Of a stretch of 64,000 nt of DNA, positions 1-64,000 are shown one piece after another (positions within the stretch are counted from its first letter, which is position 1; every line of letters starts with the position of its first letter). This DNA comes from Elsinoe ampelina. Lineage: Eukaryota. The stretch covers positions 368,832 through 432,831 of the forward strand of contig ML992506.1 of NCBI GenBank assembly GCA_010093995.1, read 5' to 3'. The position numbers and the translations under genes were made by a program. Under the pieces are notes generated by a model that was given only the letters and a program-made list of their open reading frames with translations, did not search any database and had not been told where the DNA came from.

Positions 1-177
1 TTGATTTTGGATACAGGGCAGATCGTGCTTTCAAGATCACAGATAGAGTAATGTAGATGAATGAAAAGAGACATGCTAAGCCCCACTCGTATCATTCGCC
101 ACCATGAGGGGTCTGGTATTCGCTTCACTGCCTCTCAGCTCTGCTATCACCCACGTCGAGACTCAAAGACCGATCCA

Positions 178-531
178 TCACCTCATACTATTCTCATCCC
201 TTGCTCTCTTGCTCGATACGTGCTCCTTGCTCATCGGCAACCTCGATCTAGTCCCGCCATCAGTAACGAGCTCTTCTTGGTCATACCGCATCAGGGTTCT
301 CACCTTGCCGACCTCTTCGGCCAGCGCAGCGTCCTTGCTTAACTGTGTGCTCTGACTGGTCCTCCCGTTGGCCTTCACTTTCGCATTTGCCTTCGCCTTC
401 GCCTTCTCCTTCTTGCCCTTCTTCTTCTTGACGGCCCCCCGATCCACTCTGGGGGTCGGCCCCTCGGCGGTTGCCTTCTGTGCAGCAGCTCGGTTCGCTC
501 CGCCGGGTTTGTTCTTCTTCTGCGAGGTCAT
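178..531 (-). CDS. small Lys/Ala-rich hypothetical protein
   Basis: ORF MTSQKKNK...KKKKGKKEKAKAKANAK with gene-like codon usage. No recognisable domain; may start at 582. Confidence 0.35.
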   Translation of the reverse strand: MTSQKKNKPGGANRAAAQKATAEGPTPRVDRGAVKKKKGKKEKAKAKANAKVKANGRTSQSTQLSKDAALAEEVGKVRTLMRYDQEELVTDGGTRSRLPMSKEHVSSKRARDENSMR

Positions 532-1060
532 TAGTATGCGGCGAGTGCAAGAGGCTATGGAGGGTCCAACAGTGCGGGACATGATGGAACGTCTGGAAGC
601 TGCGTCCTTGATTCGAGCAAGCTACGTGGTCGTGGACCTGAATGAGGTTGCAATGTGGAGAAATGTCAAGTCAAGACGCAGGATGTGAGGATCACCTGGA
701 GGACTTCAGGTGTAGAGAACCAGAAATTGAGTGAGCCATTAGATGGGAGCGGGCATGTGCTTGCACATGCTCCGCTGCCTCTCTGCTTGTGAGGGGGCGG
801 GTAAGGTGGGCGGGGCCGTAGAACTCAAACGCAGCACAATTCATTACGATGACCTGGTACTTAAAACATACCGTATATTACGATTTTCAGAAGGCTGTGA
901 TGGACTTTGTTGTAAGTTAAGTACTGCGTCAAGCCGATCTGCAAAAGTCAAAGCTTCGGAGAAAACCACGTGACCATTCGCCACCTCAAGCCCTGGAAGT
1001 CGACAGTATGGCCATGCTGTGGCGCTGCACTTTTCGGCGCTCTTCAGCACTTTTCAAATA

Positions 1061-2733
1061 CTACCAATCGCTCTCTGTAAGGCGTACCCACAAGCCACCT
1101 TTGGGTTTCGAAGTAATACCTCCCACAATCTCAGCCTCATAGTCCTCCTTCTCAAACTCGCACTTGAACCGCCCCATGAAGGCCGCCATCAGGCACGAGA
1201 ACTCACTTTTGGCAAACCCCATTCCAATGCATGATCTAGGCCCGTGAAGAAAGGTTAAGAAGGAATAGTTACTGTCTGCGCCACCCTTGTTGGTCTGGCC
1301 TTCCTTGAGCCAACGTTCCGGGTCGAAGGTGAGGGCTGAGTCGCCCCAGAGCTCGTACGAGTTATTGGTAGCCCATGGGGCGATGATTATCAAGGTCCCC
1401 TTGGGAATCGGATGGTCTATGATGGTACTGTCTTGTGCCGCCACCCGCATGGTCAGCGAGACCGGAGCCCAGAGTCGCAGTGTTTCCTGAAGGACGGCGT
1501 TGAGGTACGGCAGGTTGTCGATCTGGTGGGAAGCGATCTTGCGTCCGGCCTTGGTCCGAGGTGATGGGAGATTGGCGTGAATTTCCTCCCGGAGACGAGT
1601 CTGAATCGACGGGTTCTTGCAGAGAAGATATATCGCCCAAAGCATCGCCGTTGACGTCGTCTCATGCCCCGCGACGAGGAACGTCATGAGCTGGTTGATG
1701 AGCTCCTCGTCGTTGAAGCCTCCAGACTCCATGGCGACAGACAAGATATCGAAGTCACGTGACTTTTTCAACTTGGCTCGCTTGTCCTGGATGAGCTTTT
1801 CGCACGTCTGACGGATGTACTTGCGAGCAGCCATGATCTCGTAATTCCTCTTCAAAGGAATGTTACGCATGAACCATCCGGGTAGAATTATACCCGCCAT
1901 TTGCAGATATCTTTGCCCCCGGGCAGGCTGAAATATGGCCTTATAATGCTGGCTCAGCGTGTTATTTGGGTCGGCAATCGATCCAAAGTCCTGGCCCAGA
2001 CCAGCAGTACCAATGATATCCAGTGTGGCACGAGAAGTGTACTCGCCGACCTCGACAACGTTCTGAGCGTGGCCATAGTCGGCTCCTTGATGAGCGATAT
2101 CGTAGGAGATCCTCTCAACAAGCTCATTAGACTTGTCCCAGAACGTCTGATATAGGTCCTTCACATGTCGGAAGGCGAAGGCGGGTGAGAGAGCTTTGCG
2201 TTGTCTCTGGATTGATGCATCAGCGAGGGTATCAATGCACGCTCCATATGACCGACCTTGTGCTCATCGCCCTCCGCAAGGAGGATACCAACTCCAAGGA
2301 TCCGTCCCAGACCTTCCCTCACAAGTTTTGGTTTGATAAACTCATAGTTCTTGGTGACGAGGACCTCGGCTATCGCCTTTGGGCTGGTGACCAGCACTCG
2401 CTCGTTGTTCAACCAGTGGAGGTATCTAATGAGTCCATTGTTTGGTACTTCATTGGCCCAATCTCTCATTGGAATGCCAGTGGGCTCTTTTGAGATACGT
2501 GCAGAATGTCCCATGAAGAGTGTAGCATTTGGTGGCGAAGGTAAGTCTCGAAGGGGGCTGAACATGTGTGGATAGATCAAGACTGCCCATACTGCCCACC
2601 CAAGGAATGCTCCAGAGAAGATGGCGAGACTGGTCAAGATAAAGGAGCCCCGTATAGTCATCTCAGGTTGGAAATGCGTGACAAGATACGCAGTCAGTGC
2701 CGAGACGGCGACCATCTTCTGTGTAGGAGGCAT
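1061..2733 (-). CDS. cytochrome P450 (CYP617/FUM15-like by impression)
   Basis: N-terminal TM segment, AGHETT I-helix, ETLR, PERW and FLHGPRSCIG heme motif. A GT-AG intron at 2207-2256 joins GDEHK|RQRK. Confidence 0.93.
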
Positions 2734-3331
2734 CGTAAGATCGTTGATGGCGCGTGGCATGGACCAGCAGGAGTTGAATTCGCAGATGTCCAACGTCTTT
2801 ATATCGACGACATCAGCTCTTTCGACGAAAGTGATGTTATCTCAGGAAGCCTTGATATATGAAACGTAGGGTGTTCAGGCCGACTTAGCCGGAACCGTTC
2901 TAGTGGGCGCGAGCGGGACGATATTGGCCCGTCAAGCTCGATCCTTCTATACGGCGCACCCAGTCGTCGTCAGTCTGCTTCAAGGACGGGCTGAGTGGAA
3001 TGATGCTGCCATGTCATGCACCGCGTTTCAAGGCATCCTGATTGGCTGGCATGATCGTCACAAGTTTGACCGGATTGTGACAAGCTTTGGCCGGATGATC
3101 CCGAAGGTCTCGTTAAACTGGAGGCCCGTGGGCTGAATGTCCTGCCTGTCGCTGTCCCCCGACTTTTCTTCTCTAGTTTCCCTCCATTCGGCCACGTGCA
3201 AAGATCCAGAGATGCAACCACGCACGTGTCGGAAGCTGTGATAGGGTCTATGTGGCGCCATCTGATGTATTGCAGACATGATCTAGCTTTCATCACCATC
3301 TCACCACTAGGATCCCCAGGACTGTTCAGCT

Positions 3332-4433
3332 TCAAGCTGCCAACTTCTCCTTCAAGATCTTCTCAGTCAACGACCAAAGTGCCTCCTGAAGCGCCTCATT
3401 CTTGGCCTCCTTGCTTGGGTCCGTCACTTTCCTATCAGGAACAATATACTGTCCCTGAATCTTCTCTTTGACGACATCCCCGCTCGTGGCCGCGAACAAG
3501 GCTGAGCGGCATCCTTCGTCAATTGGGTCTTTGAGGAATGGCTGTACTGCCTTGACACCGACCTTACCCATAGTACCATACGCTTCGACTGCTTGGCTCT
3601 GCTGGTCGGTCTTGACGCCTCCAGGGTGGGTGGCAATGATCCACGGGCCATGAGCGGTCCCGCCTTCGGTGAAGCCGAGCTCATTCCTCGAGGCGCGGCG
3701 AGCCAACGCAAGCACGAACAGGACCTGCGCGAGCTTGGTACGGTTGTACAGCTGCATCGCACCGATGTCGGTGTTCATTTCCTCTACAGACTCGAATTTG
3801 ACCTTGTCGTTGCCGCCACGGTGTAGATCGGAAGACTGCAGTACCAGACGAGAGTTTGGCGTCTTCTGAAGGACTGGCAAAAGGACCATCGCAAGGTGGA
3901 ACTGTGAAAAGAAGTTGACCTGCATGTGGGAGTCTCAAGGACAGTCAGTATCTGCTCGGGAAGCGCGGGGTGTGTATACTCACCAAGCCCATCGTCTGTC
4001 AACCAGAACGGACCAACTCCGAGACCTGCATTCAGGATCAAGGCATCAATTCTCTTGAGCTTGGAAAGCTCGGTGGCAACTTCGGCGGTCTGCTTAAGGT
4101 TCGCAAGGTCGCACTTCTTCCACTCGACCTTGTCGACATTGCCGTACTTTGTCAGCTCACGTTGAGCTTCATCTGCGTGGTCCTCTTTGTTGGAGAGCAG
4201 GTAGATCTTCTCTGGGCCCTTGGCAAGAATGTGTGCGACTATTCCGAATCCTATACCAGCTGATCCTCCAGTGACAATGAACACCTAATGAGTCAGCACC
4301 AGAGTGTGGCGACGGAGGGATGTCCGTTGATGGACTCGACCGAGCATGCAAACGGGCATGAACGTACCTTGCCAGAGAGATCCGGGATGTCACTCTTTGG
4401 GTCAAAGGTATTGCTAGAGCTGAAGAGGCCCAT
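3332..4433 (-). CDS. short-chain dehydrogenase/reductase (retinol-DH/WWOX-like)
   Basis: TGGSAGIG, LILNAG and YNRTK catalytic motifs. Introns at 4285-4367 and 3934-3983. Confidence 0.92.
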
Positions 4434-6166
4434 ACTGGTAGTTGGTGTAGATTAGATCTGTGTAGGCAGGTAGCAGTCAAATGTATCTGTTCTGCTATAA
4501 CAGAGAGTCGCCTTTGGTGCGTTTTCACGAGATGAAGTGCATGTGCTTCCATGACAGCGAATGATGTCAATATTATGATGACTAGTTATGAACCTCCGCC
4601 CTCCTGGTCTTGGTAATTTCATGGTCTATCGATCATCCTTCAAGTTGTCCATCGAGGGTTCAAATGGTCTCTCGTAATGGACAGATCGTAGCTGGACTCT
4701 GGTCCTTTTCAGAAGGCTTCCTCGGATCATGCTTGCCCGGCTGAAGGATCGTCCGGCCCCAGGAGGGGTTTTTCTGACCTGACCAATGTTAAATCAAACC
4801 TCGCTGGACCACTACAATCCGCTAATACCATGCTCACACACAAGTTCGAAACCCAAGGTGGCATACATGCAGGCTGAAGGTTTCCTTGGGCGCTTCTGGT
4901 CTGAGAGTGTCGCTGGTAAGAGCTTCGCTTTGCTCTACCTCTGACTTCCCGCAAGGATTATTAGAGACTCTTCAGGCTGGATGCTAAACCACGACTTCAA
5001 AGAGGCGCTGCCCAATACTCCGACCACAGAATGCCCTCCCTCCGGCACGACACATGGTCTCTCCTATGGGCGGTCTTCCGCTTGACGCCATGGATCTGCC
5101 ACTTCAACTATCTCAAGCCTCTTGAGGTCGATTCTCTGCCTCTGCTGGTCTCCAAGGTGTCCTTCCCGGTGAATGCTTGCCGGGTCACCGTCGAACTTCT
5201 GTGCCATGGAACAGACGCCTATCCCGGGTAGCGACATGGTCTTGGTTGTATCTCATGAACATGTTGGAAGTATAACTGAAGTTCTTGTGTCATATCGACA
5301 TCTGATAGGACAGCTGCGGAGCTTCACGGTGACCGACGTGGAGAAAGGGTCGCCGCACTTAGGGCAAGCCCCACCTGCTGTGGTCTTCTCCCCGGAACGT
5401 TCTACGATCTTTCATCTTCCCGTCATCATGGTTACATAGGCTGACAAGAGATCCGGTCGAGTATAGAACCATGACGTCCAAGGAGAAAAGCTACACATAC
5501 GAGGATGAGAAGGCTTGGAGGCAAGTGTCCTTCTCATGGGCCACCGCGTACAACACCAAGGTAGGTGCTGTCTTCCGTACGACCATAGCATCGACGTTGA
5601 AAGCCCCGTGTTAGGACTGGCCACTTCTAGATTCCATCGCGGCGCCACAGGTGCAGATGCTCGTATCCGAGGTGGACTCGAGAGGGAGTAACAAGACAGT
5701 GCCCAAGGCCGAGTATATCGCTCGTTTCAGCTCAAAGGCAATGCTCGGTGACGAGAGAAGTGCGTCCCCGTCATAACAAGTCAGACCATGACTGGCGACT
5801 GACGATGGGTCACAGTCGCATCCCAGCATCTCCTTGGTGCCGCAAACTTTGAGGTCAAAGGACCTACCTCTGCTATCGGCCATTGGCAGATCCAGGTAGG
5901 ATTGTACCGGAAGCTCGCTGACGGTAACTTGAGGGAGTGGACGGTCGCTTCGTACGTTGATCATATGTATGAGAGGATTGATGGCATCTGGAAGCTTGCT
6001 GGGTTCCGACCTCACACCAAGTTGTGGGAGAGGGGAGAGATGTATGATGTGCTGGGGGAATTCGATTGAGTCTCCAGTCAGTGGACGGTAGTATAGCCTG
6101 TGGTGAGGAGGAATTCATGGCAAGACTGTCTCCTACCTGCAAACTGTATATCGTTCGATCTCATGG

Positions 6167-6532
6167 TCACAACGTCTGATCACACGATGAGCTTGAATTG
6201 TACATGCGTTGGGCAATCACCGGAGGTAAGAACGACTGGCGGCGCTTTCTCAGTGGTAGTTGCTGTTCCAGTGGTCCGAGTGAGCGTATTGCTACCCTCG
6301 TGAATCGTGGGGAGGACGGCGTGATATCCTTGTATAATTGTATGCCTTTTTCGTGATCTAGCAGGTCCAGCGTGAAGAAACAAGTGCTTCCCATGATGTC
6401 CGTGATTTTGAAAGCTTCATCCTTGTCTCGGCCCAGTAGCTTCGCGATAGAGACGGAAGCAAGCACAATGCTTGGTACGTCCGCAGGGAACGGGGTAGGA
6501 GCAGGGTCGTTGCAGTCGAGTTTGGGTGTCAT
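6167..6532 (-). pseudogene. truncated N-terminal fragment of a 2OG-Fe(II) dioxygenase
   Basis: PFPADVPSIVLASVSIAKLL...CFFTLDLLDHEKG resembles the DIOX_N region. Similarity is lost after ~70 aa and no HxD..H domain is visible downstream. Confidence 0.5.
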
Positions 6533-7090
6533 GACTGTATGATTCTGTTGAGTCCTGTGTAGAAAGATTGTGAAAACAGTCGTAGGGTAGAGGAGACACT
6601 TACTGCTATCATACTGTACCACATTGATCGACGTTCACGGAGTCTTCGGCACAGTGCTGGTGTGTGTCATACCTTCCATTCTTTGCCCTTCCTCGGTCTT
6701 CATCTGCACCCTGCCCGACCACTTCTTGGTGTTTGTCGATCGGCAGGTGTCCGGGATACGGATGTCAATCAGACCAAGGACAGGATCTCAGCAGCAATAT
6801 CGTTTGCCTCTGTCAACAACAGTTCCTCCACATGTCGATCGATGATGAGGCACTGATTGCCAAATACTCTGCGAGTGATGGGTGTAATACCAAATCAGGA
6901 AGATCAGTCTTGAGATGGATGCCTGTTCATTGATACCGCTGATCTTGGTATTTTCTCCATTCCTGACCTCATGTCCCGCCTTTCCAATCACCATAATGCC
7001 CATATAGGTAGAAAAGCTCCTAGAAACGCCCAAGCCTTTGCCCAACGCCATCATGCAAACGATCATGTCCCCTATAAAAATACATCGCCC

Positions 7091-10042
7091 CTACCGACAA
7101 GGCAACTGCTGGAAGACCTTTTTAAAGATATCCTTACTCTTGTACAAGTTGACCAATCTCAATCTCTCGTTGTCCAGATGTGCAGAATCACTCGCTTGTC
7201 CGCAAGGCAAGTGTGCGGCTGGGGCGTCGAATTCCATCTCCAGAAAGCGGATGGCAGGAATCGAGCCTCCTTCTCTGATGTATAGTGGTTTGCGGCGTCG
7301 GCCGGTCGCGGGGTTTGCCATGGTTGGGGGACTGGCGGATAGCTGTGCCAAGCCATCGCTGTGTTGCCCAAGATTGGGTGACTGGATGAGGTCCGCCGTC
7401 GTTTGAGGCGCCGTCTTGCGCGGGCTAGTCTGCGAGTCCGGCTTATGAGGTGAAGACCTGGGGACTTCGGGAGTCATGACACCTCCATTCGCCAAAGCGT
7501 TGGAGGTCGTGGGTGAGGGCTTTGTGTTGAAATATGAATCGCTAGCCTCAAGGGGCACCTTGAGTCGTGGGAGAGATGACTGAGAGGCTCGTTTGTCATT
7601 GTCGCTTACAGGACCCCAAACATCCATGACTGCTTCTTCCAGCGTCTGAAAGATCTGATTGTGCACATCGCCAAGCCAAGGCTCTGCTTTATGAGCGATC
7701 GTTACAGTGAGCTTGTTATTCGATTCAAGCTTGGCGAACTCGTCCTGCAAGAAGTCTGTCAGGACCTGGCTAACCTCGTCTGCTTTCTGGTTGGGGACAA
7801 GTCGGATTGACAGTGCAGCTTTTGCAGAGCGAGGAATGATTGTCGCATTGTCCGGTCCGGATGTCTGGAAACGATGTATCGTCAATGAAGGATCTCTCCA
7901 TCTTCGCATAAGAGAAGTGGCCAACTCATTCGAATCACCAAGCCCAGGATTGCGGCTGATTAGAGCATGGGTAATGTCTGCGTAGAGTAGGCCTTCTTCC
8001 TCAGTGAGCTCGGGAATCGGGTCATAGAAGCCAGGAAGCTTGACTTCTCCATGTCTGCCGGCCAAGGTGGATAGGAGAACTACCAGATCCTTGAGAGATT
8101 CATCTAGCTTCGCGCTACCGTCGACTCCAGAGTGCAGATCAGGATGGCTGCTTTCAACTTGGACCGAAGCATGAATGACACCTCGTAAACCATAAGTCAA
8201 GCATGGAATACGATCATCCAGCCAGTAGCTGTTTGCGAGCAATATCCAATCAACTTCGCCGATAAGATGCTTGTGCTGTTGGATAGTCTTTGCAAACCCA
8301 CGGGAACCACATTCTTCCTCACCCTCGATCAGGAAGATGATGTCCGCACCAAGTGCTTGTTCGCTCATCAACTCAGCACAAGCATAGATGGCTGCCATGA
8401 TTGGACCTTTGTTGTCTGAAGTACCTCGACCGTAAAGGTAGCCGTTGATACCCTCCATCGTGAAAGGATCGGTGTTCCACTTTCCATTTTCGTTCTCGGC
8501 AGCGACGACGTCATAGTGTCCGTAGAAGAGGACTTTCTTCCGCTGACCAGCAGTCGATGGATTGCCTCTAAACTTGGCGAATATCACTGGGTTGCAAAGA
8601 TCCTCAGTCGGCAGCATCTCCGTAATTGCTCCGAAGCTCTTGAAGACTGAGCGCAGATATGATGCACCTCGTCTACAGTCTCCCTTGTATTTTGGATCCG
8701 AAGAGACTGTCCGGTATGAGACGAAACGACGTAGAGACTCAATCATTTGTTCGTATGTAGTCTTCTTGTTGGTAGAAGGAGCGGAGATGCAATCACTCAC
8801 GTCCCACACAGCGATGGTGTTGTCATTCCCTCCAGTGGCGTAAATAGCACGACCCTTGTGGAGTCGGAAAGCAGATGACAGAGTCTTGCCTTCGTGTGCT
8901 TGAAAACGGATGGCAGTCTGGTACTGTCGGTCGAATTTCTGGAAAGGTCAGCTTCTGTTTCTGATAATGCAGCAACCTCGATCACTCACCCTCACAAAGC
9001 CGGTGACTGATGCACTGAACAAGAATCCACCGCCAACACAGACCGACATGACATCCCCTCGGTGCGACTTGAGACTCCTCACAAGCTGCTTGGTCTCAAG
9101 GTCCCAGACATTTACTTCGCCCAATGATCGACCTGAGTATAAGAATGTTCCATCTATGGCCAGCGACAAGATGGACTGGCCCTCCTCGCGATCGTCATCA
9201 AGGGAGAATAGCTTTTGTGGTTCGTAGTTTCTGTCCTGACCAACGCTCCAAACGGTGATGACTCCGTCTCCTCCACCAGTGATGAGAACCTCTCCAGCAG
9301 GTCCACCTGTGAATGTGTCCTGCTCCAACAGCATGGAGTAAACATAGCCGTAATGCGAAAAGTGCTGAATGTTGTCCTCGGGTATCTCCAATCCTTGTCC
9401 ACCTGTTGCATCCTTTGCTCTTATCTCATCCTCCGCTGGACGTGGCGTCCTGACACCTCCTGGTCCTGGCGAGTCGTAGAAAGGATGGTCTGCCCTCCAT
9501 AAGGGATGGTCCTTCAAGGTTGGTCGGTCTTTAGTCGGTCGTCCACCCAGGTGGTACCATTGTATCGCCGTGTTCTGTAGGCCCACATACAGGGTCTCAA
9601 GGGTGGTAGAGTAGGTGATACAGAAGATGTCGCCCACATCGTAGGTGGAGAAGAGGTAGTAGCGGCGTTGGAAAGTCTTTGTGTCCCATACATTGACTAT
9701 CCGGTCACCACCAGTCGAGAAGAGAAGAGTCTCATCTTGCGATAAGCATAGTCCCAACACACTCCCCCGGTGTCCTTCAATGACTGCCGTCTTTTCATAT
9801 GTGTCCAACGAGAATACCAGAATCTCCCCTCCTTGTGTTCCTGCAAATATCGAAGTCTGGGAAAGTACTACGACAATGATAGACTTGTCATGCCGCAATC
9901 GATGTCTGAGCTCCGCGGTAGCATGTTGATTGTCTGCCGATTTTGTGCTGGCTCTGCGGAGCTCATTGCTTCTTGGTTCATCCGTTTCGGAGCCAGTATT
10001 AGCACCCAGGTATGTCTGACCCTTCAGACCTGTACGAAGCAT
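7091..10042 (-). CDS. DUG2: WD40 + M20 peptidase, glutathione degradation complex subunit Dug2
   Basis: N-terminal WD40 repeats (GHRGSVLGL, VNVWD) are followed by M20 motifs YGHYDVV, GRGTSDNKG, EGEEE, REGGSIP and AHLDNER. Intron at 8939-8989. Confidence 0.93.
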
Positions 10043-10499
10043 TAGCGACAGGTGACGAGGGTGAAGCTCTGGAGAAAGCTATCGGAGACGTTTACCGAAT
10101 GGAGAAAAGGTTCCTTGCAGCGGGAATGATGCTGGCGTGGTTGGTTCATCACTTTCGGAGCCGTCGGTGGAGCTCTGCGTCAAAGGAACCACAACTTCAA
10201 CTGGAGGCCATGTCTCTCCGCAATTCATGTTTGGGGAATAGTGCGAATGTCCATCAGACTAGGCGATTAACTGCAGGAGCTACTTTGAAAGGCCGACGAC
10301 ATCTCCTGTTTGTGTAACATTGGCCTGGCTGGTCGCGTCATCCGTGTATTCCATGGCGTGCCACCAATGAGCCTTGTACAAGCAGATTGCAGTGTTTGTT
10401 TCATGCTATTCGAGTATATACCTCGTTATCTCCTTATACATGCGTCTCATGCTATGCAATATGTACGGTAGGTACTGTTGGCCCTGTCGTGGTCATAAC

Positions 10500-12209
10500 T
10501 CATTCCGTGTTCATTATCTCACTCGCAATCTTGCTCTTCGCGCGTATCCTTGGCCCCCATATCAGTAGTGCGAAAGGTACAGCCGTCAGCAGAATACCGA
10601 TCCCTCCGAGCAGACTAGAAGCGCCTTGATATCCTAGGTCCGTGTACATTTCAACAATGACCAAGGGAATAGCACCTCCAAGCAAATTCCGGCAGAAGGA
10701 TTGAGCAGCCAACGCAGAGGAGGCGTATTTGTGATACGTATCTGCAAGGTAGTTGAACACTGCCAAGTAGATGGAGAAGATACCCATGGTCGCGCATCCT
10801 ACACCAAGGGTCGGCACGATCCAGTGTACACTCCTGTAAGAAGTCCAACCAAACCAGAATAGACCGATTGGCAATAGACAGGACTGGATGCAAGGGAACC
10901 ATAGTCGTCCTTCTGGAGTATCGTTCATATTTGGTCTCCGTTTCTTCATCATCTTGTCCCCGTAGATGGCGATAACAGTCGCAAGGATCGCGGCAACGCT
11001 TAGTGACGCAAATACTGCTCCAGCCTGGTCCAATGTAAAGCCGTAGAGGGACCGAAATACCAGTGGTATCGCTCCAAAGGTGAGATACAGAACAGACCAT
11101 GAAAATGATATCCACAGACTAAAGAAGAAGACTGTCGGCTCCGTGACCAGTAAATGGAATGGTCGGTAAACTGAGATCGATATCATGGTGAGTATGCTTG
11201 CTCGTTCTTCATCACTCTTGACCTTCCATCTGATCCGCCGAACTATCTTGTGATTGCCAGTATCAAACACTACACCAACAATGCCCAGAGCCTCTAACTC
11301 TTCATAGTATTTGTTGATGGCTCTTGCCTTTTTTGACAATAGGACCGAGCCCCTAGTCTCTTTGAAGAAGACAACTAGGAAACACATTAAGACACCGCAC
11401 GTGATGACCTGGAGGTAGAAGATCCATCGCCAGGTTGTGTTCGCTGCGATGAAACCTGATACTAGCGGTCCAAGTCCAGTACCAAAGAGAGCGGCGCCAG
11501 AGAAGAGCGCCATGGCTGTGTTGCGGTCCTCAGTCTGGTAAATGTCGGATACCACGCCTCCCACCATGGTCGAGAAGGTGGAAGATACACATCCCTTGAG
11601 GAAACGTGATATAAGCATGCCACCATACGATCTGGTAACCGCACAGCATAGCTGCAAGATGACATATAGCACACCAGTGATGACAAAGACAGGTCGACGT
11701 CCATTAATCTCGCTGAAAGGTGCCAAGATCATAGGTGCAATGGCGAAGCCGGTAGTGAAGACAGTGACACCAACCGTGATGGCTGTTCGTGAAACTCCCC
11801 ATTCTGCTTCCATCTGTTCCTCACCCGAGGTATATGACCCGGCAGCATAAGCCGTGACTACCGTAGCTGCACATGATAGCCATGTGATCACGTTCTTTCG
11901 TGACTCGCTCCATAGAAAAGGCGATATGATCTTCTCATATGCGGCAGTAGATGGCAAGCTGTCGGGCAATGAGTCAGGAGAAGGGAAAGCGGGGGTCGGT
12001 AGTGGTGCTGTCTGCCACGTAAGATATTCGTAGTGAATCGTATCGTCGTTCACTATTGTGGAAGATTTGGACGAGTGTGATTTCTGATCATTGTTGGTTT
12101 CCTTTTCCTTCTCCTGGTCGATTGGGATCTCAGGACTCAATTGTGGACTCCCAGAAAGATTGCCATCCTGCGATGACGTCCGTGGCAATTTGATCTCGGG
12201 GTCTGCCAT
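10500..12209 (-). CDS. MFS drug:H+ antiporter (DHA1 family)
   Basis: 569-aa ORF with ~12 hydrophobic segments and motifs APFSEINGRRPVF, WRWIF, PEGRL and YLADTY..YASSA. Confidence 0.93.
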   Translation of the reverse strand: MADPEIKLPRTSSQDGNLSGSPQLSPEIPIDQEKEKETNNDQKSHSSKSSTIVNDDTIHYEYLTWQTAPLPTPAFPSPDSLPDSLPSTAAYEKIISPFLWSESRKNVITWLSCAATVVTAYAAGSYTSGEEQMEAEWGVSRTAITVGVTVFTTGFAIAPMILAPFSEINGRRPVFVITGVLYVILQLCCAVTRSYGGMLISRFLKGCVSSTFSTMVGGVVSDIYQTEDRNTAMALFSGAALFGTGLGPLVSGFIAANTTWRWIFYLQVITCGVLMCFLVVFFKETRGSVLLSKKARAINKYYEELEALGIVGVVFDTGNHKIVRRIRWKVKSDEERASILTMISISVYRPFHLLVTEPTVFFFSLWISFSWSVLYLTFGAIPLVFRSLYGFTLDQAGAVFASLSVAAILATVIAIYGDKMMKKRRPNMNDTPEGRLWFPCIQSCLLPIGLFWFGWTSYRSVHWIVPTLGVGCATMGIFSIYLAVFNYLADTYHKYASSALAAQSFCRNLLGGAIPLVIVEMYTDLGYQGASSLLGGIGILLTAVPFALLIWGPRIRAKSKIASEIMNTE

Positions 12210-13498
12210 ACCCGTGTCGTCACCGCTGTAGAGCGTCGAGGAGATATCGCGGTGAGGGAAGAGGAGTCATGGATGAAAGAAAAGAAGAGATGGGTAATTG
12301 GAAGAAATGGTTTCTGCAAAGTAGCGAATAGAGTCGGAGCCACGGAATCCCCAACCTTGAGTTCGATCTGAACCCCGAAAAAGCAGCGGCGTACGGCAGA
12401 CGGTTCTCACAGAAAGCCAAATTGGCTCCCGGTGTTGGTCGATCAGGACCCTCATCTCTTACCCGGGAACCATAAATTTCAATGTGCTCACCTTTGACAT
12501 TCGATTTGCAGACGTTCATTCATCACAGTGATGAGATACGGTGTTTTGAATGCAGTCCATAAGTTTTTGAAGGCTTCCAAAGTGATGAATGTCAAGTTCT
12601 AGATGAATGTCAATGAAGCAGTTGAAGTTATGTTCCACCGCCGGGGATAACAACTCGATCGGGTTTAACGGCCGAGCGGTATTCCCGACGACATCTCCCC
12701 CACTTTGCTGCGACCACATAATAAGAAGGCCGGGATCCCGTGCAAAAATCAACCGTTCAACAGTGATTGACAGGGAACAACTAGTAAATGCGGTGAGCAT
12801 TAGAAATCCTCATATAGAAATGTCTCGATGAGCCGATAATGCAGTCCACGGACTGGACAAGACAACTATACGACGGAACGACGAATTTCTGAACTTGTCG
12901 GGGAATGTGCCATACCAAATGGTCATCGATTGTCTCTACAAGTGTCACAAAGCAAACACTTTCAACAAGATACAAGTCTGATCTGATACTACTAGAAAGC
13001 TCATAGCCTGGTATGGAGTTTTTGGTGGTCGTCGCTTGTCTGGTTGGCACAAGATTCTGACGATCTTCCGATATCGGCCTTCTGCTCCTGGGCTGTGAAA
13101 TACTACCAGCGATGAAGTGCCTCGAAACCGCTTCCGAGTACCACGCGAGTCCTTCATATGGCAATGGAGGAACCGGTGGGACGGTCCAGGGTCGTCATGC
13201 GTATCCAGTAGTCCTATCATCCCGGAGGTAGGCATTTTACATGCTCATCAAGCCTAGAATCGATAAACCATGGTGAGAATGGCGTCATGACGCTATACCA
13301 GAAAGGGAAGTATTTCTTGGTGGGTGCTACATTTTCCAGTGCCCCGCCATTTGTAAGTGTTGATTCTTCATCTTTCTACCATCTACCAGTTGTAAGATAC
13401 ACAGCGTCTACAAACAACTTCTACAGTGAGTGCGCGGAGAAAGCTCTCATATCGCTGCCTAGCTGACTGACCCCTGAAAGCCTTCGCATACCATCAGA

Positions 13499-14246
13499 AT
13501 GTCCGCCGACCAGAGACCAGAGCCCCTCCGTCTGGGCAGCATTGCCCCCAACTTCAAGGCAGAGACCACCGGTGGCCCCATTGACTTCCACGAGTTCATT
13601 GGCAACAACTGGGTCATCCTCTTCTCTCACCCTGAGGACTACACCCCTGTCTGCACCACCGAGCTCGGTGCATTCGCCAAGCTTGAGCCCGAGTTCACCA
13701 AGCGCGGTGTGAAGCTCATCGGCCTCTCTGCCAACACAATCGAGAGCCATGGTGGTTGGATCAAGGATATCAACGAGATCAGCGGTGCCAACCTCAAGTT
13801 CCCCATCATTGGCGACAAGGAGAGGAAGGTAGCTTACGCCTACGACATGTTGGACCACCAGGATGCCACAAACGTCGACAGCAAGGGTATCGCCTTCACG
13901 ATCCGCTCTGTCTTCGTCATCGACCCGAAGAAGGTCATCCGTACCATCCTGTCATATCCCGCCTCCACCGGCCGCAACACCGCAGAGGTTCTTCGTATCG
14001 TCGATTCTCTGCAGACTGGCGACAAGCATAGGGTGACTAGCCCTGTGAACTGGATTCCGGGTATGCTACATAAGGGTCCTATCGTGTTCAAATTCTTCAG
14101 CTGACCCTCTTATAGGTGATGACGTGATCGTGCACCCAAGCGTTCAAGGCGAAGAAGCCAAGAAGCTCTTCCCAAAGATGACAGTCGTCAAGCCGTACCT
14201 CCGTTTCACCCCCCTCCCCAAGGAGGACACCAGCGCTGCCGTATAG
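13499..14246 (+). CDS. PRX1: 1-Cys peroxiredoxin (Prx6 family)
   Basis: FSHPEDYTPVCTTE motif and YPASTGRN. An intron at 14061-14115 gives the C-terminus GDDVIVHP...KPYLRFTPLP. Confidence 0.96.
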
Positions 14247-15000
14247 AGTAGAAGGGAAGAGATCTGCAAGAGCAAGGGCGGTAGGAAAAGATATAAGATG
14301 CCGAAATGAATATTTTCACTCCCAGATCGCCAGCTGAAGAATGTACAAGCCAGTATTTCCAAATTACCAGAATGACACAAGCCATAATCACTCTTCCTAG
14401 ACTGCATGAGATCTGTGTGATGTCCGGTCTCCATACCCTTGGTGGCTAGGTTGTCCGATACTGCGACACGACCCGACATTGCATACCAACCTCTATTCCA
14501 GTGGAGATTCTGTGAGGTTCTGTTTCACCGAGGGACAGATGAAGTGTTTCCGCATTCCGCAGTGTGGTGGGTAGTCGTGGGTCACGGAGTCTGGTCCTTT
14601 CTGCAGACTTGATGTTCTGTGTATTGATCGAGCTCTTCGCTGACATTGTACGTACCTGGTAGTCGATGTACTACCGGCTTCGCAGAGACTGCTGGATCTT
14701 GGAAGCCTTCTAGGTGCAAGTGCGCCGATCACAGGCAAAAGACAGTGAGCGCTTTGCAGGTTTGTCCAAGGATGACGAGGTTCCTTCGTACCGTGGGGTG
14801 GGACGAAGGAGGACGATACCTCCTTATCGAGGGACCAAACGGCGATATTGAGTCTTGCAGTGGTGGGCACTGAAGGGATGTGAACCTAACGAGAAGATGG
14901 TCGTGAAGAGGGCAGGGAAGATGCTAGCAATTCGACGGGTTGCAACGATCTCTGAAAAGCGACATAGCAGAAGAATGCTCATTCAAGGGTATCATCATCA

Positions 15001-16947
15001 TCAATCGTCAAACCCCTCCCACCCCTCCTCCTCCTCCCCACCTCCCGTCTGCATCCCCTTCCCCTCCACCCAAGCCTCTGCATTCCTCCTTCTCACCTCC
15101 CCAACCAACCTCTCCGTTTCCTCCTCGGCCCTTCTCTCCTCCTCCGTGAGCCCCTTCTTCCTCTCCCTCTCCCTCTTCTCCCCTCTCTTCTCCCTCCTCT
15201 CCTCCCTCGTCTTCTTCATCTCCTTCTGCCTTGTCCAAGCTCTCTCCTGCCTCCCCTCCTCCGTCTCCTTTTCCTGCCTCTTCCCCGCCCTTTCAGCGTC
15301 GGTCAGGGAGAGCTCTTCCAATCGACGCTTCTCCCGCTCTTTGTCCTTGTACTTCACCGCGGCTAGGAAATTAGCTCGCCCGAGCCGCCAGTCGCCTTTC
15401 CAATTCTTGGATTCAGGCATGCGCGGGAGACGGAGGAGACCCCAGCCTTCGGCGAGCGAGGCCCAGTCTGCGTCGCGGAGGTCGAAGATGGATTTTGCGG
15501 CGTGTTTGCCGTAGCTGCGGACCCAGGAGACGAAGGCGCGTTGGGCTCTGTCGTGGGTGGCGCGGTCGCGGGCGACGAGGGTGCGGATGTGGGTGGTGGT
15601 GGCAGCGGCTTCTTCTGCGGAGGGCAGGGGGAGGGGGTAGGCTGTGGCGGGGGTGCCGCGGAGGCGGAGGAATTCGATGTAGCCCTTTTCTTGTTCTTGG
15701 GGTTCGAGGAAGACTATGGCGGTGCCTCGACGTCCGGCGCGACCGGCGCGGCCGCAGCGGTGGACAAAGGTTTTGGGGTCGGATGGTGGATCGAGTTGGA
15801 GGACAAGATCGACTTGGGGGATGTCAAGACCGCGGGCGGCGACATCGGTTGTAAGCAGAAGAGTTGGGGTTGATGAGGAAGTGAAGGCAGTAAAGTTACG
15901 GGCTCGAACGGCGGGTGGAAGCTTGCCGTGAAGAGGGATAAGATTGTAGGGAGTTGAGGATAGAAGAGCTGGGAGAACAATAGACCAGTAGTCTACACTG
16001 TGGCAGGTCGATAGATAGATAAGGGTTTTCAGTGGCGGAGGTGAGATTGAGTTGAGGAGATGTAGCAAGGTGGTGATCTTGTGAGAGGCGGGTGTGGTCA
16101 AATATGTGATGTTAAGGGCCGAGGGAGTCTTTTGCTCGCCTGTCTTGGACCGAACTCGGACTACAACTTTGACAGGATTACGAAGCCCAACACGGATGAG
16201 CTGGTCCAGAGCTTCAGACATGGAAGCTGAGAAGAGTCCAGTTCGTCTCTGTTTAGGTAGTCGAGTCAGTATCTTGCGGAGTGTATCTGAGAAGCCTAGG
16301 TCGAGTAGCCGATCCGCCTCATCCAGGACTAGGGTAGAGAAGGTCGACTGCGAACAGTGGACATGTGATGACGAGAGTAGCTCAAGCAGGCGACCAGGTG
16401 TTGCGATGATGAAATTCGGAGAGTGGTTCAGGAAATGTGCGAGGTCTGCAGCAGGTGGTGTTGTGCCGCCAAGTAGGAGTTGAGGGATGATTTTGGGGGC
16501 GATGGAGGCGGGTTTGCTACTTGGTTCGTCTTCCTCCATAGTGTCCGTATCGTGGTCTTTCGGTAGATGTGCAGCTGAAGGTCCATGAAAAGCCAGTAAG
16601 GATATGAGTACTGAGTATATCTGCGAGGCTAGCTCGCGAGTTGGCGAGACTATGATGGCTCCAATGTGGTGGCGTTTAGGTTGGTCCTCTTGCCGTAATA
16701 GCTTTTCAACGACAGGCAAGAGGAATGAAAGAGTCTTCCCACTACCTGTGACGGCCTCTACGACGACATCTTTGTTGCCCATGAATAGTGGTATTGTGCT
16801 GGCTTGGACGGGCGTCATTTGGTGAAAGCCCATACTCGAAATGGCATCCAGAATCCATTCTGACAGTGAAGGTGTCAAGGCTTGCCATGACCGTTTCGAC
16901 AACTTCGGTGTGGTGTCTCCATTCGCTTCAGATGTATCCTTGGACAT
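15001..16947 (-). CDS. SPB4: DEAD-box rRNA helicase Spb4/DDX55
   Basis: Q motif [34 protein letters not shown] and [10 protein letters not shown], with a DDX55-type C-terminus (AFVSWVRSY). ATG at 16947. Confidence 0.95.
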
Positions 16948-17444
16948 CTTGCGCAGCGTGAAGGTCGACGAGGGCGTTGATGAGGTCAACTTTTTTCGAG
17001 AAGCTGGATGGGATTTTCGCGCGAAATCTGCCTGATTCGGTAGAGAATGCGAAAGTCACATGATCAGATCCCGCACTCGCCACGAAGCAACAACACCGCA
17101 ACGGAACTTGACAAGGTAGTTGACGATTTATGACAGGATATCTACAAGATGGAAAAACAAATGCATGGAGCACTGTGGCAGGAGGAAACTTTTGATTGTG
17201 TGGATGAATCTCTACTTCCAAGTCATTGACCATTTTGGAGGACCGAAGAAAACGCTATGCAGAGAAGTTGAATGCGGCGCCTTGACCATGACTGTTGTAC
17301 GACTAGCTGCCCTTCCCATCTGCGTCCCAGGATGTGCTGCAACACAAAAACACCAAAGTGCTGGCATGCACTGTGTGCATTTCTCATTCTTGTATCGTAG
17401 CCTCAGATTTTTGGACGCCAAGATGCTCTACCATCTGCCCAAGA

Positions 17445-19076
17445 TCATACCGAGCTCTCAATCTTTTGCTCGGCAGCGACTTGCTGAACTTGCTGTGGAG
17501 AAGTGGCCGGGGCAGCGTTTGGCGAGTATTTTGACCTCATTATGGTCTCGGCCCTAAATTTGAGCTCATCCCGGATGACTCTCTCGCTCCGGGTCTCCCA
17601 GACGGGATATGCCAGATTGGACAATGGGAACAGGACTCTGTTGTTGCGTGACCTGACAATGCTGTCGGTGTGAGGTTTCTTGCGGCTGGAGATGACACTC
17701 ATGTCGGCGGCGATCTCATGGCAGTACGAGTCGAGAGGCAGATCGTTTACACCATAGCCGAAAGGGTCTTCGATTTCGCTTCCAATGTGGACGAAAGATA
17801 GGATGATGTAGCTAGCGATGATAGTCGCAGGGATTGCCACCCACTTCAGAGCGGCCTCGAGCTGGAAGGGTAGCATGATGACGTAGATCCAGGTGATCTG
17901 AGCAATTGCAATAGAATATGCCAGAGGTAGAGGAGTGTGAGAGATTCGGTCACATCCTGTCAGGACATCATTCATGGCTGCCATGTTGTTGTAGGCGAGC
18001 GTTTGCTGCATAGGCACTTTCAGCTGGCCGTTTTCAATCATGTTGTCCACGTAAGACGCAAGATAGTTGAGGATCTCGAGAGGTAAGTTACCGACTGGTG
18101 CGCTGGCCTTCTTGAGCAGTTTCTGAGGGTTGGATTTGGCAAAGGAGATACCAAGATACTCGCCCGTTGACTTTAGCTTCGAAATGCGCGGGACGGTTGG
18201 CTTGTCTGTCTCGGTAGCTTCTTTGGCAAAGGTATCGATGTGGTCGACAAGTCCAGAGATGTCGTCATACATAGTGTATGGCTCGAAGCGGAGTTTGTGC
18301 TTGAGAGCGACAGAAAAGGCCACAATGTAGTTGAGAGCGGTACTGTAACAATGTCAGCTTAGGTGTCGAAGGATGAGAGTAGCAGGGGACAAACACTTTT
18401 GCTAGGAGATCCTGTCTGCCTAGGTCACCTTCACGCTCTATTCCATGGATGTAGATGACACGCCCGAGGTTGTGAGCCGCGAGGGTCAGCTGTGACCAAT
18501 ACTTTCGACCTTCATTGTATCTGATAGTGAGGTCAGCATGCAATATCGCTGCAATCATGATTTCGTAGATACCGTTCGTATGCAGTTGTGGAGCGGAAGC
18601 TCAGAGCCAAACCGACAACGAAACCAAGGACAGTGAGCAGGACGGTGTTCACGGCGACTATAGCATGTCAGCACTGAAGGGAGAGATTGCAGAAATCTTC
18701 TTACGTGAATAGACATATGCCGAGATGAGGCGGATAGCCGTCGCCCAAGCGCCCATAAACGTCAGGGGAATCAGCATTGCCGGCATTACGGATCCATGAA
18801 GACGAAGCCATGTTGGCCACTTGGAATGCTTGTTCAGATCGCGAGGTCCGGTCTGGGAAGGTTAGTGATGAAGGTGCCGATGTCACAGGTCGGCCATACA
18901 AAATAGTCCTCAATGTCGACCGAAGTCTGAGCGCGGCTGAATGCTCTGAATTCATGAGCATCGTCGGGAATAGAGTCGCGTGGCATTGTGGTTGAGGAAG
19001 GAGCTGAATCATTGAATCCTGTAGTGCGCTTCCTGACTGGGTCGGGAGAGTGATGAATGGCGCCGTCTTCCCCCAT
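17445..19076 (-). CDS. bestrophin-like UPF0187/YneE anion channel
   Basis: Spliced exons give GPRDLNKHSKWP..LHGSV, RSTTAYERYNEGRKYW, DRISHTPLPLAY and GSEIEDPFGYGVNDLPLD. At least 4 short GT-AG introns. Confidence 0.88.
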
Positions 19077-20288
19077 TGTGATAATCGAAGATGATGGCTT
19101 TGATTACGATGCTATGGTATGATCAATTGCCTGACTATCCGACCCAGCGGTAGTCCGAGGCGCAGATATGGTACGAATGAAGAGCTGAGGGAGTCCAGGA
19201 AGTAAATAGGTGATTTTCTAAAGGAGAAGCAAGCAAATGACAAGCTCTTATTCTCATCAAAATTTTAGAAGTGACAGGCTGTGTCAGGAACAGACGCCAA
19301 CAAAGCAGCCACCCAAGCACCGACACGAGGGGTCCCCTGTCAAGACGACACCAATGCAGGGGATGCCAAGTGCCGATCTACCACTAGAGACTGAACCAGA
19401 ACCATCAGAGAATCAGTGCTTCTGTTTTGCGTTGTCATCGGTGTGATGAGGTGTTGTATTTTTCGGGGTCTTGACAGGGGCAGCGAATCGTGTTGTGCGG
19501 CGTCGTCAACAGACACGCAAGTGGTCTTCTCATTCTATAGCAATCATCTGCACCCTTTTACACCAGTCTATACCACGCGAGGAATGCAGTCCGTGCCCCT
19601 GACTTGAAGCAGAGCATGGACTGGAATTGGTGCATTGGGGCGAAACCTGAAACTCTCGTTCCAGCGACGCGAGGCTCTCGTTTTTTTTTTCTCCATTCCA
19701 GCGCGGACCGATCAGCCTTGGCGGCGCGAAAAAAAGTTGACGCGGATCGATGCGGGAGAGGCGCCTCCGCCACACTCTACCGAACCAATCATGCTGGACC
19801 GGGGTTGGAATGTACATCCGAGGTCGCTAGGTACTTTTCCCTCTTCGTGATTACCTACATGCACTTCATGTTGTTACACGAACCCATCAGCTGGAGCACC
19901 GTGGGTAGTACATGAACACCGGTGGACTGGATCAGGACACTGGACTCCCACGCCATCACTAGTCCCAACACCTACCTCTCAGAGCTGAGACTCGATTCGT
20001 ACAAACCACGACTGCCGGGACTATCGACATTACTCAAATCCCACTCATATCCCGTTCATCCCACCACACCATGACAAAGGTTATACGCAATTCTGGCTAT
20101 CTGAGGTTGCACAAGCGACCAAGAAAGGATAGTGTCAAGAAGCTCAAGGAGAAGCTCCCCGCTCTTGTGCAAGCCTTTATATCTGGTTGTAATCGAAGGC
20201 TGCATACTTGATTTTCTTCTATTCCGCGTTCTGCTTTACTTGAAGTGTTCAATACATTCGTTTTGCTCGTTCGAAAGTATATCACAAC

Positions 20289-21776
20289 ATGCTCCAAGTC
20301 CCTCCTCCGGCCAGTCTTAGCAACAACCTCACACCATCCGGTATGCTTCGGAAGTCCATCATTCGCCGGGGTTCACGTGATTCGGCGACCACATTCACCG
20401 CTGACTTGAGTTCTTGGATTAAATCTCAGCTACTGACGATTTCTGAGGATGACTCGATCCTCGCCTGTGGTGCTGCCGTTGTTGCTATGCTTCAGGCTCG
20501 TCCAGATGCTGTCAAGACCCTGGCTCACGACAAAATACATACCTTCCCTTTCAAAGAGGTTCCGGGCTGCTGGATACGACTATATGAGGATGCCTGCATT
20601 TGGACGGTTGTCGACATCCTGGGATCCCACGCAAGCTCAACTGAGGAGGACGACCAGAGGATGCGCAGCTCACTGAAGCGTAACAGCAATGGCGTCGCAA
20701 AGGCATCTCACCTCGCTCATCTTCCGATGCTGTCATCTGATGACTCCGATTCATGGCTAGCAAAGGTCGTTCGCGAGCTGGACATGGCTATTATCATGAC
20801 CGAAGCCGAAGTCAGAGGTGGCCTGATACACGACATATTTGACCGACTGGAAGCATTCCTCGAACACCAAGAAGTCGCAGCCTGGCCTTTCTCCGGACTA
20901 TTTCCTCATGATTGCAATGCCCTTGAGCTCCAAAATACCGTTCCAGTGAAAGCTTCCCTCTCGCTCGAGGCGTTTCAGATTCATCTTGACTCCACTGGCG
21001 GCCCAATGGTCATCCAAGACGTGGTTACAGACTGGCCAGCTTACGAGTTGTGGTACAACCCAGAATATCTCTACCGCAAAACACTCCGCGGCTATCGTCT
21101 CGTCCCTGTAGAGGTCGGAAAGTCTTACACACACGATGCATGGACACAAAAGATCATGACTTTCAAGGAATTCATGACCAAGCATCTACTGAACCCGAAA
21201 GCAAACGAAGTCGGCTATCTGGCTCAGCATGATCTGCTCAAACAAGTCCCAGCGCTGATCGGAGACACCATCACTCCAGACTTCTGCCATTGCGAACCTC
21301 CCGACCACCTTCCAGACAACATCCCCGAACGCCCACGCAAGCTTCCATCTCCGCAGACCAATGCCTGGCTCGGTCCCGGTGGTACCATCAGCGACCTCCA
21401 CACCGATCCCTACCATAACATACTCTGCCAAGTAATTGGCCGCAAGTACATCCGCCTCTACGCCCCTGAAGAGACACACAGGTTGTACCCACGCGGCACT
21501 GACGAGGCCGGCATCAACATGAACAATACTTCGAAAGTCGACATCAAACAGGCGAGAAGGCTTTTCACCAATGGCTCGTCGTCCACCGGCTCCTCCGATC
21601 AAGCAGACGTCGATGCAGAGATTGCAGACTTTGAGAAGCGCTTCCCCTCGTTCAGAGAGGCCAAATACCTCGAATGCATTCTCGAAGCTGGAGACTGTCT
21701 ATACATCCCTGTCGGATGGTGGCATTTTGTCGAAAGCCTCGAGACCAGCATCAACGTGTCGTACTGGTTCAATTGA
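20289..21776 (+). CDS. JmjC-domain hydroxylase (JMJD5/KDM8-like, cupin_8)
   Basis: VPVEVGKSY, GYLAQHDL, NAWLGPGGT, LHTDPYHN (HxD) and YIPVGWWHFVES. Confidence 0.92.
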   Translation: MLQVPPPASLSNNLTPSGMLRKSIIRRGSRDSATTFTADLSSWIKSQLLTISEDDSILACGAAVVAMLQARPDAVKTLAHDKIHTFPFKEVPGCWIRLYEDACIWTVVDILGSHASSTEEDDQRMRSSLKRNSNGVAKASHLAHLPMLSSDDSDSWLAKVVRELDMAIIMTEAEVRGGLIHDIFDRLEAFLEHQEVAAWPFSGLFPHDCNALELQNTVPVKASLSLEAFQIHLDSTGGPMVIQDVVTDWPAYELWYNPEYLYRKTLRGYRLVPVEVGKSYTHDAWTQKIMTFKEFMTKHLLNPKANEVGYLAQHDLLKQVPALIGDTITPDFCHCEPPDHLPDNIPERPRKLPSPQTNAWLGPGGTISDLHTDPYHNILCQVIGRKYIRLYAPEETHRLYPRGTDEAGINMNNTSKVDIKQARRLFTNGSSSTGSSDQADVDAEIADFEKRFPSFREAKYLECILEAGDCLYIPVGWWHFVESLETSINVSYWFN

Positions 21777-21946
21777 GCACAAAAGCAACAATACTGAGCA
21801 TAGGACAAATCCGACCGAGGAACTGGAACTTTCGATCACTCCTTTAATGATAATGACCATGATTTAGTGATGAGTCACGCAGCAAAAACACTCGAATACA
21901 TGTTACATTTGCATGGGTATCATTGATTTCTAGAACGTCATCGTCA

Positions 21947-24900
21947 TCACTCGTCGTCTTCACTCTCATCAACTTGTGCCGCCTGCTTCTTTCTCGCAGA
22001 CGCCTTCCTCATCTTCCTGCCCTTCGGCCGTGTCTCGGCAAAATCCTCGTCGCCATCTTCACCCTCAGTCGCAGTAGCAGCAGCAGACTTCCTCTTCCTC
22101 CCCCTCTTCGGCTTCTCCTCCTCAACCTCCTTTTCCACCACCTCCTCACCCTCATCCTCTCCCCCTTCTCCCCCCGCATCATCCCCCCTCCTCTTCCTCC
22201 TCGCCCTAGCAGCCATCCTCCCCAACGCCCCACCCAACCTCTTACTCCCCCCCTCCACCCTCTTCCTCGGCTCATACGCCCCGGCCCCCGTCCCCCCCGC
22301 GAAAAACTTCGTGATGTTACTCTGCGTCCCCTCCTGCTGCCTCCGATTCATATCCCTGATCACGGGCACCAAAACCTCGTCCGTCCTCTCCTGACTCCAC
22401 CCGATGGTCGCCATGAGGAAACCCCTCAACGCATCCAGATCCGGCACGCCCCACTGGAACGGACTCGGGTCGCTATCGACTTCGGGCCGGAGGTAAGCCG
22501 CCTCGACGCGGGGGTCGGGGAAGCCGACGGGGAGGAACAACTTGGCCGCGTTCTTGCGGAATTTGCGCCGGAAGGGAATCGCGAGGTCGGTTTCCTTCTT
22601 CACGCGACCTTCTTGGACGCCGGTCCACCAGTCGCGGAAGGACGAGAGGGAGTCGAATTCGCCGAGGATTTCGAGGGCAGTGACGGGCCCGATGCCGGGG
22701 ACGCCTTCGGTGTAGTCGCTGCCCAAGAGCTGGGCGATGCCGATGAGTTTGTCGCGCGTGAGGTCGAATTCCTTTTCGAGGTCGGACAGGAGGTAGCATT
22801 CGACGAATTTGGCTTGGTTGAACATGTTTTTGTAGATGCGGGTGCCGCCGAAGAGGAAGCAATCCGAGTCGTCGGTGACAATGCCGTCGACGAGGCCGAG
22901 GTGGACGAGTTCGGCGCATTGGGCTTCGGCTTCCATGGGGGCGGTGATGTAGGGAAGACCGAAGAGGCGGAGGAGTTGTTGGCATTCGGTGATCATGATT
23001 TGGGTGACTTCGTCTGCGTCGCGGCGGTCCTTCTTCTGTTGGGTGCGGAGTTGTTTGAGTTCCCGTTCGTAGTCGGCGATGTTTTGGGCTTGAGTCTTTT
23101 GGTTGAGCTCGGAGGCGAAACGAGCGTGTTCTTGTGCTTCGATCTCGAGTTGGCGCATGAGGTCTTCATCTTCGCTGTCAGTGAGGAGGCCGAAGTCTTC
23201 ATCTTCCTCAGCTGGAGCAGACTGAGCGGCGAGGCCAGAAGCGCCGTTGATGCTTGCTTCGGTGTTGGCGATTTGAGCAGATAGATCCGCAGCCTGCTCA
23301 GCAGCTGGATTCGGAGCAGTAGGTATTGAGACGTCCTCAAAGTCGGGTGAAGCGGATCGAGACGATACTTGCTCAGCGAGCTGATTTTGGGGGCTTGCGG
23401 CGGCGTTGTCTATAGCTTTCGAAACAGGCCGAGCTTCGTGAACGCTGTCAGACCATTCTATGTCCTCGTCATCTTCAGCTTCTCGTGATCCGGCAGGACC
23501 GTTCTCAGCGACTTGAAAACCCAGTCGACGATTCTCTGGTGGAGCGGCCATGGCTGGATCGTGAATGATCGAGGGCATCGCATCGTCCGGAGGCGGCGCA
23601 ATCGCTGGGGGCTCAATCCGGACGCTCTCAGCAAGGTCACCCATGGTGACATCTGGATTGTCGACGTCTGCGTCCTTGTTCTCATTTCCATTCGTCTTGC
23701 CGTCCACGCTGGGCTCTTCGTCCTCCTCGTCAATGACGAGCACCTCTCGCTGCTTGCCTTGCGTGTCCTCGTCGTCCAGATCGATGATCTCATTCGTCTC
23801 TGCTCGCTTGAGAACGCTCGGCTGATCGAATTGGAACTGCTGGTCGTCCCTGTACTGTTTTGCCTTTTCACGGTCTTCTCGTTCGATAGCTTCTTGCCGC
23901 TTGATCTCCTCGTCCGGATTGCCCTCGAACCAAGGAGGTAATGGTCGTGCTTCATCTTTCTTGTCGCCAACTTTCTCAAAACCTCCAGCAGTCTTCTCTT
24001 CTATTTTTTGAAGCTTCTTCCCAAACAGAGAATTACCTAAATCAAGCTTCTCGAATGGTAGAGGTCCACTCGATTTGGGCTTTGGCTTGTTCAGCTCGGC
24101 GACAGATGCTTGCACCTTTGAGGCTCGCTTCTGGTCTGCAGTCTGCTTAGCAGCCTGGTCTAGATTGTCGTGCTTCGGGCTGTGCGAGCCATTTTGCTGT
24201 TCATCTGCTTCGTCTTCGCTGTCGCTCTCGGCTTGGAACACGGATGCCTTGGGCGCTCTGTTCGCTCGTGCGTTTACCTGGCGAGCGATTGCAAGTCCAG
24301 AGCTACCAGCTGTTCCCTTGAACGAGGGTGCATCCTCAACTCTCTTTTGTTGAAAGACACCAAGGTTGTTGCCATCCTCGTCCGGATCAGCTGTGGACTC
24401 TTCGCTTTCTCCATCCTTCTGTAGCGACATGGCGATCGCCCTTTTGAGTTCTTCGTCTTCATCAACGTCCATCTCGCCGTTCTCTTCAACAGCCTCCTCT
24501 TCTGATGACTCCTCTACATCTTCATCTGCCACGAACAGCGATTCGGGATCTTTCGGTTGCGTCGCAGATTGTTGTTTCTTCGGTCGCGAAGAGCGTGCTT
24601 TTCGAGGTCTTCGAGATCCATTGTTCGCTCGCCTTTGTCGACCAACGAAGTTCTGTACTGGATCATTTGCTTGTCCATGCACAGGTCTCGGTAACCTGTT
24701 CAATCCTTCGATCGGCACATCTTCAAAGTCCTCCTCGCTTTGCTCTTGGTCATCCTCCTCCTCACGCTTGATCCTCTCACCCAACTCATCCACATCAATA
24801 GGCTTATCCTGCCGACCCTCATCTCTGCCCTCAACCACACCCAGTGCCCATCCTCCTTCCACACCATCATTCCTGACCAGCACGTACTCCCTCCCCTTCT

Positions 24901-25804
24901 CGCCTGCCACTCTCCCAGTCCCATTGATACCCCACATCCCATCATCGTTCATGCCATTAATGTTCATCAGCCTCTGCGTCAATTCATTCCTCTCTGCCAC
25001 TCTCTCGATCTGAAACCTCGAAAAGTCCATCCTGTTCGGGAACATCCTATCCAACTGCTCCTTACTATACCCCATCCGCAACCTACTCCTCAACCTCGCC
25101 GCATTCAAGATATTATACCGATCGCTCGCCGGCAAACTCGTAAAGAACGGGCTATCAAAATCAATCTTACTGAAATCATACACATTGATATCCTCCCCCG
25201 TATCAAACTGCCTCGCGTATGCCTCCAGTTCCTCCAAACTCATGATGCGCGGATCATTCGGCGCCCCCATCTCCTGCATACTCGACTCCAGCTCGGGCAA
25301 ATGATACTGGTCCTTCTTCCGGAACTTGCGGTTCTGCACCCGCTCTTTCTGCGTCATGTGCACTTCATCGGCGTACACCAGTCCTTCATCAGGCACCTCC
25401 TCCTCTTCGACCCTCTGATCCTGTCTCTTGCGCTGCTTCTCCTCCTCCTCGGCGGCACGTTGCATCTGCAGCGCCAACAACTTCCCCGCCGTACGCACCG
25501 CGTCTTCCTTCCGACCCTCCCGTCGTCGCTTCCTGGCAGTGATGGTGGCGCGTTTCAGCGCCGGTGCGCCGCCGTCGAAGACAAAGACCGGCTGGATGCC
25601 GACGAAGAGGAGTTTGCATATTCGGCGGAAGAAGCCCACGACGTGGCTGTTGCGGAGGGCGTTGCCTTCTTTATCGCGGACGGCTTTGAGGAATTGGTAG
25701 ATCCAGATCGAGGCGTCAACTGCGAGTCGCTTTTTATTTAGCGTTTCGAGTTTGGTGGGACGAGCGCAGGGGGAGACGACGGTCCAGAGGCCGGTGACAC
25801 CCAT
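21947..25804 (-). CDS. RAD2: XPG/Rad2 nucleotide-excision-repair endonuclease
   Basis: XPG-N (MGVTGLW, AVDASIW, VFVFDG) and XPG-I (APMEAEAQC, TDDSD, LLGSDYT.G) domains separated by a long spacer with a UIM-like EELKRAIAMSL. Confidence 0.97.
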   Translation of the reverse strand: MGVTGLWTVVSPCARPTKLETLNKKRLAVDASIWIYQFLKAVRDKEGNALRNSHVVGFFRRICKLLFVGIQPVFVFDGGAPALKRATITARKRRREGRKEDAVRTAGKLLALQMQRAAEEEEKQRKRQDQRVEEEEVPDEGLVYADEVHMTQKERVQNRKFRKKDQYHLPELESSMQEMGAPNDPRIMSLEELEAYARQFDTGEDINVYDFSKIDFDSPFFTSLPASDRYNILNAARLRSRLRMGYSKEQLDRMFPNRMDFSRFQIERVAERNELTQRLMNINGMNDDGMWGINGTGRVAGEKGREYVLVRNDGVEGGWALGVVEGRDEGRQDKPIDVDELGERIKREEEDDQEQSEEDFEDVPIEGLNRLPRPVHGQANDPVQNFVGRQRRANNGSRRPRKARSSRPKKQQSATQPKDPESLFVADEDVEESSEEEAVEENGEMDVDEDEELKRAIAMSLQKDGESEESTADPDEDGNNLGVFQQKRVEDAPSFKGTAGSSGLAIARQVNARANRAPKASVFQAESDSEDEADEQQNGSHSPKHDNLDQAAKQTADQKRASKVQASVAELNKPKPKSSGPLPFEKLDLGNSLFGKKLQKIEEKTAGGFEKVGDKKDEARPLPPWFEGNPDEEIKRQEAIEREDREKAKQYRDDQQFQFDQPSVLKRAETNEIIDLDDEDTQGKQREVLVIDEEDEEPSVDGKTNGNENKDADVDNPDVTMGDLAESVRIEPPAIAPPPDDAMPSIIHDPAMAAPPENRRLGFQVAENGPAGSREAEDDEDIEWSDSVHEARPVSKAIDNAAASPQNQLAEQVSSRSASPDFEDVSIPTAPNPAAEQAADLSAQIANTEASINGASGLAAQSAPAEEDEDFGLLTDSEDEDLMRQLEIEAQEHARFASELNQKTQAQNIADYERELKQLRTQQKKDRRDADEVTQIMITECQQLLRLFGLPYITAPMEAEAQCAELVHLGLVDGIVTDDSDCFLFGGTRIYKNMFNQAKFVECYLLSDLEKEFDLTRDKLIGIAQLLGSDYTEGVPGIGPVTALEILGEFDSLSSFRDWWTGVQEGRVKKETDLAIPFRRKFRKNAAKLFLPVGFPDPRVEAAYLRPEVDSDPSPFQWGVPDLDALRGFLMATIGWSQERTDEVLVPVIRDMNRRQQEGTQSNITKFFAGGTGAGAYEPRKRVEGGSKRLGGALGRMAARARRKRRGDDAGGEGGEDEGEEVVEKEVEEEKPKRGRKRKSAAATATEGEDGDEDFAETRPKGRKMRKASARKKQAAQVDESEDDE

Positions 25805-26020
25805 GATGGCGGATACGGGTGTAGGGGCATGGTATGGGGTTGAGATGAGACAGGTGGATGATCTGGTGAGGGATGTTGAGGCGGCCGCGGAGGTTCGAAG
25901 CTCACTACGTCACGAAGCGCGAGATCACGTGAGGTCAATTAAAGATTTACTTCGTGGACTGTCCAATGCTCTCAATATCTATATCATGGGTATCATGCAC
26001 TTCAAAGCCATTCATCAGGC

Positions 26021-29000
26021 TCACCACCCTCCGTTCCTTCCAACCGTCCTCATGACCGTTCCAATGTACTCCTTAAGCACATAATTGTGGCCAAGCACGA
26101 AGAATAGTCTCTCCTTGACGTGACCAAAGACACTGCGTAGCAGCTTCGCCTTATTGCTGTTCACGTCAATCTTCTCCAGAGGTGCATCCGAGGGACCGTC
26201 GTCGTCCTCTCCAGTCTCCAGGTCTTCCGGCTCGACATCTCCTTCCTCGTCGATACCTGCTGGACCAGACACGAGCTTCAACAGCTCATCCGTCAGCCCG
26301 CCCGCTTCTGGTAATTTGGCCAGCCCACGAGCGATGTTTCCAAGACACAAAGCTGCCCCAAGAGGGACGCCGCAAGGTTCTCGTAAGCTCTCCTCCACAC
26401 TTGTACTCAACCATTGATGTTGCGACTCTGGTGGCTTGTCCTTGTCCGAGGTTTTTTGACTCTTTGTCAATTGCTGGTCAGGTAGATGTGTCTCAATGTG
26501 ACGCGCAAAGAAGATCCATTGAGACTTGTTGGGAAATTGGTCTTGCGCTTGATGCTTGCATGAAGCCCATGCACATTGTCCAGGTGGCGCGCCCGACTTA
26601 TGGTCAAAGTCAAGGAGTGTCAGAGTCGATCTCTTCGCGGTTGCATCTGTGACAGGTGGAGTGGGACCTTTCCTGGGCACGTCAAGATGATGTTGCAGGA
26701 TGTGGTCCAGCAGACTTGGTCCGCTTGGGTAGAATTGTCCACACTCGAGAGTCTGAGCATAAGCGAAGATGCTTGAAGTTTGTTCTTCGTCCGGTTTCTT
26801 TTGAGCATGCCATTGGCATCGGATGAGCTCTCGTCCTCGATAATCCACCGGCGTTATTCGCGGCTTGATGCCTCGTATGACATACTTGTTCTGCCCGGCA
26901 ACTTGAGCCGATGCTCCATTGAAGGTATTCGAGACGTTCTTGATAAAATCTCCAGCGATGAGATGAGGATGAGTGATGTTGTGTTTGAGGAAAGTGCCTT
27001 GGTACGACTTCCAAAGATCGATCTGAGTCATTTCTGCTGTCGGATCGTCTTCGAAGCACATGCGAAGCCTGTTCAATGATCAGCGGTTAGTCAACGTCAA
27101 TTGTCGTAGAACTCACCAGTGCGAGCTTCGCTCAGGCTCATTGTAGCGCAGAAGCTCTTCGATCAGACCCGGAGCCAAACGAGGCACAAGTGTAGGTATC
27201 GATTCTGGCTCGTCGGCTGGCTGCTGTTGGCGGCGAGACACAAATGGTGACTCCTGGGCATCGAAAAGCAGTAGTCTCGTAAGTTGAGTAATGAGTATGC
27301 GAGTATCCACCGATTTCAGCAGGACTTCGACATTGTCGTGTACAGATGAGAATTGGTAGAGAAAGTCGAGGCATGCGGATCGCATCTCCTCGTCTTCTAG
27401 ATTGAGCCAGGCGGCGACCGTTTGGAGAATGCTCTTCGGGACATGCTCAAGCCGTTTGTTCTCTCGCAGGTGCATCCCTATACGAGCAGTCGTTCGAAGT
27501 GCTGTGACAATCTTTCCCCGATCATCACTCTGGATCTGACTGAGGAGAGTCCGGTATAGGGCGTCTTTGCAGTCGATCTGTGAATAGACCGAGATCTGCT
27601 CCATAATCTCCAGGACGTAAAGCTGGACTTCATTTAGCGATGGATGATCCAAAGTGAGAACAATGCTGGCCAGATCTTTCATCGTAGGGAGTTTGGAGAC
27701 GTAGTGCGCATTTTCGTTGAGCATGACCATGTTGCGGATGATGAGTGCTGCTTCACTGATCCGGGAAAGCTCGTCAAAGTATTCCGCATTCTGAACAGAA
27801 TCGTTGAGGTCAAGCGCAATATTGGCTCGCAGCTTGCTGATCACGTTGGACGTCCCATAAAGACCGTCCAATACATCCTCACCATCGCTTGGAGCTCCAG
27901 TGTAGTTGATATTCCACTGGACATTGTGAAAGAGACCAGAGAGCCGTAGCACTTTGCTGATAAGGGCTTCTGCAAGACCTGGGAACTGATCGAAGCGGTA
28001 CTTGTCTCCTCTCTCGTATGTCATCTTGACGAGGTGATGTAATGCGTATCTCTCTTCGTCCGGGATTCCTGACTGAAGAGCCAATTGTGCGCGCACATAG
28101 ATGTTGGGTCCAATAAACCCAGTGCCAGGTAGCAGAACACCCTTGAAGCGCTTGATGAAATGTGGGACCGCAGCATCTTCGAGTTGTTTGCGCTTGTGAG
28201 CATAGTGCTCGGGATTGTTGGAAGGAGTCACAACAGGTCGCAAGGTCAGTGGTGGTTGTGGACGTGGTTCGTAATTTGCGAGTGTGGTGTTCGTGCCGTA
28301 CAAGTTTGGATGTGATAGTCCATTGAGGTTGCTGATGCCAGGTGATGGTGAAGCTCCCTGAGTTGTTCCGGACCGTGACTGGCGAGAGGAGTTCATGTCA
28401 GGTTGGAAGAGCACTCGTTGAGGTGGCGCATGGCGCAGACCTTGGAACGTTAGAAACATGGATGCGACACCCTGACCGCATGAAAGTTTGTGAGGTAGAA
28501 TGATTGGTGAAAGTGGGGGCAAACAAGGTGGATGACGGGGACAGACAAAAACGAACCTCTCGACGATCTTCCTGTCGCGTTTCCGTCATCGGCATTCGGC
28601 GACTTGCTCTCATCACCACTGTCACTCTCTTCACCGTTTGCTAGCTTTTCAGTCTCTCTGTTTGGTCTTCGCTCAAAGTTCTCCAATGTCCTGCCTCTAA
28701 TGTTTCCCCCTTTTGCGGTCAAATCTTCCAGAATCTCTCTTGGAGGAGGATCCTCTTTCCAGTGATCAGATATTTCGAAAGCCCTGGAATCATCAGCATG
28801 TGACATGACTGGCCATGTCGTTGTCCTTACGCAAGGTTCTTGTAGTATGCGCTCTTGACCTGGAAGGCTTGCGCTGCAATATGCGGACCTTTCCCAATGA
28901 ATTCTTCTGCCAATTTTCTCCACATAAGCGGTCGCTGTTTTGTGTCCGATACCAAATCATAGCCGCCTTCGCCAATGATGCGATTGTAGATGGTGAGCAG

Positions 29001-29207
29001 ATTGAGATGTCGCGAGCCGACTTTGGGTTCTGCTTCGAAAGTAGTTCTGTCGCTTCGTCAATGGTGTACCTCGTGCCTTTGAATGCATGCTGACCCTCGC
29101 TTTTCATGATACTCCTCCAGCTTCTTGATGAATTCGTCGTACTCTGGGGTGTGCTCTATCGAAGACTCTCGGTCGAAGCGACCCATCTTTGGCCCTTTCG
29201 GCGCCAT
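26021..29207 (-). CDS. RSC9: RSC chromatin-remodelling subunit Rsc9 (ARID, ARM-like and RFX-like domains)
   Basis: Starts MAPKGPK..IEHTPEYDEFI. ARID exons, GPNIYVRAQLALQSG, LVKMTYERGDKY, WLRMCFEDDP and AGDFIKNVSNTF are present. Multiple introns. Confidence 0.88.
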
Positions 29208-29838
29208 TGCGTCGTCGGTCGCTGACTTGGCAGCTTCACAGAAGTCAGTCGTCCCTGATCAGTCCATGGTCCTCGTGTCGCGTTCGAGCAAGGGAGGTCG
29301 AAATGCGACCAGCAACAATGAAGTTCTGGCGTTTGCGCGAAGTCGAAGCTGTCACTCGCAGCGAAGCGCGTCTGGAGTTGAAGATCTACAAATGGCAATT
29401 TTAGCGGCGGATAAAGCCGCGGCCAAGAATATCGAGCCTAGCGTTGGCCTCATACACGCTTCATTCTCACACGTCGGGAACACAACTTGCATCCGATGTT
29501 GCCAGTCGAGAGCAAGAGCCGAACTTTGAGAACATTCCGCGCGACTTGCTTGCTCAATCTGAGACCACTTCATGTCCCCAGCGCTCACATCTCTATCAGT
29601 GCATGAGATGTTGCAGGCCTTGCAGCTATGTATGGTATGCTATGTCGCATGTTCTTGCCTTTCACGCGACTGCATTCGTATGTGTGCTCTGAGGTGTAGA
29701 GCAGAGCACAATTCCATCAGTTGGCGGGCTCCACGCGCATGCCGCAGTGCTGCGGTCAAATGAAAGTCAAGCCGACTCTTGGACGAACACAACGCGCTTC
29801 ACCTCTGCTCCTTTCTATGACACACTACCTTCGTCGCC

Positions 29839-31271
29839 ATGTCTTCACATGGGCTTAAGAAGTATTCGGCAGGTAGCACCACTGAAACGTCGTTCAATAA
29901 GAGAGATTTCACCCATCTCACAGACAATGAGCTAAGCCTCGTGTATGGAGGGTCCTCATCTGAACGGCTCACCGTCATCCAGCGTTCGAAGATCTGGGTC
30001 AGTTCAGCTCTGTCACTGAGCCCAAGCTTACTCTGCTAAACTTATTGCAGCTAGACATACCAATACGAGCTCTTGTACAAGCATCACTTCGACAGAAAGA
30101 TGACTCCCAGGCGTACACATACAGCCGTGAGCAGCTATCCATATTTGCCATTTCCAAGGCTTCGCAACTAGCTCTCCAATTCCGCCTTCCAGAGCAGCCT
30201 GGCGTGGTATGAAAGGACGTTGGCCATGCTGTACAAAGCGCTAAATGATATCAGAAGCATCGGATTCAGGCTACATTCAAGAATGAGGCAGATGCATACC
30301 TAGTCACCCGTCAACTTCTTGAAGCCGGTATGGAAGTGGACGACAGGAACACTCAATCTCTTCCTGACTTATCTCGTTCACGTCCGTTGATAAGTCCGAC
30401 GATTGGCTCCGTCAGCGATTCAATGCCAACGACCACACCGGGCTATCAGCCGAGACCTTCCACAGCACAGAGCAACAGTAGCATACTGTTCAGTAGCAGC
30501 TCCACATCTCCAGTGCTCGCTCAAAGCGGTGACCGATGCCATTACAGCTTCGGTACTCTTAACACAAGTGGAAGGGAACCGTACACAGCTACACTGTCAC
30601 CAAGCCCAAGGGTGTCCATGCCACCTCCACCAACCACTTCCTCCCCTACTCTGAGCTTCAAATCCACTCACTCCTCTTCAAGCCTCACGAATCTCATTCC
30701 CTCCAGGCGGTCGCTCCCAGCCGGCTTCCCACCACCTTCAAATTCACCAACATCATCCAGTCACTTCCCACCTCCGCAAGGCTCCACATACCGATCGCCT
30801 GCGCCAACCAGCTCAACACGAGTGACTCGCAGCTCGAGTCAATCCAGCCGCATCACTTCCCCTCCTCGACCACTTTCCGCAGCCATCGCGGCTCCAGCAG
30901 CGACCATACAATCCCGGCCTCTCATCCTGGACGAACGCACGACGCTTATTCCGCCTTCTGCAAATGACTACAGACCGACCAACGTCTTTCCTACTCCTCT
31001 CGCGACCAGTCCAGAGACCACCCTGCCACATCTCACTTCCAGTTATCATCGCCCAGACAATGACACGAACCCTACAGTCAGCAGACTGGAAGAACTAGCG
31101 AAAAGCCAGGGCATGAACCATGAGCAGCTTGGACTGTACGCAGCGCAACCTCAAGGGCAGCGACAGAATGTTTTGGACGCCATGATCGTAGAGAATCTGC
31201 AGAACGAAGACTTCAAGCAGCTTTGCAGAGATGTGGATGCTTGTTGGAGGAGGGTGGCACTTGGGTTGTAG
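29839..31271 (+). CDS. REC114: Rec114-like meiotic double-strand-break protein
   Basis: Introns at 29998-30050 and 30207-30254 join in frame. The product has a PH-like N-terminus (LKKYS.., SIFAISKASQLALQF, HRIQATF), an S/P/T-rich linker and a C-terminal helix LQNEDFKQLCRDVDACWRRVALGL. Confidence 0.7.
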
Positions 31272-31578
31272 AGCAAGCCCCGGAACGCGTTGCTGAACGG
31301 TGTCGTCGAGAGTGTAGAGAACAATCGCGATAGTACCCTGCAGATGGTCAAGACGAGAGCAGTCATTCATGTTCATATTGCTGGGACGACAAGAGCGGGA
31401 GGGGAAACGGAGGACAAATGGCTTAGGTTATTAATATTCTGTATACTGTGTATACCCGCATGCATGAATCCTGTCCTGTAGTCATGATCACATTACCCCA
31501 ACCCCGTCTCCAGATCCCCCTTTCTACCAACCCAATCCAACAACGAACACCTACATCCCCTCACCCTGCCCCACCACA

Positions 31579-33901
31579 TCAAGTCATAAACCTCCCCTGC
31601 CCCAAAGCCGTCAAATACCCATACATAGTCAACCTGGTCGGATCAAACCTCTTCCTGCCCCCCCTCTCCTCGGGCGCCGTAGCAGCCACATTCCCCTCCC
31701 CGATCCCCGGCGTATCAACCCCATTCACCTCCCCGACCGCAACGGGCATGGCCTCACCCCCGACCCTCTCCCTCTTCTCCCTCACCAGTTCCCGAATCGC
31801 ACTGTCCCACCCCGTGGAATCCGACGGGTGCCCCGCGAGGCCCCTCCCGCCGCCCAGCGCTTCGGCGAGCGACTCCAGCCCCCTGACGGCGTCGGCGCGT
31901 GTCCGCGGCACGTCCGCGAGCTCGCACAGCGTCATGGCGGAAAGGGCGGCGAAGTGGTGGTTCAACGGCGTGATTGGGGTTTGGCGCTGGTTGAGGACGG
32001 TGGCGACCTTGAGGGCGTGGCCGATGAGTTCGGTGGGTTCGGAGGTGGGGTTGAGGCGTTTGATGAGGAGGTGGCTGTGGTGGTAGGAGAGGTGGACGAG
32101 GTTGAGGCTGCCCCAGACTGATTCGACGGATTCGCGGAAGCGGTCGATTTCGCCGGCTAGAGTCAGGCCGAGGAGGCGGGAGGCTGGGTTGGAGGGCGCC
32201 ATGACGTTTGTTTCGGGGGTTTTGGTCGTGGTGAGGATGGAGGCGAGGTGGCCTATGATGAAGGAGAGGCGGGCGAGGTGGTAGGTGGATTCGCCCAGGA
32301 GTATTTGGTCTTCAGGGAGGAGGACGACGGAGTTTTCGGGGAGTTTGAGGAGGTCAGCTGTGGAGGAGGCGTGCCATCTGTCGAGGATGAAGAGGACCCA
32401 CCAGACTCGGCGGGCTAGTCGTTCTTCGCTGTCGGGGTCACCTTCGGTAGCGAAGCTCTCGCGTGGGCGGATGAGGTTGATCTCGAGTTGGCCGGCAACT
32501 CCTGCTGCTCGTCCAAGCCATTCGGCACGTGAAGGGCCGCCTTGACCTCGCATATTGGCAGGACCATGATTGTCGGACTCCAATGCCATGAGGAGGAGGG
32601 TCTGAAGGTAGACCAGGTTTGTACCTGGAGTGTGACTGGCAGGGTTGTCGAAGGGATAGCCTGCGATAAGCTCTGCAGCACGCTTCATATTTGATGCATA
32701 AGACTGCGTGGCTCGGAGGCTGGATGATGGGAATGTTCGCATCATGCAGCCCAGAACTGTCACGAATGCTTCCCGAAGTCCAGGCGGACATGCGGACAGT
32801 CGTATTCGAAGGTTATTCTTCGAGTGTGGTAGAAGCGGAAAAGTCTGGTGTATATTTCGATAGTATTCGTCCACGACCTCATCGTCCCAATCTGAGATGG
32901 CAGGTGCATCGACAGCGGTGTTGTCGTAAGAACTGCTGAAGGTCTCCCTCCTTGGGGGATCTGCGCCATACTTGAAGAACGGTTGCAGCTGTCTGCCTTG
33001 ACTTTGAGGTTGACCGTCCTGTGCTCGCCCCGGTGTGACCTGCCCTGAAGGTGATTGTGGGTATGGCCCTGCAAGATCTTGAAGTTGAGCCGCGAGATTG
33101 CTATCCCTCATCTGTGGCTCGATGTTTGTCTGGTCAACCATCTCGTATGGTCTCTTCTGTCCTGCGAGTTGCACAGTGGGCGACGTTTGAGGCTGAGGTA
33201 TTGATGGTGGTTGTGGTGTGCCTGGTCCTTCAGACAGGGATATAGGTCTATCGGGACCATTGTAAGGCGGGTCATTCTGTGTATTCGCTATGCGCATAGT
33301 ATGCTGCTCGAGGTCTTTCAGACGATCCGCAAGCTCTTTGATATATCCCTTGCTCGGCCCCCTCTTCAACTGTTGACGAGCGAATGTGCATATCAGTCGT
33401 GTCCGCTTGCAATTTGAGCAAGGTTCTGTTCCTTGGTCGTTGGCAGCGTCGCAACGAATCTAGAGACTTGATCAGCCTGGCCGTCCAGACCATCATTTTT
33501 CCAGAGAACCATACCTTTTTCCGCCGGCACTCGTCACACGCTTTCGATGTCTTGACTCTCGTGTCTTTACGCCTGTGTGTGCCATCGGGTCCAATCTCGT
33601 CTGGGCTGCCTTGGTGCAAGCCGAGGTTGTTTGGTCCTCCATCTGAAATCTGCTGATTGTTGAAGTTCAATAGTGCCTCATCCAAATTGGCCAGTCCTTG
33701 ATGTTGCTGCTGCTGTGCAGTAATTGGTGCCAAACTACGTGCCAAATCTGCGCGCAAATCAAGGTCATCGGGGATCTCGTTCTGTGTGATCTCTTGCTGC
33801 GTCAATTGTCCGTGGTCGATAAGTTGCGGTTGGTCGTAGAAGGGGCCATTCGAGGCAGCGTGCGCCTCATCTGGTGACGGATAATTTCGCTTTTCAGCCA
33901 T
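31579..33901 (-). CDS. Zn(II)2Cys6 transcription factor (Rgt1-like zinc cluster plus Fungal_trans domain)
   Basis: CDECRRKK|IRCDAANDQGTEPCSNCKRTRLIC..KRGPSKGY is restored by an intron at 33460-33514. RRVWWVLFILDRW middle homology region. Confidence 0.92.
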
Positions 33902-33925
33902 TTTCGCAGCCTCCAAATATTCGTC

Positions 33926-33964
33926 CTAAGAGTGGAAGTCGTCTATGGAAGGGTAATCGTCCAT
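33926..33964 (-). promoter_or_regulatory. candidate upstream ORF (MDDYPSIDDFHS*) in frame with the Zn2Cys6 TF
   Basis: GCCCACCATGG start context, 12 codons, TAG, then 8 codons to the main ATG at 33901. Confidence 0.5.
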
Positions 33965-35316
33965 GGTGGGCAGAGTCGCGCTGGCTAAATCGATGTAAGA
34001 GGTAGAAAAGCGGACGATCCATAATTGGAAAGTAGTGCGGGATGAAGAGAAGTCACAGCGACGACGACATCGACGGTGAAATAACCTTGACCTACCTCGA
34101 AAACCGCATTAGTGAAGATGTATGCTCATCCAAAGACCATCTGAGCTGTTCCTGCATGAATGAGGTCCAGTCTCTACGGATCATTGGTTTCGCCGAATGC
34201 CTCGTGGAATGCGACAGGTAGACAAGATCTCTACTACCGCCGACCAGCACTTTTACATATCAAGCAAGTCTCTCTAGCCATTATCGATTACTATCAGAGC
34301 TCGTTCGATCAGGTTAACCGTCGACGATGATTAGTCTGAACTGCAGGTCTTGTAGGATCGTTCGCACAAGACGTGCTCTGCAACAACAAGATCACTGAGC
34401 AACACCTGTGTGGTCGTCATGCTTATCGAACGAGGCGCTCTGTGTTAGCGAGACGATTCTTCTTGCACGCCGTCACGACCCAAGATGCACTGCCGTATGA
34501 TCATCGCCGACAAGACGGACGGATATCTCTGCACTAGAGAGCAAACTACCAGCTCATGATTACTTCAGCAACATGGACTATCGATCGACCATGTCCATGA
34601 ATCTCGTTGGCGCTTATGACCTGACTTGCAGATATGATTCAGATTGGAGTCGGTAGGTAGAGAGCTACAAGGATGTTCCCAACATGAGACAGCATCGATG
34701 CAGACTACAGGCGACCAACACGTCGATCATACAGGAGATGCGGCTCCTGCATGGACACTATGGTTCCCACCGGACCTGTCTTGGCCGCAGCATGTCAGGT
34801 TCACGTCACATCTTGATGAGGATCAACAAAGCAGTGATAAACAGGCTCACTCATCTTCAATCAAGCCAAGCCATGGTGGACCTTGCAGGATAGCTTGAGT
34901 CCGCCTCCACCACCTCCACGTAACCTTGGCAGCGCCAGCAGCGCGTTTCATCTTTCCTGATCCCTGGTCTTTCTGTGACCAGCCAATGTACGGCGACTCG
35001 TCTTGCTCAGCCAAAAGCTCGTTCACTTGTTGAAATCGTCGAGAAACATCCATGAACTCTCCACTTTTCGCAGACCGTGATCCATCAATCCTGTGCTTTG
35101 ACAAGCACGAGTCTGCTCTGTTTCACGTACAGCTTCAACAAAGAGTAAGCGAATAGTCTTGGGCAAGTCCTGTCTCTGTATAAATCACTGTCCCTCTCCA
35201 TTCCCTTCTCCATCCCTCAAGAGCTGCGCTCCCAACACGATCAATAACTTCTTTCGTTCACTTTCAAGTCATTCCTTTCACCTCCACTCCAATCAACTAC
35301 CAGAAGACCACCAACC

Positions 35317-36118
35317 ATGCATCCAACCCTCCTCATCCTCCTGGCTACAGCCGTCACCGCCTCTCCCACCCATCGCCACATCCGCCGCGCCTTCTCCTTC
35401 AACATCCCCTCCTCCACCGGCGTCGTCGACTACGCCGCCCCACAACAAATCACCGGCACCTTCGACGGCGGCCTCAAGACCTACGGCCGCAGCAACGTCG
35501 ACTGCTCCGGACAATCCGAAGGCGGCGAGGACGCCACCGTCTTCATCCTCGCCAGCGGCGCCACCCTCAAGAACGCCATCATCGGCGAAAACCAAGCCGA
35601 AGGCGTCTACTGCGAAGGCAGCTGCACAATCGAGAGTACATCCCCGTCCCCAATCCCCCCTGCCACTCCTTCCCCTCTCCCCGTCCAGCACTAACCCTCC
35701 CCTCCCAGACGTCTGGTGGACCAAAGTCTGCGAAGACGCCCTCTCGGCCAAAGGCGACGGCAACGTCCTCGTGCGCGGCGGCGGCGCGCGCGGCGCCTCG
35801 GACAAAGTGATCCAACACAACGGCTTCGGCACCGTGACGCTGGACGGGTTCAAAGTGCAGGACTTTGGCGCCTTGTACCGTTCGTGCGGCAACTGTGACG
35901 GCAACGGGGAGGCGAGGAATGTTGTGCTGCGGAACGTGCAGGCGAGCGGCGGGGATAGGTTGGTGGGGATTAATACGAACTTTGGGGATAAGGCGACGAT
36001 TACTGGGACGTGTGCGACGGATGTTGAGGAGGTGTGTTTGGCGTATGAGGGGACGACGGGTGGGGGGGAGCCGACGGAGATTGGGAGTTGTGCGAATTCC
36101 ACGTTGCCGGCTTGTTAG
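35317..36118 (+). CDS. secreted pectate lyase, polysaccharide lyase family 3
   Basis: Signal peptide, [39 protein letters not shown] and LYRSCGNC. Intron at 35636-35708. Confidence 0.95.
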
Positions 36119-36503
36119 AGGGGGATGGAATGGGGATGATGTCGTGTTAGGTAATGTGGACGTGGAGGATAGTCACTCCTTTGGCATAGCGGTGGTGAGC
36201 TTCGCTGGGCTGGATCCGGCGGCTTGGTTTGGTCGTGTGTAGTTGTCAATGCATTTTGCACGGCCGATGTTACTCCTTACTCCTACCAGACGGTGACGTG
36301 GCGCTCGTTTCATTTGGTACAAGGTTCACTCGGGGGTCGGCAGATGTACGGATGCGTTGCCAGTGTAGTCAAGTATCAAGGCTGTTCCGTAGTAGGCTGG
36401 GCTTCTCGACAATGTGCCATTCCCAAACATATAACCGTGTTGAAACCCTTGTCATTCGCATCGCTGCATGTACAATCATGATTCGTAACCCCAAGTACCA
36501 CGA

Positions 36504-39425
36504 TCAAACAGCCGCACTGCTATCCAACTCGCTGGAAAGCTTCGCGAGATCCTTCTCGTACGCCACGGCCAACTCTCTCAACACCCATCCAATCCTCGGC
36601 GTCACTGTAATAAATTAGCACACATCTCACACACCAGAAGAGTTGACCACTCACCTCCCCAAACCCAGGTATCATCATAAAAGCTCGCCCACAACCTCGC
36701 CATCTCCCCAGCCATACTCACGACCCTCTTCCCCCCCTCCAAATCCACACAAGCATCCCTCAACAACCTCCTCAACTTATCCACCATCACCGCCTCCTCC
36801 TCCTCCAACCCCCCTCCCACCCCCCTCTCACTCCTCATCCCCACCTGCTCCAACTTATGCGCCCACTTGGTAAACAACAACACCGTATCCCACCCAGCGA
36901 TCGCATGCTCAATACTCCACGTCAACGCCGCCGTCTTCTGCGTGAGCAACATGCCCGCCTTGATCGGGGTGCAGAACCCCTCGAACACGGTCCCCATGAC
37001 CTTATTCCAGTACGAGCCCCGCGACTGCGGCGCGCAGACGTAGTCCTCGATCATGCGGCCGACCAGCTTCCCGTCCGCGCTGAGGAGGACGACGCGGTTG
37101 AGCGAGCCCATGCCGGTGAGGGAGCGGGCGTAGGCGATGCGCAGGAGGGCCGCGCAGTTGAACAGGAGAGGTCCGTCGTAGTCGCTCCAGGTGGTCTCGC
37201 CTTCCGAGTTGGAGCGGGTGATCATGGTTCTGCACCGCGAGAGGCTGTTCTCGAGGTGCCGGAAGGAGCGCACGCGGATGTAGTCGTAGCCGAAGGTGGC
37301 GCTGGAGGGGTCGGGGACCGAGGAGATGACGGTGGCGAGCGTTTTGCCTTCTTCGTAGAGGTGCACGCATTGGATCCCGTTCCACATCTGGACGGAGATG
37401 GCGTGCATGGCGATCGTGGCGATGAGGGGGGACCAGTCGGTGAAGAGGGAGCCGTTGGCTGCGGTTTCGCCGTGCATGAGTTGGACGACGGCGTCGCGCA
37501 TGGTGAAGCGTGGGCGGGGTTTGCGGACGACCATGCGGAGGCGCCATTGGTCGCGGGTTGGGGCGTTCCAGAGGGCTTCGTCGTCGGGCATGTCGACTTC
37601 ACCGTCTTGGAGGATGGAGAGAGCGGGTGGGATGCCGTAGGTGATGGTAAGGAGATTGGAGAGGACAAAGGTGGCGTAAAGGATCCGTTTGGAGGATTCT
37701 AGCTCGATCCAGTCATGCCAGTTTTGACTGTCGGAGGCAGTTTGTCGTTGATGGGAGAGAGCTGCGGCACGGAAACGATAATCCATGGTCAGTTGTGGGA
37801 GGAGATCGAGGCCTTTACGGACTGCTTTAGGATCGCCACTGAAAGTTGAGAAGAAGATGATCAGATGCTGTGTCTGTGCCACCCATAGAGGATGGTAGTC
37901 AACATTTGAGATGCTGCTAGATTTGGGCTTGACCCAGCCTAGATTCATCTTCAAAGCTTGGTTGGCCAGAGTGCGTTCTAGTGCTTTCGAAGCTCGATCG
38001 AAGAGATCACCGGCGATATTGCGTTCCAGCCGATAAAGAGATCCAATAGCACACATAGCCAACAGTAGAGGAGAAGGACATTTGTTCACCTTGAATGTTC
38101 GAAGATGCAGGAAAGGCATATGGACATGACAGCAATCCAGATACGCCCTCAGACACTTTTCCAATATGACCTCGGATGGTAATTCTGCGTTATGGCCTGG
38201 ACCCAGACGTGTAGCCAAATCATGTATCAACGTCGAACGAGTCTGCGGCGTGATTCGTATGGGAGGTGCCTTTGCTGAAGGATGTTTCTGAATATTAGGA
38301 AGTGATGCCTCCATCTGATTTGTTGATGTGGTTTCGATGGAGTCTCTCCGCGTTCGATCCGTCGATGTTGTTGATTGCGCGGGGCGTGTTTCCAACGTTT
38401 GAGTCCGTACAGATGGGGGAGCTTTTACGTGTGATTGATTGTCGACCGGCAATGGTGACGGTGTGAAGACTAGTGCTTCATGGGATCCTCCCATTGGTGT
38501 TTGACTTGCCATCGACTGTGCCATGACGTCCTGCTGTATGCTTGGTAGCATATCGAATATGTCCATACCATCGAAATTGAGATTTGCAAGACCCGAATCG
38601 TCAAAGGCATCTGTATGAAGAAAGTCGAAGCTGGTGTCATCCTCTTGTATATTAGATGTCGATTGTGGCGCTATCGTGGGTTGCTGTGTGGTCGTCATTG
38701 TTGGAGCAGGCATGGCATTGATCTCCTTGATTTCAGCTGCCACATTGTGCTCGTCCATCTCGTTGAACGCATCGATTCCGCTGAGTGTCATATTCGGGGC
38801 TTCTTGATCATTGGTTTCGAAAAAGTCTGCCACATTCGAAGACTCAGGGCTAGGGAAAACATCTGTGACTAGAGTACCCTTATGGCTCCCGGCGAAAGAG
38901 CCTCTCCGCGAACCAGCATCGGACGCTGCTGCTCTACTTGTCTTGCGGCGTTCTTGTAGACAGTCAGCTGGTTTGTAAAGCTTGGATATGATGTGTCCAC
39001 TCACTGGCTGGCTTCTCTCCATCGCCACTGGCTGGCGGACTCGGTTGCCCCGCCTCTGCCTGCAATGCTTGCTCATCGGCATGCAGTGTCCTCTCGTGCC
39101 GTACAACTAGATCTCTGTGTTTCGATTACGGACTGCGCGCGGGACCAGGGTTCAACAGACTCACTTGCGAGCATATCCTCGTGAACAGAAGCGACAGCTA
39201 TAAGGGCGTTCTTGGGTGTCTAGGTCGTGATTAGAAGATTTCGACAGCATGATCACTAGACCCAGCAACGAGCAAAGGAAGGTCAGGCATACGGATTCTC
39301 TCGTGACGAATGCGGTGTTCACTCCGCTTGAAAGCTCTCGAACAGATCTTGCAGACATGAGACCTCTCTTGAGAATCATCAGTGGGGGAGAGTGCGGAGA
39401 CTTCGGCGTCTGCTGCCATGATCAT
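36504..39425 (-). CDS. C2H2 zinc-finger plus Fungal_trans domain transcription factor
   Basis: CKICSRAFKRSEH..RHERIH TQERPYSCRFC..RHERTLH, HVHMPFLH and WIELESSKR. Four introns inferred (e.g. 38953-39004); the last exon is VTPRIGWVL. Confidence 0.9.
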
Positions 39426-39998
39426 GTTCGCCGAGATGTCGTTACGTGACCCTTGGAGGTGGTATGGTATAGAATTGAGAAGCAGAAGGGAACAAAGCTC
39501 CAAAATCAACTCCCAAGAATGACATGAGACATGACCAACGTGCGGTGCTCTCCATACTTTAGCCCTGAACGCCGCGTGCTTGACTCTAGGTCAACTCGTT
39601 TTCGCCGGTTGACCTGACAGAGCACAAGGAGGGGACCCCGGGATGACTGAGCCGAGCCCTCATCCTCCGCCTTTCTCCGCCAACTGGGGGGCTAGAAGGA
39701 CCAATAGGCGATTCAGAGTTTGCCATTTGAGACTGGTCGTGGTTGAAAACGAGTTTTTAGCTCGTGCAGCCAGATCACGGCAAACGCCTTGAACAAAGCT
39801 CCGGCGGTACCGATGGCCAAGGAGGATTGATGGGGAGAGAGACACTCCCCACACTCGTTTTCGGCATCAAATCTCTTTCTCCAAACGGGCCTGATCCGTT
39901 TCCCCACTCGAGGGAGCAGGACCAGAATGAAGGATATTGTCGGTGAAAGGAATTAAGCATTCATGGTGAGTCGTCAAGCAGTACTGGTCATTGCTAGT

Positions 39999-41265
39999 CT
40001 ATTTATGAGCAGCATTGGAATCATCCTCGAACGGCCTTCTCTCTTCTCTCATCGCCGCGTGGAGGTCAGCTGCTCCTCTCGCAGAGTCGAACAAGGGAGA
40101 CTCGTCATTCAAGAATGGCATCTGAGAAGGAGGCAGCTGAGCTCGAGCGCTGAGCACAATGTTTGTAAAGTTGGCATTGTCTGCCGCTTCTCCCAGTAGC
40201 ACAATGTCTGTGAGAGGCTGTTTCCTAGCCCAGAATCGAAAGTAGGAGTGCATCCACTCGCTGAGCAGATTCCAGTACGCTGTCTCGCCACCAGCATAGC
40301 TTGACCTAGAGTCGAGACCCATACCAGGACCCATCAGCCAATCGCCAAGCTCCCCGGCTTCCGTCGATGGGTCATCTTGAGCTTCAGTCAACTTCTGATG
40401 CATGGTATGGAGATATATGTCCGAGAAATACAATGTCAGGACATTTCGAGGTTGCCTTGTGCATGTAGTATTTGGCTCTCGTGACGTGCAGAAGCCGAGA
40501 CGGTATCTAGCGAATGCCGCGGTAGCTAGGCACAGTCAGCGCAATCCACATGATCACTCAAGTCAAACTCACACTCGTCCTGTAATGCAGAATAATCGAG
40601 CGAGGCTGGAATGTTTAGCCCGGAATGTTGCATTGCATCGTGCAAGTCTATTCGCGAGAGATTGGCCAGACGAGGCCAGGTCGGTATTGCCTCTGTTATA
40701 CGATGACCAAGATGGGCTTCGACTTTCTTCCGAAGCATGGTAAGCATGCCAGATAAGACTGCTATGTCGGAGGTCGGAGCAAGACCCAACATGTGACGCA
40801 GCACTTGTCGAGCTTCTCCGAGCTTTGATTCCATCATCGTACGAGCGGAGCATGGACTGACTGTGAGCTTCTCGTCTTCGGTGATCTGTGAGTTGTGTGT
40901 CGATTTTGTTACGAGGCGTTCGTAGAGGTCCCGATACTCCTGGTTGCCGTGAACGAATGCGACATCTTTGTAGCTGCCATCTTCAAGGGCAAGCGAAGCA
41001 GTCCTGCGACGGTCAGACTGATATTTCTGCTTGTCATTCCCAGATGATCTCACCCGTAAGTCAAAGAGAGGTCCAAGCCAATTCCAACGACCTTCGGAAT
41101 GTCGCGCGAGTCTGGAGCATATGCACCTCGAACGCTACCGACTGAGAAGAGTGTTTGCCCGCTGTAGTCTTGCTTGTATACTGGAGATGCGGTGACTTGA
41201 CAAAAGAGACTACAAGAAACGCTCAGCAAAGCCGCCAATGTCATTGACTTGTTTAGAGAGAACAT
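39999..41265 (-). CDS. putative secreted protein with degenerate Hsp70/actin-like fold motifs
   Basis: Signal peptide; GIGLDLSLTYGTAS; MLRKKVEAHLGHRITEAI; IVLLGEAA..F; PLFDSARGAA. Introns at 41004-41053 and ~40527-40573. Confidence 0.7.
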
Positions 41266-42228
41266 TGTGGAGTAGGCCTCACTCGAGCAACAAGGTACAA
41301 GTCGGTATAATGACTTCAGAAGACAATCGTCAGATTTCAGACATCAAACAGAATGGAAAAGTCGAGCACCCTTTTGAGGTTGTTCAACATATTTGATGCA
41401 AGGTCGAGCCTTCCTATGATACCAGCCTCTGCATCCAAAAAGCACCCACCTCGATTGTCGCGGCTTCTATACATACGTATTTGGAGGACCTGAACCATGT
41501 TTGATTGATGCTGCGCCTGATGGTTGCCAGTCAAATTGGATGAAGGTTGAAGATTAGGGAGGAAAGGCTGTCAGGCCATGCTTGGTTGGCAAGTTACAGG
41601 TTTTGTTGGTTTCCACTTTTGGACTCAATTTCTGGCCGTGCTTTTGCCCGAGTAAAGAACCGTCAGAAAGTAATCTCATGCTGTCTGATTGTATTATGAG
41701 AGCGACCAGAATGCAGCCGTCTTGCATGTGATTGTCAAGATTAATGGATTCTCGAGACTGGGAAAATTCTTGACGGTCTTGTTGGGCCATTGACGGATGC
41801 GCTAGGTGCCTGTGCAGCGTGAAGAACTACTGTACACACCTAGCTCACGACTTTGATTATGAATCATCGGCCTTTGCTCAGAGTTATTCGAAGTGCTCTC
41901 GATAGCAATGCCGCCTGCATTGTTCCGCTGGTGACAGAGACAACGAAGCACGAGGACGATTAAAACGCACGTGACTTGATCGGGGAGGACCGGGGAGGAA
42001 GTGTGGGGATGTGGATGAACCCCAAACCCCACATGCAGGTGCCTCGACCAAAAGTGTTCACTTTCAGCTACTGTGAGCTACCCCGACTCCAGCTCCAGGA
42101 CGGTGGAATGGTTTCGCACCACATGGCCAATGAGCGGGGTGCTTATCCGCCATGAGTACATCAATATGAAGCACCAGCGACTGAGCTGATCTTCGCTCCT
42201 TTCAACTCACTCCTACAACACCTTCGCC

Positions 42229-43967
42229 ATGGCGACCATCAGCGCCATAGTGTCGTCGTTGTCTGGGAATATCCCAGCACTCGTTGGCCTTGTGGTAGCA
42301 ACGAGTGTTCTATCGCTGGTCGGCTTTTACTTGTACAACACTCCGTCAACATGGAAGGTAGGTCTTGGACATCTGATGGTGATATGACTGGCAGCAAAGA
42401 GCTGACATGTCGCAGGACTCGCGCAGAAAGCATCTCCCGCCTGGACCCGGAGGTCTTCCTTTCGTCGGCAACCTCTTCGAAATGGGAGACGCTGAGAACT
42501 TCCATGAAAAGGCAGTCGAATGGGGCAAGTTTGGTGACTTGACCTACACTAAGATGGGCGGTACCGATTATGTCTGGTTGAATACACCAAAGGCTGTCAA
42601 GGACATCATGGACAAGAGATCGTCCATCTATTCGTCAAGACCACCCGCGCCACTTGCTTCAGATGTAGCCAGTGCTGGTAAGCGACAACTCTTCTTGCCA
42701 TATGGACCACACTGGAGAGGCCTTCGCAAGTCGGGACATGTACTTTTGAATCTCAACGCAGCGGTCAAGTATCAGCCCATCCAGGATTTTGAGTCCAAGC
42801 AACTCATGGTAGACCTTCTCGACTCTCCAGAAGATTTCTATGATCACAATCGGCGGTACAGCTCTTCCTTGATCTTCCAGACGACCTATGGTTACAGAAT
42901 AAAGTCGTTCGACGATCCGCGATTCAAGCAGATCTATGCCGTCCTCAACACCTTCACTCAGATGTCTGCACCAGGTGCATATGCTGTGGACAGTTTCCCA
43001 TCTCTTGCCGCTCTCCCACAACGATTCTTCAGTAATTGGCGGACATTTGGCAAGCAATGCTTTGAGCAGCACAGCAAAGTCTACCTCGACTTGTGGTTAG
43101 ATCTGAAGAAACAAGTCCAAGCGGGAACGGCCAAGGAATGCTTCTGCAAGGACTACGCCTTGAGTGGCCTCGAGAAACAGGGGATCGATGATCTGCAGGC
43201 AGCTTACATGTGTGGTGGAATGCTCGAGGCTGGATCTGAGACGACATCAAGTACACTCAACAACTTCACCTACCTCATGACCCAAAATCCTCATGCCGTC
43301 AAGGCTGCCCAAGAAGAACTCGACAGAGTGGTTGGACCTGACAGGTTGCCAGTATGGGAGGATGAACCAAAGTTGCCATACATTCGTGGTCTCATCAAAG
43401 AGGTGATGCGCCATAGACCACCAAACAAGTTTGGCATTGGTCACTCTTCCAGCGAGGATGACTGGTATGAGGGCTATTTCATTCCCAAGGGAACCGTCGT
43501 CATGATCAATTGGTGGTAAGTGTTGTTGATCTCGACTTTCTGTCACCCAGCTAACATCCCGCAGGGCCATACACAGAAACCCTGAGCGATTCGAGGAGCC
43601 GATGAAGTTCGAGCCTGCTCGCTACCTCAACCACAAATTGTCCGCAGCGGAGTACGCCAACGCGAATGACCCATATGAGCGAGATCATTTCTCATACGGT
43701 TCTGGTCGACGAATTTGTCAAGGCATCCATCTAGCTGAAAAGTCCCTGTTCATCAACATTGCTCGTCAACTCTGGGGCTTCAACATCTCAAAAGCGCATA
43801 GCTCTGATGGCAACGAGATTGAGCCACACAATGCCTATGTCCCAGGTTGGATGTGCGTGCCAGAACCTTTCAAGGTATCCATCACGCCGAGATCCAAGAA
43901 ACATGAAGCAATCATGAGAAAGGTTCATGCCGAGGCTGAGAAGCAGGGAGTAGAAATTAAAGCATAA
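42229..43967 (+). CDS. cytochrome P450 (CYP64/OrdA-like group by impression)
   Basis: TM anchor, LPPGP, AGSETT, EVMR, PARY and YGSGRRICQG. Introns at 42358-42415 and 43516-43564. Confidence 0.94.
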
Positions 43968-44978
43968 TGTGGTGAACAGTACCTGTATCGATAATTTCTT
44001 GAACAAGTCCAACTTCTGCGCCTCTAACTACTTGCCCCTCGGGATGCCTCGATACCCCACTGGGATGATCTCCCAAGTCATGACTTGCATATTCACACCG
44101 CAGGTTGCATGCATACCCGCAGTGAGGCAGTGCTCGATCCGTCCTACCCACACAGGATGTGCTGCCGGGAGGAAGATGCTGCAATAATGCGTCCATGAGA
44201 TGCTGATGGTGAACAGCCCTGGCAAGAAGATTGATCATTCATGACTTGATTGATCTGATCATGCAGTATACAAGTTTTTGCACTTGAACGAATGTGAGAC
44301 AGGGCGTCCGTGTCGGAGGAAAAGTGTACTCACCCAATTAGGAAACAGGATTTCCTGTACCGAAGCAGAGCCGCCTTGGCGAGATTCATTTTCTGCCGGA
44401 ACCTGTCTGTGCCCGTCCAGCCCGATCCCGAACCTGAACGTTTTTTACGCGACCAGATGTGACGGTGACGCCGCCCACGCCTCGCTGCAATCGATTTGAC
44501 GCTTTGGCCTCCGGTCTTTCCTGTCCCCTCCTGCAGTCCTGCGACTTTTCGGTGGTTGGATTCGTCTCCCACCCTCCAGCGTAGCGGTCCAAGCGTCATC
44601 CACGCACTTTCCAGCCGTCGCTCGCTGCACATCCCACTTCCTCCACTTCCTTACCCAGACCATACACGGTATACAAGAGAGCGTTCACTCCGCGATTTTG
44701 GTCGCACGTCGACTCCTCTCCAGGCCATCTCTACGGCCAGCGCTTTGTCGCTGTGTCAGGCCTTTGCGCTTTTCCACCCTTTTTTCATTACACACTCTGG
44801 ACTCGACTTTTGCTCAATAGATCACGATACCCAAGGAAGACAATCACGTTCAACTTTTCGATTCATAAAAACAGCCAACAATTAATCTCACCCAGTCCTC
44901 GGACGGAACGAACAAGTACGATCGGCTTCTACCGATTCTCACCCACAGACGGCCGCCGCAGACCGCCTGTACCCAGGC

Positions 44979-46522
44979 ATGGTAGTCAAGGAAGATGGGA
45001 CAAAATGGGCATGCCAATCATGCCTCAAGGGACATCGTGTGAGCGGTTGTACCCATACTGGTTTGTCATGTGATCTTTCATGTCCCAAACAAATCTGACA
45101 TGTCCAGATCGGCCCCTCCAATTCGTACCAAAGAAAGGAAGACCCGTCACGCAGTGTCAACATTGTCGTGTTGAGAGGAAGAAGAGGTCTGCTCACGTCA
45201 AATGCGATTGTGGAGAAAAGTCACACGCTGCAAAGGAGAAATGTGTACACCTCAGGGATTCTGATGCCCAAGACTCGGTCAAGAAAGAACTTGGACCTGT
45301 ACCGGAAAGTGACGAGTCGGACGAGCACACATGTTGTTGTCACCATGGCGAAAAGTGTACATGCTCCTCGATCAAGAAAGATTCAAAGGACGAACACCAT
45401 GCACCTCACTCGGCCAAAGGGAAGCCTAATCTGACAACAACTCGCTCCGAGGGACATCTGACGGTCTTCGCCAACGGACATCACAAGCCTTGCCACAGGA
45501 ATAATCACAGTGCCCACGATGCAAATGCTCCATACAGAGTCCACAAGCCTCATCCACATCCAGCTCACGGTCTACACGCTGCTGGACGTCGTTCTGTCGA
45601 CAGTCTCTCATCCGTCGAAAAGTCGAGCAAGTTCTCTATCAACCAGATTCAACAGATGGCTACAACGTCACAACCCGTCACTCAACCACAGACGACGTCT
45701 AACTTTACCGCTGAACCACAGAGCTATGCCGCATTCACCATTCCTGCAGACAATAGTACCGCCGCGGACGATTTCTTTGGCAGCGTGCCTTCATCGAGTG
45801 GATTTCAACAACCTCAAATGTCTGCCGATCTGACCAATGACATGGGCTGGGCTGGACTTGACTGGAGTGCCTTTACTGCTAATGACAAGGCACAGCCAGC
45901 TCTCACCTATGCTTCATCGAACACCATCTCAGAACTTGGCGAACACACACCCCCAGATGAGTTTGGCACCATGTTCGGTAGTGGCAATAACATCCCCAGC
46001 AATCTTGGCGAAGCACCAGCTCAGCTTACTCGCATCCCCGAGGCTCAGCCTTCTTTCGAGCCACAAGTCCAGCGTCTACCCGACAACTCCCAAAACCGAT
46101 GGAGCCTACCACCGTCATTCTGGGCGGACAACAACAACTTTGTCAATCTCGGTCAACAATCAAATGTTGGGAGCAGTGCTATGGACATCTCCAAGGTTGA
46201 TCAGAACGGTGGTACGAAGGACTTTGCCTTCAATGACTGGGCCAACTCATACGTTCCACCAACCACATCTGTCCAGTCTTTCGACATGAAAAACTCAACC
46301 ACCTGGAGTCCTGACTTGACCAACCAACAGAGCTTCGACTTTGGTTCAATGCCAGGTTCCGCTGATGTGAACATGAACAATTTCGACTTTGGTCAAGATT
46401 CCACCAACGCCACCTTCCGTCAAACTCCTGAAGATCCATTCTTCGGTCTCGAATCAGCAGAACCGCTCGACTTTAACCAGGACTTTTCACAAAATGACCT
46501 CCGCGAGAATTGGCCAAGCTAA
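44979..46522 (+). CDS. copper-fist transcription factor (Ace1/AceA/Haa1-like)
   Basis: KWACQSCLKGHRVSGCTHT|DRPL..KKGRPVTQCQHC copper fist across an intron at 45061-45107, plus CCCHHGEKCTC and TVFANGHHKP. Confidence 0.92.
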
Positions 46523-47137
46523 CAGCTCCGGGCGGGTAGAGACCCGTCGCCGAGCTAGCATCCCTCGCCAAATCTGCTATACACCTATACACGCCTCGTT
46601 GGCTGTCGCCCTTTTCTTCTGTCTCGCTGCGCGAGCTTTGACGTCTCAGTGTGCTGCATCGCTCTTGGGAATGCTTGATTCGCTGCGCATCCGGACATAG
46701 TGTACATAGATCACAGTCGAATTCTCAGATCATCACAAAGTAGATCCTCCAATCTCCTCTACAACGATTGACGTCAGATTCGATGACCTGTCTCCGACCA
46801 GGGTCTTTTGTAAGCCCTCAGATCGATGTGAGCGACTTGTGCGGTTTTCGAGGGAGATTGCCCAAAACGGCTTGGCGTGTTTTGTCCCGAAGGTCGACCT
46901 CCAGGCTCTCCGCAGAAACGACGCACCTTTTTCAAGCACAAGTCGCGCACACATCTGCTGGCTTCTATTGACATGTGGCGACCTTTGATAAGAACGTTCA
47001 GGCAAGTTCTGCTTGGTTCAGCTCTCTCCTACACATTTGTCAACGCGATATTCCTGCACTTGCTTTCTGAAACTTCACCACACTGACATTTAGACACTGA
47101 ACTGGTCATCCAAACGTTTCGCTTCATTTCAACCGCC

Positions 47138-50100
47138 ATGTCTGCAAGGGCCACAGGAACAACACATGATCATAGGCGTACTACCTTCCTAATATCCAAT
47201 CTCCACTGCCCATCATGTATTTCGAGTATCGACCTCGCTCTGGCTCAGCTCTCACCCCGCCCAGCACTAGTGTCACACTCGATCATCAACCATACACTTA
47301 CTATCGAGCATCGACTACCACTCGACATGATCAGCCAAATCCTGGTTGACAATGGCTACGAAATTGATTCCTTGGCTTCGGATGAAGATGGGATACTTCG
47401 ATCGTTCTCCGAATGTGAGACGATAGCCTCCAAATCAGATACGCAAATGGACCAGACAGCGAGACTTCGTCACCAGGCAAATTGCAAGCAATGTCAATTG
47501 GAGATGCACAACATGGGAGATGACCGATCGCTTGCCGAGTCTCCATTAGTTGTCGTCGATTCACTGGACACGACGGAACTTGTACAGGCTACCATTTCCA
47601 TTGACGGCATGACATGTGCTTCATGCGTAGGGCATGTAGATAGGACCTTGAAGGAGAAACCTTGGATCAACAGCGTCGACATCAACTTACTGTCTGGCTC
47701 TGCAAAGGTAGTCCTGCATGGACGTCATCACCTTGATGAACTGATATCTGCCATCGAAGACGTCGGCTTCGACGCAGCAATTCAGGAGTCACAGAGCATT
47801 CGACATGGTCTTCCAAGAGAGGGCGCGACTTGTTCTGGCGGGGACGATGGCTCGACTAGAAGAAAAGTGGACATACACATTCTTGGCATCTACTGCCAGC
47901 ATTGCCCACCCAAGATCCAGCCCGTTCTCGAACCCTTCGTAACAGAATTTGGCCTCACCATTGAGCGCATGCCTACGGTCGAAAGCCCCATCTTACGCAT
48001 CACATATATCGCTCAGCCTCCTGTCTTCACCCTTCGCCGCATACTCGCAGCTATCACCTCCGCGGATCCAAACTTCAGCGCTACCATTGTTCGCCCAACG
48101 AGCATCGAAGAAAGAGCACGCATCATGCACGCCCGTGAGCAGCGAAACCTTCTGCGTCGGCTCATACTCTCTGGTATCGCAGTCATCCCCACCTTCATCA
48201 TCGGCATCGTCTTTATGAACTTGGTGGACGAGAATCAGCCTGGAAGAATGTACTTGATGGAGAAGCTGGTAGGAGTCTCGCGTGCCGAGTGGGCATTATT
48301 CATTCTCGCTACACCAGTATACTTCTTCGCCGCCGACATGTTCCACCGACGATCTATCAAGGAACTGCGAGTACTCTGGCAACCTCGAAGTCAAGTGCCA
48401 ATCTGGAAACGTTTCGTCCGGTTCGGGAGCATGAACACTTTGATCTCCTTTGGCACATCCATTGCCTACTTTTCGTCAATTGCGGAGCTCTCGGTGGCTG
48501 CGTCTCACAGTAAAGATCAGAACGCGGAAGTCACTACCTACTCGTACTTTGACAGTGCCGTCTTCCTCACTTTCTTTCTGCTCATTGGACGATTGATCGA
48601 GGCATATAGCAAGACCAAAGCTGGGGACGCTGTTGCTGCTCTCGGCAAGCTGCGTCCGGACGAGGCAGTGCTGGTCACTGATTCCGAGAACGGAACCACT
48701 GTCAACGTCGACCTGCTGGATGTAGGTGATCTGGTCAGAGTAACTCACGGCGGATCACCCCCTTGTGACGGTATTGTCACCACTGGCACGAGCACATTCA
48801 ACGAGTCGAGCCTGACAGGAGAGTCACGACCTGTCTCAAAAGCAATCGACGACCCAGTCTACTCCGGCACAGTCAACACAGGCAGCCCTGTGACGATCAA
48901 AATCACAGGAGCTGCAGGTACATCAATGCTGGACCAAATCATCGGCGCAGTAAGGGACGGTCAGACCAAACGAGCACCAGTCGAGCGTGTCGTCGACAGC
49001 TTGACCGCCTACTTCGTCCCTGCCGTCACACTTGTAGCCATCACTACCTGGATCGTCTGGCTGAGTCTCGGCTTGAGTGGAATGCTGCCAGAGTCCTATC
49101 GGGATAATCCGACTGGAGGCTGGCCCTTCTGGTCTCTGCAATTCGCCATCGCCGTCTTTGTCATCGCTTGTCCTTGCGGTATCGGACTGGCCGCTCCCAC
49201 TGCGCTTTTCGTCGGAGGAGGTCTGGCTGCTAAGCATGGCATCCTTGTCAAAGGCGGCGGCGAAGCTTTCCAAGAAGCGAGTCGTCTCGACTGCGTTGTG
49301 TTTGACAAGACCGGCACTCTCACTATGGGTGGTGAGCCTCGTGTCGTCGACTTTGAGCTCATCCCTGGCGTAGTGGAGGAGTCTCTGCTTCTATCCGCCA
49401 TCCTGGCCATCGAGTCATCAACCACACACCCAATAGCCAAAGCTCTCGTCACGCTCTGCCGCGACCGAGCCGCAGAGCCCATCAGTCTCCAAGAGGTTGA
49501 AGAAATCCCCGGCCACGGCATGCGAGGCATCACCACCTCCTCCCCTCCCCTCGAGGTCCTCATCGGCAACGAATCCCTCCTCACCACGCACTCCATCCCT
49601 CTCTCCCCCTCCCACCGCTCCCTCCTCACAACCTGGTCCACAGCCGCCAAATCCCTCGTCCTCATCGCCGTCCGCCACCCCTCCCACCCCTACTCCCTCG
49701 CCGCACTAGCCTCCACCTCCGACCCCCTCCGCCCCGAAGCCCCCTCGGTCATCTCCGCCCTCCACGCCCTCAACATCACCACCTACCTGCTCACAGGGGA
49801 CAACCCCCTCACCGCCCACGCCGTCGCTGCCTCCCTCTCCATCCCCCCCGCCAACGTCATCGCCGCCGTCCTCCCCACGCAAAAAGCCGCCCACATCCGG
49901 GCCCTCCAACGCTCTCTCGCCCCCGCGGGTCGGCGCGCAGTGATCGCCATGGTAGGCGACGGAGTCAACGACGCCCCTTCGCTCGCGGCGGCGGACGTGG
50001 GCATCGCGATCGGCTCCGGGAGCGACGTGGCGATTTCCGCGGCGCATTTTGTCTTGTTGCGGAGTGACCTGGGGGCTTTGCTGACGTTGGTGCGGTTGAG

Positions 50101-50329
50101 CAGGAAGGTGTTTGACAGGGTGAGGTGGAATTTCGGGTGGGCTTTGGTTTATAACCTGTGCGCGTTGCCGGTCGCGGCGGGGGTGTTGTTCCCCGTGGTG
50201 CTGGGCGGGAGCCATGTGAGGTTGGATCCGGCGTGGGCGGCGGCGGCCATGGCGGGGAGTTCGGTGAGTGTGGTGGGGAGTAGTCTTTTGTTGAGGACGG
50301 GGTGGTGGGGGGTGGGGTCTAGGGGGTGA
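47138..50329 (+). CDS. P1B-type copper-exporting ATPase (CrpA/Crp1-type)
   Basis: HMA motifs LHCPSC, GMTCASC and IYCQHC; TGES, CPC, DKTGT, HP, TGDN and GDGVND; YN and MxxSS in the last TM helices. Confidence 0.95.
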   Translation: MSARATGTTHDHRRTTFLISNLHCPSCISSIDLALAQLSPRPALVSHSIINHTLTIEHRLPLDMISQILVDNGYEIDSLASDEDGILRSFSECETIASKSDTQMDQTARLRHQANCKQCQLEMHNMGDDRSLAESPLVVVDSLDTTELVQATISIDGMTCASCVGHVDRTLKEKPWINSVDINLLSGSAKVVLHGRHHLDELISAIEDVGFDAAIQESQSIRHGLPREGATCSGGDDGSTRRKVDIHILGIYCQHCPPKIQPVLEPFVTEFGLTIERMPTVESPILRITYIAQPPVFTLRRILAAITSADPNFSATIVRPTSIEERARIMHAREQRNLLRRLILSGIAVIPTFIIGIVFMNLVDENQPGRMYLMEKLVGVSRAEWALFILATPVYFFAADMFHRRSIKELRVLWQPRSQVPIWKRFVRFGSMNTLISFGTSIAYFSSIAELSVAASHSKDQNAEVTTYSYFDSAVFLTFFLLIGRLIEAYSKTKAGDAVAALGKLRPDEAVLVTDSENGTTVNVDLLDVGDLVRVTHGGSPPCDGIVTTGTSTFNESSLTGESRPVSKAIDDPVYSGTVNTGSPVTIKITGAAGTSMLDQIIGAVRDGQTKRAPVERVVDSLTAYFVPAVTLVAITTWIVWLSLGLSGMLPESYRDNPTGGWPFWSLQFAIAVFVIACPCGIGLAAPTALFVGGGLAAKHGILVKGGGEAFQEASRLDCVVFDKTGTLTMGGEPRVVDFELIPGVVEESLLLSAILAIESSTTHPIAKALVTLCRDRAAEPISLQEVEEIPGHGMRGITTSSPPLEVLIGNESLLTTHSIPLSPSHRSLLTTWSTAAKSLVLIAVRHPSHPYSLAALASTSDPLRPEAPSVISALHALNITTYLLTGDNPLTAHAVAASLSIPPANVIAAVLPTQKAAHIRALQRSLAPAGRRAVIAMVGDGVNDAPSLAAADVGIAIGSGSDVAISAAHFVLLRSDLGALLTLVRLSRKVFDRVRWNFGWALVYNLCALPVAAGVLFPVVLGGSHVRLDPAWAAAAMAGSSVSVVGSSLLLRTGWWGVGSRG

Positions 50330-50749
50330 TGGGCGGGGATGCGGGGTGGGGATGGGGGAGGATGCTGATGAGGTTCAATGCTGGAGTCTAGAGAGAGCGA
50401 GATGCGACGGATTTAATAAGACACGTGAATGAACTTGCAAGTTGACCTGAACTCAGAGGCAGAACGAAGGAAAGCAGATTGTGCGACCTCATGATAACTC
50501 AAGTCACCGTTCTATCGACATGTCGGCGAAGGCAGGGAAGGTGAGGCGGGGACGGAATTCATCAAGTTCCATGGTCAAATCTAGGCAACCATGATATCCC
50601 AAGCCTCGCACCATTGAAGCACCGATCGAGTTGAGCAGGCGAGCGATAAGCAGCCATGCCACAATTGAATCGGTGCCTAACAGCCTCATATCTAGACCGG
50701 ACTGTTCGCTTCATGCTCTCGCGCGCTCAGTCCAAGTCCGACTCGCTCG

Positions 50750-51506
50750 ATGACAATGTATACAATCGCACCAGTGACCTATGCAGACGCTCCGGGGCTC
50801 GCAGAGGCCATGATGAGCGCCATGAACCAGGATCACCACTACGGTCTGTTACGCGCCAACGGTACCACCGACGAACTCATAGCAGAGTCGACCCTGCGTC
50901 TGCCGCACAATCTGCGCGAGAACCGGAGCTCGTTAAGACATCAGAAGGTCGTCCACACAATCACAGGGGAGATCGTGGGCTACGCTCGCTGGGAACTCCC
51001 CGAGCAGTATCGATCGGACGACATCTGGGCAGAGACTCAGCTCCCTGCCGCGACGGAAGCACAACAAGAGGGTTTCAAGCGGGATCTTGATGGGACACAA
51101 CCAGGGGGAGCTAGGAAGCTGTTTAATTATGACATGGCGAACTACCTGGGTCCAAGACTGGGCAAGCCATATAATGAGCTTGTGAAGAAGGGGGATCCTT
51201 ATCTTGGTGAGTGGATGTTTTCGAACAGAAGTTCTTCGATCCTGCTGACTTGGACGAGTCCTGGATTACATGGTTTGCCACCCAGCGCATCAAAGAAAGG
51301 GCATTGCTTCAATGCTGCTCGAGAGTGGTGAAGTCGAAGCTCGAAAGCTGGGTCTGAAGCTCTTTGTCATGACTTCTACGGATCCGGCAGGCAAGATATT
51401 TTATGAGAGCAGTGGGTTCAGGAATCTTCAGACGGTGACATTGGATGACTCGAAGTGGGGTGGCAAGACGCCACACGTGACATCTTATTTGGAGAAGGAG
51501 GTCTGA
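50750..51506 (+). CDS. GNAT N-acetyltransferase
   Basis: GEIVGYARW and VLDYMVCHPAHQRKGIAS motif A across an intron at 51207-51258, plus FYESSGF. Confidence 0.88.
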
Positions 51507-52358
51507 AAGAGATCCGGCAGCGCTCTGTTGAATACGAAAGGCCAGGTCGAGGATGATGGGCGATATAATGCCATGCTGGACAGATCTCGTGAGGAAGTTT
51601 TCTTCAAGCCCATCCATTTTTCACGACGCTGTCGCACCTTCCTCGTCCGCTACATCCAAGCGACTCACACCTCGTTTTTTTTACGCGTGTACTTCGTGAC
51701 TATTCTTCCTTTTTACGTGACAAATATCATAATCTAAATTGTTTCATTATGTACACTGAAGCTGACGTCGCTACCGCCCTAGACGGCTATCGACACGAGC
51801 GATTTATCTCTCTAAACGCTGCTGCCGACGCGTTTAAAATCCTACGTGCTACACTTCGATATCGATACTACAGCCGACAATTACGACATATATATAACGA
51901 AGGACGTTAATTACTATCTCCGGCCGAAGAACAGACACTTGTAGCCTACGTCCTTTAGCTCGATAGCCTTAGAACACCTATAACGCCTTACTTCATCCGT
52001 AAGCTTGTTTATAAGATAGTTCAACGTCGAACATGTTAAATAGACTACCAACTTCCCCTGTCTCTATCGCGGCCGATTAGTCGAATATAGATACGACGAC
52101 TATATAAATGTCATCCGTAGATTAAGATAGCTTAGTTACGGCAGCTAGAGTCTTCACGCTATAAAGCTAGAACGTACGAGGCTATTACACCGTTCTTCGA
52201 CGCGTTATCCGACTTATTCGAATAACACAACTATCTACCTTTAGACGTCTATAACCTCGACGAGGTAGGCGCTAGTGTCGGTTTAATATAATCGACATAG
52301 GTAGTCGTTAGTACCGAAAACAACCAACGCTAGAAGAAGGTTAGAAAACGCGTCGTTA

Positions 52359-53108
52359 ACGTGACCCACCCACGAGTCGCGCACCCCCACAATTCGCGCA
52401 CGCCCCTATATATATAACGCGTAATCTTCGTGACTATTCCTTCTTCCTACGTGACAAACATCATTCTTCGAGCTGTTTTATATGTATTCTGAAGCAGATA
52501 TTAAAGCTGCTCTCCGAGGCTATCGGAACAATACTTACGACTCGATTCGACAAGCTGCCGACGCGTTTAAGATTCTGCCTTCTACGCTTCGAGATAGGCT
52601 TCACGGCCGACAATCACGTACTACACGTAATCTACCGAAGCAGTTACTATCTCCGGCCGAAGAAGAGACGCTCGTTAGTTACCTCTTTCAGCTCGATCAC
52701 TTAGGAACGCCTGCGACGCCTTTATTGACCTTAGAGCTTGTTATTGAGATAATTCGTCACCGAGCACGTCTATCCGACAATAACCTTCCCTCGTCTCTAT
52801 CGCAGCCTATCGGTAAGAATTGGCTTAGCCAACTACGAAAGCGTCATCTACGTCTACAAAGCCTTTAGACTCGACAGCTAGAATCGTCACGGATAAAGGC
52901 TAGAACGTACGAGGCTATTACGCCGTTCTTTAACGCGTTATCCGACTTGTTCGAAAAGCACAACTATCCGCCAACAAACGTGTATAACCTCGACGAGGTA
53001 GGTTGTACAGTCGGTACAACGCAGTCGATGCGTGTACTAGTTGACGCTACAAACACACAGCGTCGAAAGAAGGCTAGAAAACGCGTTGTCGGCCGACAGG
53101 AATAGATA
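52359..53108 (+). mobile_element. element B: 5' half of a Fot1/pogo transposon
   Basis: TA|ACGTGACCCACCCACGAG TIR, then HTH-region ORF 52482-52868 with RIP-type stops and YNLDEVG. The 3' half is absent. Confidence 0.88.
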
Positions 53109-53840
53109 ACGTGACTCACCCACGAGCGGTTCGTCCCCACGAGCGGTTCACAAAGTTACTTTTTTGTACCTTTTTAGTAATATCTCTACGAACTATAGCT
53201 AATATAGCTTTAAATTTAAGATAGGACTAGTAAGATATTAGAACTATAAGTTGTATCAAAGACACTATATAAAACTTAGAAGTGCTATTATAATATAGAC
53301 TTTTAGATTTCTAAAATTTACTACTAATTTTCTTAATAAATATTTATATAGAAGAGGTAATTTAGAATATTTACTATATTTAGTTAGATATAAGATAGAT
53401 AGTAGAAGTATTAAGCTCTTATAGTAGCTAAGTCTAAAAAGTAGCTTTAAAAACTTAAAAATTTTATTTTTAGGTTAAATTCTCTTAAAAACTAGATTAT
53501 CTCTTAATAGAGATATATTTAATACTAGAATAATATAATATAATATAAATTTTAGTAGTAGCTATATAATATTTCTTCAATTCCTTATTATAACTCTCTT
53601 AAAGCTAATATATAGCTAATTTAAGTTATAAAATCTAGAAAACTTAATATCTAAATACTAGTAGTAGTTAAGCTTCTATAGTAATAAGATTAGTAGTATA
53701 TATAGATCTATAGAGTATCTAGCATTATATATAATATTAGGCTAGGATATTAAGGTTTTATAGAGATATTACTAAAAAGGTAAAAAAAGCTAATTTTGTA
53801 AACCGCTTGTAGGGACAAACCGCTCGTAGGTGAGTTACGT
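53109..53840. mobile_element. element C: 732-bp non-autonomous AT-rich TIR element
   Basis: ~80-bp imperfect TIRs starting ACGTGACTCACCCACGAGCGG and ending ..GTGAGTTACGT, TA on both sides, and a TpA-saturated interior with no ORF. Confidence 0.88.
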
Positions 53841-54914
53841 TATACAAGGCCAAAAACCTCAAAACAAACTGGATTCCAGATCCGTGGCCGGCTGGATGGC
53901 GTTTTTCAACGTCGAATAAAGGCTGGACGAGTGACGCGCACGGATTTGAATGGCTATCGACTGTCTTCGAGCCCGAAACACGTGACGTCGACGGCCGTCG
54001 ACGCCTCCTCGTTCTAGACGGCCATAGCTCGCACGTTACAGCTGCGTTCGCCTTCTTCTGCTTCGAGCACGATATCGACCTTGTAGTGTTCCCCCCTCAC
54101 GCATCGCATATCCTCCAACCGCTTGACGTCGCATGTTTTTCGCCGTTAAAGACAGCTCTTACGAGGGAGATCGACAATCTGATGCGTCTAGATCACGGCC
54201 GAATACAACGTATACAATGGACAGAATCCTACGTAATTGCGAGATTACGTGCTTTAACCGAACGAAATATTAAATCTGGCTTTGCGCATTCTGGTATCTA
54301 TCCGATAAGCCCTATTACCGTCCTTGCCAATTTGCCACACGAAGCACGTGATCGTCCGGTTACACCAACGGAAAACACAACGGAAAACGGCCAATTCGAC
54401 TCGGAAGTCTTGCGGTTAGGGTCGCCACAATCCGGCGCAAGCTTACGTACGGTCAACCGTAGTCTCAACGCGCGTATGGCCGTCGTCGACGTCGAAACAC
54501 CGGTAAAGCGATATATCTCGAAAATGACGTCACAGATAGAGTCGTCAACTACGTCTCTTACGTTACTCCAGCGCGAAATTGAACAACAGCGACAGCTTCT
54601 TGAGACGCGTAAGCGTAAGAAAAGTGGTAAGCGCATCGCTGTCGAAGGCCGGTTCGTCTTTAGTGAGCAAGAGACTATCGATATCCTCCGTGAGGCCGAA
54701 GCGGCGTCAAAGAAGAAGAAGGGCAAAAAGCGTAAAAAAACGCCAACGCCGGATCCTACACCGGAGGAATCAGAAGAGGAGGTTCGTTATGAGGCACCTG
54801 ACGATTCAGAAGACGAGCTAGCTTGATTTAATAGAGCAATTGAAGAATTTACCTCGTTGACGCTGTTTTGTGTGAACCGTTTGTGGGGATGAACCGCTCG
54901 TGGGTGGATCACGT
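53841..54914 (+). mobile_element. element D 3' half (DDE catalytic region and right TIR)
   Basis: Stop-free frame 53843-54826: YKAKNL..GWTSD..LVLDGHSSH..QPLDVACF. The TIR ends GGATCACGT at 54914. Confidence 0.92.
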
Positions 54915-55719
54915 TATAACAAGGGGGGGTAGCGCGTTACCGGAGGCTCGTATACACTCCAGAATTGATATCCACTCTTGTCGGCCGACGACGCGTTTTC
55001 TAGCCTTCTTTTGACGGTGAGTGTCTGCGGCACTAACTAGTACACGCGTCGACTGCGTTGTTCCGACGGTACAGCCTACCTCGTCGAGGTTATAGACGTT
55101 AGAAGAGGGATAGTCGTACTTTGCAAACAAGTCGGATAACGCGTTAAAGAACGGCGCAATAGCCTCGTATGTTCCAGCTTTTATCCGTGACGATTCAAGC
55201 TGCCGTGACCAAATGCTTTTTAATCGCGGATGACGTTTACGTAGCCGGAATAGCCAATTCTTGCCGATAGGCTGTGATAGAGACGTCGGAAGAGTGTTGT
55301 TCGAAATGCGTGATCTGTGACGGATAATCTCGACGACGAGCTCTAGTGCGAAGAAGGGTGTTGCCGGTGTTCCTAAGTCATTAAGCTGAATAAGATAGTC
55401 GATAAGCGACTCTTCTTCGGCCGGAGATAGTAGTTGACGTGGTAGGTTCCTTGTATTACGCGATTGTCGTCCTTGTAATCGGCCAACAAGTGTCGTAGGT
55501 GGAATTTTGAACGCGTTAGCAGCCTTTCGGATTGAGTCGAATTGGTCGTGTTGATAGCCGTAGATAGCAGCCTGAACGTCTGCCTCAGTATACATAATAG
55601 AATAGCTCAAATTATGATGTTTGTCACGTAAGAAGGAAGAATAATCACGAAGGTTACGCGTTAAAAAAGACAAGGTGTGGACCGTTTGTGGGGATGAACC
55701 GCTCGTGGGTGGATCACGT
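54915..55719 (-). mobile_element. element D 5' half (left TIR, HTH region and first catalytic Asp)
   Basis: Stop-free frame from ATG 55595 to ..LPPLVI at 54915. Its TIR 55681-55719 is identical over 39 bp to 54876-54914. Confidence 0.92.
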
Positions 55720-55809
55720 TAATAGAAAAGAATATCAAAGCTAGCTTCGAACACTCTAGTATCTATCCGATAAGCCCTATTACGGTGCTTGCCAATTTGC
55801 TATAAGTTA

Positions 55810-57686
55810 ACGTGACTCCCCCACAAACGGTATATCCCCACGAGCGGTACAGACCCCTTTTTTCGACGCGCGCCAATTTCGTGACTATCCTTCCTTCTTA
55901 CGTGATAAACATCAGAATTTGAATTTATTTATCATGTATACCGAAGCTGATATTCAGGCTGCTATCTACGCCTACTAACACGAAGAATACGACTTAATTC
56001 GAAAGGCTACTGACGCGTTTAGTATTCCGCCTACAACGCTCTACGGGCAATTACAAGGACGACAATCACGAACTACACAGAATCTACCGCGTCAATTACT
56101 ATTACCGGCCGAAGAAGAAGTACTTATCGACTATCTTAACTAGCTCGATAGCTTAGGAACGCCTGCAACGCCGTACTTTGTACTAGAGCTCGTTGTCGAG
56201 ATAATCCGTCACCGAGTACGTGTTCCAGACAATACACTTCCAACGTCTCTATCACAGCCTATTGGCAAGAACTGGCTATTCCGGCTACGGAAACGATATC
56301 TACAACTACAAAGCCTTTGGTTACGGCAGCTAGAATCGTCACGGATGAAGGCTGGAATGTACGAGGCTATCGCGCCGTTCTTCGACGCGTTATCTAACTT
56401 GTTCGAACGTTACAACTATTAACCTTACGACGTCTATAACCTCGACGAAGTAGGTTATATAGTCGGAATAACGTAGTTGACACGTGTACTAGTTACTACA
56501 GAAAACAACCATTATCGAAAGAAGGCTAAGAAACGCGTTATCGGCCGACAGGAGTAGATATCAATTCTAGAGTATATACGAGCCTCTAGAGATGCGCTCC
56601 CCCTCCTCGGTATTTACAAGGCTAAAAACCTTCGAACAAACTGGATTCCGGACCCTTAGCCGGCCGGATGGCGATTCTTAACGTCGAATAAAGGCTAGAC
56701 AAGTGACGCGCACGGCTTTAAGTGGTTATCGACAGTGTTTAAGCCCGAAACACGTAACGTCGACGGCCGTCGACGCCTCCTTGTTCTAGACGGCCACAGC
56801 TCGCACGTTACGGCCGCATTTGCTCTCTTCTGTTTCGAGCATAATATCGACCTTGTTGTGTTCCCCCCTCACGCATCACACATCCTCCAGCCGCTTGACG
56901 TAGCTTGTTTTTCACCGTTAAAGACAGCTCTTACGAAAGAGATCGACAACCTATTCCGCCTCGATCCAGGCCGAGTACAGCGTATATAGTGGGCCGAATC
57001 CTACGCGCGCGCACGAGAACGTGCTCTAACCGCAAGGAACATCAAATCTGGTTTCGAACACTCCGGCATCTATCCGATAAGTCCTATTACGGTGCTTGCT
57101 AATTTGCCACGTGAATCACGTGACAAATCGCCTAATCGGGCAATTACTCCAACGGAAAGCGGCCAATTCGACTAAAACACCTTGCGGTTAGGGTCGCCAC
57201 AATCCGGCGTAAGCTTACGTACGGTCAACCGTAGTCTTAACGCGCGTATAGCCGTCGTCGACGTCGAAACACCAGTCAAGCGATAGATCTCGAAAATGAC
57301 GTCACAATTTGAATCGGCAACAACGTCCCTTATACTACTCCGGCGCGAGATTAAACAACAGCGGCAGCTTCTTAAGACGCGTAAGCGTAAGAAAAGTAAT
57401 AAGCGCGTTGCTATCGAGGGCCGGTTTGTCTTTAGTGAGCAAGAGACAATTAATGTCCTTCGTGAGGCCGAAGCAGCGTCAAAGAAGAAGAAGGGCAAAA
57501 AGCGTAAGAAATCGCTTACACCGCTAACTACACCGGAAGAATCAGAAGAGGAACAGCCACCGGATCGACCATCTGATTCAGAAGACGAACTAGCTTGATC
57601 TAATAGAGCAATTACATGATTTATGTTGTTAGTGCTATTTTACGCGTACCGCTTGTAGGGATGTACCGCTCGTAGGTGGATCACGT
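55810..57686 (+). mobile_element. element E: full-length 1877-bp Fot1/pogo transposon, RIP-inactivated
   Basis: TA|ACGTGA...TCACGT|TA. Transposase 55934-57598 carries many TGG>TAG and CAA>TAA stops, but the DDD motifs are retained. Confidence 0.93.
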
Positions 57687-60600
57687 TATAAATCACGTAA
57701 CAAATCGCCTAATCGGGCAATTACCCCGACGGAAAACAGCTAATTCAACCAAAGAGTCTTACGGTTAGGGTCGCCACAATCCGGCGCAAGTCTATGTACG
57801 GTCAACCGTAGTCTTAACGCGCGTATGGCCGTCGTCGACGTCGAAACACCAGTTAAGCAATATATCTCGAAAATGACGTTACAATTTGAATCGTCGACGG
57901 CGGCCTTAGCACTACTATAACGGGAAGTTGAACAACAGCGGTAGCTTCTAGAGACGCGTAAGCGTAAGAAAAGTGGTAAGCGCGTTACTATCGAAGGCCG
58001 GTTTGTCTTTAGTGAGCAAGAAACAATTAATATCCTTTGTAAAGCCGAAGAAGAGATAAAGAAGAAGAAGGGCAAAAAGCGTAAAAAATCGCTTACGCCG
58101 CTAACTACACCAGAGGAATCAGAAGAGGAAGAGCTAATGCCTATACAGCCTGATTCTAGAGACGAACTAGCTTGATTTAATAGAGCAATTATATGATTTA
58201 CCTCGTTGATGCCTTTTTGTGTGAGTCGCTCGTGGACGTGCGTCGATTGTGGACGCGCGACGTTAATCCAAGTTACCACATCAAGGTTCTTCACTCACTC
58301 GTTGCACAGCTTTCTCTTCCATTCCTCGCCTGCTGCACCACGACTTATCACGTCCTACCTAAGCTAATCCTAACTTACCTCGTTCGTCAAGATGGAGTGA
58401 TTGGATGATGCAATCGCACACGAGAGATTTGGGGCAGAGGGCATTGACACGATCGTCTTGGACAATGATTCTTGGGTTCGCGATCTTTCATGAAACTGTG
58501 CGGCTCGAATGAAACTGGCGAGATGTTCTTCACCTCTATCTGCAGGTGAGATCATGTCAAGGAAGAACGATGCGGAACAGTGGCTTAAGGACTGATGATC
58601 ATTCAGGAAGCCACCAATGAAATCTGCGACCTAGCACCTTGATGTTGGAGACTTGCTAGTAAGTTATCAAGTCGACAAGTCTGTGGTTTTGGACTGATCA
58701 GATATAATCTTTGATCGTAAAGTCAAATCAGCATTGTCAATATCGCGCTGGCTGTTCGGTCTCAAACATCTATGACGCTGTCAACGGAGCTCAAGCTCGT
58801 GGGAGAAACGACAATGAGTTTTGATCGAGATGCGATGGCGGCACAGTTGTCGAATCGCACAGGCTGAACGTCCACGAGAGGAAGGATGAAGCTGCACAAA
58901 TGCGCTTTCCAGATTGACAGCCAATGGAGCTGTTCTTCCTCGTGAATCAACCTAGTCAACTTGAGTCAGGGGCAAATCAGGCATCAGTGAGAACTGCTCA
59001 AGATTCTGCCACAATCTAAGTAATTTTCAAGTCACCACGCAATATACGATGGCACAGAATGAGTCTCATCATGAAGATGTTTGTGAGTGAGGTAAGTTGC
59101 CTTTTAATCTGTTGTACAAATCTGCCCGAGTTTTGATTCATCCTTGACTCTTACTCGACCTCATTGAATTGATCGAGTCAACTCTTTGACCTGGGCGAAA
59201 ACGAAGTTTCTTTTGACTTGCTCAAAGTGGGAGTCCATTGTCAACTCGATTGCAGAAGGCGCGAGCGACCACGCGGACCCGAGTTCTCAGAGTTGACTCA
59301 AGGTCATGACATGGAGAGAAGGAGCGATTGAGTGACAAAAATGACTTGCAGTTTGTTGTGACTTTTCTTGCTTGGCTCTACACAAGCGAACCAATCAGTG
59401 CTCGGATCACGATCTGTTGTGCCACTATTTTGCGTCGTTTCGAATCTGGTGCGCCGTTGCCTGTGAAGCAAGAGATCGGACCAGCTCGCCAATGTCGATT
59501 CATAAAGGTCGCTCCTTCCTAGCCTGTCGAGTCACCATCAGAAAGTTGACGTGAGCGATTTGTCTTCTCATGGTTATCTTCAGAAGGCGAGATCCGAGGA
59601 CAATAGAGGATCCAAGTGATCGAGTGCATGGGACGGTCCAGTGCATAGGACGGTCGTTATTCGAGACTGCCAGAATGAGGAGTCGAAGAAACCTTAGGAC
59701 GCTCTTGTGTGGTAAGAGTGCTCACAGACCGAGCAGAGTAGAAAAGCACCTGACTTGCCTCGACGAACCTTCCAGACTAGACCCAGAGTATACATATACG
59801 GTGCTCGAGAACTCGATCCATCTCGATTTTGGCGCGAACGAAAGTTGTTGGCTCAAAATCAGACGTGAGGCGTGGTTACCTTGCAGAGCGATGTCGGAGC
59901 GTCGAAGTCCGATGACGGCTAGGTGGAGCCTGCTGAAGTTCGTGAACGCGTTCTTCCATCGTTCATTACATCAATTACATCGGGTCTTTAAAGAACCATC
60001 ACTAAGTTAACTAGTTAGAACTACCATGATTCTCTACAACTTCATCTATCGACCCAAACGTTTCAAAGTGATCTCAGCAATCACGTTCCTTTCCTTCACT
60101 CGAGCCAACATTCTCTGGATCCTTTCCGACCTGCCACTGGATTCGTCGGTCGTCTCTAATGGTGTGGTCTTGATACCCGCAATCGCTTTGTGCGCTGGGT
60201 GTGTTCTGGAGCTTTTCTTGGAACATGTCTCTCTTGGTAACATCGCCTGTCTTCTAATCTGCGATTGACTTAACTTACCCTCCTCAGCTTCTCTTCCTTC
60301 TCGGCCAGTTGATCATCGACGACGCCCTTGTCAAGCAGCACGGCACAGCTGCTTGACATCGCGTTCAGCTGCTGCAAGGCTCCTCGTGAGACTCTTGACC
60401 TGCTCCTGCGCTGACTGACTAATTTCTCGGTCCTCTTCATGTGCAACATCCGACGTGTTGATCTCGTTCGCCAGATTGCATAATTAGGCATGGCACGACA
60501 AAAGTCTGCAGGCAATCGAATAAGTTAGAGAGAGACGTGCTTGTTCCTGCCACACTCAGTCAGCAGATTGGGCAAGTGGCTGCCTTTTCGGCACGAAGGG

Positions 60601-60810
60601 CAGCAAGAGGAATGATGACAGTGATGATGATCTCGTGAGCTTGCCGCTGCGAGCACAGCGCTTTGGCCAGATTGTCCACGCCGACCACAGGAGACCGGAA
60701 CGAATCTCCAATGCAGCGACGATGGTGTTTGGTGGAAAAACACGGAAAGTGTCGATGAGGGAGCTCGCGACAGCGCAACGGGACTAAAGTGGGCCGATCG
60801 CTATTGCCCT

Positions 60811-63800
60811 TCACCGCAGAACCGGGGTATCCGCCTTCAAGAACAACAGCCATTGCTCGACCTGTGCCTGCCTCGAATTGTCCGCATAATGCTTCGACAT
60901 CAAGCCTCGCATCTTCTCAAACAGACCAGCCGCCTCTTGTTGCCGGCCTAGCGACGACCAGAACCTCCCAAGATTGTGCATCATCTGCAGAGTATACGGA
61001 TTGTGTTCCGACAGGGCCGAGGAGCGGAGCTCGACGCTTTTCTCAGCGAGCTCGGCGGCGACTCCAGTCTGACCCACCTTGTCCAGGAGCGTTGTGAACT
61101 CGAACATGGTGTGCAACGTCTGAGGATAATCAACAAGGCCGGATTGACGGTGCTCGTGCACGCATGTGGTGACTAGTTTGGTAGCTTCTGGGACGTGGCC
61201 CTGATGGTAGTGTATCACTGCTCTCAGGACGCTGAGAGACACTCGAGCAGGATGCTCCGGTCGAATTCGACGTCTGACCTGCTCAAGTGCTCCATCAATG
61301 ACGGCGGCTGCCCTTTCCCACTGCTGATGCTGAGCGAGGGCAAGAACATAGTACTCTGTAAATGGCCAGGGACAGGATTGACTATCGGTCCGTATCTCGG
61401 TCATGTACTGGTCGCCCAGCTGGAGGGCGCTGTCGTAGTCGCCTGTATCGAGATGTGCCCTCAATTTCAAGCAAGCGACAGCCTCTGGCATGGAATCCCG
61501 CAAAGTCAGATCGTCACCCTCGAACGGACCATCGGCTGTGAACTTGACCGGAACGTTGCTGATCAGATCCAATGCTTCCGAGGCAAAACCAGATCTCAAT
61601 GAAGCCTCGACCAAAGGGATACAAAAGGCGGCAGTGTGTAGACGTCGAGATCCCAATCCTTTCGTAAAGGCGTCGTACCAATGCCGAGCGTGGGTATAGG
61701 CACGTTGGACTTCCCATGTGTCAAGAAGTATGACCGGTAGGTACCTTGAAGTCTTCACCACGAACTCGTAAGTCGAGTGGTATAGGGACTTCAGGTGCCA
61801 CTCTGCATTACCAAAATCGGGTCGCTCTTTCTCAAGACTGTCCCAGAGCGACTCAATCAGAGGCGCAGCCATTTGGTAGCGGCCTCCAGCATGGAATGAT
61901 ATAGCGACATTAAGCAGTCCCGAGAGCTTGTCGTTGAAAATCTTGCGCACTTTGGCACCAAGAAGGGGTCTACACAGATCCATAGCCAGATCTTGATCTC
62001 CTTTCAAAGCGTGAAGAGCCGCAATGTTGGCTCTGATGGTAGTCGTTGAGGCGACATAGGTTTCGAACTGAAAGTCGATTCTCTTGCAATAGGTCTCAGA
62101 ATGGGTGACCATCTGCGTGCGCAGGTCGTCCCAGTCATCATTCTCCCCCTTGAGTAGTTGGCGTATGCAATACTCTATGGTATTTGATCCTCTGTGAGCA
62201 GGAAAATTTTCGAAGCAGTTGAAAGCGGTGTCAGCAATGGCGATGCGACTCCGCCAGGCAGCAGATCTACTGGGTTTCGACCTCTTGAAGCCACGAGATC
62301 CATCGAGAGCAACTCTGCTGATCACCCAAGCGTGCGTTTTGGGGTGCATTGATATGTTCTTGAACGACTCCTCCGGATTGACGAGTATCGACAGCGAAAC
62401 AAGAAGCGTTACAGCTTCCCGGAATGGTCGATGATCGAATCTTGGATTGTCTTTGCCAGGAAGCGAGCGGAGCAATCGAATACAGCATTGGTGAGGGGGT
62501 GACATCTCTCGACCCAGGATCTTGATATCGTCGATACTGGCTGATATAAAAGCCGCATGGAATAGATCTTCGGAGATACCGTCAAAGTGAATCAACGATA
62601 TAAAATCCAGCAGAGCTAGGGCATCCTTTGCAGTTTCTCCCTCGAGCGATTTGATGTAAGACACAGCAACGTCCAAAGTGTCGTCTATAGATATCGTGGG
62701 TTGAGGTTGATGACTTGGAATAGAGCTGAGCGTCGTACTCGAGGACGGCGCCGGTGACAACAAAGGTCGTTCGCCAGGCAATTTCGAACTTGACATAGTA
62801 TGTGCTTCTGCAGTTGCTTCGGATACCATTCCATGATATTCGTGGATCTGATAACCTCGTTGCTGAAGATATGAGCCAGCGTTGACAATGGCCAGTGGTA
62901 AGTGGCCAAGTAGAGCTACAAGGTGCATGGCTTCCTGTCGTTCTTGTTGTGAAGTGGGATGGTCAGAGTCGAAGGTGTGAGCAAGGAGCAGATCGCAAGC
63001 TTCGGTCGCCTCCATCTCTTTGAGATGTAGCTTCCCAGTGATCTCAAAATCTGCTCGGAATTGACCTCGAGAAGTTATCAGGACAGTCCCTCTTGAGCTG
63101 AAAGGAAGCACCTCGGAGAAATCTATGTCTCTGTTGTCCGCATTGTCCAGAATCATCAGCCAAGGTTTGTCCAGATTAGCGATCCATTGTATCATCTCTT
63201 CAGTGTCGTCCTGGCGATCAGGAAACATTGACCGATATCCACGCTGCAGAGAGTTCTTGATCAGTAGCTCCGACGAAGCATCGATCCAGAAAACGGCGTA
63301 ATAGCTAGCAATGTCAGCAGCAGAAAGCATGTGGTTTGGCACAAAGAACGTACTGATCACGAAACTCCCATGCGTATTTGAGACATAGCGACGTCTTGCC
63401 CGAACCTCCTTGACCGAAGATTGCAAACACAAGCATGCCTCGCCGCGACTGGTCATACTCTCTTCGACAGCATTGTACGATGCGCTCAAAATCATCGTGT
63501 CTACCGGTGAACGCTTTCGGCGGAGTTCGTCTCAAGGTCCATATTTTATTGAATGGCTCCTCGCGCTGGGCGGCGACTTTTTCAGACCGCCTTACCGCAG
63601 AGCGAGGAAGGACGTAAAGTATCTCCTTCATGAATGCTGCAGCAGTGGCAGCTGCATATGGCTGCCATCGTTTGTTCTTGTGAGAGTCGGCATAATCGCA
63701 AATACCTCGAATGACCAGACAGCCAAAATTATCCATCATGCCAGCAGCCTCCATTTCCACGCATAGCAGCCCTTCCTCTTCTAGCGACTCACGATAGACC

Positions 63801-64000
63801 CCATTCTTGACCACGACGTTGGAAGATCCTATCAGGCCATAGAAGATACGTGGCTCGGAGGAAGGCCTCACGGCTCTTCGCACTTGCTTCTTATCATCAC
63901 ATGACGCACATGTGTCTCCGGTAGAGTGCTCGTACGATGCCTTGTACAGGATATCATTGGCAGCATCTTGATACGAATATCGATCCTTCATAGCTGGATG
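60811..64000 (-). CDS. fungal NLR-like STAND protein, PNP_UDP - NB-ARC - TPR (5' end outside the window)
   Basis: PNP motif VEMEAAGMM..LVIRGICDYADSHKNKRWQ, P-loop GQGGSGKT, Walker B WLMILDNAD, GHLPLAI and MHP. HP.TL-type TPR repeats at the C-terminus. Intron at 63305-63353. Confidence 0.92.

Follow-up and report, generated by a model that had tools for sequence, protein, structure and literature searches.

Fungal genes with opposite GC skews at their 5' and 3' ends were described by McLean & Tirosh (2011, BMC Genomics, PMC3315797), who found that the coding strand carries a C bias from the 5' end over most of the gene's length and a G bias in the final few hundred bases. This skew acts on fourfold sites as well as on amino-acid use, reaches into the UTRs and was seen in most fungi, the filamentous Ascomycota among them, in a data set that includes filamentous Dothideomycetes. 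The published pattern is an average gradient in which the C bias is strongest at the promoter, GC skew shows a negative correlation with GC content and AT skew is flat along genes; it is strong in Candida albicans but weak in both S. cerevisiae and S. pombe. Two hypotheses were offered there, 'mutational pressure' and an avoidance of C near 3' ends, linked to Pol II flow under CTP scarcity. Fujimori et al. (2005, PMC555766) report that plants and fungi have an excess of C over G around their transcription start sites, and leading/lagging-strand skew at bacterial replication origins is credited to Lobry and to Frank & Lobry (1999) where PMC3315797 cites them.

We analysed 64,000 nt of the grapevine-pathogenic fungus Elsinoe ampelina (GCA_010093995.1, contig ML992506.1, 368,832-432,831 of the forward strand), a stretch referred to throughout as the window. 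A sliding GC-skew profile of its + strand shows seven GC-rich islands of about 1 kb in which C-rich sequence turns G-rich, for example from a skew of -0.63 (15001-15400) to +0.44 (15801-16200) and from -0.53 (49401-49800) to +0.50 (50001-50400). When located as cumulative-skew minima, the switch points are 15406, 22454, 25533, 31883, 35770, 37076 and 49924, each no more than 60 bp from the figure given in an earlier note on this DNA, whose seven islands are thereby confirmed. GC content is 0.60-0.71 inside the islands against 0.52 in the whole window, and the CpG observed/expected ratio at island centres reaches up to 1.2-1.4. The island average consists of plateau-like, roughly symmetric blocks extending about 450 bp either side of the switch, with C at 0.45-0.49 and G at 0.09-0.21 on the left, and G at 0.41-0.44 and C at 0.17-0.26 on the right. 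The islands are as follows, with blocks in coding-strand order.

15004..16400, - strand: island 1, 3' part of an SPB4-like DEAD-box helicase (ORF 15001-17055); C block 16400 to 15407, G block 15406 to 15004; centre 15406, 405 nt ahead of the stop codon; C3 0.75, then G3 0.80.
21950..23200, - strand: island 2, 3' part of RAD2/XPG (CDS 25804 to 21950); C block 23200 to 22455, G block 22454 to 21950; centre 507 nt ahead of the stop codon; C3 0.73, then G3 0.72.
24700..25950, - strand: island 3, 5' part of RAD2 (ATG at 25804); C block from the 5' leader (about 25900) to 25534, G block 25533 to 24700; centre 271 nt past the ATG.
31480..32700, - strand: island 4, 3' part of a Zn2Cys6 transcription factor (ORF 31579-33459; intron 33460-33514); centre 31883, 304 nt ahead of the stop codon, with the G block running about 100 nt beyond it; C3 0.78, then G3 0.63, GC3 0.92 at the centre.
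35190..36300, + strand: island 5, spanning the entire pectate lyase (PL3) transcription unit (CDS 35317-35635 + 35709-36115, stop codon 36116-36118; intron 35636-35708, GT..AG, joint 35635/35709 from RNA-derived contigs); C block 35190-35770, G block 35771 to about 36260, 3'UTR included.
36420..37850, - strand: island 6, 3' part of a gene that the earlier note called C2H2, a label taken over as given (exons ...39106 to 36655 and 36604 to 36507, stop codon 36506-36504; last intron 36605-36654, joint 36604/36655 from RNA-derived contigs); C block 37850 to 37077, G block 37076 to about 36420; centre 523 nt (mRNA distance) ahead of the stop codon; C3 0.73, then G3 0.78, GC3 0.98 at the centre.
49430..50420, + strand: island 7, 3' part of a copper P-type ATPase (ORF 47087-50329); C block 49430-49924, G block 49925 to about 50400; centre 405 nt ahead of the stop codon; C3 0.87, then G3 0.70.

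The earlier list lacks two weaker switches, of like polarity, that lie at about 450 and at 31056. The island sequences are matched by contigs from three other samples (organisms A and B), and the contig record X3, which matches 22309-25825 in the RAD2 region, has 0 differences from the window. The contigs of other samples lack introns and are therefore RNA-derived; given these matches, the islands are no assembly artefact.

Read along the coding strand, every one of the seven islands runs from C-rich to G-rich. The centre lies 304-523 nt ahead of the stop codon in six of them, the seventh being that past the RAD2 ATG, and the G blocks reach as far as the stop codon or, at most, about 150 nt beyond it. 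A switch from C-rich to G-rich is unchanged by reverse complementation and so looks identical for genes on either strand; the argument of the earlier note, that the polarity ignores gene strand and so cannot be explained by transcription, therefore fails. The opposite, G-to-C switch falls at gene boundaries in the window, where a strict scan returned only 14993 and 31488, both gene 3' ends. Shared orientation, stop-codon distances and the placing of G-to-C switches thus show that the skew pattern is anchored to the gene or transcription unit. Among the 20 window ORFs of at least 250 codons, six combine a GC4 of at least 0.70 (last 300 codons) with a strong switch and the remaining 14 show little switch; skew is higher in the last 100 codons in only 13 of the 20, some of which end at exon borders. 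In long genes the C bias peaks directly upstream of the 3' switch, not at the promoter: it is strongest about 2.6 kb from the ATG in RAD2, and in the ATPase about 4.4 kb downstream from base 45074, where the ORF taken here as its upstream exon (45074-46522) begins.

A weaker form of both RAD2 switches occurs at matching positions in distant fungi. We compared 79 fungal metagenome loci, 55 of which had more than 700 residues mapped and were 45-57% identical to the window RAD2. Fourfold skew in the window gene (pooled values for the 55 orthologues in brackets) is -0.79 (-0.49) at residues 1-60, +0.37 to +0.87 (+0.15 to +0.19) at 121-240, about 0 (about 0) in the middle, -0.69 to -1.00 (-0.34 to -0.46) at 841-1080 and +0.71 to +0.83 (+0.24 to +0.28) at 1141-1260. 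Other long, non-RAD2 ORFs of the same loci behave alike: 73 of 101 have a fourfold skew that is higher over their final 100 codons than over codons 100-300 (Wilcoxon p = 1.6e-8). Across the 79 loci, 39 of 45 distinct C-to-G peaks fall inside ORFs, 29 of those 166-590 bp from the ORF stop, against only 4 of 20 G-to-C peaks; ORFs make up 0.58 of the bases.

The skew is strongest at silent sites, and the bulk of the signal lies in third codon positions. Shuffling of synonymous codons inside each gene (1000 shuffles per gene), a control named in the earlier note, reached the observed C3-to-G3 switch in 0/1000 shuffles in each of SPB4, RAD2, Zn2Cys6, the ATPase and C2H2. Fourfold sites carry C at 0.69 and G at 0.09 in the C blocks, and G at 0.63, C at 0.19 and A at 0.05 in the G blocks. 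The skew is present in non-coding DNA as well: it is -0.68 in the PL3 leader, -0.76 in the PL3 intron, +0.47 in the PL3 3'UTR and +0.68 at 50330-50400 of the ATPase island and, for - strand genes but measured on the + strand, +0.65 in the RAD2 5' leader (25805-25900), -0.78 at 31480-31578 of the Zn2Cys6 island and -0.43 in the last C2H2 intron, while ten introns outside the islands are confined to +/-0.36. The extension into introns and UTRs reported earlier therefore holds, and the loss of skew at synonymous and non-coding sites that had been proposed as a counter-test was not seen. The peak of the signal at fourfold sites and its occurrence in introns and UTRs point to strand-asymmetric action on DNA or the primary transcript.

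Third-position use of A and T reverses with the block, along with that of G and C. Codons for K/E/Q end in G in 47/177 cases (0.27) in C blocks against 0.55 outside the islands, and in A in 130/177; NNY codons end in C in 91/220 cases (0.41) in G blocks against 0.61 outside (all Fisher tests p < 1e-6). On the coding strand, G and T are avoided upstream of the switch in favour of C, or of A at sites that allow only purines; C and A are avoided downstream of it in favour of G, or of T at sites that allow only pyrimidines. This codon choice rules out both GC-biased conversion alone and translational selection, and our data support the view that selection on proteins or on translation is not the cause of the pattern.

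Proteins are nonetheless affected. The earlier note had claimed that the skew bends the composition of the ATPase, and this is borne out for the C block, where the protein is shifted to C-rich codons: the amino-acid-implied skew at positions 1-2 is -0.35, whereas six non-Elsinoaceae orthologues range from -0.22 to +0.07, a comparison by which the shift is derived in Elsinoaceae. Among RAD2 amino-acid changes in the lineage of the window and E. batatas, C is gained 18.5 and lost 4.0 times in the C halves; G is weakly favoured in the G halves (gain 15.0, loss 11.5), a result close to the non-island figure of 30.0 vs 28.8.

GC skew with R-loops is reportedly found at mammalian CpG-island promoters and 3' ends, in work by Ginno et al. 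from 2012/2013. Our islands are similarly short, GC-rich and CpG-rich, with a skew tied to the transcription unit and positive at 3' ends. Just downstream of the start, however, the non-template strand is G-rich in mammals and C-rich in the window. The pattern of Fujimori et al. (2005) is matched by the C-rich 5' end of the coding strand, in the PL3 leader and in the leader and first 90 codons of RAD2; the islands differ from it in their G-rich 3' block and in C-rich blocks far from known start sites. The closest match is with McLean & Tirosh, in the C-biased upstream part, the small G-biased 3' region running into the UTR and the effects on fourfold sites and amino acids. However, the islands are discrete plateau blocks of about 0.45 kb per side with a sharp switch, in only some genes; they are GC3-rich (0.8-0.98), whereas the published skew falls with GC content; their peak C bias adjoins the switch, not the promoter; third-position A/T flips with the block, whereas the published AT skew is flat; and RAD2 has a second switch near its ATG.

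We consider it probable that the islands are unusually strong, GC-rich local cases of the known gene-anchored fungal skew, arising from transcription-coupled mutation or repair, the link to transcription being attributed from the position of the switches relative to genes. In line with the published 'mutational pressure' hypothesis, such a process would work in one way in the elongation zone and in another over the unit's last ~400 nt: the coding strand would be biased towards T>C and G>A transitions upstream and towards the complementary A>G and C>T transitions downstream, and a net surplus of A:T>G:C changes would push GC up. Candidate steps are exposure of the non-template strand, repair-patch synthesis on the transcribed strand and antisense transcription starting at the 3' end. 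Against this reading stand the departures from the published pattern listed above, the restriction of the switch to some genes and the weak favouring of G in the RAD2 G halves. Of the earlier proposal of a mutational or repair process at fixed points, the strand-asymmetric process stands (fourfold sites, introns, UTRs), whereas the points are set by the gene, as orientation and stop-codon distances indicate.

The plateau-like, roughly symmetric blocks suggest that a process centred on a point would also be suitable. Stable meiotic recombination hotspots, placed near gene ends by chromatin, might act in this way, with GC-biased conversion raising GC around the break and repair-synthesis errors giving the polarity: G:T mispairs in the new strand, + to the right of the break and - to the left, would leave C then G, as expected from the standard break-repair model. 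The GC3 peak indeed has symmetry about the centre, with values of 0.92-0.98 in two islands, and a reach of about 450 bp per side is a plausible tract length. Strand-asymmetric mutation reportedly surrounds double-strand breaks in yeast switching clusters (Roberts et al. in 2012) and human meiotic hotspots (Hinch et al. in 2023), and resembles the islands in its mirror-image, strand-coordinated base changes over about 1 kb around a fixed point. However, damage to resected 3' tails would, from 5'->3' resection, give G+T left and C+A right, the reverse of the islands. If GC-biased conversion acted alone, G-ending K/E/Q codons and C-ending NNY codons should both be commoner in C and G blocks alike, whereas each is below background in one (0.27 vs 0.55; 0.41 vs 0.61). 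The ties to stop codons and the RAD2 switch positions common to orthologues only 45-57% identical also argue against hotspots. Meiotic hotspots are well mapped in S. cerevisiae and S. pombe; C. albicans is not known to have conventional meiosis. Yet it is in the latter that the skew is strong and in the former two that it is weak (PMC3315797). Intragenic hotspots are reported in another Dothideomycete, Zymoseptoria (PMC5844332), whereas PMC8295512 calls the sexual stage of E. ampelina poorly understood. Hotspots at the switch points, a candidate of the earlier note, are thus possible but disfavoured: the symmetric peak and tract-like reach speak for them, codon choice, shared RAD2 positions and stop-codon anchoring against.

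Slightly more doubtful is a skew that is adaptive for transcription or the primary transcript, through C-avoidance near 3' ends (CTP scarcity, Pol II flow), as hypothesised in PMC3315797, or through RNA folding. All skewed non-coding pieces examined are probably transcribed (introns, leaders, 3'UTRs), and G blocks avoid C even at the price of T-ending codons. However, C-avoidance does not predict the equal avoidance of G upstream (fourfold G 0.09; A-ending K/E/Q 130/177), and altering the amino acids of conserved enzymes is a cost hard to justify. The folding signal is inconsistent: the ATPase island folds better than shuffles (z = -2.81, 0/20 as stable), the RAD2 3' island worse (z = +2.21, 20/20 as stable).

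The leading strand at bacterial origins carries more G than C, and the islands agree with this polarity in both components (C then G; A then T at third positions), as the earlier note had seen for G over C. Its suggestion that the switch points are bidirectional replication origins is nevertheless very unlikely, given seven switches in 35 kb (spacing 1.3-12.9 kb) and a skew that reaches only ~0.45 kb per side and is then gone, with no run to a terminus; bacterial skews span megabases, whereas these islands span hundreds of bases, are denser and lie inside genes, every centre being in coding sequence at a fixed distance from a stop or start codon, and the RAD2 positions recur in distant fungi. 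Long inverted repeats, foldback elements or assembly artefacts, which a C/A-rich arm followed by a G/T-rich arm of complementary composition might evoke, are refuted by the lack of long arms in the islands (only low-complexity complementary stretches of 14-38 nt, 71-93% complementary) and by the exact match of independent RNA-derived contigs, and the island regions encode conserved proteins.

To conclude, transcription-coupled mutation or repair is the reading we favour for these islands. Their base-composition pattern is one already described for fungal genes, and in Elsinoe ampelina it is extreme and GC-rich.

A composition profile combined with a left/right switch score resolved seven GC-rich islands in the window (GC 0.60-0.71, compared to 0.52 for the whole window), all of them C-rich and then G-rich along the + strand. 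Taking skew as (G-C)/(G+C), the minima of cumulative skew lie no more than 60 bp from the seven switch points that the earlier note had picked out.

Switch points of the seven islands, with the gene that carries each
15406, gene on the - strand: 3' end of SPB4, centre 405 nt from the stop codon
22454, gene on the - strand: 3' end of RAD2, centre 507 nt from the stop codon
25533, gene on the - strand: 5' end of RAD2, centre 271 nt 3' of the ATG
31883, gene on the - strand: 3' end of the Zn2Cys6 gene, centre 304 nt from the stop codon
35770, gene on the + strand: PL3 (pectate lyase), centre 348 nt from the stop codon; the island is the entire transcription unit
37076, gene on the - strand: 3' end of the C2H2 gene, centre 523 nt from the stop codon
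49924, gene on the + strand: 3' end of the copper P-type ATPase, centre 405 nt from the stop codon

The centres are spaced 1.3-12.9 kb apart, and the left/right switch score also picked up two weaker switches, at about 450 and 31056, with the same polarity. The mean profile of the seven islands resembles a plateau over about 450 bp to either side, and C and G each step by about 0.2 within 100 bp of the centre. No part of the window is richer in GC than the islands, the excess over the mean at the switch peaks being 0.107-0.157. The DNA itself is nuclear and belongs to an Elsinoe species (Dothideomycetes): RAD2 shares 90% protein identity with its E. batatas counterpart and 80% with that of E. 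fawcettii, and the copper ATPase shows 98% identity to a protein named for E. ampelina. The latter protein has 1823 residues and also contains copper-fist (PF00649) and acetyltransferase (PF00583, PF13508) domains (window 45074-50329); the public E. ampelina gene model may join the ATPase and upstream ORFs, 45074-46522 for example, into one. In the alignment, the E. batatas ATPase model (1736 residues) continues at its C-terminus into a long stretch of unrelated sequence, probably because the last intron was mis-called. Elsewhere in the window, a block of about 650 bp at 53120-53840 with 19-20% GC, TA/TTAA-rich and set within DNA of otherwise about 50% GC, has short inverted repeats at its borders, with ACGAGCGGTT near 53125-53150 and AACCGCTCGT near 53810-53830, and looks like a RIP-degraded small transposon or MITE.

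The signal is carried by third codon positions, where C3 of up to 0.87 is followed by G3 of up to 0.80 and GC3 reaches 0.98 at one centre. In each of SPB4, RAD2, Zn2Cys6, ATPase and C2H2, the observed C3-to-G3 switch exceeded all 1000 controls made by shuffling synonymous codons within the gene. Indeed, the skew also extends into introns and UTRs, as had been claimed from inspection: non-coding pieces of the islands are skewed in the same direction (absolute skew 0.43-0.78), with leaders at -0.68 and +0.65 and 3'UTR pieces at +0.47, +0.68 and -0.78 on the + strand; ten introns lying outside the islands do not exceed +/-0.36. Three other samples yielded contigs that match the islands, one of 3.5 kb spanning 22309-25825 with 0 differences. 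None of the listed sequencing runs is recorded as RNA; three nonetheless consist of spliced contigs, and since these skip introns they are RNA-derived. Their reproduction of the islands therefore shows that these are not an assembly artefact. Across three same-species runs (organisms A and B), PL3-paralogue contigs left aside, there is one well-supported difference in 20 kb. Within the low-complexity G block of the RAD2 tail, one high-depth contig from the same-species sample X3 has three extra nucleotides (GCA) after 22164; this may be an in-frame length polymorphism that separates isolates. Very deep RNA-derived contigs (287 in X3, 129-201 in X4, another same-species sample) align to 35378-35770, part of PL3, with many differences and then diverge into unlike sequence, which suggests a paralogous pectate lyase elsewhere in the genome that is much more highly expressed. 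A long inverted repeat or foldback element was considered for the islands and rejected, as the arms are not complementary and only low-complexity matches of 14-38 nt were found.

The earlier note had reasoned from the independence of the pattern from gene orientation. That argument is uninformative, because a C-then-G switch is its own reverse complement and hence looks identical whichever strand carries the gene. On the coding strand the orientation is the same in all seven islands, a C-rich upstream half (C block) being followed by a G-rich downstream half (G block). The G block ends at the stop codon in SPB4 and at the RAD2 3' end, and 45-150 nt past the stop in the ATPase, Zn2Cys6 and PL3 genes. 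The opposite, G-to-C switch sits at gene borders in the window, for example at about 36417, where PL3 and C2H2 converge, 3' end to 3' end. The pattern is seen in 13 of the 20 long ORFs of the window and takes its strong form in six. One RNA-derived X3 contig (30254-31697) extends from the + strand gene at 30249-31268 into the convergent Zn2Cys6 gene, covering the final ~120 nt of its coding sequence; the two transcripts either overlap at their 3' ends or were merged by an unstranded assembly.

A gene-anchored skew of this kind is already known. McLean and Tirosh (BMC Genomics 2011, PMC3315797) reported, for nearly all of the fungi in a survey that included filamentous Dothideomycetes, a coding strand biased to C at 5' ends and to G at 3' ends, a skew that acts on fourfold sites and amino-acid use and that is strong in Candida albicans and weak in two model yeasts. 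As candidate causes they named phase-specific transcription-coupled mutation or repair and adaptive C-avoidance, without choosing between them. The window islands belong to this kind and are an extreme local example of it: they share the orientation relative to the gene (7/7), the bias at fourfold sites, the reach into leaders and 3'UTRs (SPB4 and the RAD2 3' end excepted), the amino-acid shift, and the recurrence in many genes and species. They also depart from the published average. They consist of discrete, almost symmetric blocks, the strongest C bias of the long window genes adjoins the 3' switch rather than the promoter, and the strong form is confined to a subset of ORFs; furthermore, GC is high rather than low and third-position A/T use flips with the block, although these last two are correlates in the paper and not part of its definition. 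Together, these departures keep a point-centred process in play. Within the library searched, our literature searches (GC-rich bipolar islands, fungal hotspot skew, Elsinoe genome composition) returned no description of discrete GC3-rich switch islands, only PMC3315797 and PMC555766 being relevant.

A metagenome scan with a RAD2 alignment yielded 79 fungal loci totalling 0.96 Mb, of which 55 had more than 700 RAD2 residues mapped; some are near-duplicates, so the loci are not fully independent. Pooled fourfold skews along RAD2 show that the profile of the window is common to the orthologues, at the same positions but weaker.

Fourfold skew along RAD2 (residues: pooled skew of 55 orthologues; skew in the window)
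1-60: -0.49; -0.79
121-240: +0.15 to +0.19; +0.37 to +0.87
middle: about 0; about 0
841-1080: -0.34 to -0.46; -0.69 to -1.00
1141-1260: +0.24 to +0.28; +0.71 to +0.83

The same holds for other genes. After exclusion of ORFs overlapping RAD2, ORFs with N and duplicates, fourfold skew was higher in the last 100 codons than in codons 100-300 in 73 of 101 long ORFs from the metagenome fungal loci (Wilcoxon p = 1.6e-8), the pooled skew being +0.08 to +0.19 over the last 75 codons and about -0.2 upstream. In these loci 39 of 45 distinct C-to-G peaks fall inside ORFs, 29 of them at 166-590 bp from the ORF stop and nine being the RAD2 5' switch, compared to 4 of 20 G-to-C peaks. Around 42 of the 45 C-to-G peaks GC is above the mean of the locus (mean excess 0.064). 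In three loci, L006, L010 and L012, C-to-G peaks (e.g. L006:1722 and 21127) outscore all those of the window (0.69-0.78 versus <=0.62), and the strong peaks form closely spaced pairs about 0.8 kb apart; these may be the best loci in which to study the skew switch.

Codon choice within the islands is informative as to cause. At fourfold sites, C blocks have C 0.69 and G 0.09, and G blocks have G 0.63, C 0.19 and A 0.05. Codons for K, E and Q end in G in 47 of 177 cases (0.27) in C blocks, 0.86 in G blocks and 0.55 outside the islands, and NNY codons end in C at 0.87, 0.41 (91/220) and 0.61, respectively. Thus, upstream of the switch G is avoided even where A has to be used instead, and downstream of it C is avoided even where T has to be, which excludes GC-biased conversion as the sole cause; translational selection is likewise disfavoured by this codon choice. 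When the skew of introns and UTRs is added, the evidence points to transition biases that are complementary between the two strands, whereby the coding strand would gather T>C and G>A changes in the C block and A>G and C>T changes in the G block.

These biases reach the proteins. The change in ATPase composition described in the earlier note is borne out in the C block, where the amino-acid-implied skew at codon positions 1-2 is -0.35 in the window, -0.30 in E. batatas and -0.29 in Sphaceloma, compared to -0.22 to +0.07 in non-Elsinoaceae orthologues (Myriangium -0.06, with five further outgroups spanning that range), so the shift towards T/H/P/L/A is derived in Elsinoaceae. Polarised amino-acid changes in RAD2 give a clear signal in C blocks only (C gain 18.5, loss 4.0), that in the G halves being weak (G gain 15.0, loss 11.5). 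A relative of about 96% identity and partial coverage differs in the PL3 island from a window C at 6 of 11 differences in the left half and from a window G at 7 of 9 in the right half, counts that are too small, and partly confounded by paralogue contigs, to give the direction of substitution.

We consider it rather probable, as regards the kind of process and leaving the enzymatic step aside, that the skew reflects a transcription-unit-anchored, strand-asymmetric mutation or repair. A stronger proposal is that the islands are more than the tail of an average gradient, each marking a fixed site, ~400 nt inside the 3' end or ~270 nt inside the 5' end, at which the strand gathering deamination-type transitions changes; we regard this as doubtful. 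In one candidate version, sense Pol II would meet antisense Pol II started at the 3' nucleosome-free region, and the non-template strand in each case would acquire C/A through transcription-coupled repair patches on its transcribed partner. Were this proposal correct, zones of antisense transcription or transcription-coupled repair in fungi could be mapped from base composition alone, and the process would be able to rewrite nearly all silent sites and shift the amino acids of conserved enzymes.

The earlier note had itself proposed recombination hotspots or replication origins. Meiotic hotspots, acting through GC-biased conversion and repair-synthesis errors, fit the symmetry and the GC peak of the islands, but they would have to be placed by gene ends over very deep time, given the positions in the RAD2 orthologues. 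Strand-blind weak-to-strong enrichment would raise both G- and C-ending codons, contrary to the K/E/Q and NNY fractions, and if the damage is modelled in the simplest way, as deamination of resected tails, the polarity comes out reversed. That the skew is strong in Candida albicans and weak in the two model yeasts is likewise the opposite of what hotspots would lead one to expect. Hotspots are thus an unlikely source, and the islands are most likely not a hotspot signature. Adaptive explanations through transcript-level selection are, if anything, slightly less plausible, since they do not predict the upstream avoidance of G; RNA folding of two islands gave z-scores of -2.81 and +2.21, opposite in sign and hence evidence neither way. 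Two further ideas were rejected: cDNA-mediated 3' conversion from edited mRNA, since introns persist in the islands and the C block is left unexplained, and breaks at gene-end nucleosome-free regions with tail deamination, which account for the G block but not for a C peak situated 0.5-1 kb within long genes. Replication origins at the switch points are very improbable: origin skew runs over a whole replichore and origins lie tens of kb apart, which neither the spacing of the islands nor their reach of about 0.45 kb per side fits.

Islands of this type distort analyses of codon usage, GC3 and selection, and can pass for origins, hotspots or foreign DNA. As extreme loci with a clear codon signature, namely G-avoidance upstream and C-avoidance downstream, they are good test sites for the mutational versus the adaptive hypothesis. 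They illustrate the extent that a strand-asymmetric bias anchored to genes can reach in a filamentous fungus, with silent sites brought near saturation and the amino acids of a conserved copper pump shifted.

Follow-up and report, generated by a model that had tools for sequence, protein, structure and literature searches.

A nest of related transposons at approximately 51623-58263 of a 64-kb stretch of fungal DNA (the whole of the stretch analysed, hereafter the window) contains an element, D, whose two halves lie in opposite orientations, each joined through a TA to a complete transposon terminus. We lean toward a reading in which a pogo/Fot1-like transposase of this fungus brought together one end of the element that encodes it and one end of a MITE next to it, then inserted the pair into that same element, deleting 1.6 kb, inverting 1.07 kb and killing the last intact copy in the nest in one reaction ('Fot1' is the label given to the nest family in the preliminary description, by features that we take to be those of Fot1).

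The anatomy of the nest can be read directly. Using the full-length element E (1877 bp) as a ruler for the coordinates of all pieces, a BLAST search of the entire 64-kb window with E found matches confined to 51675-58218 and, together with the strings at the junctions, gave the order A5'-B5'-C-TA-D3'(+)-TA-D5'(-)-TA-A fragment-E-A3' (Table 1). The preliminary description had proposed this order and these orientations, as well as an alignment of all pieces to E, and the alignment recovered the same pieces in the same orientations. One border was corrected: the left end of A, formerly placed at 51630, lies at about 51623, where a degenerate terminus is flanked by TC instead of TA; TA flanks the other eight of the nine element ends in the nest. 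A5' is 64.6-67% identical to E and carries at least 10 stops in every frame, and the terminus of B5' reads TA followed by ACGTGACC. Two segments are missing. B lacks element positions ~752-1877 (~1126 bp) and A lacks ~735-1217 (~483 bp), neither of which has a match anywhere in the window by BLAST with E; these measurements agree with the losses of about 1.1 kb and 0.5 kb originally estimated.

Table 1. Features of the transposon nest, in window coordinates; element positions refer to E.
Feature	Position	Strand	Description	Evidence
A5'	~51623-52356	+	5' part of the oldest element, element positions ~1-732	BLAST to E, end strings
TA	52357-8		Site of B's insertion into A	
B5'	52359-53106	+	5' part of B, element positions 1-749	BLAST to E, 75% identity
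TA	53107-8		Site where C inserted into B	
C	53109-53840	+	732-bp non-coding MITE of the same family	Inverted arms, end strings
TA	53841-53842		Between C right terminus and D3'; duplicated target, copy 1	Junction strings
D3'	53843-54914	+	Element positions 806-1877; inverted relative to D5'	BLAST to E, ~82% identity
D right terminal repeat	54870-54914		Within D3'	
TA	54915-54916		Between D's own right terminus and D5'(-); duplicated target, copy 2	Junction strings
D5'	54917-55719	-	Element positions 1-803	BLAST to E, ~78.3-78.5% identity
D left terminal repeat	55675-55719		Within D5'	
TA	55720-55721		Surviving duplication copy from D's original insertion into A	Junction strings; E with TA at the equivalent place
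A fragment	55722-55807	+	Element positions ~1220-1300, between D left end and E	BLAST to E, 86% identity
TA	55808-9		Left flank of E, inserted into A	
E	55810-57686	+	Full-length, 1877 bp, decayed, 11-13 in-frame stops	
TA	57687-8		Right flank of E	
A3'	57689-58263	+	3' part of A including right terminal repeat	BLAST to E, ~81.6-84% identity; end strings
TA	58264-5		Directly after A3'	

The two halves of D fit together to the base. D5' (803 nt), a single TA (2 nt) and D3' (1072 nt) sum to 1877 bp, the length of E, and in an alignment to a full-length relative (P0006) D5' covers residues 4-221 and D3' begins at residue 223, leaving exactly one residue between them. Read in sense, D5' ends in ...CCTTGTTA and D3' starts with TACAAGG. 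The D5' open reading frame runs from an ATG at 55595 to the break (frame 1, stop-free over all 803 nt, ending in a valine codon and one spare base), D3' is open from YKAKNL to a natural stop (frame 0), and translation is continuous across the single TA that joins the two. The proposal that D5' and D3' border on a single TA that was duplicated is thus supported by length, frame and the P0006 alignment alike. That TA is one of 109 in D and lies in the element's only TATATA. The 39-bp direct repeats first noted at the ends of D proved exact (54876-54914 and 55681-55719, with the next base differing and a TA after both copies). Over the full terminal repeats the two ends of D agree at 44 of 45 positions, the first 39 being identical, and they form the best-matching pair among the 36 pairs of the nine ends.

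In 20000 base shuffles neither coding part of D ever came out stop-free, and even the best frames of E, B5', A5' and A3' hold 2-12 stops. D was therefore the youngest element of the nest, and probably active. Two other origins for its halves were considered. An assignment of D5' and D3' to different subfamilies is unsupported within the window, as the gap between their identities to E (78.3% and 82.0%) is smaller than that between the 5' and 3' parts of A (64.6% and 81.6%). The idea that D3' is the 3' half of B, displaced by the insertion of C, was rejected because the last element position in B5' is 749 and the first in D3' is 806; B5' also has stops and a stronger bias of the kind left by repeat-induced point mutation (RIP), and D3' is open.

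Pfam searches matched D3' to DDE_1 (PF03184, 1.9e-23) and D5' to HTH_psq (PF05225, 1.8e-4, above cut-off). HTH_Tnp_Tc5 (PF03221), which is precomputed for many full-length relatives of D, had no reported match in D5' at E<=0.01. The closest database relatives of D3' in a protein search are 52% identical and unnamed, and no near-identical intact copy of D was among them. By its TA duplication, ~45-bp terminal inverted repeats, ~1.9-kb length and DDE_1 domain with an N-terminal HTH, all pogo/Tc1-mariner-type traits, we assign the nest family to the pogo/Fot1-like DNA transposons of the Tc1-mariner superfamily, an assignment made by features.

The element preceding D3', C, has 80-nt inverted arms of 87.5% identity, a GC content of 0.25 and TA on both sides, and resembles the ends of D and E only in its terminal ~45 nt. 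The left end of C matches the right end of D at 39 of 45 positions and its right end does so at 35; the right end of C differs from the right end of D at 10/45 and from its own left end at 6/45, all changes being C>T or G>A. Unitigs from the interior of C reach a depth of 672-732 against ~190 in the flanks (~3.5-3.9x) with 0 differences. We class C by its sequence as a MITE of the nest family, short and non-coding with family ends, a TA duplication and several copies, and the likeness of its end to that of D (39/45) together with the identical, high-depth interior suggests a recently mobile non-autonomous partner. Recognition of its right end by the same transposase is assumed.

Two joints in the nest are novel: the right terminus of C is joined through TA to D3', and the right terminus of D through TA to D5' on the minus strand. 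Each consists of an exact element terminus (...ACGT), a TA and D interior, indicating that a single duplicated TA has a transposon end on either side. Besides this duplication no base was lost or gained at the target. Inversion affects the segment that runs from D's right end to the target, D3' reading on the plus and D5' on the minus strand. The left end of D still abuts TA and A sequence, as in an ordinary insertion, and only its right end moved. Recombination between terminal repeats was rejected as the source of the joints, as D interior lies at the break without terminal-repeat homology.

From this arrangement we infer a progenitor with the order A5'-B5'-C-B3'-A middle-D-A fragment-E-A3', in which D would have been intact on the minus strand and the right end of C would have faced the right end of D across ~1.6 kb. 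Instead of joining the two ends of one element, a transposase would have paired these two facing ends; its source was plausibly D itself, both halves of whose reading frame are still open. Cutting both ends free would have released B3' and the middle of A, which were presumably lost, and the two ends would then have been joined to a single TA within D, at a distance of 1072 bp from its right end. The orientation of joining would flip the 1072-bp D3', bringing the C end against D3' and the right end of D against D5'; each joint would keep a copy of the TA, and D would be destroyed. Supporting this model, a simulation with labels only, in which the predicted progenitor underwent reversed-ends transposition, yielded as outcome 2 the observed order exactly, with the release of exactly B3' and the middle of A (~1.6 kb), and every testable prediction of the one-event model agrees with what was found. 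The reversed-ends interpretation first offered is accordingly strengthened by terminus and TA at both joints, the single TA, the inversion, the lost DNA and the simulated order. Neither the progenitor nor an intermediate allele came to light, and a metagenome scan for the junction of the D end with D5' gave 0 matches. On parsimony, we regard one intramolecular reversed-ends (alternative) transposition as the probable origin of the scar.

Short reads bear on whether the joints could be chimeric joins, one or both, made during assembly of a repeat-rich stretch. The data comprise two runs from one sample of one study, in which 0.75-0.77 of the stretch's sampled words are present, a shortfall that leaves some room for such an artefact. 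The family is multi-copy, with bins up to 10-50x flank depth, and no piece bridging 53840/53841 or 54914/54915 was among the listed unitigs (16 of the 887 pieces and 12 of the 43 loose ends). Depth is uneven within D, a point against the one-event model: D3' bins reach 9-22x flank depth, and one piece of D5', 404 bp long, has the depth of a single copy. In favour of that model, no contig of the two runs joins D5' to D3' unsplit (the joints table is empty), which weighs little since contigs show presence and not absence. Against an artefact, misjoins at repeats fall within shared sequence, whereas here an exact terminus and TA meet a non-homologous interior, and both joints together form a perfect 2-bp target duplication. 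Unitigs at flank depth and with 0 differences run across the outer nest borders, that of A3' included, and between them the two runs cover all 30 bins, with no alternative joint reported. We consider misassembly very unlikely.

A series of ordinary events could also produce a sequence identical to that observed: one copy of D (D2) enters A on the minus strand, a second (D1) inserts into it at the TATATA, a second C inserts into D1 at the same TA, and homologous recombination between the direct C copies deletes B3', the middle of A, the 3' part of D2 and the 5' part of D1. Self-nesting is frequent here, with five cases of one family member inserted into another, and a contig of run X2 that joins position 56869 to the left end of B via TATA indicates another nesting elsewhere; C, moreover, is present in several identical copies. 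Three of the nest's break points fall close together, at element positions 733, 750 and 804 (p ~0.004 if sites were uniform), and this hot spot and the TATATA at the split TA fit a preferred target, which makes independent repeat hits there less improbable. Where the reversed-ends model requires a single event, such a route nevertheless adds four: the arrival of another D, that of another C, a repeat hit on one particular TA among 109, and a deletion. Neither a second D nor a second C leaves a trace in the window. The series would also take the two halves of D from separate copies, although these halves match up base for base and in frame, with ends matching at 44/45. We judge it unlikely. Cut-and-paste excision makes breaks at element ends, and their repair can rearrange DNA, so that breakage and non-homologous end joining without transposase, for example after an abortive excision, might have produced the inversion and deletions by chance. 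End joining would hardly yield two complete termini, an exact TA and one common break point in D with neither loss nor filler, and we give this explanation almost no credence.

Reactions of the kind we propose for D have precedents. In Drosophila, Gray, Tanaka and Sved are said to have described hybrid element insertion by P elements in 1996, in which the ends of two copies, typically on sister chromatids or homologues, reportedly act as one transposon and nearby integration gives inversions and deletions; P elements belong to another superfamily and make an 8-bp duplication, in contrast to the TA of the nest. In bacteria, the inner ends of neighbouring IS elements in Tn10/IS10 attack a nearby target, with loss of the intervening DNA and inversion of the adjacent segment, by a transposase of another family and with a 9-bp duplication. 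Autointegration resembles the nest in that an end of a Tc1-mariner-type element enters its own body and the element destroys itself; there, however, excision is complete and both of the element's own ends attack, whereas here the left end of D stayed in place and a neighbour supplied the other end.

Reversed-ends transposition of Ac/Ds in maize, named at the outset as the analogue, is apt by the excerpts of two papers (PMC8225341, PMC1592236): facing ends of two neighbouring elements are used jointly, the short segment between them is lost, and nearby insertion gives an inversion or deletion with the family's target duplication at both joints. The nest shares the lost segment, the inversion and the target duplication at both joints, and in its predicted progenitor the two ends would have faced each other. 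Ac/Ds are hAT elements with an 8-bp duplication, whereas the nest family duplicates TA and is of pogo/Tc1-mariner type. The maize events were caught live and their progenitors are known; the nest is a fossil whose progenitor is predicted. Unlike in maize, the partner end would come from a MITE and the target lies within the autonomous element itself.

Whether such events had been documented in fungi was left open in the preliminary description. According to a citing sentence in PMC1592236, the termini of different elements of the Tc1-mariner family impala were used in Fusarium oxysporum, giving deletions and inversions (Hua-Van et al. 2002), and this is the one fungal case found cited. In the excerpts of two fungal genome papers, alternative transposition is invoked merely as a possibility (PMC6535813, PMC6679389). 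Like the nest family, impala is a TA-duplicating element of the Tc1-mariner superfamily; it belongs to another family than the DDE_1/pogo-type element D. The impala events reportedly came from an experimental system, whereas the nest is a natural scar. The mechanism is already known, having been studied in depth for Ac/Ds and P elements and cited for Fusarium impala; the nest would be an unusually clean natural scar of it.

As the nest is located between genes, the rearrangement of D probably had no effect on the host; an acetyltransferase-like ORF ends near 51506 on one side, and unique DNA begins at 58266 on the other. If our reading is true, the nest would be a natural, base-resolved record of a hybrid-end reaction in a fungal pogo-type family. 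It would show that the reaction occurs in nature in the Tc1-mariner superfamily, that a MITE end can act as partner and that the autonomous element supplying the transposase can be destroyed in the process. The scar also offers a simple signature for genome-wide searches: an element terminus, then TA, then family-member interior, occurring as two joints whose break points complement each other. If such events are common, transposon nests in fungal pathogens would be reshaped by transposase chemistry besides nesting, recombination and RIP, and MITEs would be agents that inactivate their autonomous partners.

In Elsinoe ampelina, a dothideomycete pathogen of grapevine, BLAST of E, a full-length transposon copy, against the whole 64-kb window confined this repeat family to ten pieces within 51675-58218, in the order and on the strands of the preliminary description. 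Borders were set to the single base by end strings and junction strings. All elements of the nest start with ACGT(G/A/C) and finish with ACGT, and TA flanks eight of the nine element ends; the exception is the left end of A, the oldest element, which is flanked by TC. The left terminal repeat of A is heavily decayed (16 of 45 ungapped matches to its right partner; positions 51610-51670), and the nest start first placed at 51630 lies 7 nt within this element.

Pieces of the transposon nest and the TA dinucleotides between them (5' and 3' denote parts of one element)
Feature	Position	Strand	Remark
A5'	about 51623-52356		end/junction strings
TA	52357-8		between A5' and B5'
B5'	52359-53106		end/junction strings
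TA	53107-8		between B5' and C
C	53109-53840		end/junction strings
TA	53841-2		between C and D3'
D3'	53843-54914	+	end/junction strings
TA	54915-6		between D3' and D5'
D5'	54917-55719	-	end/junction strings
TA	55720-1		between D5' and A fragment
A fragment	55722-55807		end/junction strings
TA	55808-9		between A fragment and E
E	55810-57686		one full-length copy, 1877 bp
TA	57687-8		between E and A3'
A3'	57689-58263		end/junction strings
TA	58264-5		3' of A3'

The elements are cut-and-paste transposons that duplicate a TA on insertion; their full length is 1877 bp, and the terminal repeats span ~45 bp. A DDE_1 domain is found in D3' (1.9e-23) and an HTH_psq domain in D5', and the protein collection contains full-length relatives (550-565 aa) with DDE_1, HTH_Tnp_Tc5 and HTH_psq. 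The family belongs to the pogo branch of Tc1-mariner, "Fot1" being a label of the preliminary description only. CpG and TpA are abundant throughout the family, and in each comparison of pairs the 5' halves diverge more than the 3' halves.

D is a single young element, intact until recently, that was cut at one TA. This follows from the fit of its halves: D5' (element positions 1-803) and D3' (806-1877) plus one TA make 1877 bp, exactly the length of E, and both halves are open. One reading frame of D5' is uninterrupted across all 803 nt (MYTEAD to LPPLV, with one base left over), and D3' reads through from YKAKNL at its first base as far as the natural stop codon; no stop-free sequence arose among 20,000 base shuffles of each coding half, and the best frames of E, B5', A5' and A3' contain 2-12 stops. 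Against P0006, an independent full-length relative (557 aa), D5' reaches residue 221 and D3' starts at residue 223, so that exactly one codon spans the break, in agreement with the V-I-Y reading proposed earlier. The terminal repeats match at 44 of 45 positions, better than any other pairing of the nine ends, and their first 39 nt agree completely, as originally reported. The TA of the split now lies on both cut faces.

D5' shares 78.3% identity with E and D3' shares 82.0%, a smaller gap than that between the halves of A (A5', 64.6%; A3', 81.6%), and there is thus no sign within the window that they come from different subfamilies. D (53843-55719) has a RIP-like dinucleotide bias despite its fully open ORF: TpA/ApT is 0.9-1.2 vs 0.43-0.44 in the flanks (49000-51600 and 58300-61000), and (CpA+TpG)/(ApC+GpT) is 0.68-0.75 vs 1.3.

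C is a MITE of the D/E family in several identical copies, because it is non-coding (732 bp, 25% GC), resembles D and E only in its terminal ~45 nt, and has interior unitigs at 672-732 depth vs about 190 in unique flanks, with zero differences. The two 80-nt arms of C share 87.5% identity. The left border of C with B falls at a TA that D also has in the same place (position 750), as an ordinary insertion would leave it; B sequence does not resume to the right of C. At 53108, contigs continue with ordinary element sequence rather than with C, and B-like copies lacking the MITE therefore exist elsewhere. D's left end meets TA and A sequence, E has TA at the equivalent position, and this border marks an ordinary minus-strand insertion of D into A. 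In the junction strings, the D3' face adjoins the exact right terminus of C and the D5' face D's own exact right terminus, the two joints that the preliminary description had recognized.

One duplicated target with a transposon end on either side is the signature of integration by a transposase; the oddity here is that the ends come from different elements and that the target lies inside one of them. We modeled a progenitor with labels (A5' B5' C B3' Amid D3'(-) D5'(-) Afrag E A3', where B3' and Amid are the inferred lost parts of B and A), making cuts at the right ends of C and D, removing the middle and attaching both ends at the TA that separates D3' from D5'. Of the two possible outcomes, one reproduces the observed order exactly, and the DNA released is exactly B3' (~1126 bp by BLAST coordinates) and Amid (~483 bp), close to the ~1.1 kb and ~0.5 kb first estimated as missing. 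A single event, in which transposase would have freed the two right ends with loss of the segment between them and inserted both into one TA within D, thus covers the inversion, both deletions and the two odd joints. On balance, the nest is probably the scar of one reversed-ends alternative transposition, as the preliminary description had read it. Counting against this reading, 10 of 45 positions differ between the right ends of C and D, and use of C's right end by the transposase is assumed; C's right and left ends differ from each other at 6 of 45 positions, every difference being C>T or G>A.

Short-read unitigs from two runs of one sample cover all 30 bins, carry the outer nest borders at flank depth without differences, and report no alternative joint. 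A further point against the reversed-ends reading is their uneven depth across D: a 404-bp D5' unitig (55235-55638) is at single-copy depth (190), and D3' bins (53834-54715) are at 1769-4282, 9-22 times the flank. Near-identical copies in the genome seem to be more numerous for D-like 3' sequence than for this part of D's 5' region. One contig links 56869 via TATA to B's left end (52357), a further self-nesting elsewhere in the genome. None of the 16 of 887 unitigs and 12 of 43 loose ends listed bridges 53840/1 or 54914/5, as would suit an assembly artefact at the inner joints; we rate this as very improbable because a repeat-driven misjoin would not yield two exact terminus-plus-TA joints with complementary break points.

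The same sequence would also arise in steps: insertion of a second D at this TA of the first, insertion of a second C at the same TA of the second D, and recombination between the two copies of C. This route would take four additional events, with one particular TA among the 109 of D hit twice, and we regard it as unlikely. It gains from the split TA lying within D's only TATATA run and from the breaks in A, B and D falling at element positions 733, 750 and 804 (p about 0.004 if sites are uniform); a preferred insertion target in this part of the family is therefore likely, and the coincidence of a repeated hit costs less. The three independent break points (52357-8, B into A; 53107-8, C into B; 53841-2/54915-6, D split) lie within 72 bp in element coordinates, a clustering that suggests an insertion hot spot. 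The TATATA run of the split (now at 53841-53848 and 54910-54920) was the only one in the 1877-bp element D, which has five other TATA runs.

Beside the nest, a copper-ATPase ORF is 99% identical to an 1823-aa E. ampelina protein (NCBI) that also carries copper-fist and acetyltransferase domains. The ORF stops at 50327-9 and separate ORFs follow (region 47138-51506); the NCBI model may fuse neighboring genes, or introns may link separate ORFs. A very GC-rich stretch at the 3' end of the ORF (49350-50400, 0.62-0.71) flips in GC skew from -0.59 to +0.58.

Our literature search on alternative and reversed-ends transposition returned work on maize, rice, Arabidopsis and Drosophila, and in the literature searched we found no naturally formed scar of a pogo-type family in which a MITE supplied the partner end and the autonomous element served as target. 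For Ac/Ds, PMC8225341 and PMC1592236 describe how ends that face each other across a short inter-transposon segment give inversions and deletions, with the target duplication at the joints, a rearrangement of the type proposed for the nest. Suicidal autointegration of Sleeping Beauty (PMC3952818) resembles D's case, but D's left end never moved. For fungi, PMC6535813 and PMC6679389 state only in general terms that alternative transposition is possible. On the fungal precedent that the preliminary description had left open, PMC1592236 cites 2002 work on impala, a fungal element of the Tc1-mariner superfamily, for alternative transposition; on that citation, this kind of event has precedents, among them one in a fungus and within Tc1-mariner.
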